A stretch of DNA of 64,000 nucleotides from a virus. Taxonomy: Duplodnaviria > Heunggongvirae > Uroviricota > Caudoviricetes. The DNA is taken from IMG/VR virus record IMGVR_UViG_3300035208_001992. One strand, written 5' to 3'. Positions 1-64,000 of the stretch are shown here, one piece after another. The position numbers and the translations under genes were made by a program. The first letter of the stretch is position 1; each line of letters starts with the position of its first letter. The notes below the pieces were generated by a model. The model had not been told where the DNA came from. It did no database searches and saw nothing but the letters and a program-made list of their open reading frames with translations.

Positions 1-153
1 TGCACGTTGATGGTTGATAGAACTAGAAGAAGGCACGACCGCTTGCGGCGGTCGTGCCTTCGATGCTGATAACGCGAGTATCGTGATTGCAGTTGTCGAT
101 ATCACGATCATGCCGAGTATCAATATGGCTATGACAAGTATCGTCCACTGCAC
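1..153 (-). CDS. Partial small membrane protein running off the left edge (MQWTILVIAILILGMIVISTTAITILALSASK...)
   Basis: Translated by hand: GTG at 153 overlaps the TAG of the 153..422 ORF, GGAGG lies 9 nt upstream, the frame is open to position 1, and the N-terminus is strongly hydrophobic. Absent from the ORF track because it is truncated. Confidence 0.5.
   Translation of the reverse strand, partial: MQWTILVIAILILGMIVISTTAITILALSASKARPPQAVVPSSSSINHQRA
29..61. other. Perfect 14-bp stem-loop
   Basis: GAAGGCACGACCGC-TTGCG-GCGGTCGTGCCTTC; followed by TTCTAGTTCT on the - strand. Confidence 0.6.
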
Positions 154-422
154 TAGAACGGTCCTCCAACTACAGGAGGTAAGTCGCGCGTACGTAATTC
201 AATGACTCCATTTGCGTGCTCATGCAACTCGATACCCCGCTCATCAATTCGTGACTTCAAAAGAACCAGATCACTGATGGATTGCGCAGTGATGTTTCTT
301 GGAACGTCAATTCCAAAGATGTCACGCAGCGATGTCATCAAAAACTGTTCGCGGCCAGCGCAACTATGATTGCGTCGCGCTGTCACGATTTCGTTGAGTT
401 CGATTGCCATGACTATCTCCAA
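153..422 (-). CDS. Hypothetical protein
   Basis: 89-aa ORF coupled to both neighbours on the dominant strand. Confidence 0.6.
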   Translation of the reverse strand: MEIVMAIELNEIVTARRNHSCAGREQFLMTSLRDIFGIDVPRNITAQSISDLVLLKSRIDERGIELHEHANGVIELRTRDLPPVVGGPF

Positions 423-1126
423 CTTGCGATTTCAATGAAGTAATGCTGCGGGCCAAGCCGGCCAATCAGCATTCGAGGCGACATCATGTCAAGGCTGTCA
501 GCCGTCGTGACGAAGCATACATAGAAATCGTCAAGCTCAAGTATCTGTTGAGCGAATTGCTTGCACTCTAACACTACGTGCGGTATCAAGTCGCGACAGA
601 ACAAGTCGAACGGCTCGATCGCAAATACGATTTTGCTGACGTTCTTGACAAATTCTGGTTCAAATCCTGGAGGCGGCGGAGCACGCATAACCATTGCAAT
701 TGGCATACCTTCATGATCGCCTGTTGGATTTCCCTGCTGAACATCATCAATCATGCTACGCAAGTTCTCATTCATAGTCCTGGCGTGGTCTTTGATATCG
801 TCATCGGTTGCGATCTTGAAGAACGCGACTGAATCCTCATTCGATGACCAACGCAAGTTGTATGTCTCGTTGAACTGCGATTCGCTCATCTTGACTTTAG
901 TGCAGAACTCCTGCTTTGCAATAGCAGTAGCTTCTTTGTAGTAAGTGTCGTGCATGCCATCGAAGTTGAACTGCGTCTTAAGACCGCTGAACGTGAAAAT
1001 GTTGTAGCCAAGCAATAAGCAGCGTTGGCCTCGCGGCATTGCGCGAACTAGAGCTTTCTTGCTTTCTACAAGTTCGACTCGACTTGTTAGCTGCGACTTC
1101 AACGTGGTTGAGCGTGATACTTTCAT
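413..1126 (-). CDS. Hypothetical protein
   Basis: 237-aa ORF; its ATG overlaps the upstream stop (ATGA). Confidence 0.7.
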   Translation of the reverse strand: MKVSRSTTLKSQLTSRVELVESKKALVRAMPRGQRCLLLGYNIFTFSGLKTQFNFDGMHDTYYKEATAIAKQEFCTKVKMSESQFNETYNLRWSSNEDSVAFFKIATDDDIKDHARTMNENLRSMIDDVQQGNPTGDHEGMPIAMVMRAPPPPGFEPEFVKNVSKIVFAIEPFDLFCRDLIPHVVLECKQFAQQILELDDFYVCFVTTADSLDMMSPRMLIGRLGPQHYFIEIASWR

Positions 1127-1512
1127 TTGGTTTCACCTTCGTTGTTGTGCTTCACCCAATCGACGACTGATTTGACGATTTTGTAGCCTGACCAATGGTT
1201 TCTGTTTCCAACGTATATCTGCGTGCTGCTGTCATTCGGCAGGCACACGCGCAAATACATGCTCGAGCTATCACTTGGCCGATAGCCTTCTAGCTGGTCA
1301 AGCACCCAAACGTTCTCGTCTGGAACTTCGAATATATCAACAACGGCTTCATGCATGTCATTGATCGATGCAACTGGGAATGAGACTGACTCGATCACGT
1401 CGACACGGATGCCGACGACAACTTTTGTCTCGATGAACGTTGCTTTAGCTGCTGCTAGCACATAGTGATTGCGCTGTGCCAAGCGTAGCGTGCCGTATAC
1501 TGCAATCTTCAT
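1123..1512 (-). CDS. Gamma-glutamyl cyclotransferase (GGCT/AIG2-like)
   Basis: N-terminal IAVYGTLR and LDQLEGY with the catalytic-type Glu; Y-x-R motif; typical length. Confidence 0.85.
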   Translation of the reverse strand: MKIAVYGTLRLAQRNHYVLAAAKATFIETKVVVGIRVDVIESVSFPVASINDMHEAVVDIFEVPDENVWVLDQLEGYRPSDSSSMYLRVCLPNDSSTQIYVGNRNHWSGYKIVKSVVDWVKHNNEGETK

Positions 1513-2075
1513 TGTACCACCATCCCTCTGTATGGGAACATCTGCAAGCCATGCAAGGCTCGCTGTTCGTTTATCAGCAGCGTAAGTTCGTACACCTTGA
1601 GTCCAAGCGATGCGGCTACGTCGTTAGTTGGCGCGCCGGAGCGCCAAAGAAGCGCGGCGGCACTCAAGCGTTGATGGTTTATTGGAGACGCGACGCGCGC
1701 GATTCTTGGATTCGAAGATTTCTTGATGCGCGTGTGATTTTTCTTGAGCGGGAAAAGAACGGTGCCGTGCTTTGTTCTAAGCCGGCAGATCGTTGTGAAC
1801 AGCGCTTCAACAGAAGGGAATTCTAGCTTCTTCGCGATTGCGCGCGGATTGTTTGATGCGCACCATGCGGCAGATATTTCGCTAACACGATTAGCGCGTC
1901 CTCGGTTCTTGTATGGGAACAGAACAACGCCGTACTCATCGCGCCAGCGACATACAACTACCCTAGCGGCGGAAACGCTACTATAGCCTTGTGCGCGAGC
2001 AAAGAACTCAAATGACGATGCTTCAATGAATGCTTTCGATACTCGAAGCACTCTGGCTGTCGGCTGCTTAAGCAT
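1509..2075 (-). CDS. Putative DNA-binding protein with three tandem HTH-like repeats
   Basis: Three units ending RWRDEYGVVLFPYK, RLRTKHGTVLFPLK and EQRALHGLQMFPYR, each preceded by an HTH-like helix pair. Confidence 0.6.
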   Translation of the reverse strand: MLKQPTARVLRVSKAFIEASSFEFFARAQGYSSVSAARVVVCRWRDEYGVVLFPYKNRGRANRVSEISAAWCASNNPRAIAKKLEFPSVEALFTTICRLRTKHGTVLFPLKKNHTRIKKSSNPRIARVASPINHQRLSAAALLWRSGAPTNDVAASLGLKVYELTLLINEQRALHGLQMFPYRGMVVQ

Positions 2076-2107
2076 GTTGTCACGCCTTGAATGTTTGAAT
2101 GTTGAAA

Positions 2108-2144
2108 GAAAAGAGGGCTGCCGAACTTGCGCTCGACAGCCCTC
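2108..2144 (-). terminator. Rho-independent terminator
   Basis: On the - strand: GAGGGCTGTCGA-loop-TCGGCAGCCCTC then TTTTC, just after the 2170 stop. Confidence 0.8.
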
Positions 2145-2169
2145 CGTGTTTGATCGATTCGGCTTTCGC

Positions 2170-3081
2170 TTACGCGATGCCGAAGGCAGCCTTGAGTTCG
2201 GCGACCGCTGCGTCGAACTTCCGAACTGCGATCACCTGCTCGCGCGACATTGCGGGAGCGACTTCCTCGGGCTCGACAGCGGCTGCACGACGGCCACGAG
2301 CCGCTGGTGCAGGAGCTTCTTCGACGGGAGCAGCTGCCAAGATCTTGGCGGGCTTCTTCGTCTTGGCATCGAGGAGGTCCTCGGCGCGAGCGATGATGAG
2401 GTAGTCGCGCTTGTACGCGAGGACCACGAAGGTCGCCTTGCCCGGCTTGTCTTCGATGCCGGCCACGGGATAGTTGTGCTCCTTCTTCGAGAACGAGACG
2501 TTGAGATTGCGAGCGGTGTCGACCGGAGTGCGACTGCGCTTCCAGCCTTCGTCGTCGCCTTCGACGTACCAGGACTTGGCGCCCTTGACCAGGATGTACT
2601 CGCCGTTGCGGAGCTTCGGTTCGGCAGGAACTTCGTCGATGGGCTCTTCGCCTTCACCATCGCCATCGACAAAGTCGGCGGCATCAGGATCGTCGGAGGC
2701 TTCACCGTCGACGCCGTCGGCATCGAAGTCGCCGAAGTCATCTTCGACAGCAGGAGCAGGAGCAGCGCGACCAGCGCCACGAGCGCCGCGAGCAGGAGGA
2801 GCTGCAGGCTCTTCGAAGTCCTCGAAGCCTTCAGCGTCAGCGCCACCGTCGAGGTCGCCGAAATCATCTTCGACAGCAGGAGCAGGCGCGCGGCGGCCAG
2901 CGCCACGAGCGGGAGGATCTGCGGGCTCTTCGAAATCCTCGAAGTTGTCAGCGCCACCATCGAGATCACCGAAGTCGTCGTCGACCGCTGGGGCAGGAGC
3001 AGCGCGGCGAGCAGGAGCAGCGCTCGGACGTGCGGCAGGAGCAGCAGCGCGACGAGCAGCGGGAGGAGGAAGCTTGGCCAT
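2170..3081 (-). CDS. Low-complexity protein with three acidic ~40-aa repeats and a small C-terminal beta domain (alternative start at 3222)
   Basis: Repeats of APAPAV(E/D)DDFGD(L/F)D..; AAGGA upstream of ATG 3081; strong C/G bias at third codon positions. Confidence 0.8.
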   Translation of the reverse strand: MAKLPPPAARRAAAPAARPSAAPARRAAPAPAVDDDFGDLDGGADNFEDFEEPADPPARGAGRRAPAPAVEDDFGDLDGGADAEGFEDFEEPAAPPARGARGAGRAAPAPAVEDDFGDFDADGVDGEASDDPDAADFVDGDGEGEEPIDEVPAEPKLRNGEYILVKGAKSWYVEGDDEGWKRSRTPVDTARNLNVSFSKKEHNYPVAGIEDKPGKATFVVLAYKRDYLIIARAEDLLDAKTKKPAKILAAAPVEEAPAPAARGRRAAAVEPEEVAPAMSREQVIAVRKFDAAVAELKAAFGIA

Positions 3082-3228
3082 GTTATTTTCCTTTGTGTCC
3101 TGGTTGTGGTGCACCACATCGATGGTCGAGGACAGGCGACCGTCAATGCTTTGGATAGTTGAAGAGATCAAAGACAACAACGGGTTTGTTGCAAGCCAGT
3201 TGTTTGTCTTCGATCCGTCCATGATGAT

Positions 3229-3241
3229 TATTTACAAAGTT
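3229..3241 (-). promoter_or_regulatory. AASNTTGTAAATA motif (putative phage promoter)
   Basis: AACTTTGTAAATA on the - strand, 6 nt before ATG 3222. Confidence 0.7.
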
Positions 3242-3259
3242 CTTTGAACGCGAGAAGAA

Positions 3260-3694
3260 TCAGCCGTTCTTGAGCACGCTGTGGAAAAGCTTGGGCGCCA
3301 GAATCATTGCGGATTCGTGCGTCTTGCCATCGACACCACGGATCGTGCGAGACTTCGAAGTACGAGTGTTGGGGTCATGCACGATCAGCGTGCAGATGAA
3401 TTGGCCATCGCCGACGACGTTGGTGTGGCGGGTTCTAACTGCTTCGTGCTTGACCTTGGCAGCCTTGACCTTCGGAGTCTTGGCGGGAGCGGCCTTGCCC
3501 TTTGCCACGGCCTTCGGAGCCTTCGCGGGAGCGGCCTTCGGAGCCTTCGCGGGAGCTGCCTTGACGGGAGCCTTGGGAGCCTTCGCAGGAGCGACCTTGG
3601 CAGGAGCCTTCGGAGCCTTTGCAGGTGCCTTCGCCGGTGCCTTCGGAGCCTTGGGAGCCTTGACAGCGTTGAGCGTGTGGGAGAGCTTGTTCAT
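3260..3694 (-). CDS. Histone H1-like Lys/Ala/Pro-rich protein
   Basis: KAP(K/A) tandem repeats; GAGGTG RBS before ATG 3694 (the track start at 3823 has no RBS). Confidence 0.75.
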   Translation of the reverse strand: MNKLSHTLNAVKAPKAPKAPAKAPAKAPKAPAKVAPAKAPKAPVKAAPAKAPKAAPAKAPKAVAKGKAAPAKTPKVKAAKVKHEAVRTRHTNVVGDGQFICTLIVHDPNTRTSKSRTIRGVDGKTHESAMILAPKLFHSVLKNG

Positions 3695-3737
3695 TGTACA
3701 CCTCTGATGTTTGCATGTTGGATTGTGAGTGGAAGCC

Positions 3738-3847
3738 AAAGTGGAAGAATTTGTGGCTTCCGATGGGTAGTACCCATATAAAATATAATCACACTTTAGT
3801 CTAAAGTAAATAGCCAAAGTCAACTTTTCACTAAAGCCTAAAGTGTG
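3738..3847 (-). promoter_or_regulatory. Regulatory region: leader motif GCCACAAATTCTTCCACTTT, sigma70-like TTTACT-17-TATATT promoter, and CACTTTAG half-sites
   Basis: Motif at 3738-3757; CTAAAGTGTGATTATATTTT at 3780-3799 is identical to 9698-9717; palindrome ACTTTAG-T-CTAAAGT at 3791-3807; hairpin ATGGGT-AGT-ACCCAT at 3763-3777. Confidence 0.65.
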
Positions 3848-3853
3848 TGCCTT

Positions 3854-4801
3854 TCAACTTTGTGCGAAGGCTAGGAATCCAGCTTTCTTCTTGTTGATGC
3901 CGTACCAAGATAGAAGCCTGTCGAGCGCTTGTATGTTACGTGCGCTGTACCGATGTACTAAGCGCACTGGTCTCAGTCTAATCCAGCGCTCCATGAATGC
4001 GATGTCGGTCTGCTTTGCGAACAACCGACTAATTAGTCGCTCGTTGCGGCGGGCTTCAAGCTCGCGGAATAGCGCGAACGCGTATTGCCGCTCGCCTGGG
4101 TTCTTCGTGCATCGAATGATCTCTTCACCAATGACGCGTGGCGTCACGCCTTTCACAGCTTTGCTAACATTGTCCGACTCGTCTCCGTAGATGATCTTCG
4201 CGAGTGCTAGCTTGCTGGGTTCAGTGATGCCGAACTTTGCTTCAAGATCAGCGATGGTGAAAGCTTTGTCTGGCTTCGAAATTACAGACACGCGATCGCT
4301 CATCAACGCCCACATGTCTCGATCTTCGGAAACGACCGTACAAGGCTTGTTCGACCGATGAACGAATGACGCGATCGCATCATCTGTTTCACCATTGTTC
4401 TCTGGCATCGTGATTGTGCATGATGGAATGTATTGCATCAATTCCATCAGATCTCGAACTCCATTGTACTCGACGTCACGCTCTGTGTCATCATGCCATG
4501 TGAGCGGCAGGACAAGCTTTGCCTTCACAGGACGTTTGCCTTTGTACAACGGATAGTGAGCTTGCCGAACAGCTCGATTTTCTTGTGCTGACATTACGAT
4601 GCAGACGCGCTTGCCAGATTTGAGACCAACGTAGTTAGCGGCAGCTTTGATCTTCGACAAGCCAATGTCAATAGCGTTTGTTGGGTAGCTCTGATCGTTC
4701 ATGAGTGTCCCGGCTGGGCCGCCTTCACAGCGGCCCACCAGGTTGTGCACGTCAAATACGAGATTGTGATCAGAATACTCGGGGTTACTGACCAGAGGCA
4801 T
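3854..4801 (-). CDS. 5'-3' exonuclease / RNase H (PIN/FEN, T4 RNase H or T5 D15-like)
   Basis: LVFDVHNL, ETDDAIAS, VVSEDRDMWAL, YGDESDNV acidic motifs; start inferred at MPLVSN, overlapping the topoisomerase A stop. Confidence 0.85.
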   Translation of the reverse strand: MPLVSNPEYSDHNLVFDVHNLVGRCEGGPAGTLMNDQSYPTNAIDIGLSKIKAAANYVGLKSGKRVCIVMSAQENRAVRQAHYPLYKGKRPVKAKLVLPLTWHDDTERDVEYNGVRDLMELMQYIPSCTITMPENNGETDDAIASFVHRSNKPCTVVSEDRDMWALMSDRVSVISKPDKAFTIADLEAKFGITEPSKLALAKIIYGDESDNVSKAVKGVTPRVIGEEIIRCTKNPGERQYAFALFRELEARRNERLISRLFAKQTDIAFMERWIRLRPVRLVHRYSARNIQALDRLLSWYGINKKKAGFLAFAQS

Positions 4802-7043
4802 TGGTGGCCTCCGCAGCGGGAAGCGTTGCATCATACACGGCGACAATATTGCCAGCCCTAAATTCGCGGTTGACAGATTGTCCATCCATGATCTTGCGAC
4901 GTCCTCCCTTGTAAACAACCAAGTTGCGTGTTGCTCCAATTGCGAGTGGAATCGAGTCGCCAAGGCCATTAGCCGAACTAACAGAGAGCGAGTTGCCATC
5001 GTTCGTGAACATCTTCTGGCCACGCCTAATCACCAAGGCGGCGGACGGTTCGAAGTTCACGGCGCGTTGGCCACGTACGTTCTTGCGACCGGTCTTCACA
5101 GTGTTGAGCTTGACGGCCTTGTACTCGCCGTTGGTGCCCCATACCGCAAGTATGTCTCCGTCATTGGCGCCGCCACCGTAGACAATTTCTGTATCCTTCA
5201 TGAAGGCCGGAATTGAGCGATTGGAATCCATGTCCTGCTCGACCTTGTTGACGAATCCATTCTTGCCGATAGCGACAAGGTACTTGGCCTCACGGCTGGC
5301 AATGCCAACGATCTTGTCGAGACCTGTTCCAGCGCGTCCTGTGTTAGACGGACCGAAGAACCCAACCAAACCGCTTGCACCGAACGCAGCGCATCCATTG
5401 AATGACGGCGCAGCGTAGATGAACTGATTCGATGAACCACGTTCGTCAATTGCGCCAAGTAGCTTGCCGTCCATAGTCGCGGCGAAGATCAGTGGGTCGC
5501 CTGACTGCTGCATCCGACGCTCGTCGTGCATACGGCCACCGACGCGTGTGCGGCGTTCGTCTGAATCCTTTGCGACAGCGCGAAGGTGGCGGACGACCAC
5601 AGCCATCAGTTGCGTGAGATCCTTGTTGACGCGCGTGATCTCAAGTTCGATGTCCTTGATCTTGCCGCGCAGTTCAGATTCCTTGAGCTTCTGCAGATCA
5701 ATGAGCCTGAACTTCAGCATGGTCTCGGCTTGCTCGCGCGTGACCTTCATTGCCTTCATCACGAATTCATGAGGATCGATCTTGGTCTGTTGCACTGCGT
5801 TAGCCAAGACTTGGATGTTCAGCATCGCAAGTAGCTTGCAGTCTTCCAAGAACTTTGCAGCGTGCAACTTCTTCAGCTCGAGCTCGATGATCTTCTCTTC
5901 CTCTTGCTTGCGCCAGTTGAGCCACAGCTTTGCCATCGTGATGAACGGCACGTTCTCACGGAACAACGTCTTGCCGCCTTCGTCTTCATTGCTGCGGATT
6001 GTGATGTTGAACCGATATGTCTGCTGGCACTGCAATTCGTGCAGCACCTTCTTCAAGGCGGATTGGTTGTCCACGCTGACGATGAGCTTGAGCTCCTTCG
6101 TCTTCTTGTTGTAGTCCTCGCGGTATCCAACGATTGTCCGATTTTCCTTCAGCTTCGGGATCGTGTTCTGGATGAAGCTACCAACGTTGAACGGATCAGG
6201 AAATCCAGACACGACAACATTGGTGACATTCGGATTGCGCTGGTCTGGCTCGATCTTGTAGTCACAGCTGAATCGCAGCGGGCCTGTGCCATGTTCGTAC
6301 ACAGCAGCCACGTCGTCCTTAGCGGACAGCAGCACGCCACCATTTGCGAAGTCGGGGCCGCGCATGAGCTCGACGATGCCGGCCATGTTAGCCGTCTTCC
6401 AATTCCGTGCAACATATTCGAATGCAGCGCAGATCTCACCGAGGTTGTGAGACGGAATTTCGGTCGTTGCACCGGTCGCAATTCCACTTGTGCCGTTCAT
6501 GAACAGCAAAGGCAATCGCGTGTTGATCACGAGAGGCTCACTGAACTCACCGGAGTAGTTCGGCACCATCTCAGCAACGTCAACGCAGCTGAAGTGGTGC
6601 TTGACGAGCTTGCTGACCTTGCATTCTGAGTAACGCTCTGCTGCGGCGGGATCACCCTTGATCGAGCCGAAGTTGCCTTGGCCGATGACGAGCGGATAAC
6701 GCGACCACGTCATCTCGACGAGCGAGCCATATGCAGAACCATGCGGATGGTACTTGCCCATGGTTTCACCAGTGACACGAGCTGACTTCATGTATGTGGC
6801 GCTGCTTGCGCCTTGCATCATGTACATCGCATAGATGAGGCGACGATGAACAGGCTTGTGGCCATCACGGAAATCTGGCACTGCGCGATCTTCGATCGTG
6901 TAGCGGCCGAAGTCGAACATCTGCGTGTTGACGAACTTGCCAGACGCTTCTTCAACCATGTTGACGTCAACGTCGACTGTGTAGTCGGAACTAACGCGCT
7001 TGCGAACGGTTGCTTTCTCTACAGGTTTTGCTTTGGGAGGCAT
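4785..7043 (-). CDS. gyrA: Type IIA topoisomerase subunit A (GyrA/ParC family)
   Basis: RAVPDFRDGHKPVHRR, KSARVTG, GKYHPHG, GNFGS, PAAAERYSE (catalytic Tyr), NGTSGIATG, GPDF. Confidence 0.95.
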   Translation of the reverse strand: MPPKAKPVEKATVRKRVSSDYTVDVDVNMVEEASGKFVNTQMFDFGRYTIEDRAVPDFRDGHKPVHRRLIYAMYMMQGASSATYMKSARVTGETMGKYHPHGSAYGSLVEMTWSRYPLVIGQGNFGSIKGDPAAAERYSECKVSKLVKHHFSCVDVAEMVPNYSGEFSEPLVINTRLPLLFMNGTSGIATGATTEIPSHNLGEICAAFEYVARNWKTANMAGIVELMRGPDFANGGVLLSAKDDVAAVYEHGTGPLRFSCDYKIEPDQRNPNVTNVVVSGFPDPFNVGSFIQNTIPKLKENRTIVGYREDYNKKTKELKLIVSVDNQSALKKVLHELQCQQTYRFNITIRSNEDEGGKTLFRENVPFITMAKLWLNWRKQEEEKIIELELKKLHAAKFLEDCKLLAMLNIQVLANAVQQTKIDPHEFVMKAMKVTREQAETMLKFRLIDLQKLKESELRGKIKDIELEITRVNKDLTQLMAVVVRHLRAVAKDSDERRTRVGGRMHDERRMQQSGDPLIFAATMDGKLLGAIDERGSSNQFIYAAPSFNGCAAFGASGLVGFFGPSNTGRAGTGLDKIVGIASREAKYLVAIGKNGFVNKVEQDMDSNRSIPAFMKDTEIVYGGGANDGDILAVWGTNGEYKAVKLNTVKTGRKNVRGQRAVNFEPSAALVIRRGQKMFTNDGNSLSVSSANGLGDSIPLAIGATRNLVVYKGGRRKIMDGQSVNREFRAGNIVAVYDATLPAAEATNASGQ

Positions 7044-7044
7044 T

Positions 7045-8940
7045 TCAGTTCTCCTGATTGTTGGAGGTTCCGAACAAGAGCTCTTTACGATGCTCTACGT
7101 CGTGGCCCATGATGCGGGCTATTTTCAATTCGTCTTCGTCTTGCATTGTGAGAACGACAAGACGGCGGGTCTTTGGATTGAACGCAATATGCTCAAGCTG
7201 ATCTTCAGACGCTTCACCCCATCCTTTGAATCGGGTGATGCGGACTTGATTGTGCTGAGACTCTGTGAAGCCTTCGTACACTTCGTCCTTTGTGTCGGCA
7301 AACACGCGTTGTTCGCGATATTGACCAAGGAACAATGGGCCATTGATGTAACGCAGCTTCTTCTGCCTGACAATTTCTGGATAGTAGACCTTGAAGAACG
7401 CGAGCAACAGCGATGCGATGTGCTTGCCGTCCGGGTCAGCGTCAGTGAGGATTGTGATCGAGCCGACGCGCATCTTCTTGAGATCAATCTCGCCAGGCTT
7501 GATACCGATTGCTCTGATGAGAAGCTTGATTTCTCTGTTGGCTAACACACGAGCTGATTCGTGGCGCTGCGCATTGATGCCAACGCCTCGAAGCTTCAGG
7601 ATCTCATGGTGAGGTGCCTTGGCGCGCTCGGCTGTGCCGCCTGCTGAATCGCCTTCAACAAGAACGAGTTCACGTAGATGCGGCGGAACTCCAGGATCCG
7701 CCTGAATCAGCTTGCTCGGATCGATTGCTTGATCGTCTTTGCCTGCGATCTCAAGCGACTTGATTGCCTTGTTGTCTGCCTTGAAGCGCTCTTCGTTCTT
7801 CTTGAATCGCTCGGCGCGATCTTTGAGCCGCTTCACGAGCTGCGGATTCTGAGTCAGGAACAGCGCGAGCTTCGGTTGCACGAAGTTGCGAACTTCAGTA
7901 TCGACCTCTGATGCGAGCTCGTCTTTAGTCTGTCCACGGTAGACAGGCTCTTCCATGCGCCAGTTAATTGCGGCGCGAAGGCCCATCATCCAGTATTTGG
8001 TTTCGAATGTGGTGCCAGTGACTTCGCGCATTGCGTTTGTTAGCGCCTGCTTGAAACCATCGACGTGACAGCCACCAGATCCAGTCGCCGAGCTGTTGAC
8101 GTGGCTCTTGAGCCAGCCGTCGTCATCGTCATACCAGCATAGAGCCAAGTCAATTTGACCACGCTCGTAGATGCGGAATGGCTTGCCAAGCATCTGCTCT
8201 TTTTGAGCAGGGTTGTACACCATGCTCATCAACCCGTGTTCATTGACGAATTCGAACGTGCGTTCACCGAAGATGCACTTGAACCTGAGGCCAGGATTGA
8301 GCTGGCTCATGTCCTTCATCTTTTGGAGGAAGCTCTTCGGATCGATGATGTGATCACCAAAGATCTCGGCATCCAAGTGAAAACGAACGATCGTGCCTTG
8401 CTTTGCATCGCACCAAGGCTTCGGCGGATCTTTCTGAATCACCTTGGTGAGCGGCTTGCCCTTGCTGAACTTCTGGTAGTACCATGCCTTCTTCGCGCCG
8501 ATCGTTCCGTTGGTTTGGAAGGACCAAGCTTCGAAGCTGTCGCTCACTGCGTTAGTACATGATGCACCAACACCGTGAAGGCCACCAGTTTTCGCGTAGC
8601 TGCCACCGCCAAACTTGCCACCAGCGTGCAAGCGCGTGAACACAGTTGTGAGCGTGCTCTCGCGCGTCTTTTCGTGGATGGCTACTGGGACACCACGTCC
8701 GCGGTCAGCTACTGTGACATATTTTGTCTTCAAATCGTAATGGACTATGACGAGATCGCCAAATCCCATGATGTGCTCGTCGACGCAATTGTCGACGATT
8801 TCGATTCCGGCTCTGAGGCAGCCTGAAGCGTCCTTGCCGCCGAGATACATTCCCGGTCTTTTGCGGACAGCTTCAAGCTGCTCCAGCACCTCGATGCTTC
8901 CGGCGTTGTATGCCGTGTCTGAAGCTTGTTGCTTTGCCAT
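7045..8940 (-). CDS. gyrB: Type IIA topoisomerase subunit B (GyrB/ParE family)
   Basis: EAVRKRPGMYLG, EIVDNCVDE, DRGRGVP, GGLHGVGAS, VEGDSAGG, TDADPDG, RFKGWGE; GGAGG RBS before ATG 8940. Confidence 0.96.
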   Translation of the reverse strand: MAKQQASDTAYNAGSIEVLEQLEAVRKRPGMYLGGKDASGCLRAGIEIVDNCVDEHIMGFGDLVIVHYDLKTKYVTVADRGRGVPVAIHEKTRESTLTTVFTRLHAGGKFGGGSYAKTGGLHGVGASCTNAVSDSFEAWSFQTNGTIGAKKAWYYQKFSKGKPLTKVIQKDPPKPWCDAKQGTIVRFHLDAEIFGDHIIDPKSFLQKMKDMSQLNPGLRFKCIFGERTFEFVNEHGLMSMVYNPAQKEQMLGKPFRIYERGQIDLALCWYDDDDGWLKSHVNSSATGSGGCHVDGFKQALTNAMREVTGTTFETKYWMMGLRAAINWRMEEPVYRGQTKDELASEVDTEVRNFVQPKLALFLTQNPQLVKRLKDRAERFKKNEERFKADNKAIKSLEIAGKDDQAIDPSKLIQADPGVPPHLRELVLVEGDSAGGTAERAKAPHHEILKLRGVGINAQRHESARVLANREIKLLIRAIGIKPGEIDLKKMRVGSITILTDADPDGKHIASLLLAFFKVYYPEIVRQKKLRYINGPLFLGQYREQRVFADTKDEVYEGFTESQHNQVRITRFKGWGEASEDQLEHIAFNPKTRRLVVLTMQDEDELKIARIMGHDVEHRKELLFGTSNNQEN

Positions 8941-9018
8941 GCGGTTCCTCCAATGGGGTTCGAGTGGTTCGAAGTCGCGTTGCTGGACTTGCACCAGCGC
9001 TACTAAAATTTACCGCGA

Positions 9019-9058
9019 GAAACAATGAAGACGGACCCGCGTTAGCGAGCCCGTCTTT
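9019..9058 (-). terminator. Rho-independent terminator
   Basis: AAGACGGGCTCGC-TAAC-GCGGGTCCGTCTT then CATTGTTT on the - strand. Confidence 0.7.
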
Positions 9059-9073
9059 CTATGGGTTGATGGA

Positions 9074-9565
9074 TCAGCGAGCAGCGCGACGCAGAGGAGC
9101 GGCGGGAGGAGCAGCGCGGCGAGCAGGAGCAGCGGGAGCTGCAGCGGCCTTGCCGACCTTGCCGGGAACTGCGGAACGAGCCTTGGCTGGAGCCGCGTCC
9201 TTCTCCTTGGGCACGCGGATTTCCTTGATGGAATCCCAGGTGATGAAGCGCACGTTGCCGTTGGCGCTGACGAGCAAGCCGGCTGCCGTGACTTCCTCGA
9301 GGACGAAGCGCTTGCTGGCGATCTCGGGTGTCTCGATATTCACGGAGACCTGGACGCCCTGCTTGATCATCTTGGGCTTGCCATCCGTGCTCTTGGTCAT
9401 GACCCAGTGCTTGGGCACGGTCGTGACGTACGCGGAGCCGAACGAAGTGAAGCTGATCGTGTAATCGGTTGCAGTGCCGCCGATGACCGTGCCGCTGACC
9501 GTGCCGAAGATTTCCTTGATGCGGAAGTTGAGGGACTGTCCGATGTAGTCGCTGAGCTTTGCCAT
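9074..9565 (-). CDS. Hypothetical protein; possible tandem small beta-barrel (Sm/SH3-like) with an Ala/Pro/Arg tail
   Basis: AAGGA RBS before ATG 9565; C-biased codons; beta-rich pattern resembling Sm1 (IGQSLNF..GTVSGTVIG) and Sm2 (RFITWDSIKEI). Confidence 0.7.
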   Translation of the reverse strand: MAKLSDYIGQSLNFRIKEIFGTVSGTVIGGTATDYTISFTSFGSAYVTTVPKHWVMTKSTDGKPKMIKQGVQVSVNIETPEIASKRFVLEEVTAAGLLVSANGNVRFITWDSIKEIRVPKEKDAAPAKARSAVPGKVGKAAAAPAAPARRAAPPAAPLRRAAR

Positions 9566-9654
9566 GATAGTTGTCCTTGATGGATTGTTGGTTGCGATCG
9601 TCAGGCATTGGTAGAGTGACAGCTGCCTGACGAAGGCTGGCACTAGTTGGATGC

Positions 9655-9747
9655 AAAGTGGAACTATTTGTGGCAGTTCCACAGTCACTACCCAATTAAA
9701 ATATAATCACACTTTAGCAAAATTGTTCAACAACTCTTGCTAAAGTG
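9655..9747 (-). promoter_or_regulatory. Regulatory region: leader motif variant, TATATTT box and 11-bp inverted repeat
   Basis: GCCACAAATAGTTCCACTTT at 9655-9674; CACTTTAGCAA-N16-TTGCTAAAGTG at 9710-9747. Confidence 0.65.
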
Positions 9748-9755
9748 AGATGTGA

Positions 9756-9980
9756 TCAACTTTGGGGTGCTTCTTTCGGCTTCAGATCAATGAGCAGCGT
9801 ACGCACTTCGCGAAGCGCGTTGCGTTGCTCTGCTGAAAGCTTTTGGAACTCGCGGCCAACGCAAGCGCGCTCGACAACGTCAAGCGCGTTCACAGCAGCA
9901 ACGCGTGTCTCTTGAAGCACCATGACATTCGCTTGGTAGACCAGGCCTTTTGCCTGGTCCTTGACTTTGACTGTTGACAT
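9756..9980 (-). CDS. Hypothetical protein
   Basis: 74-aa ORF with a GAGGTG RBS. Confidence 0.65.
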   Translation of the reverse strand: MSTVKVKDQAKGLVYQANVMVLQETRVAAVNALDVVERACVGREFQKLSAEQRNALREVRTLLIDLKPKEAPQS

Positions 9981-9989
9981 TGCATCACC

Positions 9990-10892
9990 TCATTCGGTTG
10001 GACGTGCTTCGACGATCGGGAGCTTTGCTGTGACGATGCGACCATCGACCTTCGCTTGGATAACGACGTTCTTGCCCTTGAAGCCAACGACACGAGCGCT
10101 AACAGGGCCTTCAACTCCGGCAAGGCGCGTCTTGATGATTTCACCAAGGCGATAGCCATAGCGATCTTCCAGCGTCTTCTCGCGATGGATCGTGTCGAGC
10201 TGCGAAGTGATGACGTCGAATTCGCCACGTGTTGTGCCGCGAACAGCAGCGAGCAGCTCGATGAATTCTGGCGTTGCACGCTTGTTGTCGATTTTGAATT
10301 TGCCGCATGCAGAGTTGTTTGCGCGGCGGACGAGCTCGTCAGGAGTTTTGTCACCCTTGATGCGCATGACCTGAATCACTGCAAGTGGACAGTGCTGTGC
10401 GCTCGCGAGATATGTCTCCATGAACTCCGGGTCGTCGCGACGCGCGTCGTTGAGCGCCAAGAACTTCGAGCACGACCCGCAGTTGTAACCGAACGGAACG
10501 TCAGAAGCCGGAGGACCAGGATCGAGATGAGTTGTGTCAACGAACTGGTCGCCGCTCAACGAAGCCTGATTGGGGTCTTCGGGATTGATCCGTGCGTTGC
10601 GCTGGCCAAGGCCAGCGATGGCCCGATCATTGAGAGGCTTGACGGAACGATCAATGCGATTGGGGTTAGGCGCGACGCGCCTTGGATTCGGAGCTGCCGG
10701 ACGCACAGGTGCCTTTGGCAGTTGCTGCCTGGTCACGAGAACTGGTGGTTGCGTGACAGGCCGAGCTGCTTGACGCACAGGCGCAGGCGCTTGACGCGTT
10801 GTAGTTGGCGCAGGTGCTTGCGCCCTGGCATTAGCCTGGCGAGAAGCGGCGAGAGCAGCCAAGCGAGAGTTTTGTGGGTTGTTGGGCATCAT
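9990..10892 (-). CDS. Hypothetical protein: disordered N-terminus, four-Cys domain, C-terminal SH3/KOW-like domain
   Basis: Q/A/P-rich N-terminus; CGSC...HC...AC; AGGAG RBS; two upstream promoter-motif variants. Confidence 0.7.
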   Translation of the reverse strand: MMPNNPQNSRLAALAASRQANARAQAPAPTTTRQAPAPVRQAARPVTQPPVLVTRQQLPKAPVRPAAPNPRRVAPNPNRIDRSVKPLNDRAIAGLGQRNARINPEDPNQASLSGDQFVDTTHLDPGPPASDVPFGYNCGSCSKFLALNDARRDDPEFMETYLASAQHCPLAVIQVMRIKGDKTPDELVRRANNSACGKFKIDNKRATPEFIELLAAVRGTTRGEFDVITSQLDTIHREKTLEDRYGYRLGEIIKTRLAGVEGPVSARVVGFKGKNVVIQAKVDGRIVTAKLPIVEARPTE

Positions 10893-10961
10893 ATACTCCT
10901 GGGGTTTGTGTTGGGTTGGGTTTAGCGAAAGAGCTCAGTGGTCTTTGTGCCACGTATTTCC

Positions 10962-11001
10962 TCTTTACAAAGTTTGCTCAATCATCAATGTTTACAAAGT
11001 T
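10962..11001 (-). promoter_or_regulatory. Two tandem variants of the AASNTTGTAAA motif
   Basis: AACTTTGTAAAGA at 10962-10974 and AACTTTGTAAACA at 10989-11001, both on the - strand. Confidence 0.55.
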
Positions 11002-11006
11002 AACGT

Positions 11007-11735
11007 TCAGTCGAATACAACCTCCTGACGTTTTTCATATTGAAGATCAATGACGCGAGCTTCAGATCTTCTGCGTTGTTGGAACGCAACAGCTTCAGGT
11101 CCTTCCCAACTATCATGGTACGTTGAGATGCGTTCTGCAAGCCTCTTCCAATTCTTTGAAGCAAGTGATGGCTTGATTGGTTTGACACTTCCTGTATGGA
11201 TCACGAAGCTTAGGGCTACTGTGCGCACTTCTGGAGGGGCGTCAACGAATGACGGAACTGACTGCTCGATGACTGACATATACTGTACGTATTGACGGAT
11301 CGCGATTTGGTGCTGCTCGCACTTGGTGATGGAGAAGTTTGGATGGCGCGCTACCCAGCGGCGGGCAGCGTCACCACGCAATCCGTTGGCTGACAATGCT
11401 TCCTTCAACATATGTGGAGACACAATCGGCTCAAGGATAGCTCTGACGCGCTTAGCGCCAGCATTACCTAAGTCGAGTCCTTGCGCAATTGTTGGTCCTG
11501 ATCGATCTGAAGGAACGTACGGAGTTAGACTTTCGCCTTCGAACGATCGCAAAATCTCGAGATGGACATTGAGTGTTGCTGCTTGCGTATCCCACTCACG
11601 ACATAGCTGCGCGTCATTGAATCCAACAACAGCCATGTCAAACTTATGTGATACGAATTCAAATGCTTGGCTCATCGAGATTGAGCTAGCAAACCCAACC
11701 ATTATTGCAACGGCTCGTCTAGTGATGTGTCTCAT
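11007..11735 (-). CDS. Pesticin C-terminal-type lysozyme (putative endolysin) with an N-terminal signal-like segment
   Basis: FEG..LTPYVPS..SGPTIAQGLDLG matches the pesticin-like muramidase YxP..SGxTIxxGxDLG motif; C-terminal RRRSEA. Confidence 0.8.
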   Translation of the reverse strand: MRHITRRAVAIMVGFASSISMSQAFEFVSHKFDMAVVGFNDAQLCREWDTQAATLNVHLEILRSFEGESLTPYVPSDRSGPTIAQGLDLGNAGAKRVRAILEPIVSPHMLKEALSANGLRGDAARRWVARHPNFSITKCEQHQIAIRQYVQYMSVIEQSVPSFVDAPPEVRTVALSFVIHTGSVKPIKPSLASKNWKRLAERISTYHDSWEGPEAVAFQQRRRSEARVIDLQYEKRQEVVFD

Positions 11736-12103
11736 AGCTTGACCTTGATGAAGGTTGAGGCAACGACCGAGCCAAGGTTACGCAACAAACGTTGCACACC
11801 ATTGAGAGGCTTCGGCACATGATACCTAATGAAAGAAGATTTGCCGTCTGGAGTCTTCTCGTCTTGCGACTCGTACAAATCAAACCAACCAACGCGCGCG
11901 TTTGACGTGTCGTCATGTCTGCGCTTGAACGCGTCCATCAACAACGCGCTGATCTCATGTTGGAGCACAGGCACTCCAGGCCCTGTGATTGCTCGCACAG
12001 CAAGCTTGATCTCCAAAGAGCTGATCGGCCGCTGTGCTTTGGTCCATTCGCGCATAACGCGATTGAAGATCTCGGTATCCCATGCTGGATTGACGTTGAA
12101 CAT
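11732..12103 (-). CDS. Hypothetical protein
   Basis: AGGAG RBS before ATG 12103 (MFNVNPAW); the longer track start overlaps the upstream gene. Confidence 0.65.
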   Translation of the reverse strand: MFNVNPAWDTEIFNRVMREWTKAQRPISSLEIKLAVRAITGPGVPVLQHEISALLMDAFKRRHDDTSNARVGWFDLYESQDEKTPDGKSSFIRYHVPKPLNGVQRLLRNLGSVVASTFIKVKL

Positions 12104-12116
12104 GGTTGTTCTCCTG

Positions 12117-13109
12117 TTAGGTTGCGATGTGTATTTTGTTGATGATGACACGTTTATGATCTCGCACGCACCATTCCGGTCTTTTGAATGCCGAAGTATA
12201 AGCGTCGCGACTGAGATCAAAGTCTGGCTTTGTCTTATTGATGTGAGTTGAAGTAATCGTCTCAAGATTATCTAAGATCACATCGCATTCGAGCAGAACC
12301 AGTTTCGTGTCACACATATCCGTTGCTGTTGACGCAAATTGTCTAAGACGATTAGCAATGTAAGTGTGCTTACCACTCTTTGACAAAGACGATCGTGGCC
12401 TTGTAGCAAATGTGAACGCCTTATCGTATTTACCAAGATAGATTCCAGGGCCAAGTGCTCCTCTCCTAGAACAAAGCAGTCCATGCTGCAGTATGTAAGC
12501 GATGTTAGATCTCCATGTGCCGTGGAACAGTACTGTGACCTGATGCGTAGCACTGTCACTACCAAGATATGACAAGAACTGTTCCGCGTTTGGAGGGTTA
12601 CCAACGTCGATCACGTTGTTGCCGACTTTAAGTTGCCTCAAAGTTGCTAGTTCACTGCTGATGCCGAGATGAGCTAAAGCGTCGAAGTTGTGTGAGGCAT
12701 CATGGTCTGTCTTGAACAGCCTGAGTGAGCTGATAAAATCTCCAGCTGAAACAAGTTGTCCGTCTATTGCATATGACTTGTAGCACAACAGCTGCTTTTG
12801 CGATTTGTCGAAAGGTTTTTCATGCGTGCGATGACACCATAAAATGACGTCGATTGCGCTATTGAATGTTAGCCAACGATAAGAAACAACAACCGCAGTC
12901 TCATAGTGGATCTCGTACTTGCGAGCGATGAAGTTGTAAGACTTCCATGGATACGCATCTTTGTTGTGCGTCTTAGTCTCTACTTCGTACTTGATCGCAA
13001 AACTTGATTGCGGTGTTGCTTCTTTGCATGGCTCATAAATCTTGAATGGCTTATCATGCGTTAGCTTGAGTGCGGCGCTCTTGATGTCAGAGATCAGCTC
13101 GCTCCTCAT
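12117..13109 (-). CDS. ADP-ribosyltransferase, PARP-like H-Y-E class
   Basis: LFHGTW..NIAYILQHGL, GALGPGIYL, VLLECDV, PEWCV; GGAGG RBS. Confidence 0.8.
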   Translation of the reverse strand: MRSELISDIKSAALKLTHDKPFKIYEPCKEATPQSSFAIKYEVETKTHNKDAYPWKSYNFIARKYEIHYETAVVVSYRWLTFNSAIDVILWCHRTHEKPFDKSQKQLLCYKSYAIDGQLVSAGDFISSLRLFKTDHDASHNFDALAHLGISSELATLRQLKVGNNVIDVGNPPNAEQFLSYLGSDSATHQVTVLFHGTWRSNIAYILQHGLLCSRRGALGPGIYLGKYDKAFTFATRPRSSLSKSGKHTYIANRLRQFASTATDMCDTKLVLLECDVILDNLETITSTHINKTKPDFDLSRDAYTSAFKRPEWCVRDHKRVIINKIHIAT

Positions 13110-13124
13110 TGTGTACCTCCTCTG

Positions 13125-13592
13125 CTAAAGTGTGACTTTGAATATGTCGAGCTTGAAGCTCAATGCCTTTTCTTTTCGACCAAACAATGGCTTCTGCCTT
13201 TGCTGGCAGTTGCCGGCATGGAACTTGACAAAAACTTGCGTCCATGTCTGAAGCTGCGTTTGAAGATCAGCGATCTGCTTTCGAATGTTGTCCATGCGCT
13301 TTGAAGCAAACTCGCGCTTGTCGATGAGACGCTCGTCAAGCACAGCGTTCAATTCGGTTGACGTTGTCTGCAAATCGATATAGCAATCAGAATACAACAA
13401 TTTCTGTCCAGTCTTATCCGCGCGGATAAGACGCTTTTGCGCAGCCTTGAAAAGTTCACAGCCGCGTGTTGACAGCTCGATGTCGCGCTTCTTCATGTCG
13501 AAGCGGATGTGACGGCTGTCGAGCGTGACATTTGTTGTAGTGGCGGTCTTAGTATTCCGCACTACTGCTTTGATCTGTGCTGTGTTAGCCAT
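13125..13592 (-). CDS. Hypothetical protein with a coiled-coil C-terminus (start uncertain, 13592 or 13622)
   Basis: ORF in a coupled operon. Confidence 0.6.
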   Translation of the reverse strand: MANTAQIKAVVRNTKTATTTNVTLDSRHIRFDMKKRDIELSTRGCELFKAAQKRLIRADKTGQKLLYSDCYIDLQTTSTELNAVLDERLIDKREFASKRMDNIRKQIADLQTQLQTWTQVFVKFHAGNCQQRQKPLFGRKEKALSFKLDIFKVTL

Positions 13593-14040
13593 GATTGGCA
13601 GTCCAAGTCTCGCGGATCGCATTGCGAACGTTCGAAGTCAGTTCGACGTCGATCGCAGACACTGCAATACGGTCTTTGATGAATGAGAAAGCCAAAGCCG
13701 CGTCCACGTCAATGAGCCGATTTCTGCTGACGTCAACTGCTTCTTCGCTGACCGTGAATTGATAAGCAAGTGAAACGCGCTTGTGGACGTCTTCCCACTG
13801 TTCTGACGACTGCACGAACATCATGTCATTGGATTCAATCCAAGATTTGTCATTGCTGAGTAGCAGCATAACAAGATCCTTGCACGGGTCGTACAACGCA
13901 GGCTCACGTCCGAGCAGCTGCCAAACGCTGCGACCGACATTGTCGACGTTGTGATGAGTCTCGCGAGTCGGCACGAGGACTAGCGGGAAATAGCCTTGGT
14001 CCTTGTATTGAGCGATGATGTAGTCAAGGTTGATCTTCAT
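13585..14040 (-). CDS. Hypothetical protein
   Basis: 151-aa ORF with an AGGAG RBS. Confidence 0.7.
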   Translation of the reverse strand: MKINLDYIIAQYKDQGYFPLVLVPTRETHHNVDNVGRSVWQLLGREPALYDPCKDLVMLLLSNDKSWIESNDMMFVQSSEQWEDVHKRVSLAYQFTVSEEAVDVSRNRLIDVDAALAFSFIKDRIAVSAIDVELTSNVRNAIRETWTANHG

Positions 14041-14062
14041 TGTTTGTCTCCTGTTGTTAGTC

Positions 14063-14410
14063 TTATTTGATGAGCTTGTCGAGCAGCACTACCAGTTCAT
14101 CGATCTCGCGTCCACGAACGTCTGCGCGAGCCATGATCTCGTCGTTGATGAACGCGTTGACGCATGAGTCATCGGCGGTTGCTTCCAGCAATGTCATAGC
14201 AGCAATTGAGTCTGCTGTCGCTTCTTGACGAAGTGTCGCAAGACGGTTTGCAACATCAATTTTACGTTCTGCAAGATCATTGTAGTTGTTGACCATGTAG
14301 ATCAAGCAACAGATCAATGCAATTACAAAACAGATGCCGCAATACACGTTCACCATGTATGCTTTACGCGGCAATTGATCGAACCGAATCAGTGGTGGTT
14401 TATCAAACAT
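14063..14410 (-). CDS. Hypothetical single-pass membrane protein
   Basis: Hydrophobic VYCGICFVIALICCLIYMV followed by a helical region; GGAG RBS. Confidence 0.65.
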   Translation of the reverse strand: MFDKPPLIRFDQLPRKAYMVNVYCGICFVIALICCLIYMVNNYNDLAERKIDVANRLATLRQEATADSIAAMTLLEATADDSCVNAFINDEIMARADVRGREIDELVVLLDKLIK

Positions 14411-15089
14411 TGTTAGTCTCCTTCGCGCTCTTTTCGGCGCGTATTTGTTTGAGTAACTCGTTGAGCGACTTGATCTTGTGCTTGATCATGAAAGCCTTTG
14501 GCGAAACAGGACCAATTGACATGCGGGCTTTCAAGAACAAGAGACCATAGTATGGCTTGAGCAACTTCTGATCCAAGATGCTAAGTGTAAATTCGTGTCC
14601 GTTGCAGCTCACACTGATACATCCAGTCGGATAAACGCGCACGCCAGGAGCAAAATCATTGCTGCCTTCAAGGTTGCAACGACTACGCGTCATGGCTCGG
14701 ATATACTCAAGTGCTGCTCTGTCGTCATTGCCCGGATACAGATTATGATCGAACGAGATGCGCGCTTGCTCGTACAGCTTCGCGAACTGATTGAGCAAAA
14801 TGATCTCACCAGACGTGAGACGCGTTCTGTCGATTGAATAGGTCGCTAGCAACTTTGCGCAACGTTGATCATTAGCTCGGCGCTCGAGATAGTTGGCTGC
14901 CTCCCTCAAAGCATTTGGAAGAGTATGACCTTTTGCTGGAGTGACGAGCGCTTCTTGCAATTGCCCGTCAATTACTGGATGGGCAAACCAACCCCAAATA
15001 TCCCTATCAGGATCAAGCCAGCGCTCACGCAGTTCGACTTCATTGCCAAGCCCGTCTTTGAGTTCATGGAATCCGCGATATGTTGACAT
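14403..15089 (-). CDS. Hypothetical protein
   Basis: 228-aa ORF with a GAGGTG RBS, coupled to neighbours. Confidence 0.7.
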   Translation of the reverse strand: MSTYRGFHELKDGLGNEVELRERWLDPDRDIWGWFAHPVIDGQLQEALVTPAKGHTLPNALREAANYLERRANDQRCAKLLATYSIDRTRLTSGEIILLNQFAKLYEQARISFDHNLYPGNDDRAALEYIRAMTRSRCNLEGSNDFAPGVRVYPTGCISVSCNGHEFTLSILDQKLLKPYYGLLFLKARMSIGPVSPKAFMIKHKIKSLNELLKQIRAEKSAKETNNV

Positions 15090-15416
15090 TTAAGCCACCT
15101 CGCTCTTGAAGTAGAACGCGTTCTCAACGCGAGGCCGAGTCATGAAACTTCCGATGCGCAAGACTTTGCCGTCAATGCATGCGACGAGTTGCTCAAGTGC
15201 GCGTTGCTCGTCACTACCAAATCCGACAGCTGCGCAAGACATGTTGCCGTCAACTGCTGAGACATCATTCATGCTCGCTGAAATCGTTCCGTTCAATGTC
15301 TCACTGACAATGACAGTGAGCCCGAACATCGCAGTGAATTGCTTAAGCGTGATCCGCGCATCTTCGTGATCAGGCTTGATTGGCGCTATTGTGTGCTTGT
15401 TCATTGTTGACCTCAA
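15090..15416 (-). CDS. Hypothetical protein (start may be at MNKH)
   Basis: ORF in a coupled operon. Confidence 0.6.
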   Translation of the reverse strand: MRSTMNKHTIAPIKPDHEDARITLKQFTAMFGLTVIVSETLNGTISASMNDVSAVDGNMSCAAVGFGSDEQRALEQLVACIDGKVLRIGSFMTRPRVENAFYFKSEVA

Positions 15417-15655
15417 ACGTACTTGTCAGAGTGCTGAGTGAATCCGCAGTGCTGGCAAACACGAGCTTGGACAATCTTCGTGTTGCTATGCGTGTTGCTC
15501 TTAACCGAAGCAGTGACCCACTTCGAAAAAGAGTGTGCGCGTTCTGTGCAACGCGGAATGCGCGTGGCCAACCAATATGCTGAACCAATTATCAAGCTTG
15601 CAAGTGCGGCCATGGCTGCAATGATGATGAGAAATGTGCTAACACTTGTGTCCAT
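15413..15655 (-). CDS. Hypothetical small membrane protein
   Basis: N-terminal hydrophobic helix; GGAG RBS; first gene after the 15698 motif. Confidence 0.6.
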   Translation of the reverse strand: MDTSVSTFLIIIAAMAALASLIIGSAYWLATRIPRCTERAHSFSKWVTASVKSNTHSNTKIVQARVCQHCGFTQHSDKYV

Positions 15656-15697
15656 GATTGAATCTCCAGTGGCACAAGTTGAACCACGCTCTTCTCT

Positions 15698-15752
15698 AAA
15701 GTGGAAGAATTTGTGGCAAGCGCTATGTGCCTGAGCGCCTACTATAAATATA
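15698..15752 (-). promoter_or_regulatory. Leader motif GCCACAAATTCTTCCACTTT with an upstream TATATTT box
   Basis: Exact 20-nt copy at 15698-15717; TATATTT at 15746-15752. Confidence 0.65.
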
Positions 15753-15759
15753 CTACAAC

Positions 15760-17181
15760 TTAAGCCGCGCGTGTTTGACGTGGCTTTTGAACGCGTAGCT
15801 GTTTACCAGTCGCGTTGTCCGTTGCGCTAAAGCGAATCATCATTGGTGCGCCGACGTTGTTTGCGAGATCCAGAACTGTGCGCCAATGCTGTTGCGTCAC
15901 GAAGATGCAGTCATGCACAGTGAACCAAGCAATGGATGAATCAACCTTGTAGATTTCACGAAGCTTCGCAATGACGCGGTTCATGACGACTGTTTCGAAT
16001 TTGCGGCCGTACCATGACAATCGATCCTTGCCGTAGCGTATGGCCATGCGTCTGTTGTTGATCTCAATCACTTCGGCGACAAGAGGCCAACGCCGCTTGA
16101 AAGCTCGCATGATGCGTTCGCGATGATCTGTGCCTGGCTCAAAGCGTGGGTCGCGGAACATGAGCCACATGATCTCGCTCTTCACTTCGTCACGTGACAT
16201 GTTAGCTGCAGTAGCAATGACGCTGTAGAGATCTCCGTAGCAGCATCGCCGGTAATCCGCGAACTGCTTGTCCCAATTCTTGTGATCAATTGCTGAGCGT
16301 TCTGCGCCTGTGTACCAATCTTGAGACCAAGTAGATGCGTGTTGTAGCGCAATCCAGAATCCGATCAACGCTGGTTGCGCGTTGACAATGTCGATTGCAA
16401 CTAAAGTCTGTCCAGTTCGGATGTCATACGCGTCACTGCGACTTTGCCTCGACATGTAAGTCCAGAATGAGTGATAGCGCGACTTACGTTGAATGCACTC
16501 GGCATTGTACTTCCAAAGAAGGCCTTCAGCTTCAGCAGTCTCGAGTTCTATCTGGTTGCGATCTCGATCCATTGCCAGTGCACAAGCATTTGAGAGCATT
16601 GAATGCTCTTCGTGAGCCTCGTTAACTCTATTCTTTTGAGTCACTATTGGGAAGCTCATGTCATAATAGTCAGCGCGGATCCACGCGTCATTATCTCGGT
16701 TGTGAGATTTCTTGTACTCGTGCTTGGCAGTCTGCTCATTTCGCCGTGCAAGCCAACCAGCGTTGTCACGCAATGTGAATGTCTCAATTGGATCAGAGGC
16801 CTCTGCAAGTGTTATTGTAGTGACGCGTCCTTGTATCTTCGCTGTGATCACTCCATGGTCCATCAATGTGTTGGCACACGCACGTGCGATCGGCTGGTTC
16901 TTCTGGCTGCACTTGAGGCACTCAATGATCGTGCGCTTGTTGAAGTGAATGCGAGCCTTGCGGCGCTTGAGCGCTCCATCAATGTCAGAAATGCAACGGT
17001 CAATGATCTTCACTAAGCCAAGCTTCGAGCGCTCAGCCATCATGACAGGATTCTTGCACTCGATGTTGTTGAGCCAAAGCTCCTCGACTTCTCGAAACGC
17101 TGCACTGAGTTTTGGCAGCAGAGACTTCGGCAGGTGTACTGGTATGACCTTTTCTTCTGGCATGGCATCTCCATATGACAT
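15760..17181 (-). CDS. Minimal family-A / T7-RNAP-like polymerase core (TV-Pol-like) with an N-terminal putative DNA-binding region
   Basis: Motif A LVAIDIVNAQP, motif B RDEVKSEIMWLMF, motif C FTVHDCIFV in the correct order; no 3'-5' exonuclease domain. Confidence 0.65.
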   Translation of the reverse strand: MSYGDAMPEEKVIPVHLPKSLLPKLSAAFREVEELWLNNIECKNPVMMAERSKLGLVKIIDRCISDIDGALKRRKARIHFNKRTIIECLKCSQKNQPIARACANTLMDHGVITAKIQGRVTTITLAEASDPIETFTLRDNAGWLARRNEQTAKHEYKKSHNRDNDAWIRADYYDMSFPIVTQKNRVNEAHEEHSMLSNACALAMDRDRNQIELETAEAEGLLWKYNAECIQRKSRYHSFWTYMSRQSRSDAYDIRTGQTLVAIDIVNAQPALIGFWIALQHASTWSQDWYTGAERSAIDHKNWDKQFADYRRCCYGDLYSVIATAANMSRDEVKSEIMWLMFRDPRFEPGTDHRERIMRAFKRRWPLVAEVIEINNRRMAIRYGKDRLSWYGRKFETVVMNRVIAKLREIYKVDSSIAWFTVHDCIFVTQQHWRTVLDLANNVGAPMMIRFSATDNATGKQLRVQKPRQTRAA

Positions 17182-17793
17182 AGCTCTTTTACAACGTTCA
17201 TGAGAGCAACGAGCTCATAGCTATTGATGCGATCATGTCATACTTTAGCGACAACAGAGGCAGCAATGTGGCTCCATGACACTACTTAAGTAACAGGGCT
17301 CGTGCCGGTAGTCATACGATTATATTAGTGAGTCTATCCCGACTTTTCTCTACTCTACCTGGGCCGGCCGGGGGGCCCGAATGATTGTATCACTTTTTGT
17401 TGTTTAGTCTACACGATGTACTAGTTGCACATATGCACGGCCTAGAGTAGTTAATTCTCACAGTTCTCCCGGGAAACCTCAGTTCTTGCAGTTCGAGGCT
17501 CCCAGTTTTGCACCACGACACCAGTTTCATTTTCACCAAGTCGTTCTTGCGTCGTAGGGTGTTAGACTCAGCGTTGATGTCTCCAGCTTCACCGTCAAAA
17601 GATTGATATTTTGTATCAACGAAGCCTGCTTAGATCGAACGTTGTAAAAGAGGAATATCAGTTTACGGTTATGCGTTTTGTTGTTATTTTTCTAATGTCG
17701 GGATCCCACGCCCGCCACAAATTCTTCCACTTTGAAAACCACCCCACAAACCCTCGGAGAACCTGCAATGCAGAACCGTTTTGAGGTGCTCGG
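17182..17793. other. Divergent intergenic control region; candidate replication origin or promoter hub
   Basis: The only strand switch in the window; 16-bp inverted repeat at 17184-17199 and 17637-17652, GC-rich hairpin at 17361-17378, five CAGTT copies at 17461-17526, TTGATA-N5-TATCAA at 17603-17619, leader motif at 17714-17733. Confidence 0.55.
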
Positions 17794-19026
17794 ATGATCC
17801 ACAACATCACGAACCTCTTCAACCGTGCTGGAGTGCTAGTCGAAAGTCGACCAGCCGTGGCTCGCGTTATTGCTCGCGTCATATTCGGTATTTCGTCGTA
17901 CTCAGGTGATCGAAAGAAGCTGGTGAACTTTCGTAGCCGCGCGCAATCAGTGTTGACAGACAACGTTGAGCGCGCTATTTGGTCTTGGACCCGTCAAGTC
18001 GCGTGGAACTGGGAAATCAATACCTGCTACTGGCGGGCACTTGGTGCATTCATTGAAACGCGTGATCTAACACTAGCCGCGCACCAACACAACATCGCGC
18101 AAGAGGACTTTGCGTACTTGTTCGCGCAACTCACCACTGAAGACCTTCAAGAATTCATCAATCAGCAACGTGACTGGCGATCACCGATGATCGACGATCG
18201 CACGATCTCAGCCATCATCAAACAACTCAAGCCATGGATCAACAACTGCGTTTATCGCTTGCGCTTCGTTTGGCAGCACGACCCGAGCCACGACGAAGAT
18301 GACTGGCGCTCGTTCTTCACGTGTGAAGCGCTCCAAACGCTCTACAAGTACGAAGATCGTCATTCACTGACGCATCTTGTCAACACAGTCCGTTTGGCAC
18401 TGAACAATAAGTGTGGCATCATGCAAGCCCGCTATGCGAGCGTCAAGCTTGGCATGCTCGTAAGCACTGAGCGCTTCGAGAAGAACAACAGCAAAAAGGT
18501 CAAAGGCAAAAAACAGAAAGACAATAAGCAGTCAACGCGAGATCAATCTCAGAATCTCAGCTTGGACAAATCGCCATACATCGCTAGACGCGTTGCTCTC
18601 ACATCGCCAGGTGAAGACGGATCAGAAGTTGAGAACATCGAGCTCTCAGCAAGGTCTGTCAAGTTAGAGCCGCAACTCGACACGATGCTTTTCATCCAGC
18701 AAGTCGAAAAGCAATCAGAGGCACTAGCTCGATACTTGAGACTAGTTGCAGTCGAAGAAGAGGACGCCGAGTTCATCGATTGGCTTGAGCAACACGAATT
18801 GTCGACTGACTCGTTCAACGACCTACGAATGCATGCAGCAAAGTTCCTTGGGCTCACCCGCCAAGACTTCGCTGGTTTGAGACGGATCGCAGACGTTGAC
18901 TACGCGATCGGACGGCAACTCGAGATGCGCATGGTAAAGCAACAGCAAGCCAAGGACAAGCATCACGTCACTGGTAGCTTTAGGAACGCGCAACCTCGTG
19001 CTGCGGTTGGAGGTCGCCACAAATGA
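17794..19026 (+). CDS. Hypothetical protein, possibly a divergent sigma-factor-like protein
   Basis: GAGGT RBS; the central DEDDWRSFFTCEALQTLYKYE...LVNTVRLALNN loosely fits a sigma region-2 pattern. Confidence 0.6.
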   Translation: MIHNITNLFNRAGVLVESRPAVARVIARVIFGISSYSGDRKKLVNFRSRAQSVLTDNVERAIWSWTRQVAWNWEINTCYWRALGAFIETRDLTLAAHQHNIAQEDFAYLFAQLTTEDLQEFINQQRDWRSPMIDDRTISAIIKQLKPWINNCVYRLRFVWQHDPSHDEDDWRSFFTCEALQTLYKYEDRHSLTHLVNTVRLALNNKCGIMQARYASVKLGMLVSTERFEKNNSKKVKGKKQKDNKQSTRDQSQNLSLDKSPYIARRVALTSPGEDGSEVENIELSARSVKLEPQLDTMLFIQQVEKQSEALARYLRLVAVEEEDAEFIDWLEQHELSTDSFNDLRMHAAKFLGLTRQDFAGLRRIADVDYAIGRQLEMRMVKQQQAKDKHHVTGSFRNAQPRAAVGGRHK

Positions 19027-19397
19027 ACATCTTGCCATCGTTGGCTAGTGACATCAAAGCACAAGTCAATGCTAGCCCTCTTGGAGCAATAAATGGAGCA
19101 CTGTATGCATTGGCCACGTTGAAGGCTGGAAAGCAGCCAATCGGGCCAATCACCAATAAGGTGAAGCTCACGTTAGCTTTGGAACTGCCACGCCGCAAGA
19201 CACTCCCTAAAGATTGCAAAATCGCAATGCGAGAGTCGTCATTGTCGGAACCAATCACTCTAAACCCAACAGAAGCAGTAGACGCGCTATGCCTTGTTTT
19301 GACGAAGATCAAACTTGGCAATTACCATGTCGCGGATCTGCTAAGCATAACCATGGTGCTAGACGAGCATCAACAGGAGAACACAAAATGTCAGTAG
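19023..19397 (+). CDS. Hypothetical protein
   Basis: 124-aa ORF coupled on both sides. Confidence 0.6.
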   Translation: MNILPSLASDIKAQVNASPLGAINGALYALATLKAGKQPIGPITNKVKLTLALELPRRKTLPKDCKIAMRESSLSEPITLNPTEAVDALCLVLTKIKLGNYHVADLLSITMVLDEHQQENTKCQ

Positions 19398-20944
19398 TCA
19401 ACATCTCGAAGGTGTTTGAGACGATCACGAAAATTCGTTCAACGACAAAGCGCGGCGCTAAGACCGAGCTTCTCGAATCTCTCAAGCGCAGTCCAGTTGC
19501 ACACGCGTTCTTCAAGCTTGCCTGTGACCACTTGACTAACCTATGGGTCATTTCGCCTGACGCTAGTACAATCTTCTTCAGCGGCAAGCGTAAGCCAGAA
19601 GACATGGACAAGCGCTGGGTAGCATTCCAGAATTTGTTCAAGCAGCTCAGCACTCGAAAGATCACTGGGGCAGCTGCGCAAGAAGCCGTCAGAGCATTCA
19701 TTGCTTCATGCAACAATGAGGCGCCATTCTTTGAAGGTGAGTGCTATGTTGGCGCGATCAATCGACACTTGAACATCGGCGTAGCCAATGCTGCGATCAG
19801 TAAAGTCTGGCCAGATCTTGTCAGTGACTTCGCTGTGCAGCTCGCTGAACCACTCTACAACCAGACATCTGGTCTGATCAATCCGAAGATCCGTGACTAC
19901 ATTCTCCAAAGCTGGCCGTTGGTCGACGAACCAAAGCTCGACGGCGTCAATGGCAGCACCATCATCGAACTATCGAAAAATCGCGTGGTGATGAGTCGCT
20001 CGAATCATCCGTTCGGCGCGCTTGAACCTTGGGCACGCGCGTTAGAGGCAGCGCTTGGCGCGGCCGTAGCAAAGGGATTCAAGTTCAAGCACTTTGTGTT
20101 CAACGGCGAATTCAAAGCAGTCCGCCACAAAGACGATCCAAAGAATTGGAAGTCGTCTTGGGGCAAGTCGATTGCTTTGGCTCACGCCGGCATAACCGCG
20201 ACAGGATATGACCCAGCGAACATTGACGAGTACACAGCGTTGTGCTTGAAGCGCGACCTTGTGTTCACTATCTACAATTGCTATCCGTTCGAGACATACA
20301 CGACTGGATCTTGGGACATGCCATATGGACACACAAGCATACCCAATACGCGTTCAGCGTTGATCAAACAGTTCGTTGCGTACGTGAACAAGCACTTTCC
20401 GGACGTCAGAATCCAGATGATCGAGCAGCGCTTGTGCCACAACATGAAGGAACTAAAGGCAGCACATGCAACGTGCATTGCTAACAAGGCTGAAGGCTCG
20501 ATGATCAAGCGCGTCGACAAGGGCGTCACACTTGACCGCACAGCTGATTTCGTCAAGTGGAAGCAGTACCGCAATCGTGACGCTGTGATCTTGTCAGTCA
20601 ATCGTGGCACAGGCAAGTACAAGGACACAGCTGGAGCACTTGTTTGCTACCTGCCAGACATCGATGATATTGCAAAGGTCACTTGCCGAACCGAAGAGAT
20701 CCGTGATTGGGCATGGACAAATCGTGAAATCATTGCTGGGTTCATGCTCGAAACGCGTGACGATGCAGGCGATGACGAAGTGGCGAAGACCAGAAATCCA
20801 ACGCTAGCTCGATTCCGCAATGACGTGCCGCCGATGCCTGTTCGTGAAGTGATCACGCTATGCCATCGCTTCGATTTGCCAAAACCGAAATCACGACTGA
20901 CTATCGACGCTTTCAACAAAGTCACCGCTTCATTCAAACTATAG
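19388..20944 (+). CDS. ATP-dependent DNA ligase
   Basis: EPKLDG (adenylated Lys), FNGEF, EGSMIK, VKWKQY, OB-fold GTGKYKDTAGALVC; AGGAG RBS before ATG 19388. Confidence 0.9.
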   Translation: MSVVNISKVFETITKIRSTTKRGAKTELLESLKRSPVAHAFFKLACDHLTNLWVISPDASTIFFSGKRKPEDMDKRWVAFQNLFKQLSTRKITGAAAQEAVRAFIASCNNEAPFFEGECYVGAINRHLNIGVANAAISKVWPDLVSDFAVQLAEPLYNQTSGLINPKIRDYILQSWPLVDEPKLDGVNGSTIIELSKNRVVMSRSNHPFGALEPWARALEAALGAAVAKGFKFKHFVFNGEFKAVRHKDDPKNWKSSWGKSIALAHAGITATGYDPANIDEYTALCLKRDLVFTIYNCYPFETYTTGSWDMPYGHTSIPNTRSALIKQFVAYVNKHFPDVRIQMIEQRLCHNMKELKAAHATCIANKAEGSMIKRVDKGVTLDRTADFVKWKQYRNRDAVILSVNRGTGKYKDTAGALVCYLPDIDDIAKVTCRTEEIRDWAWTNREIIAGFMLETRDDAGDDEVAKTRNPTLARFRNDVPPMPVREVITLCHRFDLPKPKSRLTIDAFNKVTASFKL

Positions 20945-20950
20945 GAGTCG

Positions 20951-21334
20951 TTGATGCTAACATTCAAAATCAGCAACGATTCATTGATCGACTCGCCTGA
21001 ACGTGCTATGGCGTTGCACCTGATTGTCGACAAGCTCACAACGTTCGATTACAGCATCGACGTTGCTGCGTACATCTTCAATTCAACGCTCAGTTCGAGG
21101 ACAAGACGAGCCGGCGATGTACTTCGCCAATTCATCGAGCGCAAGTACACGCGTCAAGACATGCACAGTGCAATCAATAGCGCAACCATTGATAGATTCG
21201 ATTATTCGACCATCGTCGAATACGAACACTCCAATGTCGACTACATTGAGCCACAGCTCACAAGGCTCGAGGCCGCTGTACTAAAATTGTCAGAGTGCAG
21301 CAGCTGGGAGTGGATCAAGTCAACGCTCGAGTAA
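20951..21334 (+). CDS. Hypothetical protein
   Basis: AGGAG RBS with a TTG or ATG start. Confidence 0.65.
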   Translation: MMLTFKISNDSLIDSPERAMALHLIVDKLTTFDYSIDVAAYIFNSTLSSRTRRAGDVLRQFIERKYTRQDMHSAINSATIDRFDYSTIVEYEHSNVDYIEPQLTRLEAAVLKLSECSSWEWIKSTLE

Positions 21335-21375
21335 ACAATCAACCATAGAACCCTCACAACAGAGGAAGAGAAACC

Positions 21376-23055
21376 ATGCAAGCATTAAGATCAGTACTAG
21401 ACTATCTCGCCGAGATGAACTTTCGGCTCGACCTCGAAAAGGACGCTTCTCCGTTCAGGAAGAAAGCATATTCAAAAGCGCACGAGACAATCGTAGCTGC
21501 TGGCACGCTCGAAGGCTACGAAAAGATGCCTGGCATCGGGCCGTCGATCAGGTCAGACATTGCTGAGATCATCAGCACAGGCAAATCATCGAAGCTCGAG
21601 GAGCTCAGGCGCAATGGCCCACCGGCCTCAGTGATGGAGTTGACGCGCGTACGCAATGTTGGTCCGCGCAAGGCAATCAAGCTCTATGAGGCTGGCATCT
21701 CATCGATGCAAGATCTCGAAGACGCGATCAACAGCCACCGCGTCGTTGATCCGAAGTTGATTGCTGCGTTCTATGCGTCAATCACCACGCACGAGCGCAT
21801 CCGCCGCGATCAAGTAGACGCAGCAACACTGCCAGTGATCGAGCTCATACGACAACAGACTGGCGTGATCGAATGTGACCGGACAGGAAGTTTCAGGCGT
21901 CATAGACCTGACGTCCGCGACATCGACATCTTGGTCTGCGTTAGTGATCTCGAACGCGTGCCACGCATTGTTGCAGCAATCGCTAAAGGCGTTGGATCGA
22001 AGGCAAAGGTCGAAGGTCCACGCAAGTCATATGTCGACTTCGCTGTTGCAGGCGAAGATCGAATGCTCGACTTGAATTTCTGTACCGAGCAGGAATATGG
22101 ATGTGCACTACTGCATTTCACTGGTAGCAAGGACTTCAACGTAGCTTGCCGCAACATTGCTTTGAAGCGCGGGCTCACACTCAACCAGTATTCGTTGCAG
22201 CACAACGTGACGAACAAGCACAAGTACTTCAACTCGGAACGCGCTGTGCTCGATTTCCTTGACATCGATTGGGTCCCACCAGAATGCAGAGACTATCATC
22301 TGCCTGGAAAGAGCGCAACACTGCCACCGATCATTGAGTCATCAGAGATCATTGGTGATTTGCACATCCATACCAAGGCAAGCGATGGCAGCATGACCAT
22401 CGTCGAAGTGATGAAGTCCGCCGCTAAACTCGGCTATGTATGCGCTGGCATATCGGACCATAGCCAAAGCTCTGGCAATGGAGTCGATCAAGCAACAGCC
22501 ATCGAACGCGCAAGCAGAATCAAAGCTCATCGCAAATTTGGTTCCGTCCACGCATTTGCTGGCGTTGAGCTTGACATCCGCGCTAACAACGTGATCGATT
22601 ATGATGTCAACGCACTTGCATCGTTCGACTACGTGATCCTGGCAGTTCATGCTCAACCAGAGCTACGTACGTTTGATCGCATTTCTGCCGCTGTCAAGCA
22701 GATCAGGACTGCACACCCGAAGCTACCGCTTGCTTGGGCTCACCCAACTAGCAGGTTGATCGGTTCGCGACCTGAGGCAGATATGGACTGGGGTCAAGCC
22801 ATGAAGTTCTGCGCGACATATCGTGTCGCAATAGAAATCAATGGCCAACCAGCAAGGCTCGATCTACCTGATTCGAAAATCGTTGTCGCAAAGCGCTTTG
22901 GATGCAAATTCATTGTCAGCAGCGACAGCCACGGAAAACAAATCTCAGCAATCGATCCCGCTGTGATGATTGCGCGTCGAGCTTTGCTCACACGCAATGA
23001 TGTTATCAACGCAAGTGCTTCTTCACTGAAGGCTTGGTTGAAGGGATCTTACTAG
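21376..23055 (+). CDS. polX: DNA polymerase X with a PHP domain
   Basis: HhH motifs MPGIGP and VRNVGPRKA; GSFRR..RDIDILV; LLHFTGSK; PHP motifs DLHIHT.ASDG, ISDHS, AHPTSR, SSDSH. Confidence 0.93.
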   Translation: MQALRSVLDYLAEMNFRLDLEKDASPFRKKAYSKAHETIVAAGTLEGYEKMPGIGPSIRSDIAEIISTGKSSKLEELRRNGPPASVMELTRVRNVGPRKAIKLYEAGISSMQDLEDAINSHRVVDPKLIAAFYASITTHERIRRDQVDAATLPVIELIRQQTGVIECDRTGSFRRHRPDVRDIDILVCVSDLERVPRIVAAIAKGVGSKAKVEGPRKSYVDFAVAGEDRMLDLNFCTEQEYGCALLHFTGSKDFNVACRNIALKRGLTLNQYSLQHNVTNKHKYFNSERAVLDFLDIDWVPPECRDYHLPGKSATLPPIIESSEIIGDLHIHTKASDGSMTIVEVMKSAAKLGYVCAGISDHSQSSGNGVDQATAIERASRIKAHRKFGSVHAFAGVELDIRANNVIDYDVNALASFDYVILAVHAQPELRTFDRISAAVKQIRTAHPKLPLAWAHPTSRLIGSRPEADMDWGQAMKFCATYRVAIEINGQPARLDLPDSKIVVAKRFGCKFIVSSDSHGKQISAIDPAVMIARRALLTRNDVINASASSLKAWLKGSY

Positions 23056-23112
23056 CAACAGCGCATTTCGCGCCGCTCTAACAATACGACACGCACACAA
23101 CGGAGAACCAAA

Positions 23113-23874
23113 ATGAAGAACAATCGTATCGACTCTGTCATCGCCAAGACCATGACTGCAGCAACCAACAAGCTCAATCTCGAGAATAGCCATAAGCAGC
23201 ACAAGTCCGAGCAAGAGAAGGCCGAGCAAGCTCGCGTTGCCGCAGAAGCACGTCAGCGCCGCGCAACGGAAGAAGCAGCAATCATCGAGTCGGCAACTGG
23301 ATTCTTGGTCGCAAAGATCGATGCTGACACGCGCCGCTTCCAGTTCAGCACATTTGAGTCCGCATTCACGACGTTCCGCTACCACATCGACCGTTCGTTC
23401 TTGAAGTCTCGTCAGATCGAGATCTTCATCAAAGCAGCGCCGAAGACGAAGAAGCTCTCGGAGTTCACCAGTCTCACTGTTTGGCTGAACGATGCCGAGA
23501 AGCTGCTGAACGAAGCACACAGCGTCGAAATTGCTGAAGAGCTCAAGCTCATCGAGTACGGCCGTTGCGTGCGCGAAGAAATCAGGTACTTGCTGCGCTC
23601 CAAGATCGACAAGCGCATGTCGTCATATCCTGACTTGTTCCGCTATCTCCATGGCTACCTCAGCCCAGTTGATCGCTCGAAGAAGACAGCCGCTGTTGTC
23701 AACGCTGCGATCGACGAGCTTGTTCCACAGATGAAGACCGAGTCATGGGTTCTGGCGCGCGAAGAATTCCAGCAACAGAATGAAAAGCGGATCGCTGAAT
23801 ACAAGCGGACCATTGCAATGCAGAACGTAAGTTCTCGTCAGCTCATGACTGAGAGCGCGGCCGCAAATGCCTGA
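23113..23874 (+). CDS. Hypothetical coiled-coil protein
   Basis: GGAG RBS; helical, charged sequence. Confidence 0.7.
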   Translation: MKNNRIDSVIAKTMTAATNKLNLENSHKQHKSEQEKAEQARVAAEARQRRATEEAAIIESATGFLVAKIDADTRRFQFSTFESAFTTFRYHIDRSFLKSRQIEIFIKAAPKTKKLSEFTSLTVWLNDAEKLLNEAHSVEIAEELKLIEYGRCVREEIRYLLRSKIDKRMSSYPDLFRYLHGYLSPVDRSKKTAAVVNAAIDELVPQMKTESWVLAREEFQQQNEKRIAEYKRTIAMQNVSSRQLMTESAAANA

Positions 23875-24553
23875 CATCATCAAGCTCAACGAGCTTGATG
23901 ATTTCAACGCGCGATTTGCAATCCAGCTTCTGCCTGACGGAAGCTGGATTCGCGGAGGCGCCCCTAAGCCTGGGGCGCTTCTTTATCAAGTGCGTGCTGA
24001 GTCACTCGAGTCAGCTGTGCAACAAGTAAACGTGCATGCTGCAGCTGCGCTTGAGGCAAAGCGTCTTGAACGCGAAGCAATGAAGGAACGTCGCGTTGTT
24101 GACGATGTTGAGCTCATCAATTCGATGCTCGAAATCAAGAGATCGGCTCACGTTCACTTTGGCATCCGCAACACAATGAATCCTCGTGAAGGAGACCGCG
24201 ACAGTGCAGTGTTAGAGATCGAGCTTTGCAATGGAGCTTCAATCAAAATTGAGTTCACGCCTGAGCAGTACATGCGGCTCATGTCGAATCACTACTTCAC
24301 AGTCGAAACATCAATCAGACGTCCTGGCGTCATCGAACTTGATAAATTGCCAACCTTCATTGACGGCTTTGAAATCGAACGTGAAGATCTCAGCACTACA
24401 GAAACAAGAGAACTTGCCAAGTCACTTCTGCTTGACGACGACATAGCTGATAAGTGCGTGGCGTTAGCTAAGCAGCACAACATGTCTCGCGTCGCCGTTC
24501 TGAACAGTGTTGACGGCGCAGGCAGCATCAGCGTTGTGATTCACAAAACATAA
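23867..24553 (+). CDS. Hypothetical protein
   Basis: 228-aa coupled ORF. Confidence 0.7.
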   Translation: MPDIIKLNELDDFNARFAIQLLPDGSWIRGGAPKPGALLYQVRAESLESAVQQVNVHAAAALEAKRLEREAMKERRVVDDVELINSMLEIKRSAHVHFGIRNTMNPREGDRDSAVLEIELCNGASIKIEFTPEQYMRLMSNHYFTVETSIRRPGVIELDKLPTFIDGFEIEREDLSTTETRELAKSLLLDDDIADKCVALAKQHNMSRVAVLNSVDGAGSISVVIHKT

Positions 24554-24573
24554 CCTCCACTAGGAGAACTGAA

Positions 24574-25554
24574 ATGAAAAAGATTCCAAATAGGAATCGG
24601 GCTGCGCTCATGCGGTCCATCCAGATATTGATCTCATCGTCACACTTGCGTAGCATCCAACTCGACGCTGTTGCGCCAGGTGGAAAAAGCTTCTTAGTCG
24701 ATACCGCCGTCTTCCTGTTCACAAGTGAGAAGGCTGACTACGTCGCTGCAATACGTCAAAGTAGTCTCATCTCGCCGCTTGAGCTCAAATTGCTTAGGCG
24801 CACGCGTGACGGCATTCTGCACGCGTTCACATGCCTTGGCTTAGACACTGTGCCTCATCAAGAGCGCGCTGGGAAGCCTCGGCAGATCAAACCAATCCAT
24901 GATGTGATCGACCAGCTTTGTGGTGAGCAACTTGACTTGTTCACTGTCGAAGAAGACGCAGCTGAGTTTGCCAAGCTTCACAGATTGGCTAACAAGATCG
25001 GCACGGCAGAAGCACCATTGAGCTTCGTGAACGGCGTAGTCGACATCGACGCTCTTGACAAGACAAGCAATCGTGACACGACAAAGATTGACATATTCTA
25101 CAAATCCGAGAATACGACAATCCGACACTTGCCGTTCAAGATCTTGATGTTCACTGTTGCAAACAAATCAGGACGTCACGATGTCTACACAGCATCGTTT
25201 CAGCGACCAAAAGCCGATCGTGACTTTGGTACTGCTATGGCTCACTTCAAGTACGGCAGACACGGACGATTCATGTCTCACATCAGCGCACTTGCACGCG
25301 CAACGTCGTCAGGAGTAGTGCTACAACGGCTTGAATCACAGCAGTCACAAGCTGTCATATGTTTGACTCAGCCAAAGGACGAAGAGGGTAATGTTGATCA
25401 ACATTTCACGCCGCTTCAGTCATACGTGCTCAACAGCGTCGACGAGTCGATCTCAAGCAACGTCTATCTAACAATGTCGAACGACGCTGGCCGCGAAGTA
25501 TCTCGCAAGGCTCAACATTTCATCATGGTTCCACGTTTTCGCGCTGCAGCATAG
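24574..25554 (+). CDS. Hypothetical protein carrying a QLDLF clamp-binding-like motif
   Basis: AGGAG RBS; QLDLF encoded at 24928-24942. Confidence 0.7.
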   Translation: MKKIPNRNRAALMRSIQILISSSHLRSIQLDAVAPGGKSFLVDTAVFLFTSEKADYVAAIRQSSLISPLELKLLRRTRDGILHAFTCLGLDTVPHQERAGKPRQIKPIHDVIDQLCGEQLDLFTVEEDAAEFAKLHRLANKIGTAEAPLSFVNGVVDIDALDKTSNRDTTKIDIFYKSENTTIRHLPFKILMFTVANKSGRHDVYTASFQRPKADRDFGTAMAHFKYGRHGRFMSHISALARATSSGVVLQRLESQQSQAVICLTQPKDEEGNVDQHFTPLQSYVLNSVDESISSNVYLTMSNDAGREVSRKAQHFIMVPRFRAAA

Positions 25555-25563
25555 GAGCAAATA

Positions 25564-25935
25564 ATGACAACTGAAACAAACGGTACAAGCAAGCCGACGA
25601 TCTTCACAGTGACTGTGTTTGGCATAGCTGCTTTGGTGCTGGGCTTCGTGCTCGGCGTGAAGTATGCTAGTCCAGGCACTGCTACGTCAGAATCTGTCAA
25701 GATCGAGCAAGCGATCGTGACCAAGAAATTGGATAGCATCGCAGCCATTGCAAAGTCGGCTTCTGATTCCGCCGCGTCATGGAAGTCGCTTGCACAAACG
25801 CTAGATTCGCAGGTCAATGCACTCATCGGAGATCTTGCGGTTGCTACGCGCAATCGCAAGCGAGTAAGCTTCGTGATTGACTCATTGCCAGACTCAGCGT
25901 TAGTTCGAAGATACTATATTGGGCTGTATCAGTGA
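25564..25935 (+). CDS. Single-pass membrane protein with a coiled coil (possibly i-spanin-like)
   Basis: N-terminal transmembrane helix VFGIAALVLGFVLGV, then an Ala/Ser-rich helix; AGGAG RBS. Confidence 0.55.
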   Translation: MTTETNGTSKPTIFTVTVFGIAALVLGFVLGVKYASPGTATSESVKIEQAIVTKKLDSIAAIAKSASDSAASWKSLAQTLDSQVNALIGDLAVATRNRKRVSFVIDSLPDSALVRRYYIGLYQ

Positions 25936-26615
25936 CAGATCTCTCAGCGATCTTCAGATCAGACGTCCTACCAGAGCAAGCGCGCAATGCAATCGACGCA
26001 GTCAAGCTCTTGCCTGGTGGGGCTTCATTCATCTGTGAACTGCATTTCAAAGAGTGCAGCATCGTTGAACTAGATCGGCACCACAAGATACCTCAAGAGT
26101 GCGGTGGTCCGACTAACGTTGAAAACATGCTTTATGGCTGCTCTGGCTGCCATCAATTCATGCATCGCATCGCTATTCGGCTGACATCGATGAAAGCCCA
26201 CAAGCTGACGCCGCTTGAGCTTGTTCAGCAGTATGCTAGACGCGTCAATCCAAAGCGCGAAAGTGAAGTAGTCAGCGCCATTCTGGTGTCGGCTCAACTT
26301 GTCGCAGCATATCGCACACAGAAGGCAGATCATGCTTTAGCTCCGCCTGACATATCGATCGCTGCCGCCGAAATTCCCAAGGAGCTGCACTCTCAGTTCA
26401 AGCAGATCTCGCGAGAAATCAAGCGTGGCGACGGTAGACCTATTGGCATGGCTAACTTGGTCGCAATCAGCATTCTTGAGTTCACAGCAAAGCACAGACC
26501 AGAAACGCGCGAAGCTGCTGACAGGCACATTCAAGAGAAGATATTGGGGATTGCACCTATAGCTCGACCTGTGATTGATCGCAATGTCGAGACGTTTGAA
26601 GAGGAGGTAATGTGA
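25932..26615 (+). CDS. HNH endonuclease with a possible C-terminal ribbon-helix-helix domain
   Basis: C...C, DRHHKIPQECGG.TNVENML..CSGCHQFMH. Confidence 0.8.
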   Translation: MTDLSAIFRSDVLPEQARNAIDAVKLLPGGASFICELHFKECSIVELDRHHKIPQECGGPTNVENMLYGCSGCHQFMHRIAIRLTSMKAHKLTPLELVQQYARRVNPKRESEVVSAILVSAQLVAAYRTQKADHALAPPDISIAAAEIPKELHSQFKQISREIKRGDGRPIGMANLVAISILEFTAKHRPETREAADRHIQEKILGIAPIARPVIDRNVETFEEEVM

Positions 26616-27226
26616 AGCCTGAGCAATCATTACTTCGTGCGATTACTAACGTCAAGCCTGTGTCAAATAGAAGTGTCACTTGGTTGTCGCGTCATCGCCC
26701 ATCAGTTGCTTTTGCTTGTTGTATAGGCGCTGGCCCGTGGAAGATCGGCCGACGACGTAGCGTTCAGCAGTCATTTATTGACATGCTAAGAGACGATGAT
26801 ATCTCGTCAAACAGGGCACTTCGTAAATTGGAAACAGCTTCGCAGTTGTCATGGCAGTTTAGCTGGTTCAAGCGCGCAAACAACATTTGTCGTAAGCATC
26901 ATGTGCTGTTTGACGATGTGTTCGATGCCAGCAGATTAGATCGCCGATTAGCATTGGACAATTTCGAAGCAGTATTTGGTGCAGACGCGAACAATGTGCC
27001 AAAAGTTGTCGCTCTGTTTGCTCGCGACTATTTGTTTATACCATGTTTCCCAGTAGATCGTCACGTGCGGCGCTGGCTCGATGAACGCGGACTTCCGCGA
27101 CGTCCAAGAGACGTAGTTCAACTGTTCACAAACATCGGCATAGGCAATCCATCAGGATATTCACGTGCCATCTTCAATTCAAAAGCTCAAAATCCACTTT
27201 TCACTCCTACTAGGAGGCTAACATGA
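26612..27226 (+). CDS. HhH-GPD superfamily DNA glycosylase/AP lyase-like protein
   Basis: PKVVALFARD...FPVDRHVRRW keeps the Lys and Asp positions of the HhH-GPD active site; the HhH hairpin is degenerate. Confidence 0.6.
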   Translation: MKPEQSLLRAITNVKPVSNRSVTWLSRHRPSVAFACCIGAGPWKIGRRRSVQQSFIDMLRDDDISSNRALRKLETASQLSWQFSWFKRANNICRKHHVLFDDVFDASRLDRRLALDNFEAVFGADANNVPKVVALFARDYLFIPCFPVDRHVRRWLDERGLPRRPRDVVQLFTNIGIGNPSGYSRAIFNSKAQNPLFTPTRRLT

Positions 27227-27651
27227 AGTATCGTTTCAAAGTTGAGATCATGGATGATCTCGACGAACAAGGAACGGCTGGCTCAACACGCGTATATGTC
27301 GGTGACATCTCAATCTCTGAGCGTGACTTGATTCGCGCTATAGCAATGGTGATCGATCGCGTGCGTCAAGACGAACTTGCACTCTACATTTGCACGCGCA
27401 TGCAGAAAGGCGTTGCCGACATTATTGATGTTTTGCACGCTGTAGATGATGAATCACCTGCTGCAGTTGTTGAGCTCAATGGCAAAGCAGATCGGCACTA
27501 CCGTTGCATCGTTTCAGTCATTGATTGGACAACATGGTACTGCCTCCAAAGGCCGTCTACATCTGATCCTAGTGACATCGTTGAACTCAGCATCGTTGAA
27601 TCCAGCGATGACGACATTGAGAGAATACTTGAAGCAGTTGTAGGACGTTAA
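27223..27651 (+). CDS. Hypothetical protein
   Basis: AGGAGG RBS; coupled ORF. Confidence 0.7.
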   Translation: MKYRFKVEIMDDLDEQGTAGSTRVYVGDISISERDLIRAIAMVIDRVRQDELALYICTRMQKGVADIIDVLHAVDDESPAAVVELNGKADRHYRCIVSVIDWTTWYCLQRPSTSDPSDIVELSIVESSDDDIERILEAVVGR

Positions 27652-27667
27652 CATCCTGTAAACGAGC

Positions 27668-27680
27668 AAGTTTGTAAATA
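27668..27680 (+). promoter_or_regulatory. AASNTTGTAAATA motif
   Basis: AAGTTTGTAAATA, 71 nt before ATG 27752. Confidence 0.7.
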
Positions 27681-27751
27681 ATCACTGTTGCCGCTCGCGG
27701 CTTGAACACGTCAACAAGTCATTCATCATTCACCAAACAACTGGAGAACAA

Positions 27752-28795
27752 ATGTCCACTGAAAATCAGGCACAGGCCGAAAGCGCTGCACCAGACGAGA
27801 TCACCATCGATACGATCAAGGATCGGCTTGTTGGCACTGTGAAGCAGTTGCGCGCCATCCTCACCGACGCACAAACAGGCCTTGGCGAGATCCAAGTCAT
27901 CGCCGATGGCTTCGTTGCCTCAGGCAAGCCCGTGCAAGTCAAGTTCGGTGAACAGCTTCTCTCGCACATCGAGAAAGCGGCTGCAGTGCTCGACGTCGCT
28001 GCGTCGATCGACAACATCAAGCTCGCTTGGAGCGAGACTAAAGTGCTCGTCGCCGACATGGATTCCGAAATCAGCGACATCCGCGTGCTGTTCGAGCAGA
28101 TTTCGTCGGCTGCCGCTCGCAACCAGATCGCGTACGCTCGTCCGCTTTCGCCGATCTTCCCCGACTTCGTCGATGGCCAGTCCGACACGTTCGTGTGCCG
28201 CAATAACACGGACGCCGTCCGTTCGCGCATCAAGTTCATCATCGATGGTGGCGAGACCACTGGCGTTGCTGTGCTCACCATGCTCAAGACGGACTCGATC
28301 GGCATCGCTGGAATCAACACGTTCTACTTCTCGGACTTCTTCGAACTCTGCGACAGCGTGCACGGCCGCAAGCTTCAGCTTGCAGGCGGATCGCCCGACG
28401 GCGTCTTCGTTTACCGCGCTGTGATGCAGCTCGCGATCGACCTCGCTGACTCGCTGGTCTCGCAATTCGGCAGCCTCGACGACACCATCTTCCATGGCAA
28501 CACGCGTGGTGATGGCCTGCGCAACCACTCCGAAGAAATCGCTGACCCGGACAGCATCGTCGTTGTCGATTCGGAAGACAGCTTGGACGAAGCTACGGAT
28601 GTCGACGAAGACCCGGAGCCTAGAGTTGTCGATCCTGATGCTGGCGGTGCGTTCGAAGTCGATGCCAGCCTCGAAGAGTCCGCTGACGCAGCACCGGACG
28701 ACGTCGATCCAGCAACTGGCCTTTCCGACGATCTCGAATCTCCCGAAGCAGTCGACGAACTCAGCGACGCTTTCGGCAATCCCGTCGAAGCTTGA
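27752..28795 (+). CDS. Hypothetical, probably abundant protein with a long acidic C-terminal tail
   Basis: Own promoter motif, GGAG RBS and terminator; strong C-ending codon bias. Confidence 0.8.
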   Translation: MSTENQAQAESAAPDEITIDTIKDRLVGTVKQLRAILTDAQTGLGEIQVIADGFVASGKPVQVKFGEQLLSHIEKAAAVLDVAASIDNIKLAWSETKVLVADMDSEISDIRVLFEQISSAAARNQIAYARPLSPIFPDFVDGQSDTFVCRNNTDAVRSRIKFIIDGGETTGVAVLTMLKTDSIGIAGINTFYFSDFFELCDSVHGRKLQLAGGSPDGVFVYRAVMQLAIDLADSLVSQFGSLDDTIFHGNTRGDGLRNHSEEIADPDSIVVVDSEDSLDEATDVDEDPEPRVVDPDAGGAFEVDASLEESADAAPDDVDPATGLSDDLESPEAVDELSDAFGNPVEA

Positions 28796-28814
28796 GTCCA
28801 AGCTCGACTAACGT

Positions 28815-28847
28815 GGCCACCTGTGCAGAAATGTCAGGTGGCCTTTT
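28815..28847 (+). terminator. Rho-independent terminator
   Basis: GGCCACCTG-loop-CAGGTGGCC-TTTT. Confidence 0.8.
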
Positions 28848-28865
28848 CATCTTCAGAGGTTCACA

Positions 28866-29498
28866 ATGGATCGAATCGCAATTGTCGACTGTGAGACCGG
28901 CGGCCTTGTTGCTGGGCACCACACGCTGATCAGCGTTGCAGCTATGAAGGTCACTCAGGCCTATGACCCCATTGACTCTATCGAGCTGTTCATTCAATGG
29001 CCAGAATATGTGGTCACGCAGCGCGCAATGGAAGTCAACCGCATCGATATTGGCGATGCCAAGAACTGGCTTAAGCCACGCGATGCGGCGGAACGTCTCT
29101 TCGATTTTCTCGAGATTCCGCGCACTGCGTTAGACGGAGTCAAGAACGAGCGCGATCGCTGGCGTTTTGTAGGCAAGAATCCTGAGTTTGACAAGGGTTT
29201 CTTGAAGCACTTTCTTGGCGAAGTCGCTTATGACAGCGCGTTCATGCATTGGACTGAATGTGTCCTCAAAGACATGTACAATCCACTTGAACGGCTCAAG
29301 CTCGTTCCAGTACCGACGAAGCGATCACTTGGCGATCTTTGCAAAGTTCTCAAGATCGAAGTCGATGACACGAAGTTGCATGGCGCAGCATATGACGTGG
29401 AGATGACGCGACTTGTCGCAAAGAAGCTCTATGCCATTGAGCAACGCACTGCTCGAGACTTGGCAATCGTTCGTAAGCAGCGTGCCGTCACAACGTGA
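28866..29498 (+). CDS. DEDDh 3'-5' exonuclease (DnaQ-like)
   Basis: IVDCETGG, GKNPEFDKGFL, LHGAAYDV. Confidence 0.9.
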   Translation: MDRIAIVDCETGGLVAGHHTLISVAAMKVTQAYDPIDSIELFIQWPEYVVTQRAMEVNRIDIGDAKNWLKPRDAAERLFDFLEIPRTALDGVKNERDRWRFVGKNPEFDKGFLKHFLGEVAYDSAFMHWTECVLKDMYNPLERLKLVPVPTKRSLGDLCKVLKIEVDDTKLHGAAYDVEMTRLVAKKLYAIEQRTARDLAIVRKQRAVTT

Positions 29499-30142
29499 AC
29501 ATCTTTGCGCTGCACCATGATCCGGAGCAATGCGCAAAGTGGTACGTTGATCGTCACATTGTAAAGATGATCAATGAGAGTGCACAGCTGCTTTCAAACG
29601 CTGTGCACTTCCATACGCATCGCATAATAGCTAACAGCAATGGCAGCTTGATTTTGGCAAAGCCAGTTCTAGTATCATTGCCTAAGCCAACGCATTACAA
29701 TCACAAGTGTTCGATATGGACGATGCAATCTGGCGCCAACTTCAAGTGGCTCACCGAATTGCTCTCCGCGTTGCTATCGGAGTACACGTACCGGTACGAG
29801 CGCATTCACAAATACCAACGATTCCTAAAGACCTTCTCACAACATGCTGAACGTTTAGCACCTGGGCAATTGACGCCTTGGGCTCAGGCAATGCCAGCGT
29901 TCATGCAGTCCGATTCACCAAATTTTGTCCAAGTCATCGACAGCTATCGCAAGTACTATGCATGGTACAAATGGCATCTATGGCGTTGGAAGAACAGGAA
30001 GCCTCCAACATGGTTGACCGACAACAGTCATTGGCCACCATCTCCAAAATATGCCATCGATCGAAGACAATTTCACGCGAAGATGAGGCGAAGCTGGTTG
30101 CGGAAGCGCAACAAGGCGACAACAAAGCGCGTGGCAAATTAG
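29495..30142 (+). CDS. denV: Pyrimidine-dimer DNA glycosylase family (T4 endonuclease V-like)
   Basis: MNIFAL..DP..CA....DRHIVKMINESAQLLS, THYNHKC..W, AMP, YRKYY, WKNRKPP.W. Confidence 0.85.
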   Translation: MNIFALHHDPEQCAKWYVDRHIVKMINESAQLLSNAVHFHTHRIIANSNGSLILAKPVLVSLPKPTHYNHKCSIWTMQSGANFKWLTELLSALLSEYTYRYERIHKYQRFLKTFSQHAERLAPGQLTPWAQAMPAFMQSDSPNFVQVIDSYRKYYAWYKWHLWRWKNRKPPTWLTDNSHWPPSPKYAIDRRQFHAKMRRSWLRKRNKATTKRVAN

Positions 30143-30855
30143 TAAACGCTAACTTGCGATTCATCTATTCAGTTGCCTGCAAATTCATGAGTCCCATGGA
30201 CGAGCGATTTCCAGATGTATTTCAAGTTGGTTGCATGGGATTCATCACTGCAATCGAGCGCTTTGATCTAAACCGCGAGTTTAAGCTCATCAGTTACGCA
30301 GTTTGGTGGATCAGGCAAAGTATCACGTTCTATTTGAACAGTGACAACTTGATTCATATTCCGCAGAACTTGGTGTTAGCAAATCAGCAATATCGGAAGA
30401 AGCACAAGCGTCAGATTTCAGAAGGAACGCTTCCGCCGACCCTGCCGAACATTCCACGCGTTGTCAAGATTGACATGCAGCCATCGAGTCCATTAGACAG
30501 CTCGGACGTCAACGGCCAAGAGAACGCAGCGGTTATTGCTGCAATTCAACGCGCTGAATCAACGAATTTCGTGAGTCCAGAGCAAGAGCAAGTAGACAGT
30601 GACAAAGAACGAATGATTGAACAATGGCTTGGTTCAGTACTAGACACGCGCGAGAGACAAGTGCTGACATGCTACTTTGGTCTTGCTGATAACAATCAAT
30701 GGACACTGCAGGAGATTGGTAACGCGTTCAACATCTCACGCGAGCGCGTCCGTCAAATTCGTGATTTTGCTCTAAAGAAAATTCGTGCTAGAGTCGAGCT
30801 TCAAACACATAAAAACGCTAACCTGAAGCACGAAATGCTTCAATCAGGAGAATGA
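30010..30855 (+). CDS. RNA polymerase sigma-70 factor (regions 1.2, 2 and 4; start approximate)
   Basis: EDEAKL..AQQGD.KAR.KLVNANLRF, AIERFD...FKLISYAVWWIRQSI, LDTRERQVL..YFGL, TLQEIG..FNISRERVRQI. Confidence 0.92.
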   Translation: MVDRQQSLATISKICHRSKTISREDEAKLVAEAQQGDNKARGKLVNANLRFIYSVACKFMSPMDERFPDVFQVGCMGFITAIERFDLNREFKLISYAVWWIRQSITFYLNSDNLIHIPQNLVLANQQYRKKHKRQISEGTLPPTLPNIPRVVKIDMQPSSPLDSSDVNGQENAAVIAAIQRAESTNFVSPEQEQVDSDKERMIEQWLGSVLDTRERQVLTCYFGLADNNQWTLQEIGNAFNISRERVRQIRDFALKKIRARVELQTHKNANLKHEMLQSGE

Positions 30856-31172
30856 AGATGCAATCACCAGACACTGCTGCCAATTTCGCTGCAACGCTTG
30901 CCGACAACGCTGTCGACATCAACGAAGCTGCTGAAGCGCTTGTTGCTGGCGCAGAAGCAACCAGTGCAGATGAAGCAGGACAGGCAGCATTCGATTCACA
31001 GCTTGCAATGGCCATGCTGAACAAAGGCATGATGCGCGGAGCCAAACGCGCAATGCGTAAAGCCGACTTGAACAGGCTTGTCAATCGCAACATCAGTCTC
31101 CAAAAGGAGAAAGATGATCGGCGCAGAGCGAACAAGCAGGCAAAGGCATCCAAGAAGAGGAATCGCAAATGA
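30852..31172 (+). CDS. Hypothetical protein (acidic N-terminus, basic C-terminus)
   Basis: AGGAG RBS; coupled ORF. Confidence 0.6.
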   Translation: MKMQSPDTAANFAATLADNAVDINEAAEALVAGAEATSADEAGQAAFDSQLAMAMLNKGMMRGAKRAMRKADLNRLVNRNISLQKEKDDRRRANKQAKASKKRNRK

Positions 31173-31843
31173 CTGAGTCAAGACTACAGCGGTTGCAATG
31201 CATACTGAACGAAGCGAGGGTATCAGATCACGAATTGACTGTGACTGCTGATCTTCTCGCTAACATGTCCGAAGTTCATCAACCACTCAGCCGGACATTT
31301 GGCGACAAATTCGATTGGGAGATCAAGAAGGCCACAGCGTTCCTCAAGTTCGCTGCTTGCATGGCCTACCTCAACAGCAAAGACCCGTCATCGCGCGTTG
31401 GTGGATTGCTTGTACGTCCTGACTTCAGCGTCGCGTCGACTGGCTACAACGGAATGCCACGCGGAATTCCAGATACCCCAGAGAACTGGGGTCCAGACAA
31501 GTACGACTTGGTTGTGCACGCTGAAAAGAATGCGATCGCGCATTGCCACGTCGATACTGAAGGCCTTTACCTGATTTGCAATCTGTATCCGTGCCACATC
31601 TGTGCTGGTATCATCAGTCAGTCTGGCGTCAAGCGCATCTTCTACTCTGCGTCGAAGCGACACGATTCAAGTTGCAGCAACGGTCATGTGCACATTGGTC
31701 ACAAGCCACACATCGCTGACAAGATCTTCGATGCAGCTGGGATCAAGCGTATTCGCATTCCAGGAATCGTTTTCGTCGAAGGTGACATCGTTTTCAAATC
31801 GGCATCATGGGACACAGTTGCTAACAGTGAGGCAGCAGTATGA
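31169..31843 (+). CDS. dCMP deaminase
   Basis: SKDPSSRVGG, STGYNGMPRG, VHAEKNAI, PCHICA. Confidence 0.92.
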   Translation: MTESRLQRLQCILNEARVSDHELTVTADLLANMSEVHQPLSRTFGDKFDWEIKKATAFLKFAACMAYLNSKDPSSRVGGLLVRPDFSVASTGYNGMPRGIPDTPENWGPDKYDLVVHAEKNAIAHCHVDTEGLYLICNLYPCHICAGIISQSGVKRIFYSASKRHDSSCSNGHVHIGHKPHIADKIFDAAGIKRIRIPGIVFVEGDIVFKSASWDTVANSEAAV

Positions 31844-32373
31844 GACATCCTCAATCAAAGCGACCACCTGTTGCTCCACCTCCCAAATTGCGAAGGTCAA
31901 GACCAGAGCTTGTCAAAGTCACAGTCGAACGCCCACCGCGAAAGGAAATACCGGTCGAGCGACAACCTCGGAAAGCAATACCAATCGAGGATCCACGACA
32001 GAAGCAGCGAGGCTGGTCTGAAAAGACGCGTCTTGCAGTTCTTCGTGTTGAGCCGGAGCCACAGCGAGCTAACAAGAAAGTCGACACAACTCCGCCATGG
32101 CCGTTTCCACGTCGTGAAGTCACGATCAAGTCTTCTGAATGGCAAGTGTTGTGGAAGAAGATCAGAGACAAAACAGCCCGCGATCTTGAGCGCGACAACA
32201 ACGTAGCTCAAGAAACGATCAAGGCTCTTCTTGATGAACGCGATGAGCTTCGAGCGCAGGTCAACGACGCATCCAGCACAGTCGACACCATCGCACTCGC
32301 GTTGACAGCGCAGTTGGCAACGCTGAACAATCTTGTCAAACAAGTCAACGACATCAAAATCGCACGCGTCTAG
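31840..32373 (+). CDS. Hypothetical protein (Pro/Arg-rich N-terminus, coiled-coil C-terminus)
   Basis: GAGG RBS; coupled ORF. Confidence 0.6.
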   Translation: MRHPQSKRPPVAPPPKLRRSRPELVKVTVERPPRKEIPVERQPRKAIPIEDPRQKQRGWSEKTRLAVLRVEPEPQRANKKVDTTPPWPFPRREVTIKSSEWQVLWKKIRDKTARDLERDNNVAQETIKALLDERDELRAQVNDASSTVDTIALALTAQLATLNNLVKQVNDIKIARV

Positions 32374-32397
32374 TTCTAAAGCGTTCAGCTAAATAAG

Positions 32398-32466
32398 AAG
32401 CTGGGTCAATTGACCCGGCTTTCTTTGTATTCTTCAAGCCTCGTCGGTGATCCGGCGGGGCTTTTT
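32398..32466 (+). terminator. Two tandem rho-independent terminators before the head module
   Basis: AAGCTGGGTCA-AT-TGACCCGGCTTTCTTT and AGCCTCGTCGG-TGAT-CCGGCGGGGCTTTTTT. Confidence 0.85.
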
Positions 32467-32569
32467 TGTGTTTTGCACGGTGCAACTAACTCAACATTTT
32501 AGGCAAACACTACTTAAATCGTATCAGAGCGGCAGAGGCCAAAGACGTCTCACCAAGAGGGTACTTGCA

Positions 32570-33367
32570 ATGTCATTCCCTACATCCAGGTTCTTGGACT
32601 ACGATCTAGCGAATTTCGTTGCTGGTTCGGTCGCAAGCACTGAGGGCAAAATCATCGAGGGCCACAAGTTGTTCGGCCGACTCGACAGCGCACGTCAGCG
32701 AGCTCGCACGCCAGTCCAAGTGACTGCTGCGGATCACGGTGGCGCTGGCAATTTCGATTCACGCATCATCGACACAAGCTGGCTCGAAGCAGCGTCAGAG
32801 ACATACAAGATCTCGAATCGCTTAGAAGACTTCGTCATCAGCGACGTTCCCATTCTAACAGCATCGATTCCGAACAAGAACATGCAGGCTTTCACTGAGA
32901 AAGAACTGCTATACTTCGATCCGATGCTGCACAACATGGTGTTCAAGACATTCGTCCGTTCAGCAATGCACTTCGAGCACGACAACCGTGATCCTCTGAA
33001 GGCAAAGGGCTGCATCTTCGACGCGGTGTTCATTCCTGTTCCAAAGTACGGTCTAGCAAAGGTTTCAATCCTCATTGGTTGCGACCGTACTAAGGATCCT
33101 GATCTCGCCAAAGACATTCTGACACGCAAGCGCACTGGCTGGTCCATGGGCGCGATCGTCAAAGCCTTCGTTGATTCGATCACTGGACAAGTGGTCTCGC
33201 AAGATGGCGGCGAATACAAGCGTGGCACGATGGTCCAGGTTGGAGATGAAGTCAAGCTGTGCTACCACCTCTGCACAGGCTCTAACTTCTTCGAAACCTC
33301 GACAGTGGCAAACCCCGCTGATGTCACAGCCCACGGATTCATGATGGGTATGTTGACTTCGGTCTAA
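32570..33367 (+). CDS. Prohead (capsid maturation) protease
   Basis: His in HFEHD, Ser in GWSMGA, C-terminal FETSTVANPAD (ExSxVxxPA); first gene of the head module; GAGG RBS. Confidence 0.75.
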   Translation: MSFPTSRFLDYDLANFVAGSVASTEGKIIEGHKLFGRLDSARQRARTPVQVTAADHGGAGNFDSRIIDTSWLEAASETYKISNRLEDFVISDVPILTASIPNKNMQAFTEKELLYFDPMLHNMVFKTFVRSAMHFEHDNRDPLKAKGCIFDAVFIPVPKYGLAKVSILIGCDRTKDPDLAKDILTRKRTGWSMGAIVKAFVDSITGQVVSQDGGEYKRGTMVQVGDEVKLCYHLCTGSNFFETSTVANPADVTAHGFMMGMLTSV

Positions 33368-33416
33368 TCACAAACAACAAGTCACAAACTACAACACGCA
33401 ATCAGGAGAAACTGAA

Positions 33417-35039
33417 ATGAGCAACAAGAAGACACGCAGCCTTCTCGACGCAGCATTCGAAGAGTTCGAGCGCGCCGAGGCCAGCGACAGCCTCGAAACA
33501 ACCACTGCTGACGACGGGCTCGATGGGCTCGATCTCGAAGGCGAAGGCGAATTCTCCCTTGACGACGGCGAAGGTGCCGGCGAAGGTGAAGGCGAGAGCG
33601 AAGGCGAAGGCGAAGGCTCTGGTTTTGAAGGTTCCGACGACTCCGATCTCGGCACTTCCGACGAAGGCGGAGAAGGCGAGTTCTCCCTGGAAGACAACGA
33701 CGGCGAAGGTGAAGGCGAGGACGCCGAAGGAGAAGACGATCTCGGCGGCGAGTTCAGCGCTGATGATTCAGAAGACTCTGAAGACGCAGAAGACGCAGAA
33801 GGTGCATACGCATCTGTCGAAGAGATCGAAGCCGAGTTCGAGGCTATCGCCAAGGAGCAGGGTCTAGACCGTCTGCCCGAAGGTGTTACTGCCGCTGCCG
33901 CAATCGACTTCCTGCTCGACAACGGTGCCATCTGGGAACTCCGCCCAATCGAAGCTTCCGAGAGCTATGCACGCCGTCGGGCTGTTGCTGCGTTCGACGA
34001 AGACGTCGAAGGTGGCGAAGAGGGCGAAGAGGGCGTCGAGTCTCCAGTGCTTGACGACGATGAAGAAATGTCCGCTCAGCTATCTCCAGTCACAAACGAG
34101 GGTGCAATGGGCGCTGATGAAGACGATGGAATCGACCTCGGCGACGAGCCCACCGATCTCGGCGACATCGACGAAGGCGCTGAAGGCGCTGAGAGCTGCG
34201 AAGCAACTGCTTCCGTCAGCACCGAGACCAACTATCATCCAGTCGCTGACACCGAGCTGATCGCCACCGCGGCTGTTCAGGACGTGCAGATGGTGCTCAC
34301 GAATGGCGAGGATCCTCGCTGGAACTTCATCATCGCCGGCGTGCCTGCTGCGTTCATCAGCCTCTCGAACATCGAGAACGGTGAAGCAGTTCGCAATGGC
34401 TTCGTGTCTCAGCAGTACTGCGACAGCATCGTTTCCGCGATGTCGAAGCTAGGCGTTGCCGCTGTCCTCGAGCAGAACGGCGCTCAGTTCTACGCAAACG
34501 AAGTCATGGCTTCGGACCTGGCCACGTCGATTCGCGCAAGCGTCGCTGACGAGCTTTCGGGTGAGTTCACCAGCCGCGTCGTCGCTCTCCGCGAAGACTT
34601 CCTGGATCGCGCTAACCTGGTCGCTGCCGGCGTCTCGAAGGGCTACTTCACATCGCTGCCAAACGCGCTCTTCACCAAGGCTCGCGAAGTTCTCGCGAAC
34701 TACGGTGTGCGCGACGCAGACGCTGCCGCCATGGCAATCGCAGCCGCTGCTCCCGAGTTCTTCTCGGTCATTGCAGAGAAGGCCGCGTCGCTCATGGACA
34801 AGAGCCCAGAGACTCTCGCCGACCTTCGCGAGAACATCGAGGACTCCGCGCCAAGGACTCCGGTCACAGCCAGCGCTCCTGCAGCCAGCATGTCGCTTGC
34901 CAGCCGTCTTGCAGATCAGACTCTGACCAACCCGGCTCCAACGCCTGTCCAAGCATCAACCACAGCACCAGTCGGCACTGTCGACCTGAGCCGCTTGGTT
35001 GGACGCCTCGGACAGCGTAGCGGAACAGGCCGTCGCTAA
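33417..35039 (+). CDS. Probable head scaffolding protein with a very acidic, low-complexity N-terminus
   Basis: Lies between the protease and capsid genes; E/D/G-rich then helical; AGGAG RBS; C-biased codons. Confidence 0.65.
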   Translation: MSNKKTRSLLDAAFEEFERAEASDSLETTTADDGLDGLDLEGEGEFSLDDGEGAGEGEGESEGEGEGSGFEGSDDSDLGTSDEGGEGEFSLEDNDGEGEGEDAEGEDDLGGEFSADDSEDSEDAEDAEGAYASVEEIEAEFEAIAKEQGLDRLPEGVTAAAAIDFLLDNGAIWELRPIEASESYARRRAVAAFDEDVEGGEEGEEGVESPVLDDDEEMSAQLSPVTNEGAMGADEDDGIDLGDEPTDLGDIDEGAEGAESCEATASVSTETNYHPVADTELIATAAVQDVQMVLTNGEDPRWNFIIAGVPAAFISLSNIENGEAVRNGFVSQQYCDSIVSAMSKLGVAAVLEQNGAQFYANEVMASDLATSIRASVADELSGEFTSRVVALREDFLDRANLVAAGVSKGYFTSLPNALFTKAREVLANYGVRDADAAAMAIAAAAPEFFSVIAEKAASLMDKSPETLADLRENIEDSAPRTPVTASAPAASMSLASRLADQTLTNPAPTPVQASTTAPVGTVDLSRLVGRLGQRSGTGRR

Positions 35040-35057
35040 GTCAGACAATAATGGTTT

Positions 35058-35091
35058 GGGCGGGAAGGTCCAGTGACTCTCCCGCCCTTTT
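35058..35091 (+). terminator. Rho-independent terminator-like hairpin inside the head module
   Basis: GGGCGGGA-loop-TCCCGCCC-TTTT. Confidence 0.7.
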
Positions 35092-35158
35092 GCCGTATCA
35101 ACTTAATCAACTAACAAAACAGCAAAACTGGGAAAACATCCACTAGGAGAAAAACGAC

Positions 35159-35881
35159 ATGTCGTTCGATCTCACACGTACCAAGTACTTCTACACCAAG
35201 GAAGTGCCCGTCGCCCCAACTGAGACTGTCGAGCACGAAGGTGCCGTCATCAAGGGCATTCTGGTTGCTGGCGAAGAGGCCGGCAAACTGACCGAAGGCA
35301 CATCGAACGCTGAGTCGATCATCGGCTTCAGCGAAAACAGCAACCTCATCGAATCGCAGCGCATCGCGTTCGAGACCGGCGCAGTTCCTGCTGCTGGTGC
35401 CTACACGCTTCAGCTCGCTCATGGCGACATCGTCTCCGGCCAAATCCGCGTGTACGATGCCACCAACGCAGTCGAACTGACTGTGATCACCACAGGCAAC
35501 CCTGCAGCCGGCGAAGTGCTGGTTAGCTTGGTGTCGGGTCTGCTCACGTTCAACGTGGCCAAGGCCGGCGTTGCACTGCAGATTCGCTACAAGTACAACC
35601 TCAGCCAGACCGAATCGACCCTGTTCAACGGCGAGCGCCCAGTCAACGCGAAGGCGAACACCGCTCAGAACACGATCACTGTGATCCGTGGCCACGGCGA
35701 GCTCTACACCGACCAGTACGACGTGACCAAGGACTTCTCCGCGGTCGTTGGAAACGTATTCGCTGGTGCGAATGGCATCATCACGACCGACAACGCCAAG
35801 ACTCCGATCGCCGGATCTCGCGTTGTTCACGTGCCGACCGCCGCCGACCGCTACCTCGGAATTGCGTTCGACCTGGCCTAA
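35159..35881 (+). CDS. Probable head decoration/cement protein
   Basis: Beta-rich; directly upstream of the capsid gene; AGGAG RBS; high-expression codon bias. Confidence 0.6.
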   Translation: MSFDLTRTKYFYTKEVPVAPTETVEHEGAVIKGILVAGEEAGKLTEGTSNAESIIGFSENSNLIESQRIAFETGAVPAAGAYTLQLAHGDIVSGQIRVYDATNAVELTVITTGNPAAGEVLVSLVSGLLTFNVAKAGVALQIRYKYNLSQTESTLFNGERPVNAKANTAQNTITVIRGHGELYTDQYDVTKDFSAVVGNVFAGANGIITTDNAKTPIAGSRVVHVPTAADRYLGIAFDLA

Positions 35882-35946
35882 CAGCCATTTTCGAACCAGA
35901 TCCGATAAGAACAAACTGATCACAATCATCACGGAGACAAGAACAA

Positions 35947-37071
35947 ATGTACACAGTCAGGAAGACCGGTGACTCGGTTCGCGCAAACGCTCGATTCACT
36001 CCGCAGAGCATCGCTGCAGCGGCTGCAGCTGCTGGACGTCGCGTCACTGCATCGTCACAGCTCTCGGCCAATCCAATCCTCAACGACAAGGGCGAAGTCA
36101 ACGCTCAGGGCACTCTCGATCTCATTCGCAACCTTGGACTGATGGCGCAAGCCGCTTCCATGGGAATGGTCGACAGCGTTCGCGAGGACGAAGGTGCGCA
36201 GGACCACCGCGAGGCAATCGCAGCGGCCATCGCAGACAAGTCCGGACAGGGCTGGCTAACCCTCGGCGAAATCGTCGGCAACCAGGTCGTTGAGACCATG
36301 GGCCGCGCCGGTTTCACCCGTCGGTTACTCCAGTTCAACGCAGTGCCCAAGGGCGGCATCGCCAAGGTTCGCGTTCGTCATCGTGACGTCGTGGCCTACG
36401 TGTCGACCACAGATCCGAACGTCGTGGCCTCTCAGGTCCGTCAGCCCGTGGTCTATCCCGCGTTCTTCAACATCATCGCCAACATCCTGATCGAAGACTC
36501 TGAGATCAACCTGGATGACGGCGACCTGCTCGAAGATCGCTATCAGGACGGACTCGAACAGCTGCTGGTCGCTGAAGACCGCGCGTTCAAGAACATCGTG
36601 GACGTGGCTGCACAGGCCTACAACCCACTCTTCCTGTTCCCCTCGCTGACTCCGTCGGTGTGGACGAACATGAAGGTCGCCGTGGAAGAGTACGGTAACA
36701 CACCGGTCACTTCCGCGCTGATGTCCATGGACCTCTGGCCGGACGTCGAGACTGATCCCGAATTCATTTCGTGGTTCTCCGACATCGAGAAGCACGAGAT
36801 CGCGTTCGAAGGCACTCTCGGCAAGGTCAACGGCGTGGAGATCATCACCGACGGCATTCGTCATCCCAAGCTCAAGGTTCTCGATCGCGGACAGCTCTAC
36901 ATGTTCTCCGCACCTCAGACCCTCGGCGTGGTGTCGCAGCTCGGTGACCTCAACGTCCAGTCCATCAACCTGTACCCGCAGGGACAACCCAAGCGCGGTT
37001 GGTACATGGCGCAGCAAGAGGCCCTTGCCGTCGTGAACCCGCACGCTGTTGTGCGCGGCCAGAAGTCCTGA
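35947..37071 (+). CDS. Major capsid protein (HK97 fold inferred)
   Basis: 374 aa; extreme codon bias; ends the protease-scaffold-decoration block; followed by a terminator. Confidence 0.75.
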   Translation: MYTVRKTGDSVRANARFTPQSIAAAAAAAGRRVTASSQLSANPILNDKGEVNAQGTLDLIRNLGLMAQAASMGMVDSVREDEGAQDHREAIAAAIADKSGQGWLTLGEIVGNQVVETMGRAGFTRRLLQFNAVPKGGIAKVRVRHRDVVAYVSTTDPNVVASQVRQPVVYPAFFNIIANILIEDSEINLDDGDLLEDRYQDGLEQLLVAEDRAFKNIVDVAAQAYNPLFLFPSLTPSVWTNMKVAVEEYGNTPVTSALMSMDLWPDVETDPEFISWFSDIEKHEIAFEGTLGKVNGVEIITDGIRHPKLKVLDRGQLYMFSAPQTLGVVSQLGDLNVQSINLYPQGQPKRGWYMAQQEALAVVNPHAVVRGQKS

Positions 37072-37165
37072 TTAGTATCAGGATCGTGAATGCTTGAGCG
37101 TTAGTCTTCGGGCTCGCTCAGCACTCGCACATGGGGACCGGTCCTTCTTTGGGCCGGTCCCTTTT
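37065..37165 (+). terminator. Three consecutive hairpins ending in a rho-independent terminator
   Basis: TCCTGAT-TAGT-ATCAGGA (37065-37082), TGC.TGAGCG...CGCTCAGCA (37091-37123), GGGACCGGTCC-loop-GGGCCGGTCCC-TTTT (37134-37165). Confidence 0.75.
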
Positions 37166-37195
37166 GCTATCTTCCAACAGAATGTGAGGGTCAAC

Positions 37196-38125
37196 GTGAG
37201 ACGCATCGTATTTGTCCTCCCTGGTGGAGGCGCTCGTGGCATGATTCAAGCTGCGGCACTAGCAAAGATCGAGCAGATGCTCGGTATGCAAATCTTTCAA
37301 CTCGCGAACTTGATCATCGGTGGATCCGTCGGATCAATCATCGGCGGTATGCTCGCTGCAGGCGTAAAGGCAACAATAGTAGAGCAACTGTTCTACAACA
37401 ACGCCAAATCGTATTTCCCTCGCACCAATTCGATCACAAACATTCTACTTCGTCTCGTGACTGGCAACAATTCACTGTACGACGCGCAAGCAATTGTCTC
37501 AGACGTACTCACGTATTCATCTGGCGCAAAGATGCGTGACATGCGTTGTCCATACGTGGCTGTGACAGCAAACGTCAACACCCGTATGCCATTGCTCATG
37601 TCGTCAGAAGATCCGATATACCAGAACAAGTTCTTGGCTGACGTTGTAGCTAACAGCTTCGCTGCGCCTTACTTCTTTGGTCTGCGCAACAACGACATCG
37701 ACCAGATCACATATGGTGATCCTGGCATTGGCGGTGACGCAAACCCAATCATGATTGCTTGGACTGAAGTGATTCGTCGTGGCTGGCACCAAGACGGGAT
37801 CACAGACATCTATATGATTGGAACTGGTCTTCCAAACAACTACACGCCATATAGTGAGACGCGTAAGTGGGGCTTCATTCGCCAAAGCGTCAAGACCTTG
37901 CGTTTCGCTGCCGAAGAGTCTGACGCAACTAACCAGCACTACGCTGAGTACTTCGACATGCTGCTCAGCAATGTGAACATCTACACGTTGAATCCAACGC
38001 TTGATGGGCCTGCTGATTTCGCCAATGTCAGCAAGATCGACTACTACTCAAAGCTCGGATCGCAGGCCGTAGACAGCATAGATCTTGATCCTCTCATTGC
38101 CAGACGCGCTGAGCTATTGGGGTAA
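37196..38125 (+). CDS. Patatin-like phospholipase
   Basis: PGGGARG oxyanion loop, GGSVG nucleophile elbow, SFAAPYFF, and DPG in place of DGG; GAGG RBS before GTG 37196. Confidence 0.85.
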   Translation: MRRIVFVLPGGGARGMIQAAALAKIEQMLGMQIFQLANLIIGGSVGSIIGGMLAAGVKATIVEQLFYNNAKSYFPRTNSITNILLRLVTGNNSLYDAQAIVSDVLTYSSGAKMRDMRCPYVAVTANVNTRMPLLMSSEDPIYQNKFLADVVANSFAAPYFFGLRNNDIDQITYGDPGIGGDANPIMIAWTEVIRRGWHQDGITDIYMIGTGLPNNYTPYSETRKWGFIRQSVKTLRFAAEESDATNQHYAEYFDMLLSNVNIYTLNPTLDGPADFANVSKIDYYSKLGSQAVDSIDLDPLIARRAELLG

Positions 38126-38149
38126 CTTTGTATAGCGTCTCACTGGTCT

Positions 38150-38162
38150 AACATTGTAAATA
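38150..38162 (+). promoter_or_regulatory. AASNTTGTAAATA motif, leaderless spacing
   Basis: AACATTGTAAATA-N6-ATG; no Shine-Dalgarno sequence. Confidence 0.75.
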
Positions 38163-38168
38163 TAGATC

Positions 38169-39275
38169 ATGGGATCATGGGATACAATCATAGACATCGC
38201 GACGAGAGCCGATCGATATGCTAGACTCGGCCTCGACGCAGTTCCGCAAATCGTTGGTATAGTCAACGGATCTTGCGTCAATCCGAACATTGGCACAACC
38301 GAAATTCGATGCCAATGTCCGTTCCATCAATCAGACGATGGCGTGAGCCAAACGCTACGTATCAATCTCGACAGCGCTCATCGACTTGGTATCGGCTTCT
38401 TCAAGTGCTATAGTTGTCAAACGCATGGACATTTCAATGACCTAGCAGAGAAGCTTGGTGTCGATATGATCATGGGTGAGGCTAACCCTGAGATCAGAAA
38501 CATCCTGATTCCGCTTCGGCAACAGGCATTTGATTATCAGGGAGCGCCTCGCTTTGGCATGGAAGATCTTCCAGCAGACTTCTCTTGGGATCGTGGCAAA
38601 GGCATCATCATATCGAGCCGCGCGTTCAACATTGTCCAAGCACAGCTATGGCATACGCGTACAGCCGTTTGGAAGAGCAAAGAGAAGGTCGTCAAGTACG
38701 TTGACCAGACAACTAGTGAAGAGCTATCCAAAGTCGTCAACCAAATCTTAAAGGGCCCTGACAACAAACCGATCTTCGAGCGCTGGCAAGACGAAGATCG
38801 AATCTGGATGCCTGTCATTGATCGCGATGCTGTAGTTGCGCACGTAGCGGCGTTGATTGGCAAGCGACACTGGTTCAGCAAGAAGTATCTCAACGCCAAA
38901 GGCGAATGGCCAAAGCGTTACATCTGGCCACTGGATCAAATCATGCTGGCGATGCGAGAGCGTCGATACGTAGTGATCGTAGAAGGACCAGCAGATGCGC
39001 TGCGATTGATCGACAACGGTATACCAGCTATCGCTAACCTCGGTGTAAGCGCTTGGACTAGTGCCAAGGCAGAGATCATATCGGCGCACTACCAACGCGT
39101 GTTCGTGTGCATGGATCCAGACAGTGCAGGCGCTGGAGCACAGAAGCAGGTGATTGAGTCATTCGCAGGTTCAATACCAGCGCATGCAATCAGGCTGCCA
39201 AAGAAGGTCGATCCAGCTTCGTTCACTCCACAACAGCTTGAGAAATTCAAACGGCTAATTCAAGGAGAGCTATAA
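38169..39275 (+). CDS. dnaG: DNA primase (zinc finger plus TOPRIM)
   Basis: CPFH...CYSC zinc finger; VIVEGPADAL; CMDPDSAG (DxD); DP motif near the C-terminus. Confidence 0.9.
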   Translation: MGSWDTIIDIATRADRYARLGLDAVPQIVGIVNGSCVNPNIGTTEIRCQCPFHQSDDGVSQTLRINLDSAHRLGIGFFKCYSCQTHGHFNDLAEKLGVDMIMGEANPEIRNILIPLRQQAFDYQGAPRFGMEDLPADFSWDRGKGIIISSRAFNIVQAQLWHTRTAVWKSKEKVVKYVDQTTSEELSKVVNQILKGPDNKPIFERWQDEDRIWMPVIDRDAVVAHVAALIGKRHWFSKKYLNAKGEWPKRYIWPLDQIMLAMRERRYVVIVEGPADALRLIDNGIPAIANLGVSAWTSAKAEIISAHYQRVFVCMDPDSAGAGAQKQVIESFAGSIPAHAIRLPKKVDPASFTPQQLEKFKRLIQGEL

Positions 39276-39442
39276 TGAGCAACGACAATCAAAACATCGC
39301 AGTCGCACATCCTGAGACTCCTGTCGACATCGACATTGAACTCATCGCTGATCGCGTGCGCAATGACGGCGTCGCTGGCCAAGTCAAGGCTTCAACCGAA
39401 GTCTATGGCGATGCTAGCGAAGGCCAGCAAGCGTCGATCTAA
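39275..39442 (+). CDS. Small acidic hypothetical protein (55 aa)
   Basis: Translated by hand (MSNDNQNIAVAHPETPVDIDIELIADR...); AAGGAG RBS and TAATG coupling to the primase; below the ORF-track cutoff. Confidence 0.55.
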   Translation: MSNDNQNIAVAHPETPVDIDIELIADRVRNDGVAGQVKASTEVYGDASEGQQASI

Positions 39443-39453
39443 GAATAAAGATC

Positions 39454-41205
39454 GTGCGTCCAAATTACCAACAGCGCGTTGTACGTCGAGTGTCACATCC
39501 TGACGCGCAAGACGTGGAAATGAAGACGCTGCTGCCAAAGATCTATCTACGGCATCGGCTCTTCATCCCGCAGTCGCTGTTTACACCGGAGATACGCAAA
39601 GCGTTTTCCGTAGTGATTGAGAACTACTATCCCGAGTTCGATGAGAACGGCGATCCAATTGAGCAACGTGATCTGCTGATCAAAGGATACAAGACACATC
39701 CAAACGGCTATGTGTCTCTTGCTCGTGGGCATTTGGACAAAGTCTGGAAGGTGTTCGAGCACACAGCGCAAATCGTTGATCAACGCGTTGCTGAGCCACT
39801 CTCGTTCGATCTCAAATGGCTTGGCGTGCTGTTAGAGGACGGAGCCACTCGTGGCGCGCTCAAGCCTGAGCAAGAGCGCTTCATCTCAGATATGATGGCT
39901 CGCGGATATGGCATGGGTGAAGCTCCACCGCGCTTTGGCAAGACCATTTGCATGTCGAACATCACTTGCCGTGCTGGTCTTAAGACGCTCGTTGTCGTCC
40001 ACCAAGTTGAGCTCGCAGAGCAGTTCGAATCTGAGTTCCGGCGTTGCACAAACGTTGACCAAGAAGAGCGTCGTCATCGGCGCAAGCTGATCGGGTTCTG
40101 TCGCTCATTCGAAGACTTCGAGAAGTACGACATCTGCATCACGACATGGAATAGGTTCCATGCTCCTAAGCCACGCGAAGACGTAGACGAGCGTACGCAA
40201 CAGCTTCAGATCCGTCGAGGCAAAGCTGTCGCAGCTGCAATCAATCGTCTGCGCAACAGCTTTGGACTAGTGCTTGTCGATGAAGCGCACCGTGCTGCGT
40301 CAGCTTGCTTTTCTTCTGTCGTTGGTCAGTTCAATCCGTGGTATCGCTTTGGCGTCACTGCAACGCCTGACCGCAAAGATCAGTTAGATGCTGTCATCAA
40401 GCTCATTGTCGGCCCAGTCGTCACTCGAGCCGACGAGCAGAAGGTGCTGTTGCGAGTCAGGCCGGTGTACACAGGCTTTGTTCCTCACTTCACGCGCTGG
40501 CACGCATATGAAGCACAGATTGCTCGTGACGCTCGCCGCAACAAACTAGCACTAAGCCTTGTCGAGAAAGACGTCAAGGCTGGACATTCAGTTGTTGTCG
40601 TCTGCAAGCGCACAAAGCACATTCTCGAATTCACGCAAGCGCTTGTCGCACGCGGTATTCGAGCAGAAGCGTTCTGGTCTGGTCAGAAGGATCGTAAGGG
40701 CTTACTCGTTCGCGCGCGTAAGGGACAGACACAAGTAGTCGTTGCCTATCGTGGTATGCTGCTTGGCATCAACGTACCTCGCTGGTCATCGATGCACATC
40801 TTGTCACCAGGCAACAACGCACCGAATCACGTGCAAGAGATGGCCCGCGTTCGTACAATCATGGACGGTAAACGCTACGCTGTACTTCGTGACTATCTCG
40901 ATGCTTGTGGAGCAAGCAATGGTTGCTACCGTACTCGGCATCGCGTCTATACGGATGCTAGGCGACAGCCAGTCATATTCGAGGACGAGACAGGCACACC
41001 AATCAAACGACTCTCATTCGAGTACATCAGGCAAAGGGCACTTGAGCCTCGGCCAGATCGATTCAAAGGCAAGGTACAGTCACTTGCAGAGATGGGAGCT
41101 ACGTTCGGTGCAGCCGGACCTAAGCGTCCAAACTTCACTGATGAGGGAGCTCAATACGGAGCCCCAATGCAGATGCCTAAAGCAACGGCTTGGGACTTTC
41201 TTTGA
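39454..41205 (+). CDS. Superfamily 2 helicase (UvsW-like)
   Basis: APPRFGKT, LVDEAH, TATPDRKD, GINVP, QEMARVRT. Confidence 0.9.
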   Translation: MRPNYQQRVVRRVSHPDAQDVEMKTLLPKIYLRHRLFIPQSLFTPEIRKAFSVVIENYYPEFDENGDPIEQRDLLIKGYKTHPNGYVSLARGHLDKVWKVFEHTAQIVDQRVAEPLSFDLKWLGVLLEDGATRGALKPEQERFISDMMARGYGMGEAPPRFGKTICMSNITCRAGLKTLVVVHQVELAEQFESEFRRCTNVDQEERRHRRKLIGFCRSFEDFEKYDICITTWNRFHAPKPREDVDERTQQLQIRRGKAVAAAINRLRNSFGLVLVDEAHRAASACFSSVVGQFNPWYRFGVTATPDRKDQLDAVIKLIVGPVVTRADEQKVLLRVRPVYTGFVPHFTRWHAYEAQIARDARRNKLALSLVEKDVKAGHSVVVVCKRTKHILEFTQALVARGIRAEAFWSGQKDRKGLLVRARKGQTQVVVAYRGMLLGINVPRWSSMHILSPGNNAPNHVQEMARVRTIMDGKRYAVLRDYLDACGASNGCYRTRHRVYTDARRQPVIFEDETGTPIKRLSFEYIRQRALEPRPDRFKGKVQSLAEMGATFGAAGPKRPNFTDEGAQYGAPMQMPKATAWDFL

Positions 41206-41236
41206 GCCAACTTACAACTAACTGGAGAGGGCAATC

Positions 41237-41827
41237 ATGCCAATAGCAGATCGTGAAACACCGAATTCACGCGCAAAGGCTAGGATCCTCAATGATCCAA
41301 TCATCATGCGCATTATTGATGCGGGTAAAACTGTCATCCCGAACAACAAGCTTGACAAGGACTTGATTCAGTACTTCATCACATCGCGTGATCTAGCTCA
41401 TCCTGGCCACTACAACTATGGCGTCAACACGCGCTTCGCTGCACCTCGCCAAGACTTGTCGAACGTTGCAACGGCCATGGCGAAGATCCAAGCATTCCGT
41501 GACCGCGTTTGCGAGATTCAGCTACAGCTCATCGGCATGAAAGCACGTCTCGACAAGTGGATCAAGCTCGGCAAGATTCATGTCTATGACCAGTACGGAG
41601 TCGAAGTCAAATCACGCGGCGCGAATGCGCAGCAAGAATACTTCATTGATTCTCTGTTCTTGTCATTGATCAATAAGGTCGATCTCATCGACTCTCAGCT
41701 AAGCCAGGTGAATTCAATCCTGGCTAACTTGGACAAAGCACACTACAACTACAAGCACATCGGAGACATCGGACTGAAGCTCGTCGACCGTCTCGAAGGT
41801 GGAAGGACGGTGACTCATGGCGCCTGA
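41237..41827 (+). CDS. Hypothetical coiled-coil protein, possibly a UvsY-like recombination mediator
   Basis: Follows the UvsW-like helicase; two long helices; the family call is weak. Confidence 0.6.
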   Translation: MPIADRETPNSRAKARILNDPIIMRIIDAGKTVIPNNKLDKDLIQYFITSRDLAHPGHYNYGVNTRFAAPRQDLSNVATAMAKIQAFRDRVCEIQLQLIGMKARLDKWIKLGKIHVYDQYGVEVKSRGANAQQEYFIDSLFLSLINKVDLIDSQLSQVNSILANLDKAHYNYKHIGDIGLKLVDRLEGGRTVTHGA

Positions 41828-42797
41828 TCAATCTCGTAAAGGTTTCACTCTCGTTCCTCCAGGACAACATCCTGGAGTGAAATCAGACGTTCCAGCGCCA
41901 GCTCCAGACAATGCTGACGGAATCGTGATCACAACGGATTCGAGCGACCAGCTACTACGTCGCGCAATCATGCCACCAGTTGCTGCAGCACAAACGCAAC
42001 CCGAGTTTACGCAGCAATCACAGCCTGAGCCAGCAGTCGCTAGCTGGACCGAGCCGAACGCACCTGCCCAAACAGAGCCAGAGCCGATCATCTATGACGA
42101 CGATGACGATGATGCTGGAGATCGTTGGATGGAAGATCCGACCAATCAGGATCTGCTAGCACCGAAAGCAAGTGCACCACGCCCAAGTGAATTCAGCAAC
42201 ATTGCGCATCGCGTAGCAAGCGATATGCAAAAGATGGATGACGCTAACAGGCAGACAACCATCGCCAAATTCATTGCGAAGTTTGCATCAGATCCAAGTG
42301 CTGCAGTTGACATGGACTTGCGCCAAAAGATCGATGCTTGGATCATTTGTCACTTGAGTGATACAGCCACAGCTGAGACATCAATCAAGGATGTTGGCTT
42401 TGCTATATCTGAGCACGGAGCTCAACTGGTCATCGATGAGAAAGAGCTACGCACAACATTCCAAAACTTGTCTTGGTTGCGTTCGTACAGCTCGATTATT
42501 GACATCTTAGGTCTCACCGAATTCAAGAGCGTGCTGATGCTTGCTGAGATCGACAAGACCATTGGCCGAGCACGTAATCTCGAAGAAGAGCAGAACAACG
42601 TCGAGCAACAGAAGTACCAAGAAAATGTTGATGAGATCATCAGCTCTGTTCGATCGCTCAATCTGTCGATTAAGGCTTTGATCTCGGCGCAGCAAGTCAA
42701 TTCGTCTCCGTTCTTGCGCAATGCACGCAATACAACGCCTGCAGCGCAAACACAACCGCAATCACCAAACGTAGCTGCTCCAGCTCAAGCAGAATAG
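41817..42797 (+). CDS. Hypothetical protein with Pro/Gln-rich termini
   Basis: 326-aa coupled ORF. Confidence 0.7.
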   Translation: MAPDQSRKGFTLVPPGQHPGVKSDVPAPAPDNADGIVITTDSSDQLLRRAIMPPVAAAQTQPEFTQQSQPEPAVASWTEPNAPAQTEPEPIIYDDDDDDAGDRWMEDPTNQDLLAPKASAPRPSEFSNIAHRVASDMQKMDDANRQTTIAKFIAKFASDPSAAVDMDLRQKIDAWIICHLSDTATAETSIKDVGFAISEHGAQLVIDEKELRTTFQNLSWLRSYSSIIDILGLTEFKSVLMLAEIDKTIGRARNLEEEQNNVEQQKYQENVDEIISSVRSLNLSIKALISAQQVNSSPFLRNARNTTPAAQTQPQSPNVAAPAQAE

Positions 42798-42836
42798 CCA
42801 GCTGAATCACTACCACAGTAGATCAAGGACTAACGC

Positions 42837-45800
42837 ATGAGAGCAAACATCCGATATCGTGACCATGCTGGCGAAAACGCAGCTCGTAAAGAGGTCGTGA
42901 TGTTTGCTGACGTCCGCGTCGTTGTCATGGGCGTCGAGGTCTCAGACTACTTGACTGGTGATGTGAGCGTTGTGCGTAACGAAGGCGATACTGAGGGAAC
43001 GTGCTCGTTCTCGCTTGACAACAACTATGACCGCTTCATCATGAGGCCTGAGAATTTTGGTGGCGAGACGCCGAAGTACAATCTCAAGCAGTCAGCCAGT
43101 CCGCAAGACATGGGTGACAACAAGGTATCAGGCAAGCCCAACGAGATATCACGCGACAACATGAGATGGATCATTGACGAGTCAGACAATGGTCGAAGCA
43201 GCTTCGAATATGATGAACGACCAAAGCGAGACTTGTTCAACTACAAGATCAGGCAGATCATGAAGTTCAACAACATCTCGAACGGAGCCGGCGTTAGTCA
43301 GTTCTCTACTGCAGGTAGCGTTGTTGCGTCAAGCACGCAAGTTGTGAACACATCATCTTCTGGTCTGTCGCGCGAAATGCCGTGTTTCAATCTGACAGTC
43401 GGCACATGTGTATTGCACGTGCATGACGAAGTACGTGTTTGGTTTGCTGATCCATGCGTCGATCCGCTCAACGAATCTGAGTATCGTTGGGCGCCTTTGT
43501 TTTCTGGCGTCATAAGTTCGGCTCCTGTGAAGCGCAATCGCGTAAACGGTGAATCCAGCATTTCAGTCACATGCGGCGACTTGCGCTACCTCATGAAGAA
43601 GATGCGCATAGCTGGCAACATCCAATCGGCTGACCAAAAGAAGACATTGGTTCAATTCGATGATCCAGTCGGTATGTTCAAGGACGCACTGCCATTCGCT
43701 GATCCAGCGCAAGGCAACGTCAAATTCGAGAATATCCTGTCAGACTTAAGCTATCGGCAATTGACGCGTGCCATATTCTGTGGTGACTCGCCTGCTGATA
43801 TCCAAGCCCGTGATCAACAGATCAAATCTGCTGGCCTTGCTGGAAACATGTTAGCTGCATTCGGTGGTGGAACAGATCCATGGGTTGATAAGCTTGCATA
43901 TGGTGAGTCACACCAGAACGATCCAAAGCTGCAGATACGCGGCATTGGAACGATATCACTCGGCTATGAGATCGACTATGAGCCTTCAGCAAGTGCCAGC
44001 TCTAAGGTCACAATTCTAGAAGACTGGAACGACCTAATTTTGTTTGGTGCCAAATTTGATTGGTACACAAACGACGAGGTGGAGCGCATTAGTGCTGGCA
44101 CGCGTCCGATCAATTACCTCGCACACGATGATGACGGTGAAGGTCAACCATCGCCGTACTCAGTTCTGTCGACGTTCGTTCATTACTTGTTTCCAGAGCC
44201 ATATCATGTAGAGACGTTCAATATCAGAAACTGTCTTGAACGCGCTCTCGTCACTCCAGGCTCAGATGTTAGCTGGAACAACAGACTTGAGATCATAAAG
44301 CAAGCGTCTGACAACATCGGCTACAAGTTCTACATATCGCCGATTGGTGACGTCATATTTGAGTTTCCAATGTTTGACTTCATGCCTGAGGCATTCGGTA
44401 AGTACGCTTCTTGCTACGTTGTCGGAGATTCAATAAAGTCCGATGACCAGAATGATGAAGGTGATGGTAACGTTGTCACAGGATTGATCGTTCGCGGTGG
44501 CTTTACTGCAGCCGACGCTGGTTCAAACGCTCAACTGAACGAGACAGCGAATAACCAAGCATACTCGGTCATCATCAAGTCTGACTTCATGGCACGCAAG
44601 TATAGCAACGTTGTTGAAGAGTACGCGATACCATGGCTTGATCGCGTATGGGAGCTGTCGACTACGGACGCCGCAGGCAATACCATAGACAAGAACGCAC
44701 TTCAGCGAAATGCGCTTATCAGCTTCGGTATCATTGAGTTCTTCAAGCGAATTTCAGCAATGTCATCGATGGGGTTCGATGGTATCTACAATCCGTTCTG
44801 GCTACCAAATCGCCCGATCTTGAACAAGCTTCTACGCCGTATCGGTCTCACGACAAGCGCTACTATCTCAATCCCAATTGATGGTGCTCCAACATCGTCT
44901 ATCGATACGTACTACATTCGTGCAGCAGATCATGACAACAACTTCATTGGCATCACAGGCGCGCCAAACACGCCATTCAGTTATGCTGATGGCCAAAGGC
45001 TTGCTTTGTTTTCGGCCTTGTCACTTGACAACATCCGTACAACGTACGGTATTGAAATCATTGATCCATCGACAAGCATGGTTGAGAACTCTAATGTCGG
45101 TTTGACTATGTCTGACCTGGCCCGGTTCTTGTCTCAAGGTTCTGTATCTACAGGCAACAACAACGTTCATCAGTATTCGGTCTCAAAGGCTGTGGCTCGT
45201 TCTTACGCTCGCTATGATGACTTGCAAAAGACGAATCCAAAGCTTCATGCGTTGATTGCGAAAGCAGCTAACAACGCCGGTATGGATCCGCACCTACTAT
45301 ATCAGATCATGGAATTCGAGTCCGGCGGACGTGATCATATCAATCCACTTGGCGCTTACAACAAGCAGAATCCAGCACAAGGAGCTCAAGGCGTGATTCA
45401 GTTCATGCCTGACACACTGCGTGGCATGGGAATTGATCCAGTCACATTCCGTGAAAAGTATCCAACTGTTGAATCGCAAATGCCGCTTGTCGAGCAGTAC
45501 TTGACTCAAGCTAAGAAAAGCGTTGGTGGAAATCTCGATTCACCATACACTGCGTACATGGCGATCTTCAATCCAGCATCTGCGCGTGAAGACATGAATA
45601 AGCCTTTCGCGAATTCAGACAACAAGTGGACACGCGAACACGCTGACAAGATTTCGCGACAGAACGGCGGGATACAGAAGCCATCTGATTTGATGCTCAA
45701 GCTTGGCTACAACTATGACAAACCAGGAGGCGGACAGTACTCGTATGTCACACAAGGTCGACATGGACCAGTCACTGTGACACAAAACTACGTGGCAACT

Positions 45801-46046
45801 GGAAATGCAGCGGCTAACAACGCAGCATCAGTAGCGCCACCAACGAGCACTGTCGACACAACGCGATCTGTTCCAGGATTCAAGCTAAACGCGACTGTGA
45901 CAGACAATGCAGCTGCACCAACAAGGCAAGTAGCAACAACACGCACAGAGCCATTGCCGAGTCCAACGCCTGTGACTCCGCCTTCACCCAAGTTTATGCA
46001 AGCGTCTCAAAGTGATATGACGCGTATCAAAGTCGGAGGTGTATGA
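42837..46046 (+). CDS. Baseplate hub-like protein with a C-terminal lytic transglycosylase (SLT) domain
   Basis: LYQIMEFESGG and GAQGVIQFMPDT are SLT motifs; the N-terminal beta-rich region resembles phage hub (gp27/VgrG-like) proteins; the next gene is spike-like. Confidence 0.75.
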   Translation: MRANIRYRDHAGENAARKEVVMFADVRVVVMGVEVSDYLTGDVSVVRNEGDTEGTCSFSLDNNYDRFIMRPENFGGETPKYNLKQSASPQDMGDNKVSGKPNEISRDNMRWIIDESDNGRSSFEYDERPKRDLFNYKIRQIMKFNNISNGAGVSQFSTAGSVVASSTQVVNTSSSGLSREMPCFNLTVGTCVLHVHDEVRVWFADPCVDPLNESEYRWAPLFSGVISSAPVKRNRVNGESSISVTCGDLRYLMKKMRIAGNIQSADQKKTLVQFDDPVGMFKDALPFADPAQGNVKFENILSDLSYRQLTRAIFCGDSPADIQARDQQIKSAGLAGNMLAAFGGGTDPWVDKLAYGESHQNDPKLQIRGIGTISLGYEIDYEPSASASSKVTILEDWNDLILFGAKFDWYTNDEVERISAGTRPINYLAHDDDGEGQPSPYSVLSTFVHYLFPEPYHVETFNIRNCLERALVTPGSDVSWNNRLEIIKQASDNIGYKFYISPIGDVIFEFPMFDFMPEAFGKYASCYVVGDSIKSDDQNDEGDGNVVTGLIVRGGFTAADAGSNAQLNETANNQAYSVIIKSDFMARKYSNVVEEYAIPWLDRVWELSTTDAAGNTIDKNALQRNALISFGIIEFFKRISAMSSMGFDGIYNPFWLPNRPILNKLLRRIGLTTSATISIPIDGAPTSSIDTYYIRAADHDNNFIGITGAPNTPFSYADGQRLALFSALSLDNIRTTYGIEIIDPSTSMVENSNVGLTMSDLARFLSQGSVSTGNNNVHQYSVSKAVARSYARYDDLQKTNPKLHALIAKAANNAGMDPHLLYQIMEFESGGRDHINPLGAYNKQNPAQGAQGVIQFMPDTLRGMGIDPVTFREKYPTVESQMPLVEQYLTQAKKSVGGNLDSPYTAYMAIFNPASAREDMNKPFANSDNKWTREHADKISRQNGGIQKPSDLMLKLGYNYDKPGGGQYSYVTQGRHGPVTVTQNYVATGNAAANNAASVAPPTSTVDTTRSVPGFKLNATVTDNAAAPTRQVATTRTEPLPSPTPVTPPSPKFMQASQSDMTRIKVGGV

Positions 46047-47275
46047 TGGCAACACTTGATCGCTTCGGTGACACTATCAAACGGCGCGCAATGCAAGATC
46101 GCAAAACGCCTTACACATCTGTGATCCAAAGCGTTGATCCTGAAAACGAAACGCTCACAGTTGTTGACGCGTCACGCGCAGCAGACATTCGATACTCATT
46201 CGTGTCCGGAAACTCATGGAGTAGATCCATGCCGTCTTCTGGACTGCGCGTTTCCGTCGTGTATAGCGCGGAGAACAAGCGTCTTGAAGTCGTTGGTTAT
46301 CAGACTAACAAGTCTGCTGATCTCATCGCAGGCTACAAGTCGAAGAAGAATCTGTATCGTCCATTGCGAGAAGGAGAGCACGACGTTTCTTCGAGTGGAC
46401 GCACATCTAGTTTCTGGGGTAGTCAGCCAATCAAGACTGACCGCGCTGGACTGGTCAGCTCAAAGCATGATGGCTTGAAGCTCGAGTATGGAGTGAGAGC
46501 TCCAACAATGATCTGGCGCGGCGTTCGAAATCGTCCAGACGTGATCGGGCACGAGCTTCGAATTGGTGCAGTCAAGCGTCCACTCTCTGCAGCTAAAGAG
46601 GCGTATGCTCTCAAGATCGGTTCGCTGCCAGATCTTGACAGCTTCATCTACTCAACTGAGTACTTGCTAGCGCTCAATGACATGTCAACAGATGCGCCTT
46701 TGATCGACATACGATCTGGCGATGTCTTCGATGACGCGTTGGTTCCTGGCTATCCAATGTCAATGCCGTTGCTCGGCACTAACAACCTACCATTGCGTCA
46801 CCGCGCAAAGTACTTCGTCACGATCGAGCCTGGTTCTATTGCAGTACCAAAGCAAAGCACAGACTTCGAGATCGACACGCTTGGCAACGTCAATTTGACG
46901 CTGTCTAAGTTGTCAGTCATTGGTCTGGCTGTGAAGGTGCCTTTGGGCCGGATCTTAGTGAGCTGTGGACTTGACATGACGCTCGACGCAAAGCTCGGAC
47001 TTACGCTGAAGACTATGGGCAAGATGACGTTCGACGCACTTGCTGGTATGGACTTCACAACCAAGGGCGCAATGAGCTTTGACGCTGTTGCTGGCTACAA
47101 GGTCCACTCGACTGCGAACGTGTCGATCGAATCTGATCTCACATCAGAAATCAGCGGCAAAGTCGGTGCAAGTATCTATGGTGCAATGGGCAAGACAGGT
47201 AGACCAATCGCCAACCTGCCAAATGATCCTGTTACAGAGATTCCGCTGTTCATGGATGCAACGGTGACTAACTGA
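46043..47275 (+). CDS. Baseplate central spike-like protein (gp5/gpV-like)
   Basis: N-terminal OB-like region; C-terminal 8-residue periodic beta repeats (DMTLDAKL GLTLKTMG KMTFDALA GMDFTTKG). Confidence 0.65.
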   Translation: MMATLDRFGDTIKRRAMQDRKTPYTSVIQSVDPENETLTVVDASRAADIRYSFVSGNSWSRSMPSSGLRVSVVYSAENKRLEVVGYQTNKSADLIAGYKSKKNLYRPLREGEHDVSSSGRTSSFWGSQPIKTDRAGLVSSKHDGLKLEYGVRAPTMIWRGVRNRPDVIGHELRIGAVKRPLSAAKEAYALKIGSLPDLDSFIYSTEYLLALNDMSTDAPLIDIRSGDVFDDALVPGYPMSMPLLGTNNLPLRHRAKYFVTIEPGSIAVPKQSTDFEIDTLGNVNLTLSKLSVIGLAVKVPLGRILVSCGLDMTLDAKLGLTLKTMGKMTFDALAGMDFTTKGAMSFDAVAGYKVHSTANVSIESDLTSEISGKVGASIYGAMGKTGRPIANLPNDPVTEIPLFMDATVTN

Positions 47276-48102
47276 TGCCATTCGTTCTTTCGTCAATCGA
47301 ACAGATGTGTGACGCAAACATTCGATCTGCGTGGCCACCTACTTGGGATCGTTCTTCTAAGAATGGTTCTAAGATGATTGGAGCGTTTGCAAAAGCGTTC
47401 TGCCAGGCACTTTCGAAGTCAATCAAAGATGCCACGATAAACGGAGGTACAATATCTGGCGGTGGCTCGCCTCCAGGCGGTCCTGTTGCAGGTGCAGTCC
47501 TTACGATACCTCCTGGTGGGCTTGTTGCCACACCACCAAAGATTAAGCCGGTTTTTGACTGTCCTGATTTCTCATCGCCAGATTCAAACAACGTCGATCA
47601 ACATGGCTCTTACGCCGCTTGGTTACGAGCTGTTGTTGAGCACTTGGACGACAGCATAGCAACGCAATGGAACATCTGGATAAAGACATGGACGTTGCCA
47701 TCTGGCGTTGCGCTTGGCGGCGTGGCAGCTTGGATACCTCCGTCATCAGCAGCCCCTGGTCCATGGACAGGAGGCACGATCACGCCTTTCATCTTCATGG
47801 GCCAAGGATCTAACTCGTCACCGGCGCTTGATCAACTTGCTCTAGTAACGGTCAGGACAGGCAAGGCAAAAACTGCCTATGTTGTAAGCGGCAGTGAAGT
47901 AGTTGGGAATGTGTCAGTAGCTGATGGCAACTCCAAGCAACTCATTGAATCAGTGGCAACAGGTTTCTCGAAAACGCTTGAACAGTTCTTCGAGCAAGTT
48001 ATGATCAAAGACCCGACTGGTTCAAGTGCAACTGGCACAGCATTTCCACCTGCAGGTATCGTGACTGGATCAATCACTGGCCTCAAGTTCGACGTCACAT
48101 AA
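47275..48102 (+). CDS. Gly/Pro-rich putative virion (baseplate tip) protein
   Basis: Coupled to the spike gene; three G-x-A/S-x-PP-G-G-type repeats. Confidence 0.55.
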   Translation: MPFVLSSIEQMCDANIRSAWPPTWDRSSKNGSKMIGAFAKAFCQALSKSIKDATINGGTISGGGSPPGGPVAGAVLTIPPGGLVATPPKIKPVFDCPDFSSPDSNNVDQHGSYAAWLRAVVEHLDDSIATQWNIWIKTWTLPSGVALGGVAAWIPPSSAAPGPWTGGTITPFIFMGQGSNSSPALDQLALVTVRTGKAKTAYVVSGSEVVGNVSVADGNSKQLIESVATGFSKTLEQFFEQVMIKDPTGSSATGTAFPPAGIVTGSITGLKFDVT

Positions 48103-48113
48103 CCTTGTAAATA
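48101..48113 (+). promoter_or_regulatory. AASNTTGTAAATA motif
   Basis: AACCTTGTAAATA upstream of the SD-led thyX gene. Confidence 0.7.
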
Positions 48114-48138
48114 GATCTGGTCCACAAGGAGAACATCG

Positions 48139-49839
48139 ATGTCGGAACGTAACTACACAGATCTAGAAGTACAAGTTTTGAGCCGCTTCTTCACTGGCGT
48201 TGCAGAGCGCGCTAACGTGTATGCAGCGAAGCCAGCGCTGTCTTTGACAGTATGGACATTCCTTACCGGATCATATTCGAGATCTGGTCTCACGATGCGT
48301 GAGAAGTTCATTCTGACTCTGCAAGAGATCTACGAAACTGAATACGAAGCAACGCTAGAAGCGCTTGCAAGCGGCGCAGACAATGAACTCGACAAGATGA
48401 TCGAGCGCGCTGAACGCTTCTTGTCTGTTTGGGCTGTGCAATACGGCCACAATAGCTTGAAGGACTCATGCATCGATCGCTTCGCTGTTGAAGGCATCTC
48501 GATTCGCGCAACCAAGTTCATTGAGTGGGTTGCGCTTGGAGCTTATCAAGAGAAGAGCACGCGCTACGCCGACTTCTCGAATGTCAGCTTCGTTACGCAC
48601 TTCATGCCCGAATGCATTCGCGGCATTGCTGACGTTGCGTTCCAGAATTGCTTAGATGCTTACAAGAAAATCTTCGAAGCAGCGTTCAATCATTTCAACG
48701 CTGTGTTAGCAGACGAAGTGCCACATGCACAAGTTCGTGAACGTACGGCACGCGCCAAAGCATTCGACATTGCTCGTTACGTGTTACCAGTTACGACGCC
48801 AACGTCTATCGGCATCACGATTCCATCTCGTGCAAGTGAAGAGCTCATCCGTTGGCTCATCTGCTCGCCATACATCGAAGCAGTCGAAATCGGAGAGAAA
48901 CTGTACCGGTGCGGCATTGAAACCAACCAAAGTCTCATCAAGCACGTCGAATGGAACAGCGCAACAGCCGCCGATCATCCAGCGCTACTGCCAAACGCAG
49001 ACAGTTCTTTGCCTGGTGATCTCGTCGAGCTACGCGACAAACTTCTTTCAGCTGTGTACGGAACAGATCTAGTCAAAGGCAATTCAAAGCTGTTTGGCGA
49101 CAAGAACGCTGTGAGGCTTCACACTGCGCCTGCAACGTCGCCCAACCATCCGCGATATCTTTCGGCCGCGTCGCTTGCAAAGGAACGCTTGTCCTTGACG
49201 CAACCGCTCATGTCGATTGCTGAGACCTTGGTCGAATTCCCGTCAAGCATCGCAGCGATCTTCGACAAGCTGTTAGTCAAGCGTGGTCCGCATCAAGCTA
49301 TGCCGCATGCAATGGGCATCGGTGAACTTGTCTTCTCAGGCGTCATTGATTTTGGCGCATACCGCGACTTGCAACGTCATCGTCGCGGTGGCCAACTTCG
49401 CGTGTTCCCAACAGTTGCTTACGGTTACTCTACGCCTCAGTTCATCAAAGACAACGTTGAGCTTTGCGCACTGTACGACACAACAATCGAAAATCTGGTG
49501 AACTGCGGCGTAGCCTACAAGCGCATGTGCGACAATGGCTATGGCGTATATGACCCATCGATAGTCGAGTACATGACAGTGCTTGCGCACAACGTCGAGT
49601 TCACGTACACGTGCACTGTGGAGCAAGCTGTGTACATCGTTGAGCTACGCACGTCTCCTGCTGGACACATTTCATATCGGAAGTTTGCGCAGGCAATGGC
49701 AACATGCCTGTTCCATGAAATCCCAGAGCTCGTCAAGCACGTGAATGTCTGCTGGGACGGAGATAGTGACCGTCGCGCATCAGAGGAGAACACGCAGCGT
49801 AAGCTCGACAATCTTCAAAGTAAGGCTGGGACAGCATGA
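48139..49839 (+). CDS. thyX: FAD-dependent thymidylate synthase, tandem two-domain form
   Basis: QEKSTRY and FDIARYVLP in the N-terminal half, RDLQRHR and ELRT in the C-terminal half; 566 aa. Confidence 0.85.
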   Translation: MSERNYTDLEVQVLSRFFTGVAERANVYAAKPALSLTVWTFLTGSYSRSGLTMREKFILTLQEIYETEYEATLEALASGADNELDKMIERAERFLSVWAVQYGHNSLKDSCIDRFAVEGISIRATKFIEWVALGAYQEKSTRYADFSNVSFVTHFMPECIRGIADVAFQNCLDAYKKIFEAAFNHFNAVLADEVPHAQVRERTARAKAFDIARYVLPVTTPTSIGITIPSRASEELIRWLICSPYIEAVEIGEKLYRCGIETNQSLIKHVEWNSATAADHPALLPNADSSLPGDLVELRDKLLSAVYGTDLVKGNSKLFGDKNAVRLHTAPATSPNHPRYLSAASLAKERLSLTQPLMSIAETLVEFPSSIAAIFDKLLVKRGPHQAMPHAMGIGELVFSGVIDFGAYRDLQRHRRGGQLRVFPTVAYGYSTPQFIKDNVELCALYDTTIENLVNCGVAYKRMCDNGYGVYDPSIVEYMTVLAHNVEFTYTCTVEQAVYIVELRTSPAGHISYRKFAQAMATCLFHEIPELVKHVNVCWDGDSDRRASEENTQRKLDNLQSKAGTA

Positions 49840-50027
49840 CAGAACAAAGCGTCATTGAAAGTGCCAAGCAGGACATCAAAGCCAAGATCACAGCGTACAA
49901 GATCCTAGCAGATCCAGCGAATTCTGAATTGCAACGCATCGATCGTCGTAAGTTGATCGAGCAAGTGAATCAAGATTTGACTGGCTTACTTGGCATCTTG
50001 AATTCAGTCACTGGCGACGTCACTTGA
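49836..50027 (+). CDS. Hypothetical protein
   Basis: 63-aa coupled ORF. Confidence 0.55.
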   Translation: MTEQSVIESAKQDIKAKITAYKILADPANSELQRIDRRKLIEQVNQDLTGLLGILNSVTGDVT

Positions 50028-50326
50028 GTAGCGACCAAATCTTATTGATAGCAGCCATAGCTACTCCTGCAGCGTTCAAACGCAGCTTTATGTCAGCATG
50101 GTTCGTCAATACTTGGTTCAACAACTTGTTCAGCTGCGCTTTATGCTTGGGCTTTTGGACAGCGTCAACTGCACTGTTCATTAGCTTTGGCTTCTCATCG
50201 CAACTACTTTTGTCGATACCAAGCGCGGTCATTGCATACGTCATCGATCGTTCAATCAGCCTGTTAGAGGCAAAACAAGAAATTGCTCAAATTATGAGCA
50301 TTGACCTATTCAACAAGAAGGAATGA
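50024..50326 (+). CDS. Small membrane protein with a CxxCxxxW motif (DUF1360-like)
   Basis: LFSCALCLGFW; several hydrophobic segments; the TTG start overlaps the upstream stop. Confidence 0.55.
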   Translation: MSSDQILLIAAIATPAAFKRSFMSAWFVNTWFNNLFSCALCLGFWTASTALFISFGFSSQLLLSIPSAVIAYVIDRSISLLEAKQEIAQIMSIDLFNKKE

Positions 50327-50329
50327 ACA

Positions 50330-50929
50330 ATGCACGCAACAACTGCAGACGCCATGCACAACGCGGCAAAGCTGATCGTCGCGAAGCTGCACGCAGGCTT
50401 CCGCCGTGTTTGCTCGTGCAATGCGTTCAGTGATCTGCACGTCAACAGTATCGAAGCGTCGCACGACGTTTTGTACGTATCGGTATGCTCTCGAGACAAG
50501 ACTTGCGCAAGAGACATCAATCTGCGCTTCAACATCTGTGGCACAGCAAAGAACGCGTTTGTTGGCGCGGTCTTCATGCATGACAAAGCGATCGTGATCA
50601 ATAGAGCGTTGTACGTTAACTCAACGTCGCTTGAGTTCATTGCGATCGGCAGCATCATTGGTCAGCACGTGATGCGTGAGCATTGCTTCTACTACGCAAT
50701 ATCAAGGTTGCGCACGTTTAGTGATCCTGCAGGTGTGATTGATTCGAGTGTCTTGTCCAACACAGGCATCACGCTTGCATGGAATGGCAGCCGTGGAAGC
50801 GCAGTACTTTCAACTGACAGTCTATCAATAAAGACCGCGATTGGAATCACGCGTATTGAGATGTCTCGTGAGGCGTTGACTGCGCCTGTGCAAGACATCC
50901 GTCAGCAAATCCGCAACGCAATTCACTGA
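50330..50929 (+). CDS. Hypothetical protein
   Basis: AAGGA RBS; 199 aa. Confidence 0.65.
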   Translation: MHATTADAMHNAAKLIVAKLHAGFRRVCSCNAFSDLHVNSIEASHDVLYVSVCSRDKTCARDINLRFNICGTAKNAFVGAVFMHDKAIVINRALYVNSTSLEFIAIGSIIGQHVMREHCFYYAISRLRTFSDPAGVIDSSVLSNTGITLAWNGSRGSAVLSTDSLSIKTAIGITRIEMSREALTAPVQDIRQQIRNAIH

Positions 50930-50932
50930 TTC

Positions 50933-52636
50933 ATGTTTGCTGTATTTAGGCGCGTCATTGACTGGTTTGACTCCGAAACTCGCTTGAATGAGGCCGAATA
51001 CGTCCAAATCAGTCGTTGGGCTGCTTTTCCTGGATCGTTTGGTCACGCGCTGTTTTGGTGGTTGATTCCACAAATTTTCCAGTTAGTAGAACTGGGCTGG
51101 GCCAGGATGGTAAACATCTTGGCCTTTTTGTTTTTCCCGTTGCTCGCTAGGCCTATCGGTGGAACGCGTCCTGCACTATTCAGGTTTTTGTGGATCACAT
51201 TTTGTACTTGGCAACTATTTGTATTCCCATGGATCATGTACCGGCTGAATGACTACAACCAGTACTGGCTTGTGAGTCTCGTATTCTTCAGTCTCTTGTC
51301 AACAGTGATGCTTCGTTCATTCGACATACTGTTAGTGACAGGAGCTGGAGCAATCGCAATACTCGTCACTGCTAGCGACGCGTACCATGCAAGACTCGGA
51401 CTGGTGTTCTCATCAATCACGTCATTCGCGTCGTTCTTTGGCATGGCGTACATCAGATACATACAACAAAGGCTTGTCACTGCTCGCATGAACTTAGCAT
51501 CAGCATACAAACAGTTGCAACAGACGAACGCGCTCAAAGACGAATTCATGCTCAACGTAGCACATGAACTTCGCACGCCACTCGCTGTAATGTCAGCAAT
51601 CATCGATCAGCTTGAGATTGACAAGCAATCCAAGCGCTACAAGTTGTTGATCGCAACTATGAATCAATTTAGTCGCCAGACAGACGAGTTGCTAAACGCC
51701 AATTCTCATAAGCCTGTAGTGTTAGACAGCACACGAATTGATGCAGCCGACTTCGTAAAAGATATTCATGAGATGTTCAGCGTCTTAGCTGCAGCTGATG
51801 GCATCGAACTAAGATCAATTGTGAAAACAAAGATCGTGTTCACTGCTGATCAAGGACGTTTGACTACAGCAATCTCGAATTTAGTCAGCAACGCGATTAA
51901 GTTCACAAAGGTTGGTGGACGTGTAGCAATAGTGATGAATGCAGATTACTCAGGTCATGTTTACATCAAAGTGAAGGACAATGGCATTGGCATCCCACAT
52001 GACAAGATAAAGCACATCTTCGAGCGGTACTACCAGATTGAGAACGGGTTAGCACGATCAGGCTTTGGCATTGGGCTTACGCTTGTCAAAGACATAGTCG
52101 ACGCGCACAATGGCGTGATCAGCGTCACGTCTGCTGAAGACGACGGAACAACGTTCATCGTGAAGCTACCAGCAAATGCTGAGATCATCGGCTCGAAGCC
52201 ATCAATGTCGATGATATCGCATGCGCAGTCTGTGAAGATCAAGTCAAGACTTGGCGATACAACTGCACTAGTCGTCGAAGACAATGCTACGTTGCGCCAG
52301 TTCATAGTCGATGTACTGACAGATGCTGGACTCAACGCAATCGGGCATGAATCACCAGTTACTGCTCTTGCATTCATAAGTTCGTCACAGCCCAAGCTGT
52401 CGCTCGTCATTTCTGACGTCGGACTTCCAGGCATGGATGGCTACGCTTTTATCAAAGCACTCCGCAACATCAGCGGTTACGAATCTACGCCTGTCGTGCT
52501 AGCGAGTGGTTACTCACGGCACGCAGTGCTGAACAACGTCAAAGATCTCAACGCGTCAGCGCTAGAGAAGCCGTTCAACCGGTACCAACTTATCGAACAC
52601 ATCAATACAACCTGCAATCTACAAAAGAACACGTGA
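50933..52636 (+). CDS. Membrane-bound hybrid sensor histidine kinase with a receiver domain
   Basis: Multi-transmembrane N-terminus; H-box AHELRTPL, N-box NLVSNAIKFT, G1 DNGIGI, F-box IFERYY, G2 GFGIGL; receiver VVEDN, ISDVGLPGMDG, LEKPF. Confidence 0.93.
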   Translation: MFAVFRRVIDWFDSETRLNEAEYVQISRWAAFPGSFGHALFWWLIPQIFQLVELGWARMVNILAFLFFPLLARPIGGTRPALFRFLWITFCTWQLFVFPWIMYRLNDYNQYWLVSLVFFSLLSTVMLRSFDILLVTGAGAIAILVTASDAYHARLGLVFSSITSFASFFGMAYIRYIQQRLVTARMNLASAYKQLQQTNALKDEFMLNVAHELRTPLAVMSAIIDQLEIDKQSKRYKLLIATMNQFSRQTDELLNANSHKPVVLDSTRIDAADFVKDIHEMFSVLAAADGIELRSIVKTKIVFTADQGRLTTAISNLVSNAIKFTKVGGRVAIVMNADYSGHVYIKVKDNGIGIPHDKIKHIFERYYQIENGLARSGFGIGLTLVKDIVDAHNGVISVTSAEDDGTTFIVKLPANAEIIGSKPSMSMISHAQSVKIKSRLGDTTALVVEDNATLRQFIVDVLTDAGLNAIGHESPVTALAFISSSQPKLSLVISDVGLPGMDGYAFIKALRNISGYESTPVVLASGYSRHAVLNNVKDLNASALEKPFNRYQLIEHINTTCNLQKNT

Positions 52637-52667
52637 TTACTAACGTAATAGCAGGACGGAGCAGGCC

Positions 52668-53294
52668 ATGGGTAACGATGCAATGCAAGAAACAGAATCA
52701 ACAAAACGTTTTCCAGTTTCGTTGAGTGAGCTGTCAGAGCGATCAAACAATCTGGTGATGAAGCTGCGCATGGAGTGCAAGCAACCAGCTCTCGCAGATG
52801 ATCTGCGTGGTCTCTTTGACCAATATGCTTGGGTTGTTCGGCTACATCAACTTGCAGCGGAAGAGAGCGCTGATCGTCGCGAAGTTGCTGACTTGCAATT
52901 CGCTCACGAGACGCTCGCTGCGACATCACCTGACATGATGGACGTTGTCCACTTCGCAGCTGACGTCGAGAAGTTCAGTCCGCGTCTTGCAACCACTGCA
53001 CGACAGCTACTCACAATGCTCACATGCGGACAGGTTGACGAGAGCGCGTTCTACTTGGATCAACCTGAAGATACTCCAAATTCTGTCGACTACACAGCGT
53101 CTAAACCGATGCCAAATACATGGCGTAAGGTACAGCGCGATCATGAGATACTGTTAGCTCTAGTCCGTGGATATCGCTTCCTACTCGAAGCTGATGACCG
53201 CACGTTGCGACATCATCGCATGACGCGCTTGAAGCTGATTCGCAGCATTAGAGGTATTGAGGTACGCGCTGCAGCGAAGGGGACAGTTGTCTAA
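52668..53294 (+). CDS. Hypothetical protein
   Basis: 208-aa ORF with a GGAG RBS. Confidence 0.65.
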   Translation: MGNDAMQETESTKRFPVSLSELSERSNNLVMKLRMECKQPALADDLRGLFDQYAWVVRLHQLAAEESADRREVADLQFAHETLAATSPDMMDVVHFAADVEKFSPRLATTARQLLTMLTCGQVDESAFYLDQPEDTPNSVDYTASKPMPNTWRKVQRDHEILLALVRGYRFLLEADDRTLRHHRMTRLKLIRSIRGIEVRAAAKGTVV

Positions 53295-54056
53295 ATGTCA
53301 AGACCACCAATCATACGGTTGCCGGCAAAGGCTGAGTTCTATCGGACTCTTAGCATACTTTGGTTGCGCTATGAGCAAGGCTGCCACGTAATCACGTGCG
53401 AGCGCTCACCAGTGATCAAAGGAAGTCGGCCAGACGTACTTGGATTGAATCGATCGAACCAATTGATCGAAGTTGAGATCAAAGTCGATCTTCGTGACAT
53501 GCAACATGATGAACAGAAAGATCTACGCAAGAAGCTCATGACTGACGTTGGGCGTTCACGCCCGGCTACAGCTAACTACTTGTATTACTTCGTGCGTGAG
53601 GACATGGTTGCAGCAGCACTCTCTGATTTGCCAGAGCACTGCGGAGTTCTTTCGCCGCACCACGGCGTGAAGATGCAAGGGACTGGATTGCCAGTCGTTG
53701 CTGTTCATCGTAAGGCTGTCCAAATACATGATGTCAAACTTGATCAAACAGCCGTCAAGAAGATGGTTGCGCAGCAAGCAAGTACGCTCGCACGCTTCGC
53801 TGTCGAGATTGTCTATGGCAAGCTCATGAATGATCCATCGAGCAAAGAGGCAGTGAAGATTGGACTATCTGAATCTGTGCCGAGTCCAGGCGGAATCAGC
53901 CCGCCGGAGGCGATTTTTGATGAAGGCGACCGCACGGCTCGCAAGCTATCAGGATACGGGCTTGATCCACAATGGTCAAACCGAAAACAGCAGCCAACCG
54001 TCCAGCAACGATCAAGTGGACCACGCGTGGTCGCCGCAAAGATTGTAAATAGCTAA
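53295..54056 (+). CDS. MmcB-like PD-(D/E)XK nuclease
   Basis: RPDVLGL...IEVEIKVDLRDMQHD..K, NYLYYFV, LPEHCGVL. Confidence 0.7.
   Translation: MSRPPIIRLPAKAEFYRTLSILWLRYEQGCHVITCERSPVIKGSRPDVLGLNRSNQLIEVEIKVDLRDMQHDEQKDLRKKLMTDVGRSRPATANYLYYFVREDMVAAALSDLPEHCGVLSPHHGVKMQGTGLPVVAVHRKAVQIHDVKLDQTAVKKMVAQQASTLARFAVEIVYGKLMNDPSSKEAVKIGLSESVPSPGGISPPEAIFDEGDRTARKLSGYGLDPQWSNRKQQPTVQQRSSGPRVVAAKIVNS
54039..54051 (+). promoter_or_regulatory. AASNTTGTAAATA motif, leaderless spacing
   Basis: AAGATTGTAAATA-N6-ATG of polA; lies inside the end of the upstream gene; no Shine-Dalgarno sequence. Confidence 0.75.
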
Positions 54057-54057
54057 C

Positions 54058-56865
54058 ATGCAGGCCACCAAGATCGAGCCATTCATTGCGCCAACAGAGC
54101 AAGGACGCGTAAGTGTTCTTTGCATAATTGCAGCCTCGGACGTAGCGTTTTCGGCTGACCCGATATACGGGCGCTTCTTTGATGTGATGAGTCGGAAAGT
54201 GACAACAGGCTGGGCGATTCACGCGCTAGATACAAACCCGCGCAAGCTCGAGTCAACGTCAGAAGTCGATGCAATCGTTGATCAGCATCGCAATCGTCTA
54301 TGGCGCATGGTTGATCACTACAAGCCACAAGTGGTTGTCGTGTTCGGTGCGAATACGATGAAGGCGATCAATCCTGACTTGCGCATGGTCTCGAACAGAC
54401 ACATTGCGCACTACATTCATCAAATCAAATCTCCGCTGACACAGCGTGACACTGCGTTCCTATGCATGACGCAGCCACGCACAATCATTACCAATCCGTT
54501 TGAAGCGCTTACAGCGAAGGAAGACTTCGTCAAGCTCAACATGCTGGCTCGTGGCAAGCATTATTGGCGTGAAGGCGAGATAGTAGATCTTAACACGAGC
54601 AAGGCTGCTGAAGAGTACATCGACTTCTTGCTTGAAGATCATAAGGGATGGGTTGCGTACGATACCGAAACGCGCAACCTGAACATGGCTCACAACAACA
54701 TTCTTGGCACCATGCAATTCGCAACGGATGACAAGACTGGATATGTGCTCTATTGGGACCACATCTACAACAAGCGTGACAAAGAGCATGACCTTCGTGT
54801 ATTGACGCCTAAGTTGAAGCGCTTGTTTGGCGGCAAATCTAACATCGCTGGTTGGGCGATGCACAACGCCCAATTCGATATTGCGCAGACTCGAAACCAT
54901 TTCGATATCGGATGGTGGTCGAAGACAGTTTTTGATACGCTGCTGTACACACATCATCTTGATCAGAATCGGAATGACAAATCCCGCAAGGGAGCTATGG
55001 TCTATTCCGAGGGTGGATACTCGCTTAAGCAGTGCGCATGCGAGTTCATCGGATACCGTGGATACGACGCTGAAACACTAGTGAGTCGTAAAGACGGTGG
55101 CGTGCTAGATCTGCCATACGACAAGTTGACGCGCTATGCTGGCCAGGACGGTTTCGTCACTTACCGTTTGCTTACGTACTTGCAATCTTGGGCAGCAGCG
55201 CAAGGCGTGAAAGACAAAGTGAATCGCTTCAGTCGCGTGATTCACTCAGGCGCGATCAAGGCGTTCCAGCAGATCACTAAGAACGGCATGGAAGCTGATC
55301 CAAAACAGCTTGCGATGCTAGCGCGACCTGGGTCAATTCTTGACGTCGAATCGAAGCGCATTGACGCGCTGTTTAAGCAAGATCCTGTAGTACAAAAGAT
55401 CAATCTTGAGCTTCTCAAGAAGAAGACTAACGCAACGACGTTCTGGGAAGTTCCCTGGATCTTCGATATCGGCAAGCCTGCTAGTCGTAATCTGCTGTTC
55501 TTCACGAGTCCAAGTGGCCGTCAGTATCCAAAGAATGACGACGGCAAGTACTCATGCGATGACAAGTTCCAAGATCGCTACAAGGATCAGGATCCACTTG
55601 TTGGACTGCTTGCTACGTACTCAGAAATCCAGAAGCTTCGCTCGTCTTACGTAAACAAGATCAGCATCGCGCTGCATACGGCGAAGCACAACAAGACCGA
55701 CCTCATCGATGGTCGTGTTCATTCGCGCTTCTTGCTTCACGGCACAAAGACCGGGCGTCTATCATCTGTCGGCCCAAACATGCAGCAAGTGCCGCGTGCC
55801 GACAACGAGTACAAGAAGCCAGTCAAATCGATCTTTACGACCCCAACTGGTACGATCATTCTCCAAGGCGACTTCGCTGCGGCAGAGGTTCGTATGTGGG
55901 GTTCTTTGAGTCAGGACGCATTCCTATGCAAGCTACTCACTGACTCTTTCAACAAACGAGCAGCGTACAGAGCTAACCCGCTAGACGAACGTTTACGCGA
56001 CGAAGCCGAATTGATGGCAGACATTCACAAGCAGACTGCTTCGTTGATGTTTGGCATTGATCTCAAGGCTGTCACTAAAGACATTCGTACGATCACGAAG
56101 GGCATCACGTTCGGTTTGATCTATGGCCGCGGTCGCAAGTCAATTGCTGTCCAGCTCAAGCGATCCGAAGAAGAGACCGGACAGCTTTGCGACAAGTTCT
56201 TTAGCCAGTTCCCAGGTGGCGTTGCATGGCTTGAAGAGCAAAAGGAATTCTGCAAGCGCTACGGTTTCGTTGAGACACCATTTGGTCGACGCCGCTACCT
56301 TCCATGGGTCTTCTCTGAGGACGAAGGATTTGCAGCGTCAGCGCTGCGTCAGTCAATCAATACTCCTGTGCAGTCAGCATCAGGAGACTTTGCCACGCTG
56401 TCGATTGCCTTGCTCAATGAAGAGATTGCTCGCAAGAGACTATCTCATCAGTTCAAGCTTGTGAACGCTGTGCATGACTCCACACTGTTGGAGATACCAG
56501 CATCTGTCGATGCTCTGGCAGAAGCCACAGCTATGATGCGACACAATTTTACAGTCAAGTCACGCGAAGTCTGCGCATCTGAATTTGGCTTCGACACAGC
56601 CGCTCCAATGGACATCGATATTGAAGTGTCTCAGTGGAAAGCTAAGCGCTGTCCTAAGTGTGGCAATCAGTACAAGTTCCACAAAGAGAAGTGTGACGCA
56701 GTTTTGAAAGGTCCAGATAAAAAGCCGCTCAAGGATTCAGACGGCAATGATGTAAAATGTGGCAATCGCGATTTTGAGGTCGTGAAGCTCAATGGGGGTT
56801 GGGGAACCTTGATCAACTTGGACGAAACAATGTCTGGGTATCGAGCCGCCGCTCTTGGATTCTGA
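54058..56865 (+). CDS. polA: DNA polymerase family A with an N-terminal UDG-like domain, 3'-5' exonuclease and a C-terminal Cys4 insert
   Basis: Exonuclease motifs YDTET, HNAQFD, YAGQD; TGRLSSVGPNMQQVP; motif A GDFAAAEVR; motif B RTITKGITFGLIYG; motif C NAVHDS. Confidence 0.95.
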   Translation: MQATKIEPFIAPTEQGRVSVLCIIAASDVAFSADPIYGRFFDVMSRKVTTGWAIHALDTNPRKLESTSEVDAIVDQHRNRLWRMVDHYKPQVVVVFGANTMKAINPDLRMVSNRHIAHYIHQIKSPLTQRDTAFLCMTQPRTIITNPFEALTAKEDFVKLNMLARGKHYWREGEIVDLNTSKAAEEYIDFLLEDHKGWVAYDTETRNLNMAHNNILGTMQFATDDKTGYVLYWDHIYNKRDKEHDLRVLTPKLKRLFGGKSNIAGWAMHNAQFDIAQTRNHFDIGWWSKTVFDTLLYTHHLDQNRNDKSRKGAMVYSEGGYSLKQCACEFIGYRGYDAETLVSRKDGGVLDLPYDKLTRYAGQDGFVTYRLLTYLQSWAAAQGVKDKVNRFSRVIHSGAIKAFQQITKNGMEADPKQLAMLARPGSILDVESKRIDALFKQDPVVQKINLELLKKKTNATTFWEVPWIFDIGKPASRNLLFFTSPSGRQYPKNDDGKYSCDDKFQDRYKDQDPLVGLLATYSEIQKLRSSYVNKISIALHTAKHNKTDLIDGRVHSRFLLHGTKTGRLSSVGPNMQQVPRADNEYKKPVKSIFTTPTGTIILQGDFAAAEVRMWGSLSQDAFLCKLLTDSFNKRAAYRANPLDERLRDEAELMADIHKQTASLMFGIDLKAVTKDIRTITKGITFGLIYGRGRKSIAVQLKRSEEETGQLCDKFFSQFPGGVAWLEEQKEFCKRYGFVETPFGRRRYLPWVFSEDEGFAASALRQSINTPVQSASGDFATLSIALLNEEIARKRLSHQFKLVNAVHDSTLLEIPASVDALAEATAMMRHNFTVKSREVCASEFGFDTAAPMDIDIEVSQWKAKRCPKCGNQYKFHKEKCDAVLKGPDKKPLKDSDGNDVKCGNRDFEVVKLNGGWGTLINLDETMSGYRAAALGF

Positions 56866-56981
56866 AAACGAACGAACCCGGTTTATCCGGAAACGTCCTA
56901 ACTCTTCTTCGAGCAGCTTCTGGCAAGGTGCTGGCAGCAGTTCGAAACAATCAACAAATCCCAAATCAGGAGAATATCATC

Positions 56982-57311
56982 ATGGCAACTGACAAGAAAG
57001 CCAAGATCGCCGAAATCAAGTCGAACACGAGCAAGAAGGTCGCTGACCTCCAGGCCAAGATCAAGGAAGTCAAGGCCGGTGCCGCGACCAAGATCGCCGG
57101 ACTGAAGGGCGCTTCCGTCAAGGCTCCCAAGGCTGTCAAGGTCGACAAGGCTCCCAAGGCTGTCAAGGCTCCCAAGGCTGTCAAGGCTCCCGTCGGCGCT
57201 CCCAAGGCTCCCAAGGCTCCTGCTGCCGCTGCGCCCAAGGCCCCCAAGCTCTCCGCAGCAGTTGTGGCTCCTCGCGCGCCCAAGGCTCCTGCCAAGGCTC
57301 CTCGGTCGTAA
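56982..57311 (+). CDS. Histone H1-like Lys/Ala/Pro-rich protein
   Basis: AGGAG RBS; basic helical N-terminus, then KAPKAV repeats (DNA repeat AAGGCTCCCAAGGCTGTC); own terminator. Confidence 0.8.
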   Translation: MATDKKAKIAEIKSNTSKKVADLQAKIKEVKAGAATKIAGLKGASVKAPKAVKVDKAPKAVKAPKAVKAPVGAPKAPKAPAAAAPKAPKLSAAVVAPRAPKAPAKAPRS

Positions 57312-57336
57312 TTCAAAAAATCCATTCGTGGACAGA

Positions 57337-57372
57337 GGCTCAGGAACGAAAGTTCCTGGGCCGTTTTTGTTT
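57337..57372 (+). terminator. Rho-independent terminator with a GAAA tetraloop
   Basis: GGCTCAGGAAC-GAAA-GTTCCTGGGCC-GTTTTTGTTTT. Confidence 0.85.
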
Positions 57373-57401
57373 TACAACTAACCAAATCATAGAGGTTCAA
57401 C

Positions 57402-57836
57402 ATGCCAAATGAAGGTCAACAAGACGTAGCGCCCAATGAGACTGGAGATCAAGCTACGCGTCAAGGCAATCCTGATCGGCGTCAAGCACGACGCAATCGA
57501 ACTGACCGCGAAGCAGAACAGCCTTTTGCACCGTGTTCTATGGGCAGTCAACCAATACAGCGTCACATGTCATTGCATTCGGCTCCAATAGAAATGCCTA
57601 CTACATCACGGCCAACCGGTGATCGCGTCACTGATTTTCTACGTGAGAGACAAGAGACAGGTCGCAGTCCGATTCGAGCGCGAATCGTTGGCATCACACT
57701 TGATGAATCGACGTACGGCGTACTTGTTCGCATCGACGAAATACTACGTTGGCGCAATGAGCTCAAAAACGATACGGCTGTACTTGATCGCATTGAGCAA
57801 GTGTTTGTTGATCGATTTAGGTCAATCGTTGACTGA
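57402..57836 (+). CDS. Hypothetical protein
   Basis: GAGGT RBS; 144 aa. Confidence 0.6.
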   Translation: MPNEGQQDVAPNETGDQATRQGNPDRRQARRNRTDREAEQPFAPCSMGSQPIQRHMSLHSAPIEMPTTSRPTGDRVTDFLRERQETGRSPIRARIVGITLDESTYGVLVRIDEILRWRNELKNDTAVLDRIEQVFVDRFRSIVD

Positions 57837-57840
57837 CACA

Positions 57841-57853
57841 AACTTTGTAAATA
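57841..57853 (+). promoter_or_regulatory. AASNTTGTAAATA motif, leaderless spacing
   Basis: AACTTTGTAAATA-N6-ATG; no Shine-Dalgarno sequence. Confidence 0.75.
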
Positions 57854-57859
57854 TCTAAC

Positions 57860-58546
57860 ATGACCACAATACGCCTCCGGTCGAATGCATTCTATTTCAA
57901 GCTCAACGAGCATCAACGCGCTTGCTACAATGCAGGCCTTCCGACTAACTTCATGGGCAGGTCAATTGACGAAGCCGTGTTTAGTCCTTACGTCGTTGGT
58001 GACTTGAGGAAGATTCGTTCTTCTGCTCATAAGCAGAAAAGTCAGTTACAGAGCTTCGTACAAAGCCTGTCGAATTCAAGCAATTACGTAGCTTCAATTG
58101 CAATTCATTCCGCTCCAACAGACGAGTCTGCTTTCGGCGTGGCTTCTGCCATATTCGAACACGCTGTTGAAGGTGGACTTGCATGTCAATGCATATCGAC
58201 ATCTCAGTTGCTCAATCACGAAAAGATCGAGCCAAAAGATGTCTACCTGATTCACGGCGTCAACGACCAGCCAAACCCGCAGGCCGTCTGGGCTGTCCGT
58301 GATTTCATTCGTGACCGCGACGGTAGTCTCAGGATTGTGGTGATGACATCAGGACACGATCTTCCGGTTGACGTATTGATCCATGAGCGACTGCGGATGC
58401 ACTTCGACTATCTCTTCTGCTTAGAAGACAACGTTCAGCTCATCTCAACTGAAGCTGTTGCTGGCAAGCGCATGCGCGCAATCGAAGTCGGCACCGCAGC
58501 TCCGAAACCACCAGTAGCGCGGCGCTTAGTCGGAGGCAAGTCCTGA
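57860..58546 (+). CDS. DnaC/IstB-like helicase loader, apparently without an intact Walker A
   Basis: Position before dnaB; P-loop-like secondary pattern (IAIHSAPT; VYLIHGVND; IVVMTSG) without GKT. Confidence 0.5.
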   Translation: MTTIRLRSNAFYFKLNEHQRACYNAGLPTNFMGRSIDEAVFSPYVVGDLRKIRSSAHKQKSQLQSFVQSLSNSSNYVASIAIHSAPTDESAFGVASAIFEHAVEGGLACQCISTSQLLNHEKIEPKDVYLIHGVNDQPNPQAVWAVRDFIRDRDGSLRIVVMTSGHDLPVDVLIHERLRMHFDYLFCLEDNVQLISTEAVAGKRMRAIEVGTAAPKPPVARRLVGGKS

Positions 58547-60012
58547 TGCGTAAATTTGACACGCGTACTGAAATGCAAGTGCTTGCAAGCATCTGCAACT
58601 CAAGCTACGAAGATCGCAAATTCAAGTATCTGGCTCAAGTCAAGCGCGAGCACTTCGGCACAACACACGTGACAGAGATTTACGACCGTGTCACTCAGAG
58701 CGCTAACGAGTTCGGCAAGATCCCATCTTTCTCTGCGTTGGCTGATGATCCTCGCCTGTCTCAGACTGCAAGACAGCTGGTGTCAACATCGCGTGCACAG
58801 CGATATCGCAACGAGACGGACTTCAAGCAAGGCATCTCGACTCTCACCACGTATTTCAAAGCACGTTGCTTGCTTGACGTACACGAGAAGATCACAGCGG
58901 TCCTCAATGGTGACGCGATTCCTGACAACTTCGAGCAAGTTGAGAACGCTGTTGAAGGCGCACTGTTTCAGATGCGTTCTGATGGTGTTGAAGAGAAGAT
59001 CTATCATGGTCGCGCTGGCACAACAGATATGTTCAACTTGGCCAAGACCGCGATTATGCATCCGCATACAGGCAAGCGGTTCAAGACAGGTTGGGGTGAG
59101 TTCGACGATCAGATTGGTGGACTTGAGCCTGGTAACGTCATGCTCATCACTGCTAACACTGGCGGTGGTAAGTCTGTTGCTGCACTGACGATGATGACGA
59201 ATATGTATCGTGGGCACAACCAGAACGTGACGTACATCTCGCTTGAAATGAACGAGCGCGAAGTCATGGAGCGCATGCTCTCGAACGTCACCGGCATTCC
59301 GTATGACAAGATTCGACTTGGCAAGCTGAATACAGAAGAGAAGAAGGCGTTGATGCGCGAATTCAAGCGCTTCAACGATTGCAGCACCGGTCGCTACTCG
59401 ATCTACTCGCCAAAGCAAGATTACACGATTGAGCAGCTGTTCAACCAGGTTCAGGGCTACGGCAACGAAGTCATCATTCTCGACTATCTCGGACTTGTCA
59501 AGCCTGGCAACTACGGCAAGAACATAAACGAAGAATTCCAACTGCGTCAGATGACGCGCTATGCAAAGCGCGCCGCTGAACGTATGGGCTGCGCAATCAT
59601 CTTGTTGGCTCAGTTGAACGACGAAGGTCAGATCATGTACTCGAAGGGTATTGGTCACCACGTTCACTACTGGCTCAAGTGGTTCTATCGCGAAGAAGAC
59701 GAGAGCCGCGGCTTCGTCATTGTCGAGAACGGCAAGTCTAGAAACTCAAAGAAGAAAGACTTGTACGCGACAACAGACTTCGCCCATATGAGGATGGACA
59801 ACGTCGCAAGTCCACCCGGATTAGAAGAGTATCAGCGACAACAGAGTCAAGGACAGAATGCTGGCCAAGCGCCTGGAGCACCAGCAGCCAACGGCCCGGT
59901 CGGCAATGCTCGACGGCCTGGTGCTCGCGGAATCCAAGCGCAAAAGCAAGGTCGACCTCAGTCAGGTAGACCACAGCCAGCGATGATGCAATTGTTTGAT
60001 GAGCACCTCTGA
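58546..60012 (+). CDS. dnaB: Replicative DnaB-like helicase
   Basis: ANTGGGKS, YISLEM, IILDYLGL, LLAQLN, KSRN. Confidence 0.92.
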   Translation: MRKFDTRTEMQVLASICNSSYEDRKFKYLAQVKREHFGTTHVTEIYDRVTQSANEFGKIPSFSALADDPRLSQTARQLVSTSRAQRYRNETDFKQGISTLTTYFKARCLLDVHEKITAVLNGDAIPDNFEQVENAVEGALFQMRSDGVEEKIYHGRAGTTDMFNLAKTAIMHPHTGKRFKTGWGEFDDQIGGLEPGNVMLITANTGGGKSVAALTMMTNMYRGHNQNVTYISLEMNEREVMERMLSNVTGIPYDKIRLGKLNTEEKKALMREFKRFNDCSTGRYSIYSPKQDYTIEQLFNQVQGYGNEVIILDYLGLVKPGNYGKNINEEFQLRQMTRYAKRAAERMGCAIILLAQLNDEGQIMYSKGIGHHVHYWLKWFYREEDESRGFVIVENGKSRNSKKKDLYATTDFAHMRMDNVASPPGLEEYQRQQSQGQNAGQAPGAPAANGPVGNARRPGARGIQAQKQGRPQSGRPQPAMMQLFDEHL

Positions 60013-60034
60013 ACAACTTAGGAAACACTAACAA

Positions 60035-61171
60035 ATGTCAGAAACAACGATTTCAATCAGTGCTGGTAGCTTGTCTCGCGCAGCTGACAGGCTGTTGAGA
60101 ATCGCGCAGCTCGTTCCAACGCCTGAAGGGATGTCGCCAGAGATCTACATCAATCTGCGTGCTAAGACGTCTGAGTCATCGAAGGCAATGCTCACAATTC
60201 AGCGGTTTGGCGTACAAGTAAAAGTCAACGTTGGTATGTGTGTTGTCAATTCGCCATTGCAAGAAGTCTGCTTGCCAATTCCAGCATCCTTCATGAAGAA
60301 CATCAATGGACGCGGCGAAGACCTGCTTGTCTTGACGCAAAGTCAGCAAGACGCTGGCACGCTTAAGTACAAGCGTGGCATGTTAGTTGGTACCGTAGCG
60401 CTGAACGATCCATCATCGATGTTCGAAGCTGTGGTCACTGGTGCGCCTACGGCATTGATCGAGCTACCGATCAGGGCATTGAAAGGTGCTCTTGCAGTTA
60501 CGCAGTTCGCATCACCTGACCCACGCGTGACTGCTACTGGACCAATCTCACAGATCAAGTCTAGTGGCGGACATAAATTGATGGTCGTCACATATGACTC
60601 GCTCTCAGGTGCTCTGTTCCAAGCGGAGACAGAAGAGAACTTTCCAGTGTTCGATCTCACGATCCCGAACCGAGTCATGTCTGCGATCATTGAGCAAACG
60701 AACGAAGACAAAGCCAGCATCGGATTCAACGAGCGTTGTCTTGTTTTCAGAGCCAAAGACATCAGCGTGATCTTCCCAATGGGTGACTACCCTGTCATCA
60801 ACGTTGCTGATCGCATACGCGACATCGTCAATACAGCTCAACTCGGCTTTCGCGTGCAACCAGGCGATCTCATTGCAACTGTAGAGTCAGTCACTAACTT
60901 GGCTCACATGGACAAGGAAATCATCAGCGCTGAGCTCGTCTACGACACAGGTCGACTTCTAGTACGCGTCAACTCGCAGAAGCTTAGTGGCAAGAACATG
61001 ATCAAAGTGACGCCGCTGTTCAACGAGCGCTTCACAGTTCTTGTCGACTCAAGACGGTTGATTGGCTTCCTCAAATCGACGAAGCAACAGGACCAAATTG
61101 ACGTTCTGTACAATCAAAGTCGTATCATTGTGAAGACACAAAATGTCACATTCGCTTTTGCAGGCTCATGA
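60035..61171 (+). CDS. Sliding clamp, DnaN (beta)-like
   Basis: 378 aa, the size of a three-domain beta clamp; alternating helix/strand pattern; GDYP linker; follows dnaB. Confidence 0.6.
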   Translation: MSETTISISAGSLSRAADRLLRIAQLVPTPEGMSPEIYINLRAKTSESSKAMLTIQRFGVQVKVNVGMCVVNSPLQEVCLPIPASFMKNINGRGEDLLVLTQSQQDAGTLKYKRGMLVGTVALNDPSSMFEAVVTGAPTALIELPIRALKGALAVTQFASPDPRVTATGPISQIKSSGGHKLMVVTYDSLSGALFQAETEENFPVFDLTIPNRVMSAIIEQTNEDKASIGFNERCLVFRAKDISVIFPMGDYPVINVADRIRDIVNTAQLGFRVQPGDLIATVESVTNLAHMDKEIISAELVYDTGRLLVRVNSQKLSGKNMIKVTPLFNERFTVLVDSRRLIGFLKSTKQQDQIDVLYNQSRIIVKTQNVTFAFAGS

Positions 61172-61473
61172 TGAAACAGAAGCTACGTTGCGAAAAGCGT
61201 GACCCAAACAAAGTGCTCTTCAACTCACGTGACTTCAGCATCTCGACGGACAACACAGGTGCTGCATTTGTAGATACGCAACTTAAATGCAGACTGTGGA
61301 GTGATCCGAAAGACGAGATACAGTTGTTTGCATTTACGCGCGCAGCATCTAAGCCAGCAAAGACGCACAGCATCATTCTCAAGTCAGACGACTTGATGAT
61401 AGTTGAGCTCCAAACAGCTGCTGGTCGTGAATACATAGTTTCCACATCACCAAAGGACATGCGACATGAGTAG
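61168..61473 (+). CDS. Hypothetical protein
   Basis: Coupled ORF. Confidence 0.55.
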   Translation: MMKQKLRCEKRDPNKVLFNSRDFSISTDNTGAAFVDTQLKCRLWSDPKDEIQLFAFTRAASKPAKTHSIILKSDDLMIVELQTAAGREYIVSTSPKDMRHE

Positions 61474-62299
61474 TAACAATGCCAACGTCAACGTGCCGAA
61501 GCAACCAGCGCCGGAATCCGTCAGCGTTATTTACGCTCCGTTGGACGACAATGCGCATCCAAACTCGCCAGCGCAGCCGATGATTCGAGACGACCGCTTC
61601 AGCAAGTCACTGATCGAAGTTCCGAAGTTGCCAGTAGTTGACGAGATCGGTGATCTTCTGTTCAACACTGAATTGAAGGCGTTGACAGTTGTCAGTGAGC
61701 TTGATGCATTTCGATGCATTATATTCAAGCGCGGCGGAGCCGACAAAGCTACACATGTGTTTGAGCAAGGACGCTTTGACCTGTTTTGTATGGAAGATCT
61801 TGGCAATATTGCGTTCTCATATAATCTTGTCATTGATGAAGATGGGAATTCAGCATCGTACAAGCTTGTCATAGCAGGCATGTCTAACAACGTTGATTGC
61901 ATTACAATAACGTATAGCGCGCTAGCTCGTGCACTCTGCTCTGCTGTTGCACAACGCAACATGGTCGGCGAGCAGCTGGTTTCAAGCAGGCGTATTGCTC
62001 AAGTCGAGAAGCAATCGATCATGCAAGAGTCAAATCAGTTGCGCAAAGACGCCGCGATGTGGAAAGACGTCGCTAACAAGAACAAGCTTCTGCATGAAGG
62101 CGCTGCCGCGCGCTTGAACATTGCCACTGCTGCGTTCGACACAGCAATCCATCCGATTCGCTTGTATGCTGGCGAAGGTTCATGGGCACCGCTCGAAGGC
62201 GAAGACGTGTCACGCGTCTTGATTGGCAACATGAACGGCTACCAACTTGCGCAGCATGTCCTCAACGACGTCATCGTCAAGGAGATGCTCGATGCCTAA
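61466..62299 (+). CDS. Hypothetical protein
   Basis: AAGGA RBS; 277 aa. Confidence 0.65.
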   Translation: MSSNNANVNVPKQPAPESVSVIYAPLDDNAHPNSPAQPMIRDDRFSKSLIEVPKLPVVDEIGDLLFNTELKALTVVSELDAFRCIIFKRGGADKATHVFEQGRFDLFCMEDLGNIAFSYNLVIDEDGNSASYKLVIAGMSNNVDCITITYSALARALCSAVAQRNMVGEQLVSSRRIAQVEKQSIMQESNQLRKDAAMWKDVANKNKLLHEGAAARLNIATAAFDTAIHPIRLYAGEGSWAPLEGEDVSRVLIGNMNGYQLAQHVLNDVIVKEMLDA

Positions 62300-62900
62300 A
62301 ATTGTCTGCACAATGGGCGCTGTAGGATCAGGCAAGAGCACACTCGCGAACGAGTATGTGAACTGCTATTCTGAAAGCGGCATTGTCATCGCGTTCGCCG
62401 ACGTCCTCAAGCAGATTGCTAAAGACGAAGGTGGCTGGAATGGCATCAAGGACGAGGCCGGTCGCGCGTTCATCCAAGACTTCAGTGAAGAATACAAGCG
62501 CATGCACGGCGATGACATCTTCACGCGCATTGCGTTCGAACGCGCACTTTCGCACAAAGGCGACGTGGTCATCCTTGAAGATACCAGATTCAGCATCGAG
62601 ATATCTCGTGCTTTGAGTCTGCGCAAGCTTGGCGTTCCACTAACGCTGTTCTTGATCCACAACGAAGCTGCTGAGCATCGCTGGGCAAGTGCATACGCGA
62701 AGTTCATCAGCGGTGATGAATCATGCAAGTGGTCAGGCCATCGTTCAGAACTTGAGTGGCGTGCATTCAGGTCAATCTGGACAAATCAGCTCGTCTACAA
62801 GAACGAGTACGATGACGCGGCACCTGTATACGATGCTCATGGCTATCGCGACTTCATCACTGAAGCATTCAACAACCCATCGTACAAGTACGCATACTGA
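62292..62900 (+). CDS. Deoxynucleoside monophosphate kinase
   Basis: GAVGSGKST, IAFADVLKQIA, RAFIQ, VVILEDTRF, HRSE; AAGGAG RBS before ATG 62292. Confidence 0.85.
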   Translation: MPKIVCTMGAVGSGKSTLANEYVNCYSESGIVIAFADVLKQIAKDEGGWNGIKDEAGRAFIQDFSEEYKRMHGDDIFTRIAFERALSHKGDVVILEDTRFSIEISRALSLRKLGVPLTLFLIHNEAAEHRWASAYAKFISGDESCKWSGHRSELEWRAFRSIWTNQLVYKNEYDDAAPVYDAHGYRDFITEAFNNPSYKYAY

Positions 62901-62916
62901 TCACAAGGAGAACAAC

Positions 62917-64000
62917 ATGTCAGACAGCAGAGACATCGACATCAGCGACTTTCTTGACGTCGTTCTTGAAGAAGAGACAGCTCCTGCTGCCTCTCATGAC
63001 ATTGAGGACGCTAACAGCGTCGGCCTACGCTTTGGTTTCATCGGTGCAGGTCAAGGCGGCTGCAATCTGGTAACAACATTATGGGAAACGTTCGGCTATC
63101 GTCGATGCGTTCTTTTCAACACCACTGAGAAAGATCTCGGTCACACATCGATTCCGCAGTCGAATCACATTGTGCCAACTGGCTTCGACGGCGCTGGCAA
63201 GAATCGCGAGCGCGGCAATGCAGCTGCAGTTGCAGCTAAGGCTGACATCTTTGCGGCAATGCAAGAGCGCATTCGTGCAGTCGACTACATCTTCATCGTC
63301 ACGTCAGCTGGTGGCGGTTCAGGCTCTGGCGCATCTCCAGTGATTGCTGAAACTGCGCTTCAGTACATCAAGCAGGCGAACGGTCTCTCGACTGAAGAGG
63401 CTGCAAAGCGCATCGGCTTCATTGTCATGCTTCCAGAGCGCTCCGATGGCAGCGCTGTTGCACGCAATGCAGGTCAACTGCTGTCCGAAATCACAGTGGA
63501 CAACAAGTCCAAGTACGGTCCAATGCTGCTGATCGACAACCAGCGCGTCAAGACCATGGGTCGTGGAACACTCGGTGACTGGCAGGAGAAGTCTAACACG
63601 CTGACTGCACGTTTGTTCGACATCTTCAATTGCTTGGCCGCGCGTGACAGCCGCATGGCCACGTTCGATCCGACTGACTACAGCTCAGTGTTGTCGTCTG
63701 GCATCATCACAATTGGCATGAACGTGCTACGGCATGGCATCGAGCACGAGACGTCGATCTCAACGCAACTTCGTGCGAATCTCAATAGCAACCTGCTCGT
63801 TGATGGTCTCGATTTGACGCGCGGAACGCACGCAGTGCTGCTGATCGTCTCTGACGAGAAGAACCTCATGGCCGAGCACAGTACTGCAGCTCTTGGCAAA
63901 GCCAACGAAACGCTTCTTGCGCTTCTTGGCAATTCCGAGACCAAGCAAGTCGTGTTGCATCAAGGCGTGTACTCGACAAAGCAACCTGCTGTTCTCGTAT
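62917..64000 (+). CDS. Tubulin/FtsZ-family GTPase (PhuZ/TubZ-like), truncated by the right edge
   Basis: Translated by hand: FIGAGQGGCNL, FNTT.KD, GAGKNRERG, signature AGGGSGSG (63307-63330), T7-loop-like FDPTDY; AAGGAG RBS; open to the end of the window. Confidence 0.92.
   Translation, partial: MSDSRDIDISDFLDVVLEEETAPAASHDIEDANSVGLRFGFIGAGQGGCNLVTTLWETFGYRRCVLFNTTEKDLGHTSIPQSNHIVPTGFDGAGKNRERGNAAAVAAKADIFAAMQERIRAVDYIFIVTSAGGGSGSGASPVIAETALQYIKQANGLSTEEAAKRIGFIVMLPERSDGSAVARNAGQLLSEITVDNKSKYGPMLLIDNQRVKTMGRGTLGDWQEKSNTLTARLFDIFNCLAARDSRMATFDPTDYSSVLSSGIITIGMNVLRHGIEHETSISTQLRANLNSNLLVDGLDLTRGTHAVLLIVSDEKNLMAEHSTAALGKANETLLALLGNSETKQVVLHQGVYSTKQPAVLV

What the first reader, a model, noticed from the sequence alone, without database searches (positions are those of the whole stretch)
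3229..57860. AASNTTGTAAATA-N6-ATG: a putative phage promoter producing leaderless mRNAs for core replication genes
Seen: the 13-mer AA(C/G)NTTGTAAATA occurs at 3229-3241(-), 27668, 38150, 48101, 54039 and 57841. In four cases (primase, PolA, the DnaC-like gene heading the dnaB/clamp block, and ATG 3222) an ATG follows after exactly 6 nt, and the three replication genes have no SD. The other two copies precede SD-led genes. Variants occur at 10962, 10989, 17186(-) and 17638. Known: T4 late promoters are a lone -10 box (TATAAATA) read by a phage sigma, and leaderless mRNAs start at the AUG and initiate on 70S ribosomes. Inference: a phage sigma drives a leaderless replication regulon, which could keep replisome synthesis going when SD-led translation is shut down, for example by host MazF-type stress or by the phage itself. 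I did not count every occurrence of the motif.
Basis: partly seen in the sequence, partly recalled or inferred. Interest (0 to 1): 0.75.

Follow-up and report, generated by a model that had tools for sequence, protein, structure and literature searches.

The report
Phage promoter placed for leaderless replication genes
A 13-base signal in an uncultured giant phage is almost certainly its own promoter for DNA-metabolism genes, and at several replication genes it sits exactly 6 bases before the ATG, in this phage and in its relatives, so these messages probably have no leader. This kind of design is already known from other phages, and no RNA 5' end has been mapped here.

Summary
AASNTTGTAAATA occurs 6 times in the window against 0 expected. 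The core TTGTAAATA occurs 13 times in the 278-kb phage record. All 13 copies point along local transcription, and 10 lie in the 9% of the record that is non-coding.

An ATG follows after exactly 6 nt at 5 of the 13 copies (P about 3e-6), four of them in the window. These ATGs are the first possible start codons of their ORFs. The four in the window lack a Shine-Dalgarno (SD) sequence, while 48-70% of the phage's genes have one.

The decisive new evidence is comparative. In about seven uncultured relatives (41-71% protein identity), the orthologous primase, PolA, loader-like gene and a 350-aa gene keep motif-N6-start while the spacer sequence drifts. thyX keeps a 25-33-nt leader with a strong SD in all five lineages. 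More distant relatives lack the motif and have an SD instead.

The motif also precedes a tRNA gene and has no -35 partner. The base at the predicted +1 is a purine even at leadered copies.

The promoter reading and the leaderless geometry are therefore well supported, though no TSS data exist. The idea that this protects replisome synthesis from translation shut-off has no support. An earlier follow-up in this scan had already called the TGTAAA core a promoter on the neighbouring window, and the scan has reported similar leaderless phage promoters on other DNA.

The parts
3229..3241 (-). Promoter 13-mer AACTTTGTAAATA, followed by 6 nt and then ATG 3222.
   Evidence: Orthologues L033 and L034 keep motif-N6-ATG.
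2170..3222 (-). 350-aa ORF of unknown function with DDDFGDF-type acidic repeats; predicted leaderless.
   Evidence: ATG 3222 is the first start codon in the ORF. The N-terminal 47 aa are conserved in relatives (A2). There is no SD (dG +0.4). The automatic gene call in the source is truncated to 303 aa.
27647..27662 (+). Second motif GTTAAC-N4-TGTAAA, lying just upstream of a class-I copy; a possible tandem promoter of another class.
   Evidence: The same arrangement occurs at 7 other genome sites and in relative L033.
27668..27680 (+). Promoter 13-mer with a 71-nt leader to the SD-led gene 27752-28795. This heads the block that holds the RNase T-like gene and the sigma gene.
29878..30855 (+). 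Sigma-70-family gene with regions 2 and 4; a candidate reader of the motif.
   Evidence: PF04542 3e-12, PF04545 2e-15.
38150..38162 (+). Promoter 13-mer AACATTGTAAATA, followed by 6 nt and then ATG 38169.
   Evidence: The geometry is conserved in L010 and L011 (N6) and in L014 (N7).
38169..39275 (+). DnaG-type primase (Toprim); predicted leaderless.
   Evidence: No SD (dG +0.5). The N-terminus MGSWDT is conserved.
48101..48113 (+). Promoter 13-mer with a 25-nt leader and an AAGGAG SD before thyX (48139-49839).
   Evidence: thyX is leadered with an SD in all 5 lineages.
54039..54051 (+). Promoter 13-mer AAGATTGTAAATA inside the last codons of the upstream ORF, followed by 6 nt and then ATG 54058.
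   Evidence: N6 is conserved in L019, L016, L018 (GTG start) and L023.
54058..56865 (+). Family-A DNA polymerase with a 3'-5' exonuclease domain; predicted leaderless. The upstream ORF stops 1 nt before the ATG.
57841..57853 (+). Promoter 13-mer AACTTTGTAAATA, followed by 6 nt and then ATG 57860.
   Evidence: N6 is conserved in L019, L016, L017, L018/L022 and L023/L028.
57860..58546 (+). 228-aa conserved protein abutting dnaB, with a weak DnaC/IstB/Hda-like fold and no Pfam or PHROG match; predicted leaderless.
58546..60012 (+). DnaB-type helicase, the second gene of the predicted leaderless operon.
   Evidence: PF03796 7e-27.
10962..10997 (-). Tandem variants: GTTAACTTTGTAAACA, then AAACTTTGTAAAGA.

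Best explanation
AAC-N-TTGTAAA(T/G)A is the single, -10-like recognition element of a phage-specific promoter class. It drives the DNA replication, recombination and nucleotide-metabolism genes of an uncultured 278-kb phage and its relatives. It is probably read by host core RNA polymerase carrying one of the phage's two sigma-70-family factors (inferred). If TAAATA occupies -12 to -7, transcription should start 7 nt after the motif. In a conserved subset of genes the A of the start codon sits exactly there: primase, PolA, the loader-like/DnaB operon, a 350-aa acidic-repeat protein, and, outside the window, an SbcC-like gene and a 130-aa gene. Their mRNAs would therefore begin at or within a base or two of AUG, have no SD, and be translated as leaderless mRNAs. 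Other genes of the same class (thyX, RecA/UvsX-like, RNR, dUTPase-like, the sigma block) have ordinary 25-160-nt leaders with an SD. Shown: the motif statistics, orientation, intergenic placement, lack of SD, first-start status, and conservation of the spacing across relatives. Inferred: the transcription start point, the sigma involved, and leaderless translation itself.
For: Motif statistics and placement:
- 10 of 13 copies lie in the 9% non-coding DNA.
- One copy lies 26 nt upstream of a tRNA-Glu gene, so the signal acts on transcription and not translation.
- There is no -35 element. In 47 aligned sites from this phage and its relatives, information is confined to the 13-mer. Sigma-70 consensus promoters are not enriched (16 against 16.8 expected).

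Geometry at the start codon:
- ATG is at offset +6 in 5 of 13 copies, P = 3e-6.
- In Deinococcus, a -10 motif 6-7 bp from the ORF has been shown experimentally to mark leaderless genes (PMC12340547).
- The phiEco32 gp36 sigma reads a single 9-mer, with the TSS 6-8 bp downstream (PMC8948821).
- Every N6 start is the first in-frame start codon. The N-termini are conserved from residue 2.
- The window's N6 genes have no SD (dG -0.9 to +0.9), while 48-70% of all genes reach dG <= -5 against 8% of random sites.

Comparative evidence:
- Motif-N6-start is kept while the spacer sequence changes. This holds at primase in 3 of 4 relative lineages, the loader-like gene in 5 of 5 at 50% identity or more, PolA in 4 of 5, and the 350-aa gene in 2 of 2.
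- thyX is always leadered with an SD.
- Relatives at 37-41% identity lack the motif before the loader-like gene and have GAGGG, AGGAGG or GGGAGG instead.
- Position -1 is a pyrimidine in 22 of 23 N6 sites. At 25 leadered sites the equivalent N7 base is a purine in 20 (P 0.004), which fits +1 at that position.
- 22 of 23 N6-class starts are ATG.
- The first 45 nt of N6 genes are less structured than those of other genes (mean -5.4 against -7.1 kcal/mol, one-sided P 0.004; the sites are not independent).
Against: No 5' end has been mapped, and no RNA run holds this DNA. The TSS could lie 1-2 nt either side of the A, and a start downstream of it would exclude the AUG. The element lacks the T at -7 of sigma-70 -10 boxes, so the assumed register is an analogy. 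PolA's ATG lies 1 nt after the upstream stop codon, so translational coupling on read-through transcripts could also serve it. One orthologous PolA start is GTG, which is poor for leaderless initiation in E. coli although it is used in mycobacteria. Both sigma genes carry a region 4, yet no -35 element is seen. The cultured distant relative PaBG shows no excess of GTAAAKR-N6-ATG (2 against 1 for the control).
Confidence: 0.68

Rival explanations
1. The motif is a promoter, but the N6 genes are mainly translated from longer read-through, polycistronic transcripts, by termination-reinitiation or SD-independent internal initiation. On this view the promoter sits at the junction only because the genome is compact, and it mainly serves the genes further downstream.
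For: The upstream ORFs end 1 nt (PolA), 23 nt (loader-like), 43 nt (primase) and 37 nt (350-aa gene) before the ATG. No terminator lies directly upstream of the N6 sites in the window. In relative L016 the upstream gene's stop codon is the TAA inside the motif.
Against: Compaction alone does not explain an exact 6-nt spacing kept in about seven lineages while the spacer sequence drifts, nor the Y(-1)/R(+1) pattern. Where the motif is lost, an SD appears (also L012 and L017 PolA). Gaps of 23-43 nt without an SD are poor for coupling.
Confidence: 0.17
2. The element acts in RNA. It would be either an SD-independent ribosome-recruiting or enhancer sequence, or a cleavage site for an endoribonuclease that trims mRNAs to the AUG.
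For: It is A/U-rich and lies where an SD would lie. In relatives the K-R positions read AAGG or AAGGAGG, which can pair with the anti-SD (L010, L019, L017).
Against: The same element lies 25-160 nt upstream of genes that have their own strong SD, and 26 nt before a tRNA gene. The TAAATA form used in this phage cannot pair with the anti-SD. No MazF-type nuclease was found in the record.
Confidence: 0.08
3. The element is read not by a sigma holoenzyme but by a divergent phage RNA polymerase that Pfam cannot detect, with a different distance from promoter to start.
For: The record is only about 74% complete. Giant-phage RNA polymerases are very divergent. The control for the T7-type family did not ring in any genome.
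Against: There are no matches to RNAP beta or beta' domains, although these rang in all 14 control genomes. Two sigma-70-family genes are present, and one is conserved in relatives next to this gene block.
Confidence: 0.07

Closest known systems
Leaderless middle/late transcripts of Thermus phage phiYS40 (Sevostyanova et al. 2007, as summarised in PMC3594737)
   Same: It is a large phage whose own promoter class puts the transcription start at the start codon, so that many phage mRNAs lack a leader and an SD.
   Different: In phiYS40 most middle and late genes are leaderless, the host phylum uses leaderless mRNAs widely, and IF2/IF3 levels change on infection. Here only a conserved subset of one promoter class is leaderless, most phage genes use an SD, and no change in translation factors is known.
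-10-motif leaderless genes of Deinococcus-Thermus (PMC12340547) and of Actinobacteria (PMC4633059, PMC3160421)
   Same: A -10-type element ends 6-7 bp before the ORF, there is no SD, and there is a spacing requirement.
   Different: Those are host housekeeping promoters of the form TANNNT. This is a phage-specific 13-mer with an invariant TGTAAA core and no T at -7.
phiEco32 gp36-dependent middle/late promoters (tAATGTAtA; PMC8948821)
   Same: There is a single conserved element of about 9 bp without a -35, the phage encodes a sigma-family factor, and the TSS lies 6-8 bp downstream.
   Different: gp36 lacks region 4, whereas the sigma genes here have one. The sequence differs. No leaderless design was found in the passages of that paper read here.
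T4 late promoters (TATAAATA; gp55, gp33, gp45)
   Same: It is a lone 8-bp A/T-rich box centred near -10, and TGTAAATA differs from it at one base.
   Different: The G at position 2 is invariant here. The genes driven are DNA-metabolism genes, not virion genes. The phage sigmas are of the two-domain sigma-70 type. T4 late mRNAs are leadered.
Jumbo phages with mapped TSSs: phiKZ (PMC8244752) and AR9 (PMC5312081)
   Same: They are giant phages with their own promoter classes.
   Different: phiKZ showed no leaderless transcript, and AR9 has 5' UTRs of 26-491 nt. Both use phage multisubunit RNA polymerases, and none was found here.

Membership tests
Leaderless genes marked by a -10 element next to the ORF | A -10-like element ends 6-7 nt upstream of the start codon. 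| tested here: met
   Spacing is exactly 6 nt at 6 sites in this genome and 17 in relatives, and 7 nt at one.
Leaderless genes marked by a -10 element next to the ORF | There is no Shine-Dalgarno sequence before the start codon. | tested here: met
   Duplex dG is -0.9 to +0.9 for the four window genes, against <= -5 in 48-70% of all genes. Two sites outside the window have an AAGGA that is misplaced or lies within the motif.
Leaderless genes marked by a -10 element next to the ORF | The start codon is the true N-terminus. | tested here: met
   It is the first in-frame start after a stop. Residues from position 2 onward are conserved in orthologues.
Leaderless genes marked by a -10 element next to the ORF | The primary transcript's 5' end lies on, or within a few nt of, the A of AUG. 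| not testable with these tools
   No RNA run holds this DNA and the phage is uncultured.
Single-element promoters read by a phage-encoded sigma (phiEco32 gp36 type) | There is one conserved element near -10 and no -35 element. | tested here: met
   Information content above 0.4 bit upstream of the start is confined to positions -4 to +8 of the 13-mer in 47 sites.
Single-element promoters read by a phage-encoded sigma (phiEco32 gp36 type) | A phage-encoded sigma is present and is responsible. | tested here: inconclusive
   Two sigma-70-family genes are present. Which one reads the motif, if either, is untested.
T4-type late promoters | The consensus is TATAAATA. | tested here: not met
   The core is TGTAAA(T/G)(A/G), and the G is invariant in 47 of 47 sites.
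T4-type late promoters | They drive late (virion) genes through a gp55-type minimal sigma. | tested here: not met
   The downstream genes are primase, PolA, DnaB, ThyX, RNR, RecA/UvsX-like, SbcC-like and dUTPase-like. The sigmas found have regions 2 and 4. A gp55 homologue was not searched for specifically.
Canonical sigma-70 promoter | TTGACA, 16-18 nt, then TATAAT with T at -7. | tested here: not met
   There is no -35. Position -7 would be A or G. Consensus sites are not enriched.

The most novel reading that the evidence does not exclude
In this clade of giant phages, the choice between leaderless and SD-led translation is fixed gene by gene within one promoter class and has been conserved through more than 50% protein divergence. 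Primase, PolA and the loader/DnaB operon are leaderless, and thyX is SD-led. That would mean leaderless initiation is used as a separate translational channel for the replisome.
Probability: 0.15. Interest if true: 0.7.

Novelty: new member of a known kind. Interest (0 to 1): 0.5.

Why it matters
It gives a concrete, testable promoter consensus and predicted start points for a whole lineage of uncultured giant phages from landfill, groundwater and wastewater samples. It shows that gene callers mis-place such starts: the 350-aa gene is recorded as 303 aa. It also offers a clean natural contrast between leaderless and SD-led genes under one promoter class, conserved gene by gene, for asking why a phage in an SD-using host makes its replisome from leaderless mRNAs. 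The two giant phages with mapped TSSs, phiKZ and AR9, have no leaderless transcripts, so this would be a different expression strategy among giant phages. The principle itself is already known from phiYS40, Deinococcus and mycobacteria.

Tried and rejected
- RNA evidence: no RNA holder was listed for window 48050-58040.
- Close relatives in IMG/VR by peptide patterns: none for the primase or the loader-like protein alone. Relatives were reached instead through the protein database and contig look-ups and through an alignment-based scan.
- Cultured relatives: the nearest are at only 23-29% identity, namely PaBG, Lu11, Yoloswag and Dickeya JA11. PaBG shows no excess of GTAAAKR-N6-ATG (2 against 1 for the control), so the leaderless design cannot be tested there by sequence.
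- Chance was rejected.
- The SD-substitute reading was rejected, because the motif also occurs far upstream of SD-led genes and before a tRNA.
- MazF-type trimming at ACA was considered. Only the sites with the spacer ...AAC before ATG contain ACA, and no PemK/MazF gene was found.
- GTTAAC as a -35 partner was rejected on spacing: it lies 22 nt from TAAATA, and only 4 nt from its own TGTAAAC.
- The Atlas search for the 350-aa protein gave nothing usable.
- The phiYS40 primary paper is not held in the library.
Full report
**Source and layout.** The window is bases 152,034-216,033 of a 278,473-bp IMG/VR virus record, linear, with a CheckV completeness estimate of 74%. My crude gene calls give three strand blocks: minus to 169,214, plus to 228,067, then minus. 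About 91% of the record is coding. The nearest cultured phages are only 23-29% identical in PolA and primase: Erwinia Yoloswag, Pseudomonas Lu11 and PaBG, and Dickeya JA11. The DNA is held by landfill and groundwater metagenomes, with partial matches in wastewater runs and no RNA run.

**Observation.** AASNTTGTAAATA occurs six times in the window, at exactly the stated places, against 0.00 expected. The 9-mer core gives six matches against 0.11 expected.
- Across the whole record the 9-mer occurs 13 times, against one for the reversed control.
- All 13 copies point in the direction of the local gene block. TGTAAATA is 15 co-oriented against 0 anti-oriented.
- Ten of the 13 copies lie in the 9% of the record that I predict to be non-coding. 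Two lie in the last 14 nt of an upstream ORF, and one is intragenic.
- An ATG follows at offset +6 in five of the 13 copies. No other offset up to 60 has more than two (binomial P = 3e-6).
- A sixth N6-ATG uses the variant TTGTAAAGG, at genome 103,075(-).
- A TTGTAAAGA at 29559 is a coding coincidence.

**What the motif precedes.** The exact-core copies precede these genes:
- a RecA/UvsX-like recombinase;
- an SbcC-like protein;
- the 350-aa protein;
- a block holding an RNase T-like gene and a sigma-70-family gene;
- primase, ThyX and PolA;
- the loader-like gene followed by DnaB;
- a dUTPase-like gene;
- the large subunit of ribonucleotide reductase.

This is a DNA-metabolism class, not a virion class. 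A variant copy lies 26 nt upstream of a tRNA-Glu gene.

**Anatomy.** I aligned 47 sites from this phage and its relatives. Information is confined to 13 positions, A-A-C-t-T-T-G-T-A-A-A-K-A, and G-T-A-A-A is invariant. There is no -35-like block. Sigma-70 consensus promoters are not enriched in 37,950-57,900 (16 against 16.8 expected). The record encodes two sigma-70-family proteins. One is clear, with regions 2 and 4 (window 29878-30855). The other is weak (genome 97,373-97,522). Nothing matches the RNAP beta, beta' or T7-type families, subject to the limits of Pfam and of a 74% complete record.

**Are the N6 ATGs real starts without an SD?** Each is the first possible start codon of its ORF.
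- Orthologous proteins align from residue 2. The primase starts MGSWDT, the loader-like protein starts M..(I/L)RLRSNAFYF, and the 350-aa protein starts MD.S......TNPLLSLISS.
- The source's own gene call for the 350-aa gene starts at Met48, giving 303 aa. This is the typical error when no SD is present.
- Anti-SD duplex energies for the four window genes are -0.9 to +0.9 kcal/mol. By contrast, 48-70% of all predicted genes reach -5 or lower, against 8% of random positions. thyX scores -8.5.

**Comparative test.** This is the main new evidence. Protein searches found uncultured relatives, and I fetched their DNA.
- Primase: motif-N6-ATG in two relatives at 67% identity. In a 42% relative whose consensus is GTTCGTAAATA, the spacing is 7 nt. 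A 51% relative instead has a hairpin with a T-run and AAGGA before the ATG.
- Loader-like gene: motif-N6-ATG in all five lineages of 50-71% identity, with spacers tctaac, gctaac, aggttc, ataggc and acaggt. The three contigs at 37-41% identity lack the motif and have GAGGG, AGGAGG or GGGAGG.
- PolA: N6 in four of five lineages, once with GTG. The fifth has GGAG before a GTG, with a motif copy about 30 nt upstream.
- 350-aa gene: N6 in both relatives, at 58% and 41% identity.
- thyX: in all five lineages the motif lies 25-33 nt upstream and a strong SD follows.
- Other genes in relatives also carry motif-N6-ATG. Examples are a 774-aa gene in L033 and 296- and 300-aa genes in the most distant contigs, where the core is CCGTAAATA. 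Another is a gene in L011 whose orthologue in this window instead starts with a GTG that overlaps the upstream stop.

So the spacing is conserved while the spacer sequence is not. The leaderless or leadered state is largely a property of the orthologous gene, and loss of the motif goes with gain of an SD.

**Where would transcription start?** If TAAATA is taken as -12 to -7, then +1 is the seventh base after the motif, which is the A of the ATG. A -10 motif 6-7 bp from the ORF is the experimentally validated mark of leaderless genes in Deinococcus (PMC12340547). The phiEco32 phage sigma starts 6-8 bp after its single 9-mer element (PMC8948821).
- In 23 N6-class sites the base before the start codon is a pyrimidine in 22, and the start codon is ATG in 22.
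- In 25 leadered sites the seventh base is a purine in 20 (P 0.004). It is the only spacer position with that bias apart from a frequent A at the fourth position.
- The first 45 nt of the N6 genes fold less stably than those of other genes (-5.4 against -7.1 kcal/mol). These sites are related to each other, and the control starts are crude.

**What is not supported.** Nothing shows which sigma reads the motif. The T4-late comparison fits the shape of the box but not its sequence, its gene class or the type of sigma. The proposed purpose, keeping replisome synthesis going during a shut-off of SD-led translation, has no evidence. No MazF/PemK, IF3 or S21 homologue was found, and half the promoter class is SD-led.

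PolA's ATG lies one base after the upstream stop codon, so coupling on read-through transcripts may contribute there. The label 'DnaC-like' rests on position next to dnaB and on a weak fold resemblance to DnaC, IstB and Hda (TM 0.44-0.49, E >= 0.009, model pLDDT 72). There is no family match and no Walker A motif. The 378-aa 'clamp' ORF has no Pfam match.

**Comparison with what is known.** Phage promoter classes that yield leaderless mRNAs are established for Thermus phage phiYS40 (review PMC3594737). Leaderless genes marked by a -10 box next to the ORF are established in Deinococcus-Thermus and in mycobacteria (PMC12340547, PMC4633059). In contrast, phiKZ showed no leaderless transcript and AR9 has UTRs of 26-491 nt.

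This scan had already called the TGTAAA core a promoter on the neighbouring window (e1-1732017). It has also reported several other phage promoters placed for leaderless mRNAs on other DNA. I therefore file this as a new member of a known kind. What it adds is a new consensus, a giant-phage lineage, and gene-by-gene conservation of the leaderless state in a phage that otherwise uses SD sequences.

**Verdict.** The promoter reading is very likely (about 0.9), and leaderless transcripts at the N6 genes are likely (about 0.7). The physiological rationale is untested (about 0.15).

Noticed in passing
window 27647-27662 (+); also window 10989(-); genome 76815, 111447, 126747, 148973, 238042 and 255628 (all -); L033 near 2190 and 16290: A second motif, GTTAAC-N4-5-(C/T)GTAAAC, lies 10-15 nt upstream of many class-I copies and is kept in a relative. 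It looks like a tandem promoter of another class sharing the GTAAA core, perhaps read by the other sigma.
   Followed up: partly
window 2170-3222 (-): The 350-aa protein carries several DDDFGDF-type acidic repeats between a conserved 47-aa N-terminus and a conserved C-terminal domain, and it matches no family. The source's gene call is truncated to 303 aa, starting at Met48.
   Followed up: partly
L012:5785-5835 (primase of a 51% relative): The N6 arrangement is replaced here. A GTGTAAAGG copy is followed by a hairpin with a T-run and then AAGGA-N5-ATG. This is a natural switch from the leaderless to the leadered form of the same gene.
   Followed up: partly
L011:1539-1556 versus window 29495: A gene beginning MNIFALH has TTGTAAATA-N6-ATG in the relative. 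In this window it starts with a GTG that overlaps the upstream stop (GTGA), so initiation by coupling and the leaderless design interchange between lineages.
   Followed up: partly
window 17188 (-) and 17642 (+): Two outward-facing copies of AACGTTGTAAAAGAG lie in the only divergent intergenic region of the window. This is a third variant of the core.
   Followed up: no
window 57337-57372 (+): A strong terminator-like hairpin (11 pairs, then GTTTTTGTTT) lies between PolA and the 144-aa gene that precedes the loader-like promoter.
   Followed up: no
L017:5112-9110 and L023:296 onward: The PolA orthologues are 1332 and 1272 aa, against 935 aa here. L017 has a faint intein-splicing hit, so some relatives probably carry intein insertions.
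   Followed up: no
genome 123002-135930 (outside the window): There is a cluster of 16 tRNA genes on the minus strand. One tRNA-Glu lies 26 nt downstream of a motif copy.
   Followed up: partly
window 11007-11735 (-): This ORF has a pesticin/phage-lysozyme-like C-terminal domain (PF16754, 1e-6).
   Followed up: no
spacers and flanks of many motif copies: The pentamer CTAAC recurs both just upstream of the core (CTAACATTGTAAATA at 38148 and at two other genome sites) and in the 6-nt spacer (gCTAAC or tCTAAC before the PolA and loader-like ATGs, in several lineages). Its meaning is unknown.
   Followed up: no

Follow-up and report, generated by a model that had tools for sequence, protein, structure and literature searches.

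A hybrid histidine kinase family with an unnamed six-helix membrane domain in an uncultured jumbo-phage lineage

Hybrid histidine kinases in bacteria and phages

Hybrid histidine kinases are textbook systems. Most of the characterized members (ArcB, BarA, RcsC, LuxQ) hand their phosphate on via an HPt, and LuxQ-like hybrid kinases are known to work in reverse. The usual view is that phages monitor their host by other means, through small repressors, through arbitrium peptides or with quorum-sensing receptors that they have captured, and histidine-kinase signaling by virulent giant phages is almost unstudied. In our literature searches we came across passing mentions of phage histidine kinases but no study of their function; two-component genes, for instance, are mentioned for ammonia-oxidizer phages (bioRxiv 10.64898/2026.05.02.722434). 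As a kind, phage hybrid kinases are nevertheless already known: at least 100 IMG/VR contigs carry kinase relatives, several PHROG families are of this kind, and the PAS-HisKA-HATPase_c-REC protein of LR756501, a 735-kb uncultured phage, and the PHROG families 20458 and 5982 are likewise phage-borne and have no obvious partner. The novelty of the present case lies in the kinase family and in its sensor domain.

We analyzed a window of 64,000 nucleotides, which corresponds to bases 152034-216033 of a linear IMG/VR virus record of 278,473 bp with a CheckV completeness of about 74%. The sole long ORF at 50933-52636 in the ORF list is a gene on the + strand (50933..52636) for a hybrid sensor histidine kinase of 567 amino acids (P0001), laid out as six TM helices with short loops, followed by a HisKA/HATPase_c core and a receiver. 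Compared with the HisKA hybrid kinases of bacteria (RcsC, LuxQ, and the kinase-receiver part of ArcB, TorS and BarA), it shows the same DHp-CA-REC order with all the boxes and receiver residues, but it comes near no NCBIfam equivalog cut-off, has no HPt domain and no HPt partner in the 278-kb record, carries a different, unnamed 6TM input domain and co-diverges with a jumbo-phage lineage. Whereas ArcB, BarA and TorS have a C-terminal HPt after the receiver, the phage kinase has none, and only the distant cellular relative P0128 does. Other huge-phage hybrid kinases are 23-35% identical to it over the generic core only and none has the 6TM domain; in the LR756501 protein the core is preceded by PAS domains, and nothing like the 6TM sensor is present. 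Intramembrane-sensing kinases of the BceS/LiaS type differ in having two TM helices with a minimal loop and in being linked to a partner, either an ABC transporter or a LiaF-type protein; the phage kinase has six TM helices, and neither kind of partner was found among its neighbors.

Architecture of the kinase and its input domain

The catalytic and receiver parts of the protein exceed the curated Pfam cut-offs throughout. HisKA is matched at residues 202-255 (E 1.1e-6) with 29 bits, which barely exceeds the cut-off of 26.9 bits, the H-box itself being canonical; HATPase_c is matched at residues 306-414 (E 3e-28) and Response_reg at residues 446-557 (E 4e-15). The signaling helix, which is continuous with TM6, and the DHp domain occupy 51461..51727 (+) and were delimited from the HisKA match, the AlphaFold2 (AF2) model and the invariant residues. 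They hold the phospho-acceptor H211 (codon 51563-51565) in an HELRTP motif, invariant in all 12 family sequences, and within it an HE..T motif that is kept in the family (H211, E212, T215). In the catalytic ATP-binding domain (51728..52192, +), placed by the HATPase_c match and the invariant residues, the N box (N316/N320), G1 (D349/G351/G353), F (F363) and G2 (G377/G379/G381) are invariant across the family. The receiver domain (52262..52612, +), placed likewise by the Response_reg match and the invariant residues, has E449 (E or D in the family), D450, the phospho-Asp D495 (codon 52415-52417), S525 (S or T) and K546-P547, conserved in 11 of 11 family sequences. Altogether, each of the 19 functional positions that we checked is invariant or conservatively substituted in the 11-12 family members compared, and the core can be aligned to the PDB structures of HK853, SrrB and VicK. 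The protein ends seven residues past the receiver, with no HPt domain appended. All the sequence features of a HisKA-type hybrid kinase were therefore found, that is, an H-box DHp, GHKL N/G1/F/G2 boxes and a fused receiver, and the earlier note was right to describe a complete membrane hybrid kinase: its H, N, G1, F and G2 boxes and the receiver Asp and Lys are not only present but invariant.

The input domain comprises amino acids 1-176 (50933..51460, +), an N-terminal cytoplasmic helix and six TM helices as judged from the AF2 model and the invariant columns. Hydropathy placed hydrophobic segments within the first 176 residues, and an AF2 model of residues 1-195, built from a 12-sequence alignment (pLDDT 94, pTM 0.85), placed the TM helices at approximately 28-49, 55-72, 80-105, 110-126, 130-146 and 150-176, with no connecting loop longer than six residues. 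Both agree with the earlier description of about six TM segments and no large periplasmic domain. In the model TM6 runs unbroken into the helix that bears H211. Arginines lie in the predicted cytoplasmic loops (R73, R79, R128, and R175 onward), a placement that fits an N-in, C-in topology. Seven residues of the domain, Y23, E53, R58, W87, P99, D131 and R175, are invariant in all 12 family members; some of them are charged and lie in or at the membrane, which suggests that the domain has a specific site and is more than an anchor. The loops of the model are too short for a periplasmic binding domain, so that any cue would have to be intramembrane, act at the cytoplasmic face or be brought by a partner protein.

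No Pfam family matched kinase residues 1-200 at E<=0.01, and the input domain had no match to any NCBIfam family. When only the TM domain was used as the query of an exhaustive phmmer search, 1.84 billion representative proteins gave just 10 matches, mostly on phage contigs. In structure searches the domain reached TM-scores of 0.6-0.69, with E of 0.01-0.1, against MASE/6TM_PilS-like domains of kinases and diguanylate cyclases, and its language-model feature similarity to MASE/PilS-type 6TM sensor domains was 0.95. Like MASE2/6/7/8/11 and 6TM_PilS, the model shows a six-helix membrane bundle with minimal loops directly ahead of a signaling output; the phage domain differs in that it has no Pfam match, its Foldseek E values are weak (0.01 to 0.4) and it keeps its own set of invariant residues. 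The predicted fold thus resembles the MASE/PilS type, which fits that class without proving common descent. To our knowledge, MASE-type domains of this fold have no known ligand. The best solved match was the 6TM domain of P. aeruginosa ImcA (PDB 8wcn; TM-score 0.55-0.58, with a weak E-value). The TM region of ImcA docks the membrane partner IsmP (PMC10904736), which provides a precedent for partner-mediated input to a 6TM domain.

Genomic setting, relatives and selection

The gene belongs to a phage, as the earlier note had it. Further genes of the window code for a major head protein, primase, helicase, ligase, a ThyX-like protein, PolA and DnaB, and the window lies within a virus record of 278,473 bp. 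The PolA and head protein are 27-32% identical to those of the cultured jumbo phages Erwinia Yoloswag and Y3, Pseudomonas Lu11, Dickeya AD1 and Burkholderia BCSR5, and the kinase input domain was not found in these five phages. The full stretch is present in two independent metagenomes, one from landfill and one from groundwater; the same kinase protein also occurs on a contig of 305,891 bp, and a search of GenBank phages for near-identical DNA gave no match. No integrase was found in the 278-kb record (about 74% complete), and this negative result from an incomplete record is the only basis for the earlier term lytic-type. With respect to the host, Shine-Dalgarno use is about 46% against a background of 6%, one cellular relative of the kinase comes from a Fibrobacterota MAG and the cultured phage relatives infect Proteobacteria. 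Because these clues conflict, we name no host.

Immediately upstream of the kinase are the two genes that the earlier note had pointed out, a CxxC membrane protein and a second protein without assignment, and downstream is polA, with PolA beginning at 54058. The first (50024..50326, +) encodes a membrane protein of 100 aa with invariant KRSF and CxLC motifs in the alignment and a weak match to DUF1360. The second (50330..50929, +) encodes a protein of 199 aa whose stop codon lies 3 nt ahead of the kinase ATG; Pfam, PHROG and NCBIfam yielded no family or fold for it, and an Atlas search gave low-confidence, uninformative leads only. Directly downstream of the kinase, and conserved in five phages, is a gene (52668..53294, +) for a protein of 208 aa, all-helical in a poor AF2 model (pLDDT 63), that has an invariant His159 and no family match in Pfam, PHROG and NCBIfam searches. 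A complex prediction for the cytoplasmic part of the kinase and the 208-aa protein, run without controls, scored 0.00, which is evidence neither for nor against an interaction. Each of the three genes is kept in the five phages of the closest group (group 1, below). The CxLC protein is found beside the kinase in that group only, being absent from the available flanks of groups 2 and 3, and the 199-aa and 208-aa genes were not seen beside the kinase in the limited flanks of those groups. A functional tie of these three proteins to the kinase is possible but unsupported.

A promoter-like motif, AACCTTGTAAATA, lies ahead of the ThyX-like gene (48101..48113, +) and probably marks where the transcription unit containing the kinase begins; the next copy, ahead of PolA (54039..54051, +), bounds the unit downstream, so that the copies at 48101 and 54039 bracket the kinase. 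The 13-mer AASNTTGTAAATA occurs eight times in the window when one mismatch is allowed, against 0.2 expected, and three related contigs, L006, L007 and L089, retain the TTGTAAA core in the corresponding position before the ThyX-like gene. From this arrangement, the kinase would be co-transcribed in a ThyX-like-to-PolA unit together with genes for nucleotide metabolism and replication. The kinase gene has no Shine-Dalgarno sequence, and the orthologs of the 199-aa gene overlap the kinase start in L006, L007, L089 and L090; translation of the kinase would appear to be coupled to that of the 199-aa protein.

A word-based search of 5.8 billion proteins retrieved a tight set of relatives at 44-63% identity, beyond which scores dropped sharply to generic cellular hybrid kinases, about 25-31% identical over the core only. 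Group 1 is made up of at least five phage contigs (L006, L007, a contig of ERZ22666135, L089 and L090), which are related and come from different samples; in them the kinase, at 33-63% identity, occupies the same ThyX-like-to-PolA position, in the order ThyX-like gene, small ORFs, a gene of about 200 aa, kinase, genes of about 208 and about 253 aa, PolA and DnaB. One member of the group had a truncated annotation; its reading frame continues open across the entire TM domain, from a GTG start that overlaps the upstream gene. Two of the five syntenic phages (33-35% identity) came from the 10 matches to the TM domain, one of them with a PolA intein. Group 2 (P0124-P0126) is found on contigs of unknown genes, where neighboring genes match the primase, the SNF2 helicase and others of the window genome at 28-30% and the kinase is placed ahead of the primase. 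Group 3 is represented by P0129, on a phage-like contig with two other genes that match the window genome (35% and 33-44% identity), and here the receiver is a separate gene of 138 aa that overlaps the kinase start. Two members are cellular, P0127, whose relatives include the Fibrobacterota MAG protein, and P0128, which is located on a 5.2-Mb chromosome and has an extra, fused HPt at its C-terminus. No additional family members came from IMG/VR scans with a single kinase protein and with a TM-domain alignment, nor from a JGI metagenome scan. A GTDB scan with P0128 gave mostly generic matches to the kinase core; four Desulfobacterales/deltaproteobacterial loci reached the TM region and offered no usable host clue.

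We built a tree from the core and the receiver, leaving out the TM domain and including 41 cellular hybrid kinases. Groups 1 and 2 fell together (SH-aLRT 94), and groups 1 and 2, P0129 and the cellular P0127 formed one clade (SH-aLRT 99) apart from the 41 cellular hybrid kinases, with P0128 outside it on a long branch. Comparison of the window phage with two syntenic relatives showed saturation at synonymous sites (pS about 0.75) and pN values of 0.26 and 0.37, pS and pN being similar to those of the adjoining ThyX-like gene. The TM, DHp, CA and REC parts are each conserved, the sensor domain to the same degree as the catalytic core, while a 23-residue interdomain linker is not. The synteny, the conservation across divergent phages and the saturated dS with low pN indicate that the gene is old and selected and is no decaying capture; the relaxed selection on a host-derived remnant that had been raised as a counter-possibility does not hold up. 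The kinase is an old, vertically inherited member of an uncultured jumbo-phage lineage and is under purifying selection. We are confident that it is intact, under selection and proper to the phage lineage. What is new is a kinase family with an unnamed 6TM sensor, so far found mostly on phage contigs and co-diverging with jumbo-phage core genes, and the occurrence of both fused and split receiver forms within it.

Signaling partners and the candidate pathway

Searches of the 278-kb record, about 74% complete, agreed with the earlier statement that no HPt or DNA-binding regulator is recognizable. HPt (PF01627) had no match; a regular-expression scan of all ORFs for an HPt-like motif gave nothing credible, with no HxxKG-type motif in the 199-aa and 208-aa neighbors. 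The record holds no second canonical receiver. Its sole other receiver-like protein is a cREC (PF20274), a type described as never associated with histidine-kinase or two-component systems (Iyer et al., PMC7824862), and the sole further HATPase_c hit is accounted for by a GyrB-like topoisomerase subunit encoded in the window. No OmpR-type output domain (Trans_reg_C) was present, and the search for GerE-type outputs yielded one weak HTH match, below the cut-off, in an ORF without a receiver. Nor was an HPt or output regulator found in the flanks of the kinase relatives examined, and every phage member keeps the receiver alone as its output, fused or split. Neither the HPt nor the terminal response regulator that a multistep phosphorelay would have in the same genome was found in this record, which is about 74% complete. 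Within the 278 kb available the kinase is an orphan, and about a quarter of the genome may be missing.

From the architecture of the kinase, on which all our statements about sensing are based, we propose the following pathway. The kinase would be made in the infected cell from the ThyX-like-to-PolA unit, with translation coupled to that of the 199-aa gene. The 6TM bundle would sense a cue in or at the membrane, such as the state of lipids or envelope, the status of ions or protons, or a partner protein in the membrane, and the continuous helix from TM6 into the DHp would relay the signal to the kinase, which would autophosphorylate on H211 and pass the phosphoryl group to its own D495. In the most speculative step, phosphate would move, one way or the other, between the receiver and an HPt or response regulator of the host, through which the phage would tune host signaling to a cue that it senses itself. 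A host HPt or regulator is proposed as the partner because no phage HPt or output regulator was found. That the kinase rewires a host phosphorelay, as the earlier note proposed, is a reasonable inference, and the giant phages of this lineage and its relatives probably sense a membrane cue themselves; the whole chain, from a lineage-specific, working 6TM sensor kinase through to exchange with a host HPt or regulator, we place slightly below even odds (about 0.45). The HPt fused to P0128 indicates that the relay design is present in the wider family, and it speaks for the chain. Against it, a phage partner could lie in the missing approximately 26% of the record, and the receiver-only output fits a terminal receiver equally well. 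Several links suggested earlier are unsupported: nothing in the evidence connects the kinase to lysis timing, to the patatin or to the SAR-like lysin, or indicates a redox input via the CxxC protein, which accompanies the kinase in the closest group only.

The retention of the receiver as the only output in all phage members speaks for a different reading, in which the module is self-contained and needs no HPt: phospho-D495 would either switch the kinase itself or act on a phage or host protein in the manner of CheY, DivK or CpdR. The free, single-domain 138-aa receiver of group 3, with its gene overlapping the kinase start, and the lack of any HPt in the genome record or in the flanks of the relatives argue for such an end-point. 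However, most characterized hybrid kinases use an HPt, the cellular relative P0128 has one fused, and no candidate target was identified, so we regard this reading as possible but doubtful. A more pointed version, which we judge rather unlikely, has a virus-specific 6TM sensor read the membrane of the infected cell (proton-motive force, superinfection, envelope attack) while the receiver directly controls replication or lysis timing, or exclusion, with no host relay; this would amount to a viral two-component system whose input domain is new. The incompleteness of the record bears on yet another explanation, that the partner is encoded by the phage and escaped us, either as an HPt or regulator in the missing approximately 26% or as an unrecognizable phosphotransferase, the 199-aa or the 208-aa protein. 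The CheckV completeness of 74% leaves room for it, as does the larger, 305,891-bp contig with the same kinase, and in all five phages of group 1 the two genes lie on either side of the kinase with overlapping starts and stops, the 208-aa product being all-helical with its invariant His159. Yet both proteins match no family and lack an HxxKG-type motif, neither gene is in the available flanks of groups 2 and 3, and synteny among related phages is by itself no proof of a functional link; we consider a hidden phage partner improbable.

The direction of phosphate flow is a separate matter. The HE..T motif is linked to phosphatase activity in HisKA kinases, and its conservation here makes phosphatase activity or reverse flow possible. 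Hybrid kinases such as LuxQ are able to run in reverse, and NCBIfam names LuxQ a kinase/phosphatase. On this basis the protein might act mainly as a phosphatase, phosphate sink or decoy that drains a host HPt or, in the style of RetS-GacS, pairs with a host kinase and so shuts a host pathway. The ATP-binding boxes are all invariant, though, a feature that would be superfluous in a pure phosphatase or decoy, and the sensor domain is conserved as strongly as the catalytic core, which makes such a role distinctly improbable. That the gene is a recent capture from a host (a moron) without a phage-specific role, or an artefact of assembly or binning, seems to us scarcely credible. Many "phage" database records with kinase matches are contaminated or are prophage ends, and rare cellular relatives do exist; but this gene sits mid-contig among phage replication genes, occupies a syntenic position in five phage contigs that come from different samples and has diverged as much as the core genes, the full stretch recurs in two independent metagenomes, and there are no frameshifts and the catalytic residues are invariant. 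Capture or artefact is already contradicted by the synteny, the matching divergence, the two metagenomes and the invariant residues.

The kinase family is well defined for testing, since it spans several phage sub-lineages, has fused and split receivers and offers a sensor domain modeled with confidence, with its seven invariant residues, along with H211 and D495 as obvious positions to mutate. If its input domain is a true sensor, a new family would be added to the poorly understood MASE-type sensors, and jumbo phages would be making decisions from membrane-level input of their own.

Hairpin within the kinase gene

The open reading frame of the hybrid kinase contains a strong terminator-like hairpin on the plus strand (window 51099-51135), whose 11-bp stem has six GC pairs and is followed by a T-run, the element lying over the codons of TM2. 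The hairpin may be a mere reflection of Phe/Leu-rich coding; alternatively, it could serve in attenuation of kinase expression.

Kinases in other phage records

The same kinase family occurs in split form at L141:1480-3158, on a distantly related, phage-like contig. There, a gene for a single-domain receiver (138 aa) overlaps the start of the gene for a six-transmembrane, 421-aa kinase that is itself devoid of a receiver, and an acyl-carrier-protein-like gene lies close to the pair. The uncultured 735-kb megaphage LR756501.1 also encodes a hybrid kinase, of 737 aa and PAS-HisKA-HATPase_c-REC architecture (36067-38280; L008:2918-5131), but this protein is unrelated to that of the window. Its gene adjoins a GH16 glycosidase-like gene.

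Receiver-like and HTH proteins elsewhere in the record

Outside the window, the full 278-kb record (G000) encodes on the minus strand a 267-aa protein (~236770-237576; L003:1150-1956) with a domain of the cREC (cyclic-phosphate processing receiver) family, PF20274 (E 1e-21). It is of the kind that has been described in NAD/ADP-ribose conflict systems of jumbo phages (PMC7824862) and is not a two-component receiver. A weak GerE/LuxR-type HTH match, under the cut-off (E 0.0035), was also located outside the window, at G000 89963-90055 (minus strand), in a 284-aa open reading frame without a receiver; the matching segment may correspond to sigma-factor region 4.

Genes flanking the kinase

Downstream, the 253-aa protein (window 53295-54056, plus strand) matches PHROGs 2776 and 631, both function-unknown families, and its PDVLGL...EVEIKV residues form a D...E-x-K pattern resembling a PD-(D/E)xK nuclease. 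In PolA (window 54058-56865, plus strand), a weak Pfam match to the uracil-DNA-glycosylase superfamily (aa 60-158, E 0.002, under the cut-off) precedes the 3'-5' exonuclease and polymerase domains. In the syntenic relative L089 (11085-15537), the PolA gene contains an intein (Intein_splicing match), and an HNH endonuclease gene is inserted between the homologues of the 208-aa and 253-aa genes.

Upstream, the ThyX-like gene (window 48139-49839, plus strand) is retained in all syntenic relatives. Its 566-aa product, about twice the usual length, matches Pfam Thy1 at aa 85-238 and a PHROG thymidylate synthase at aa 380-524. The protein could represent a ThyX-type enzyme of tandem or fused form.
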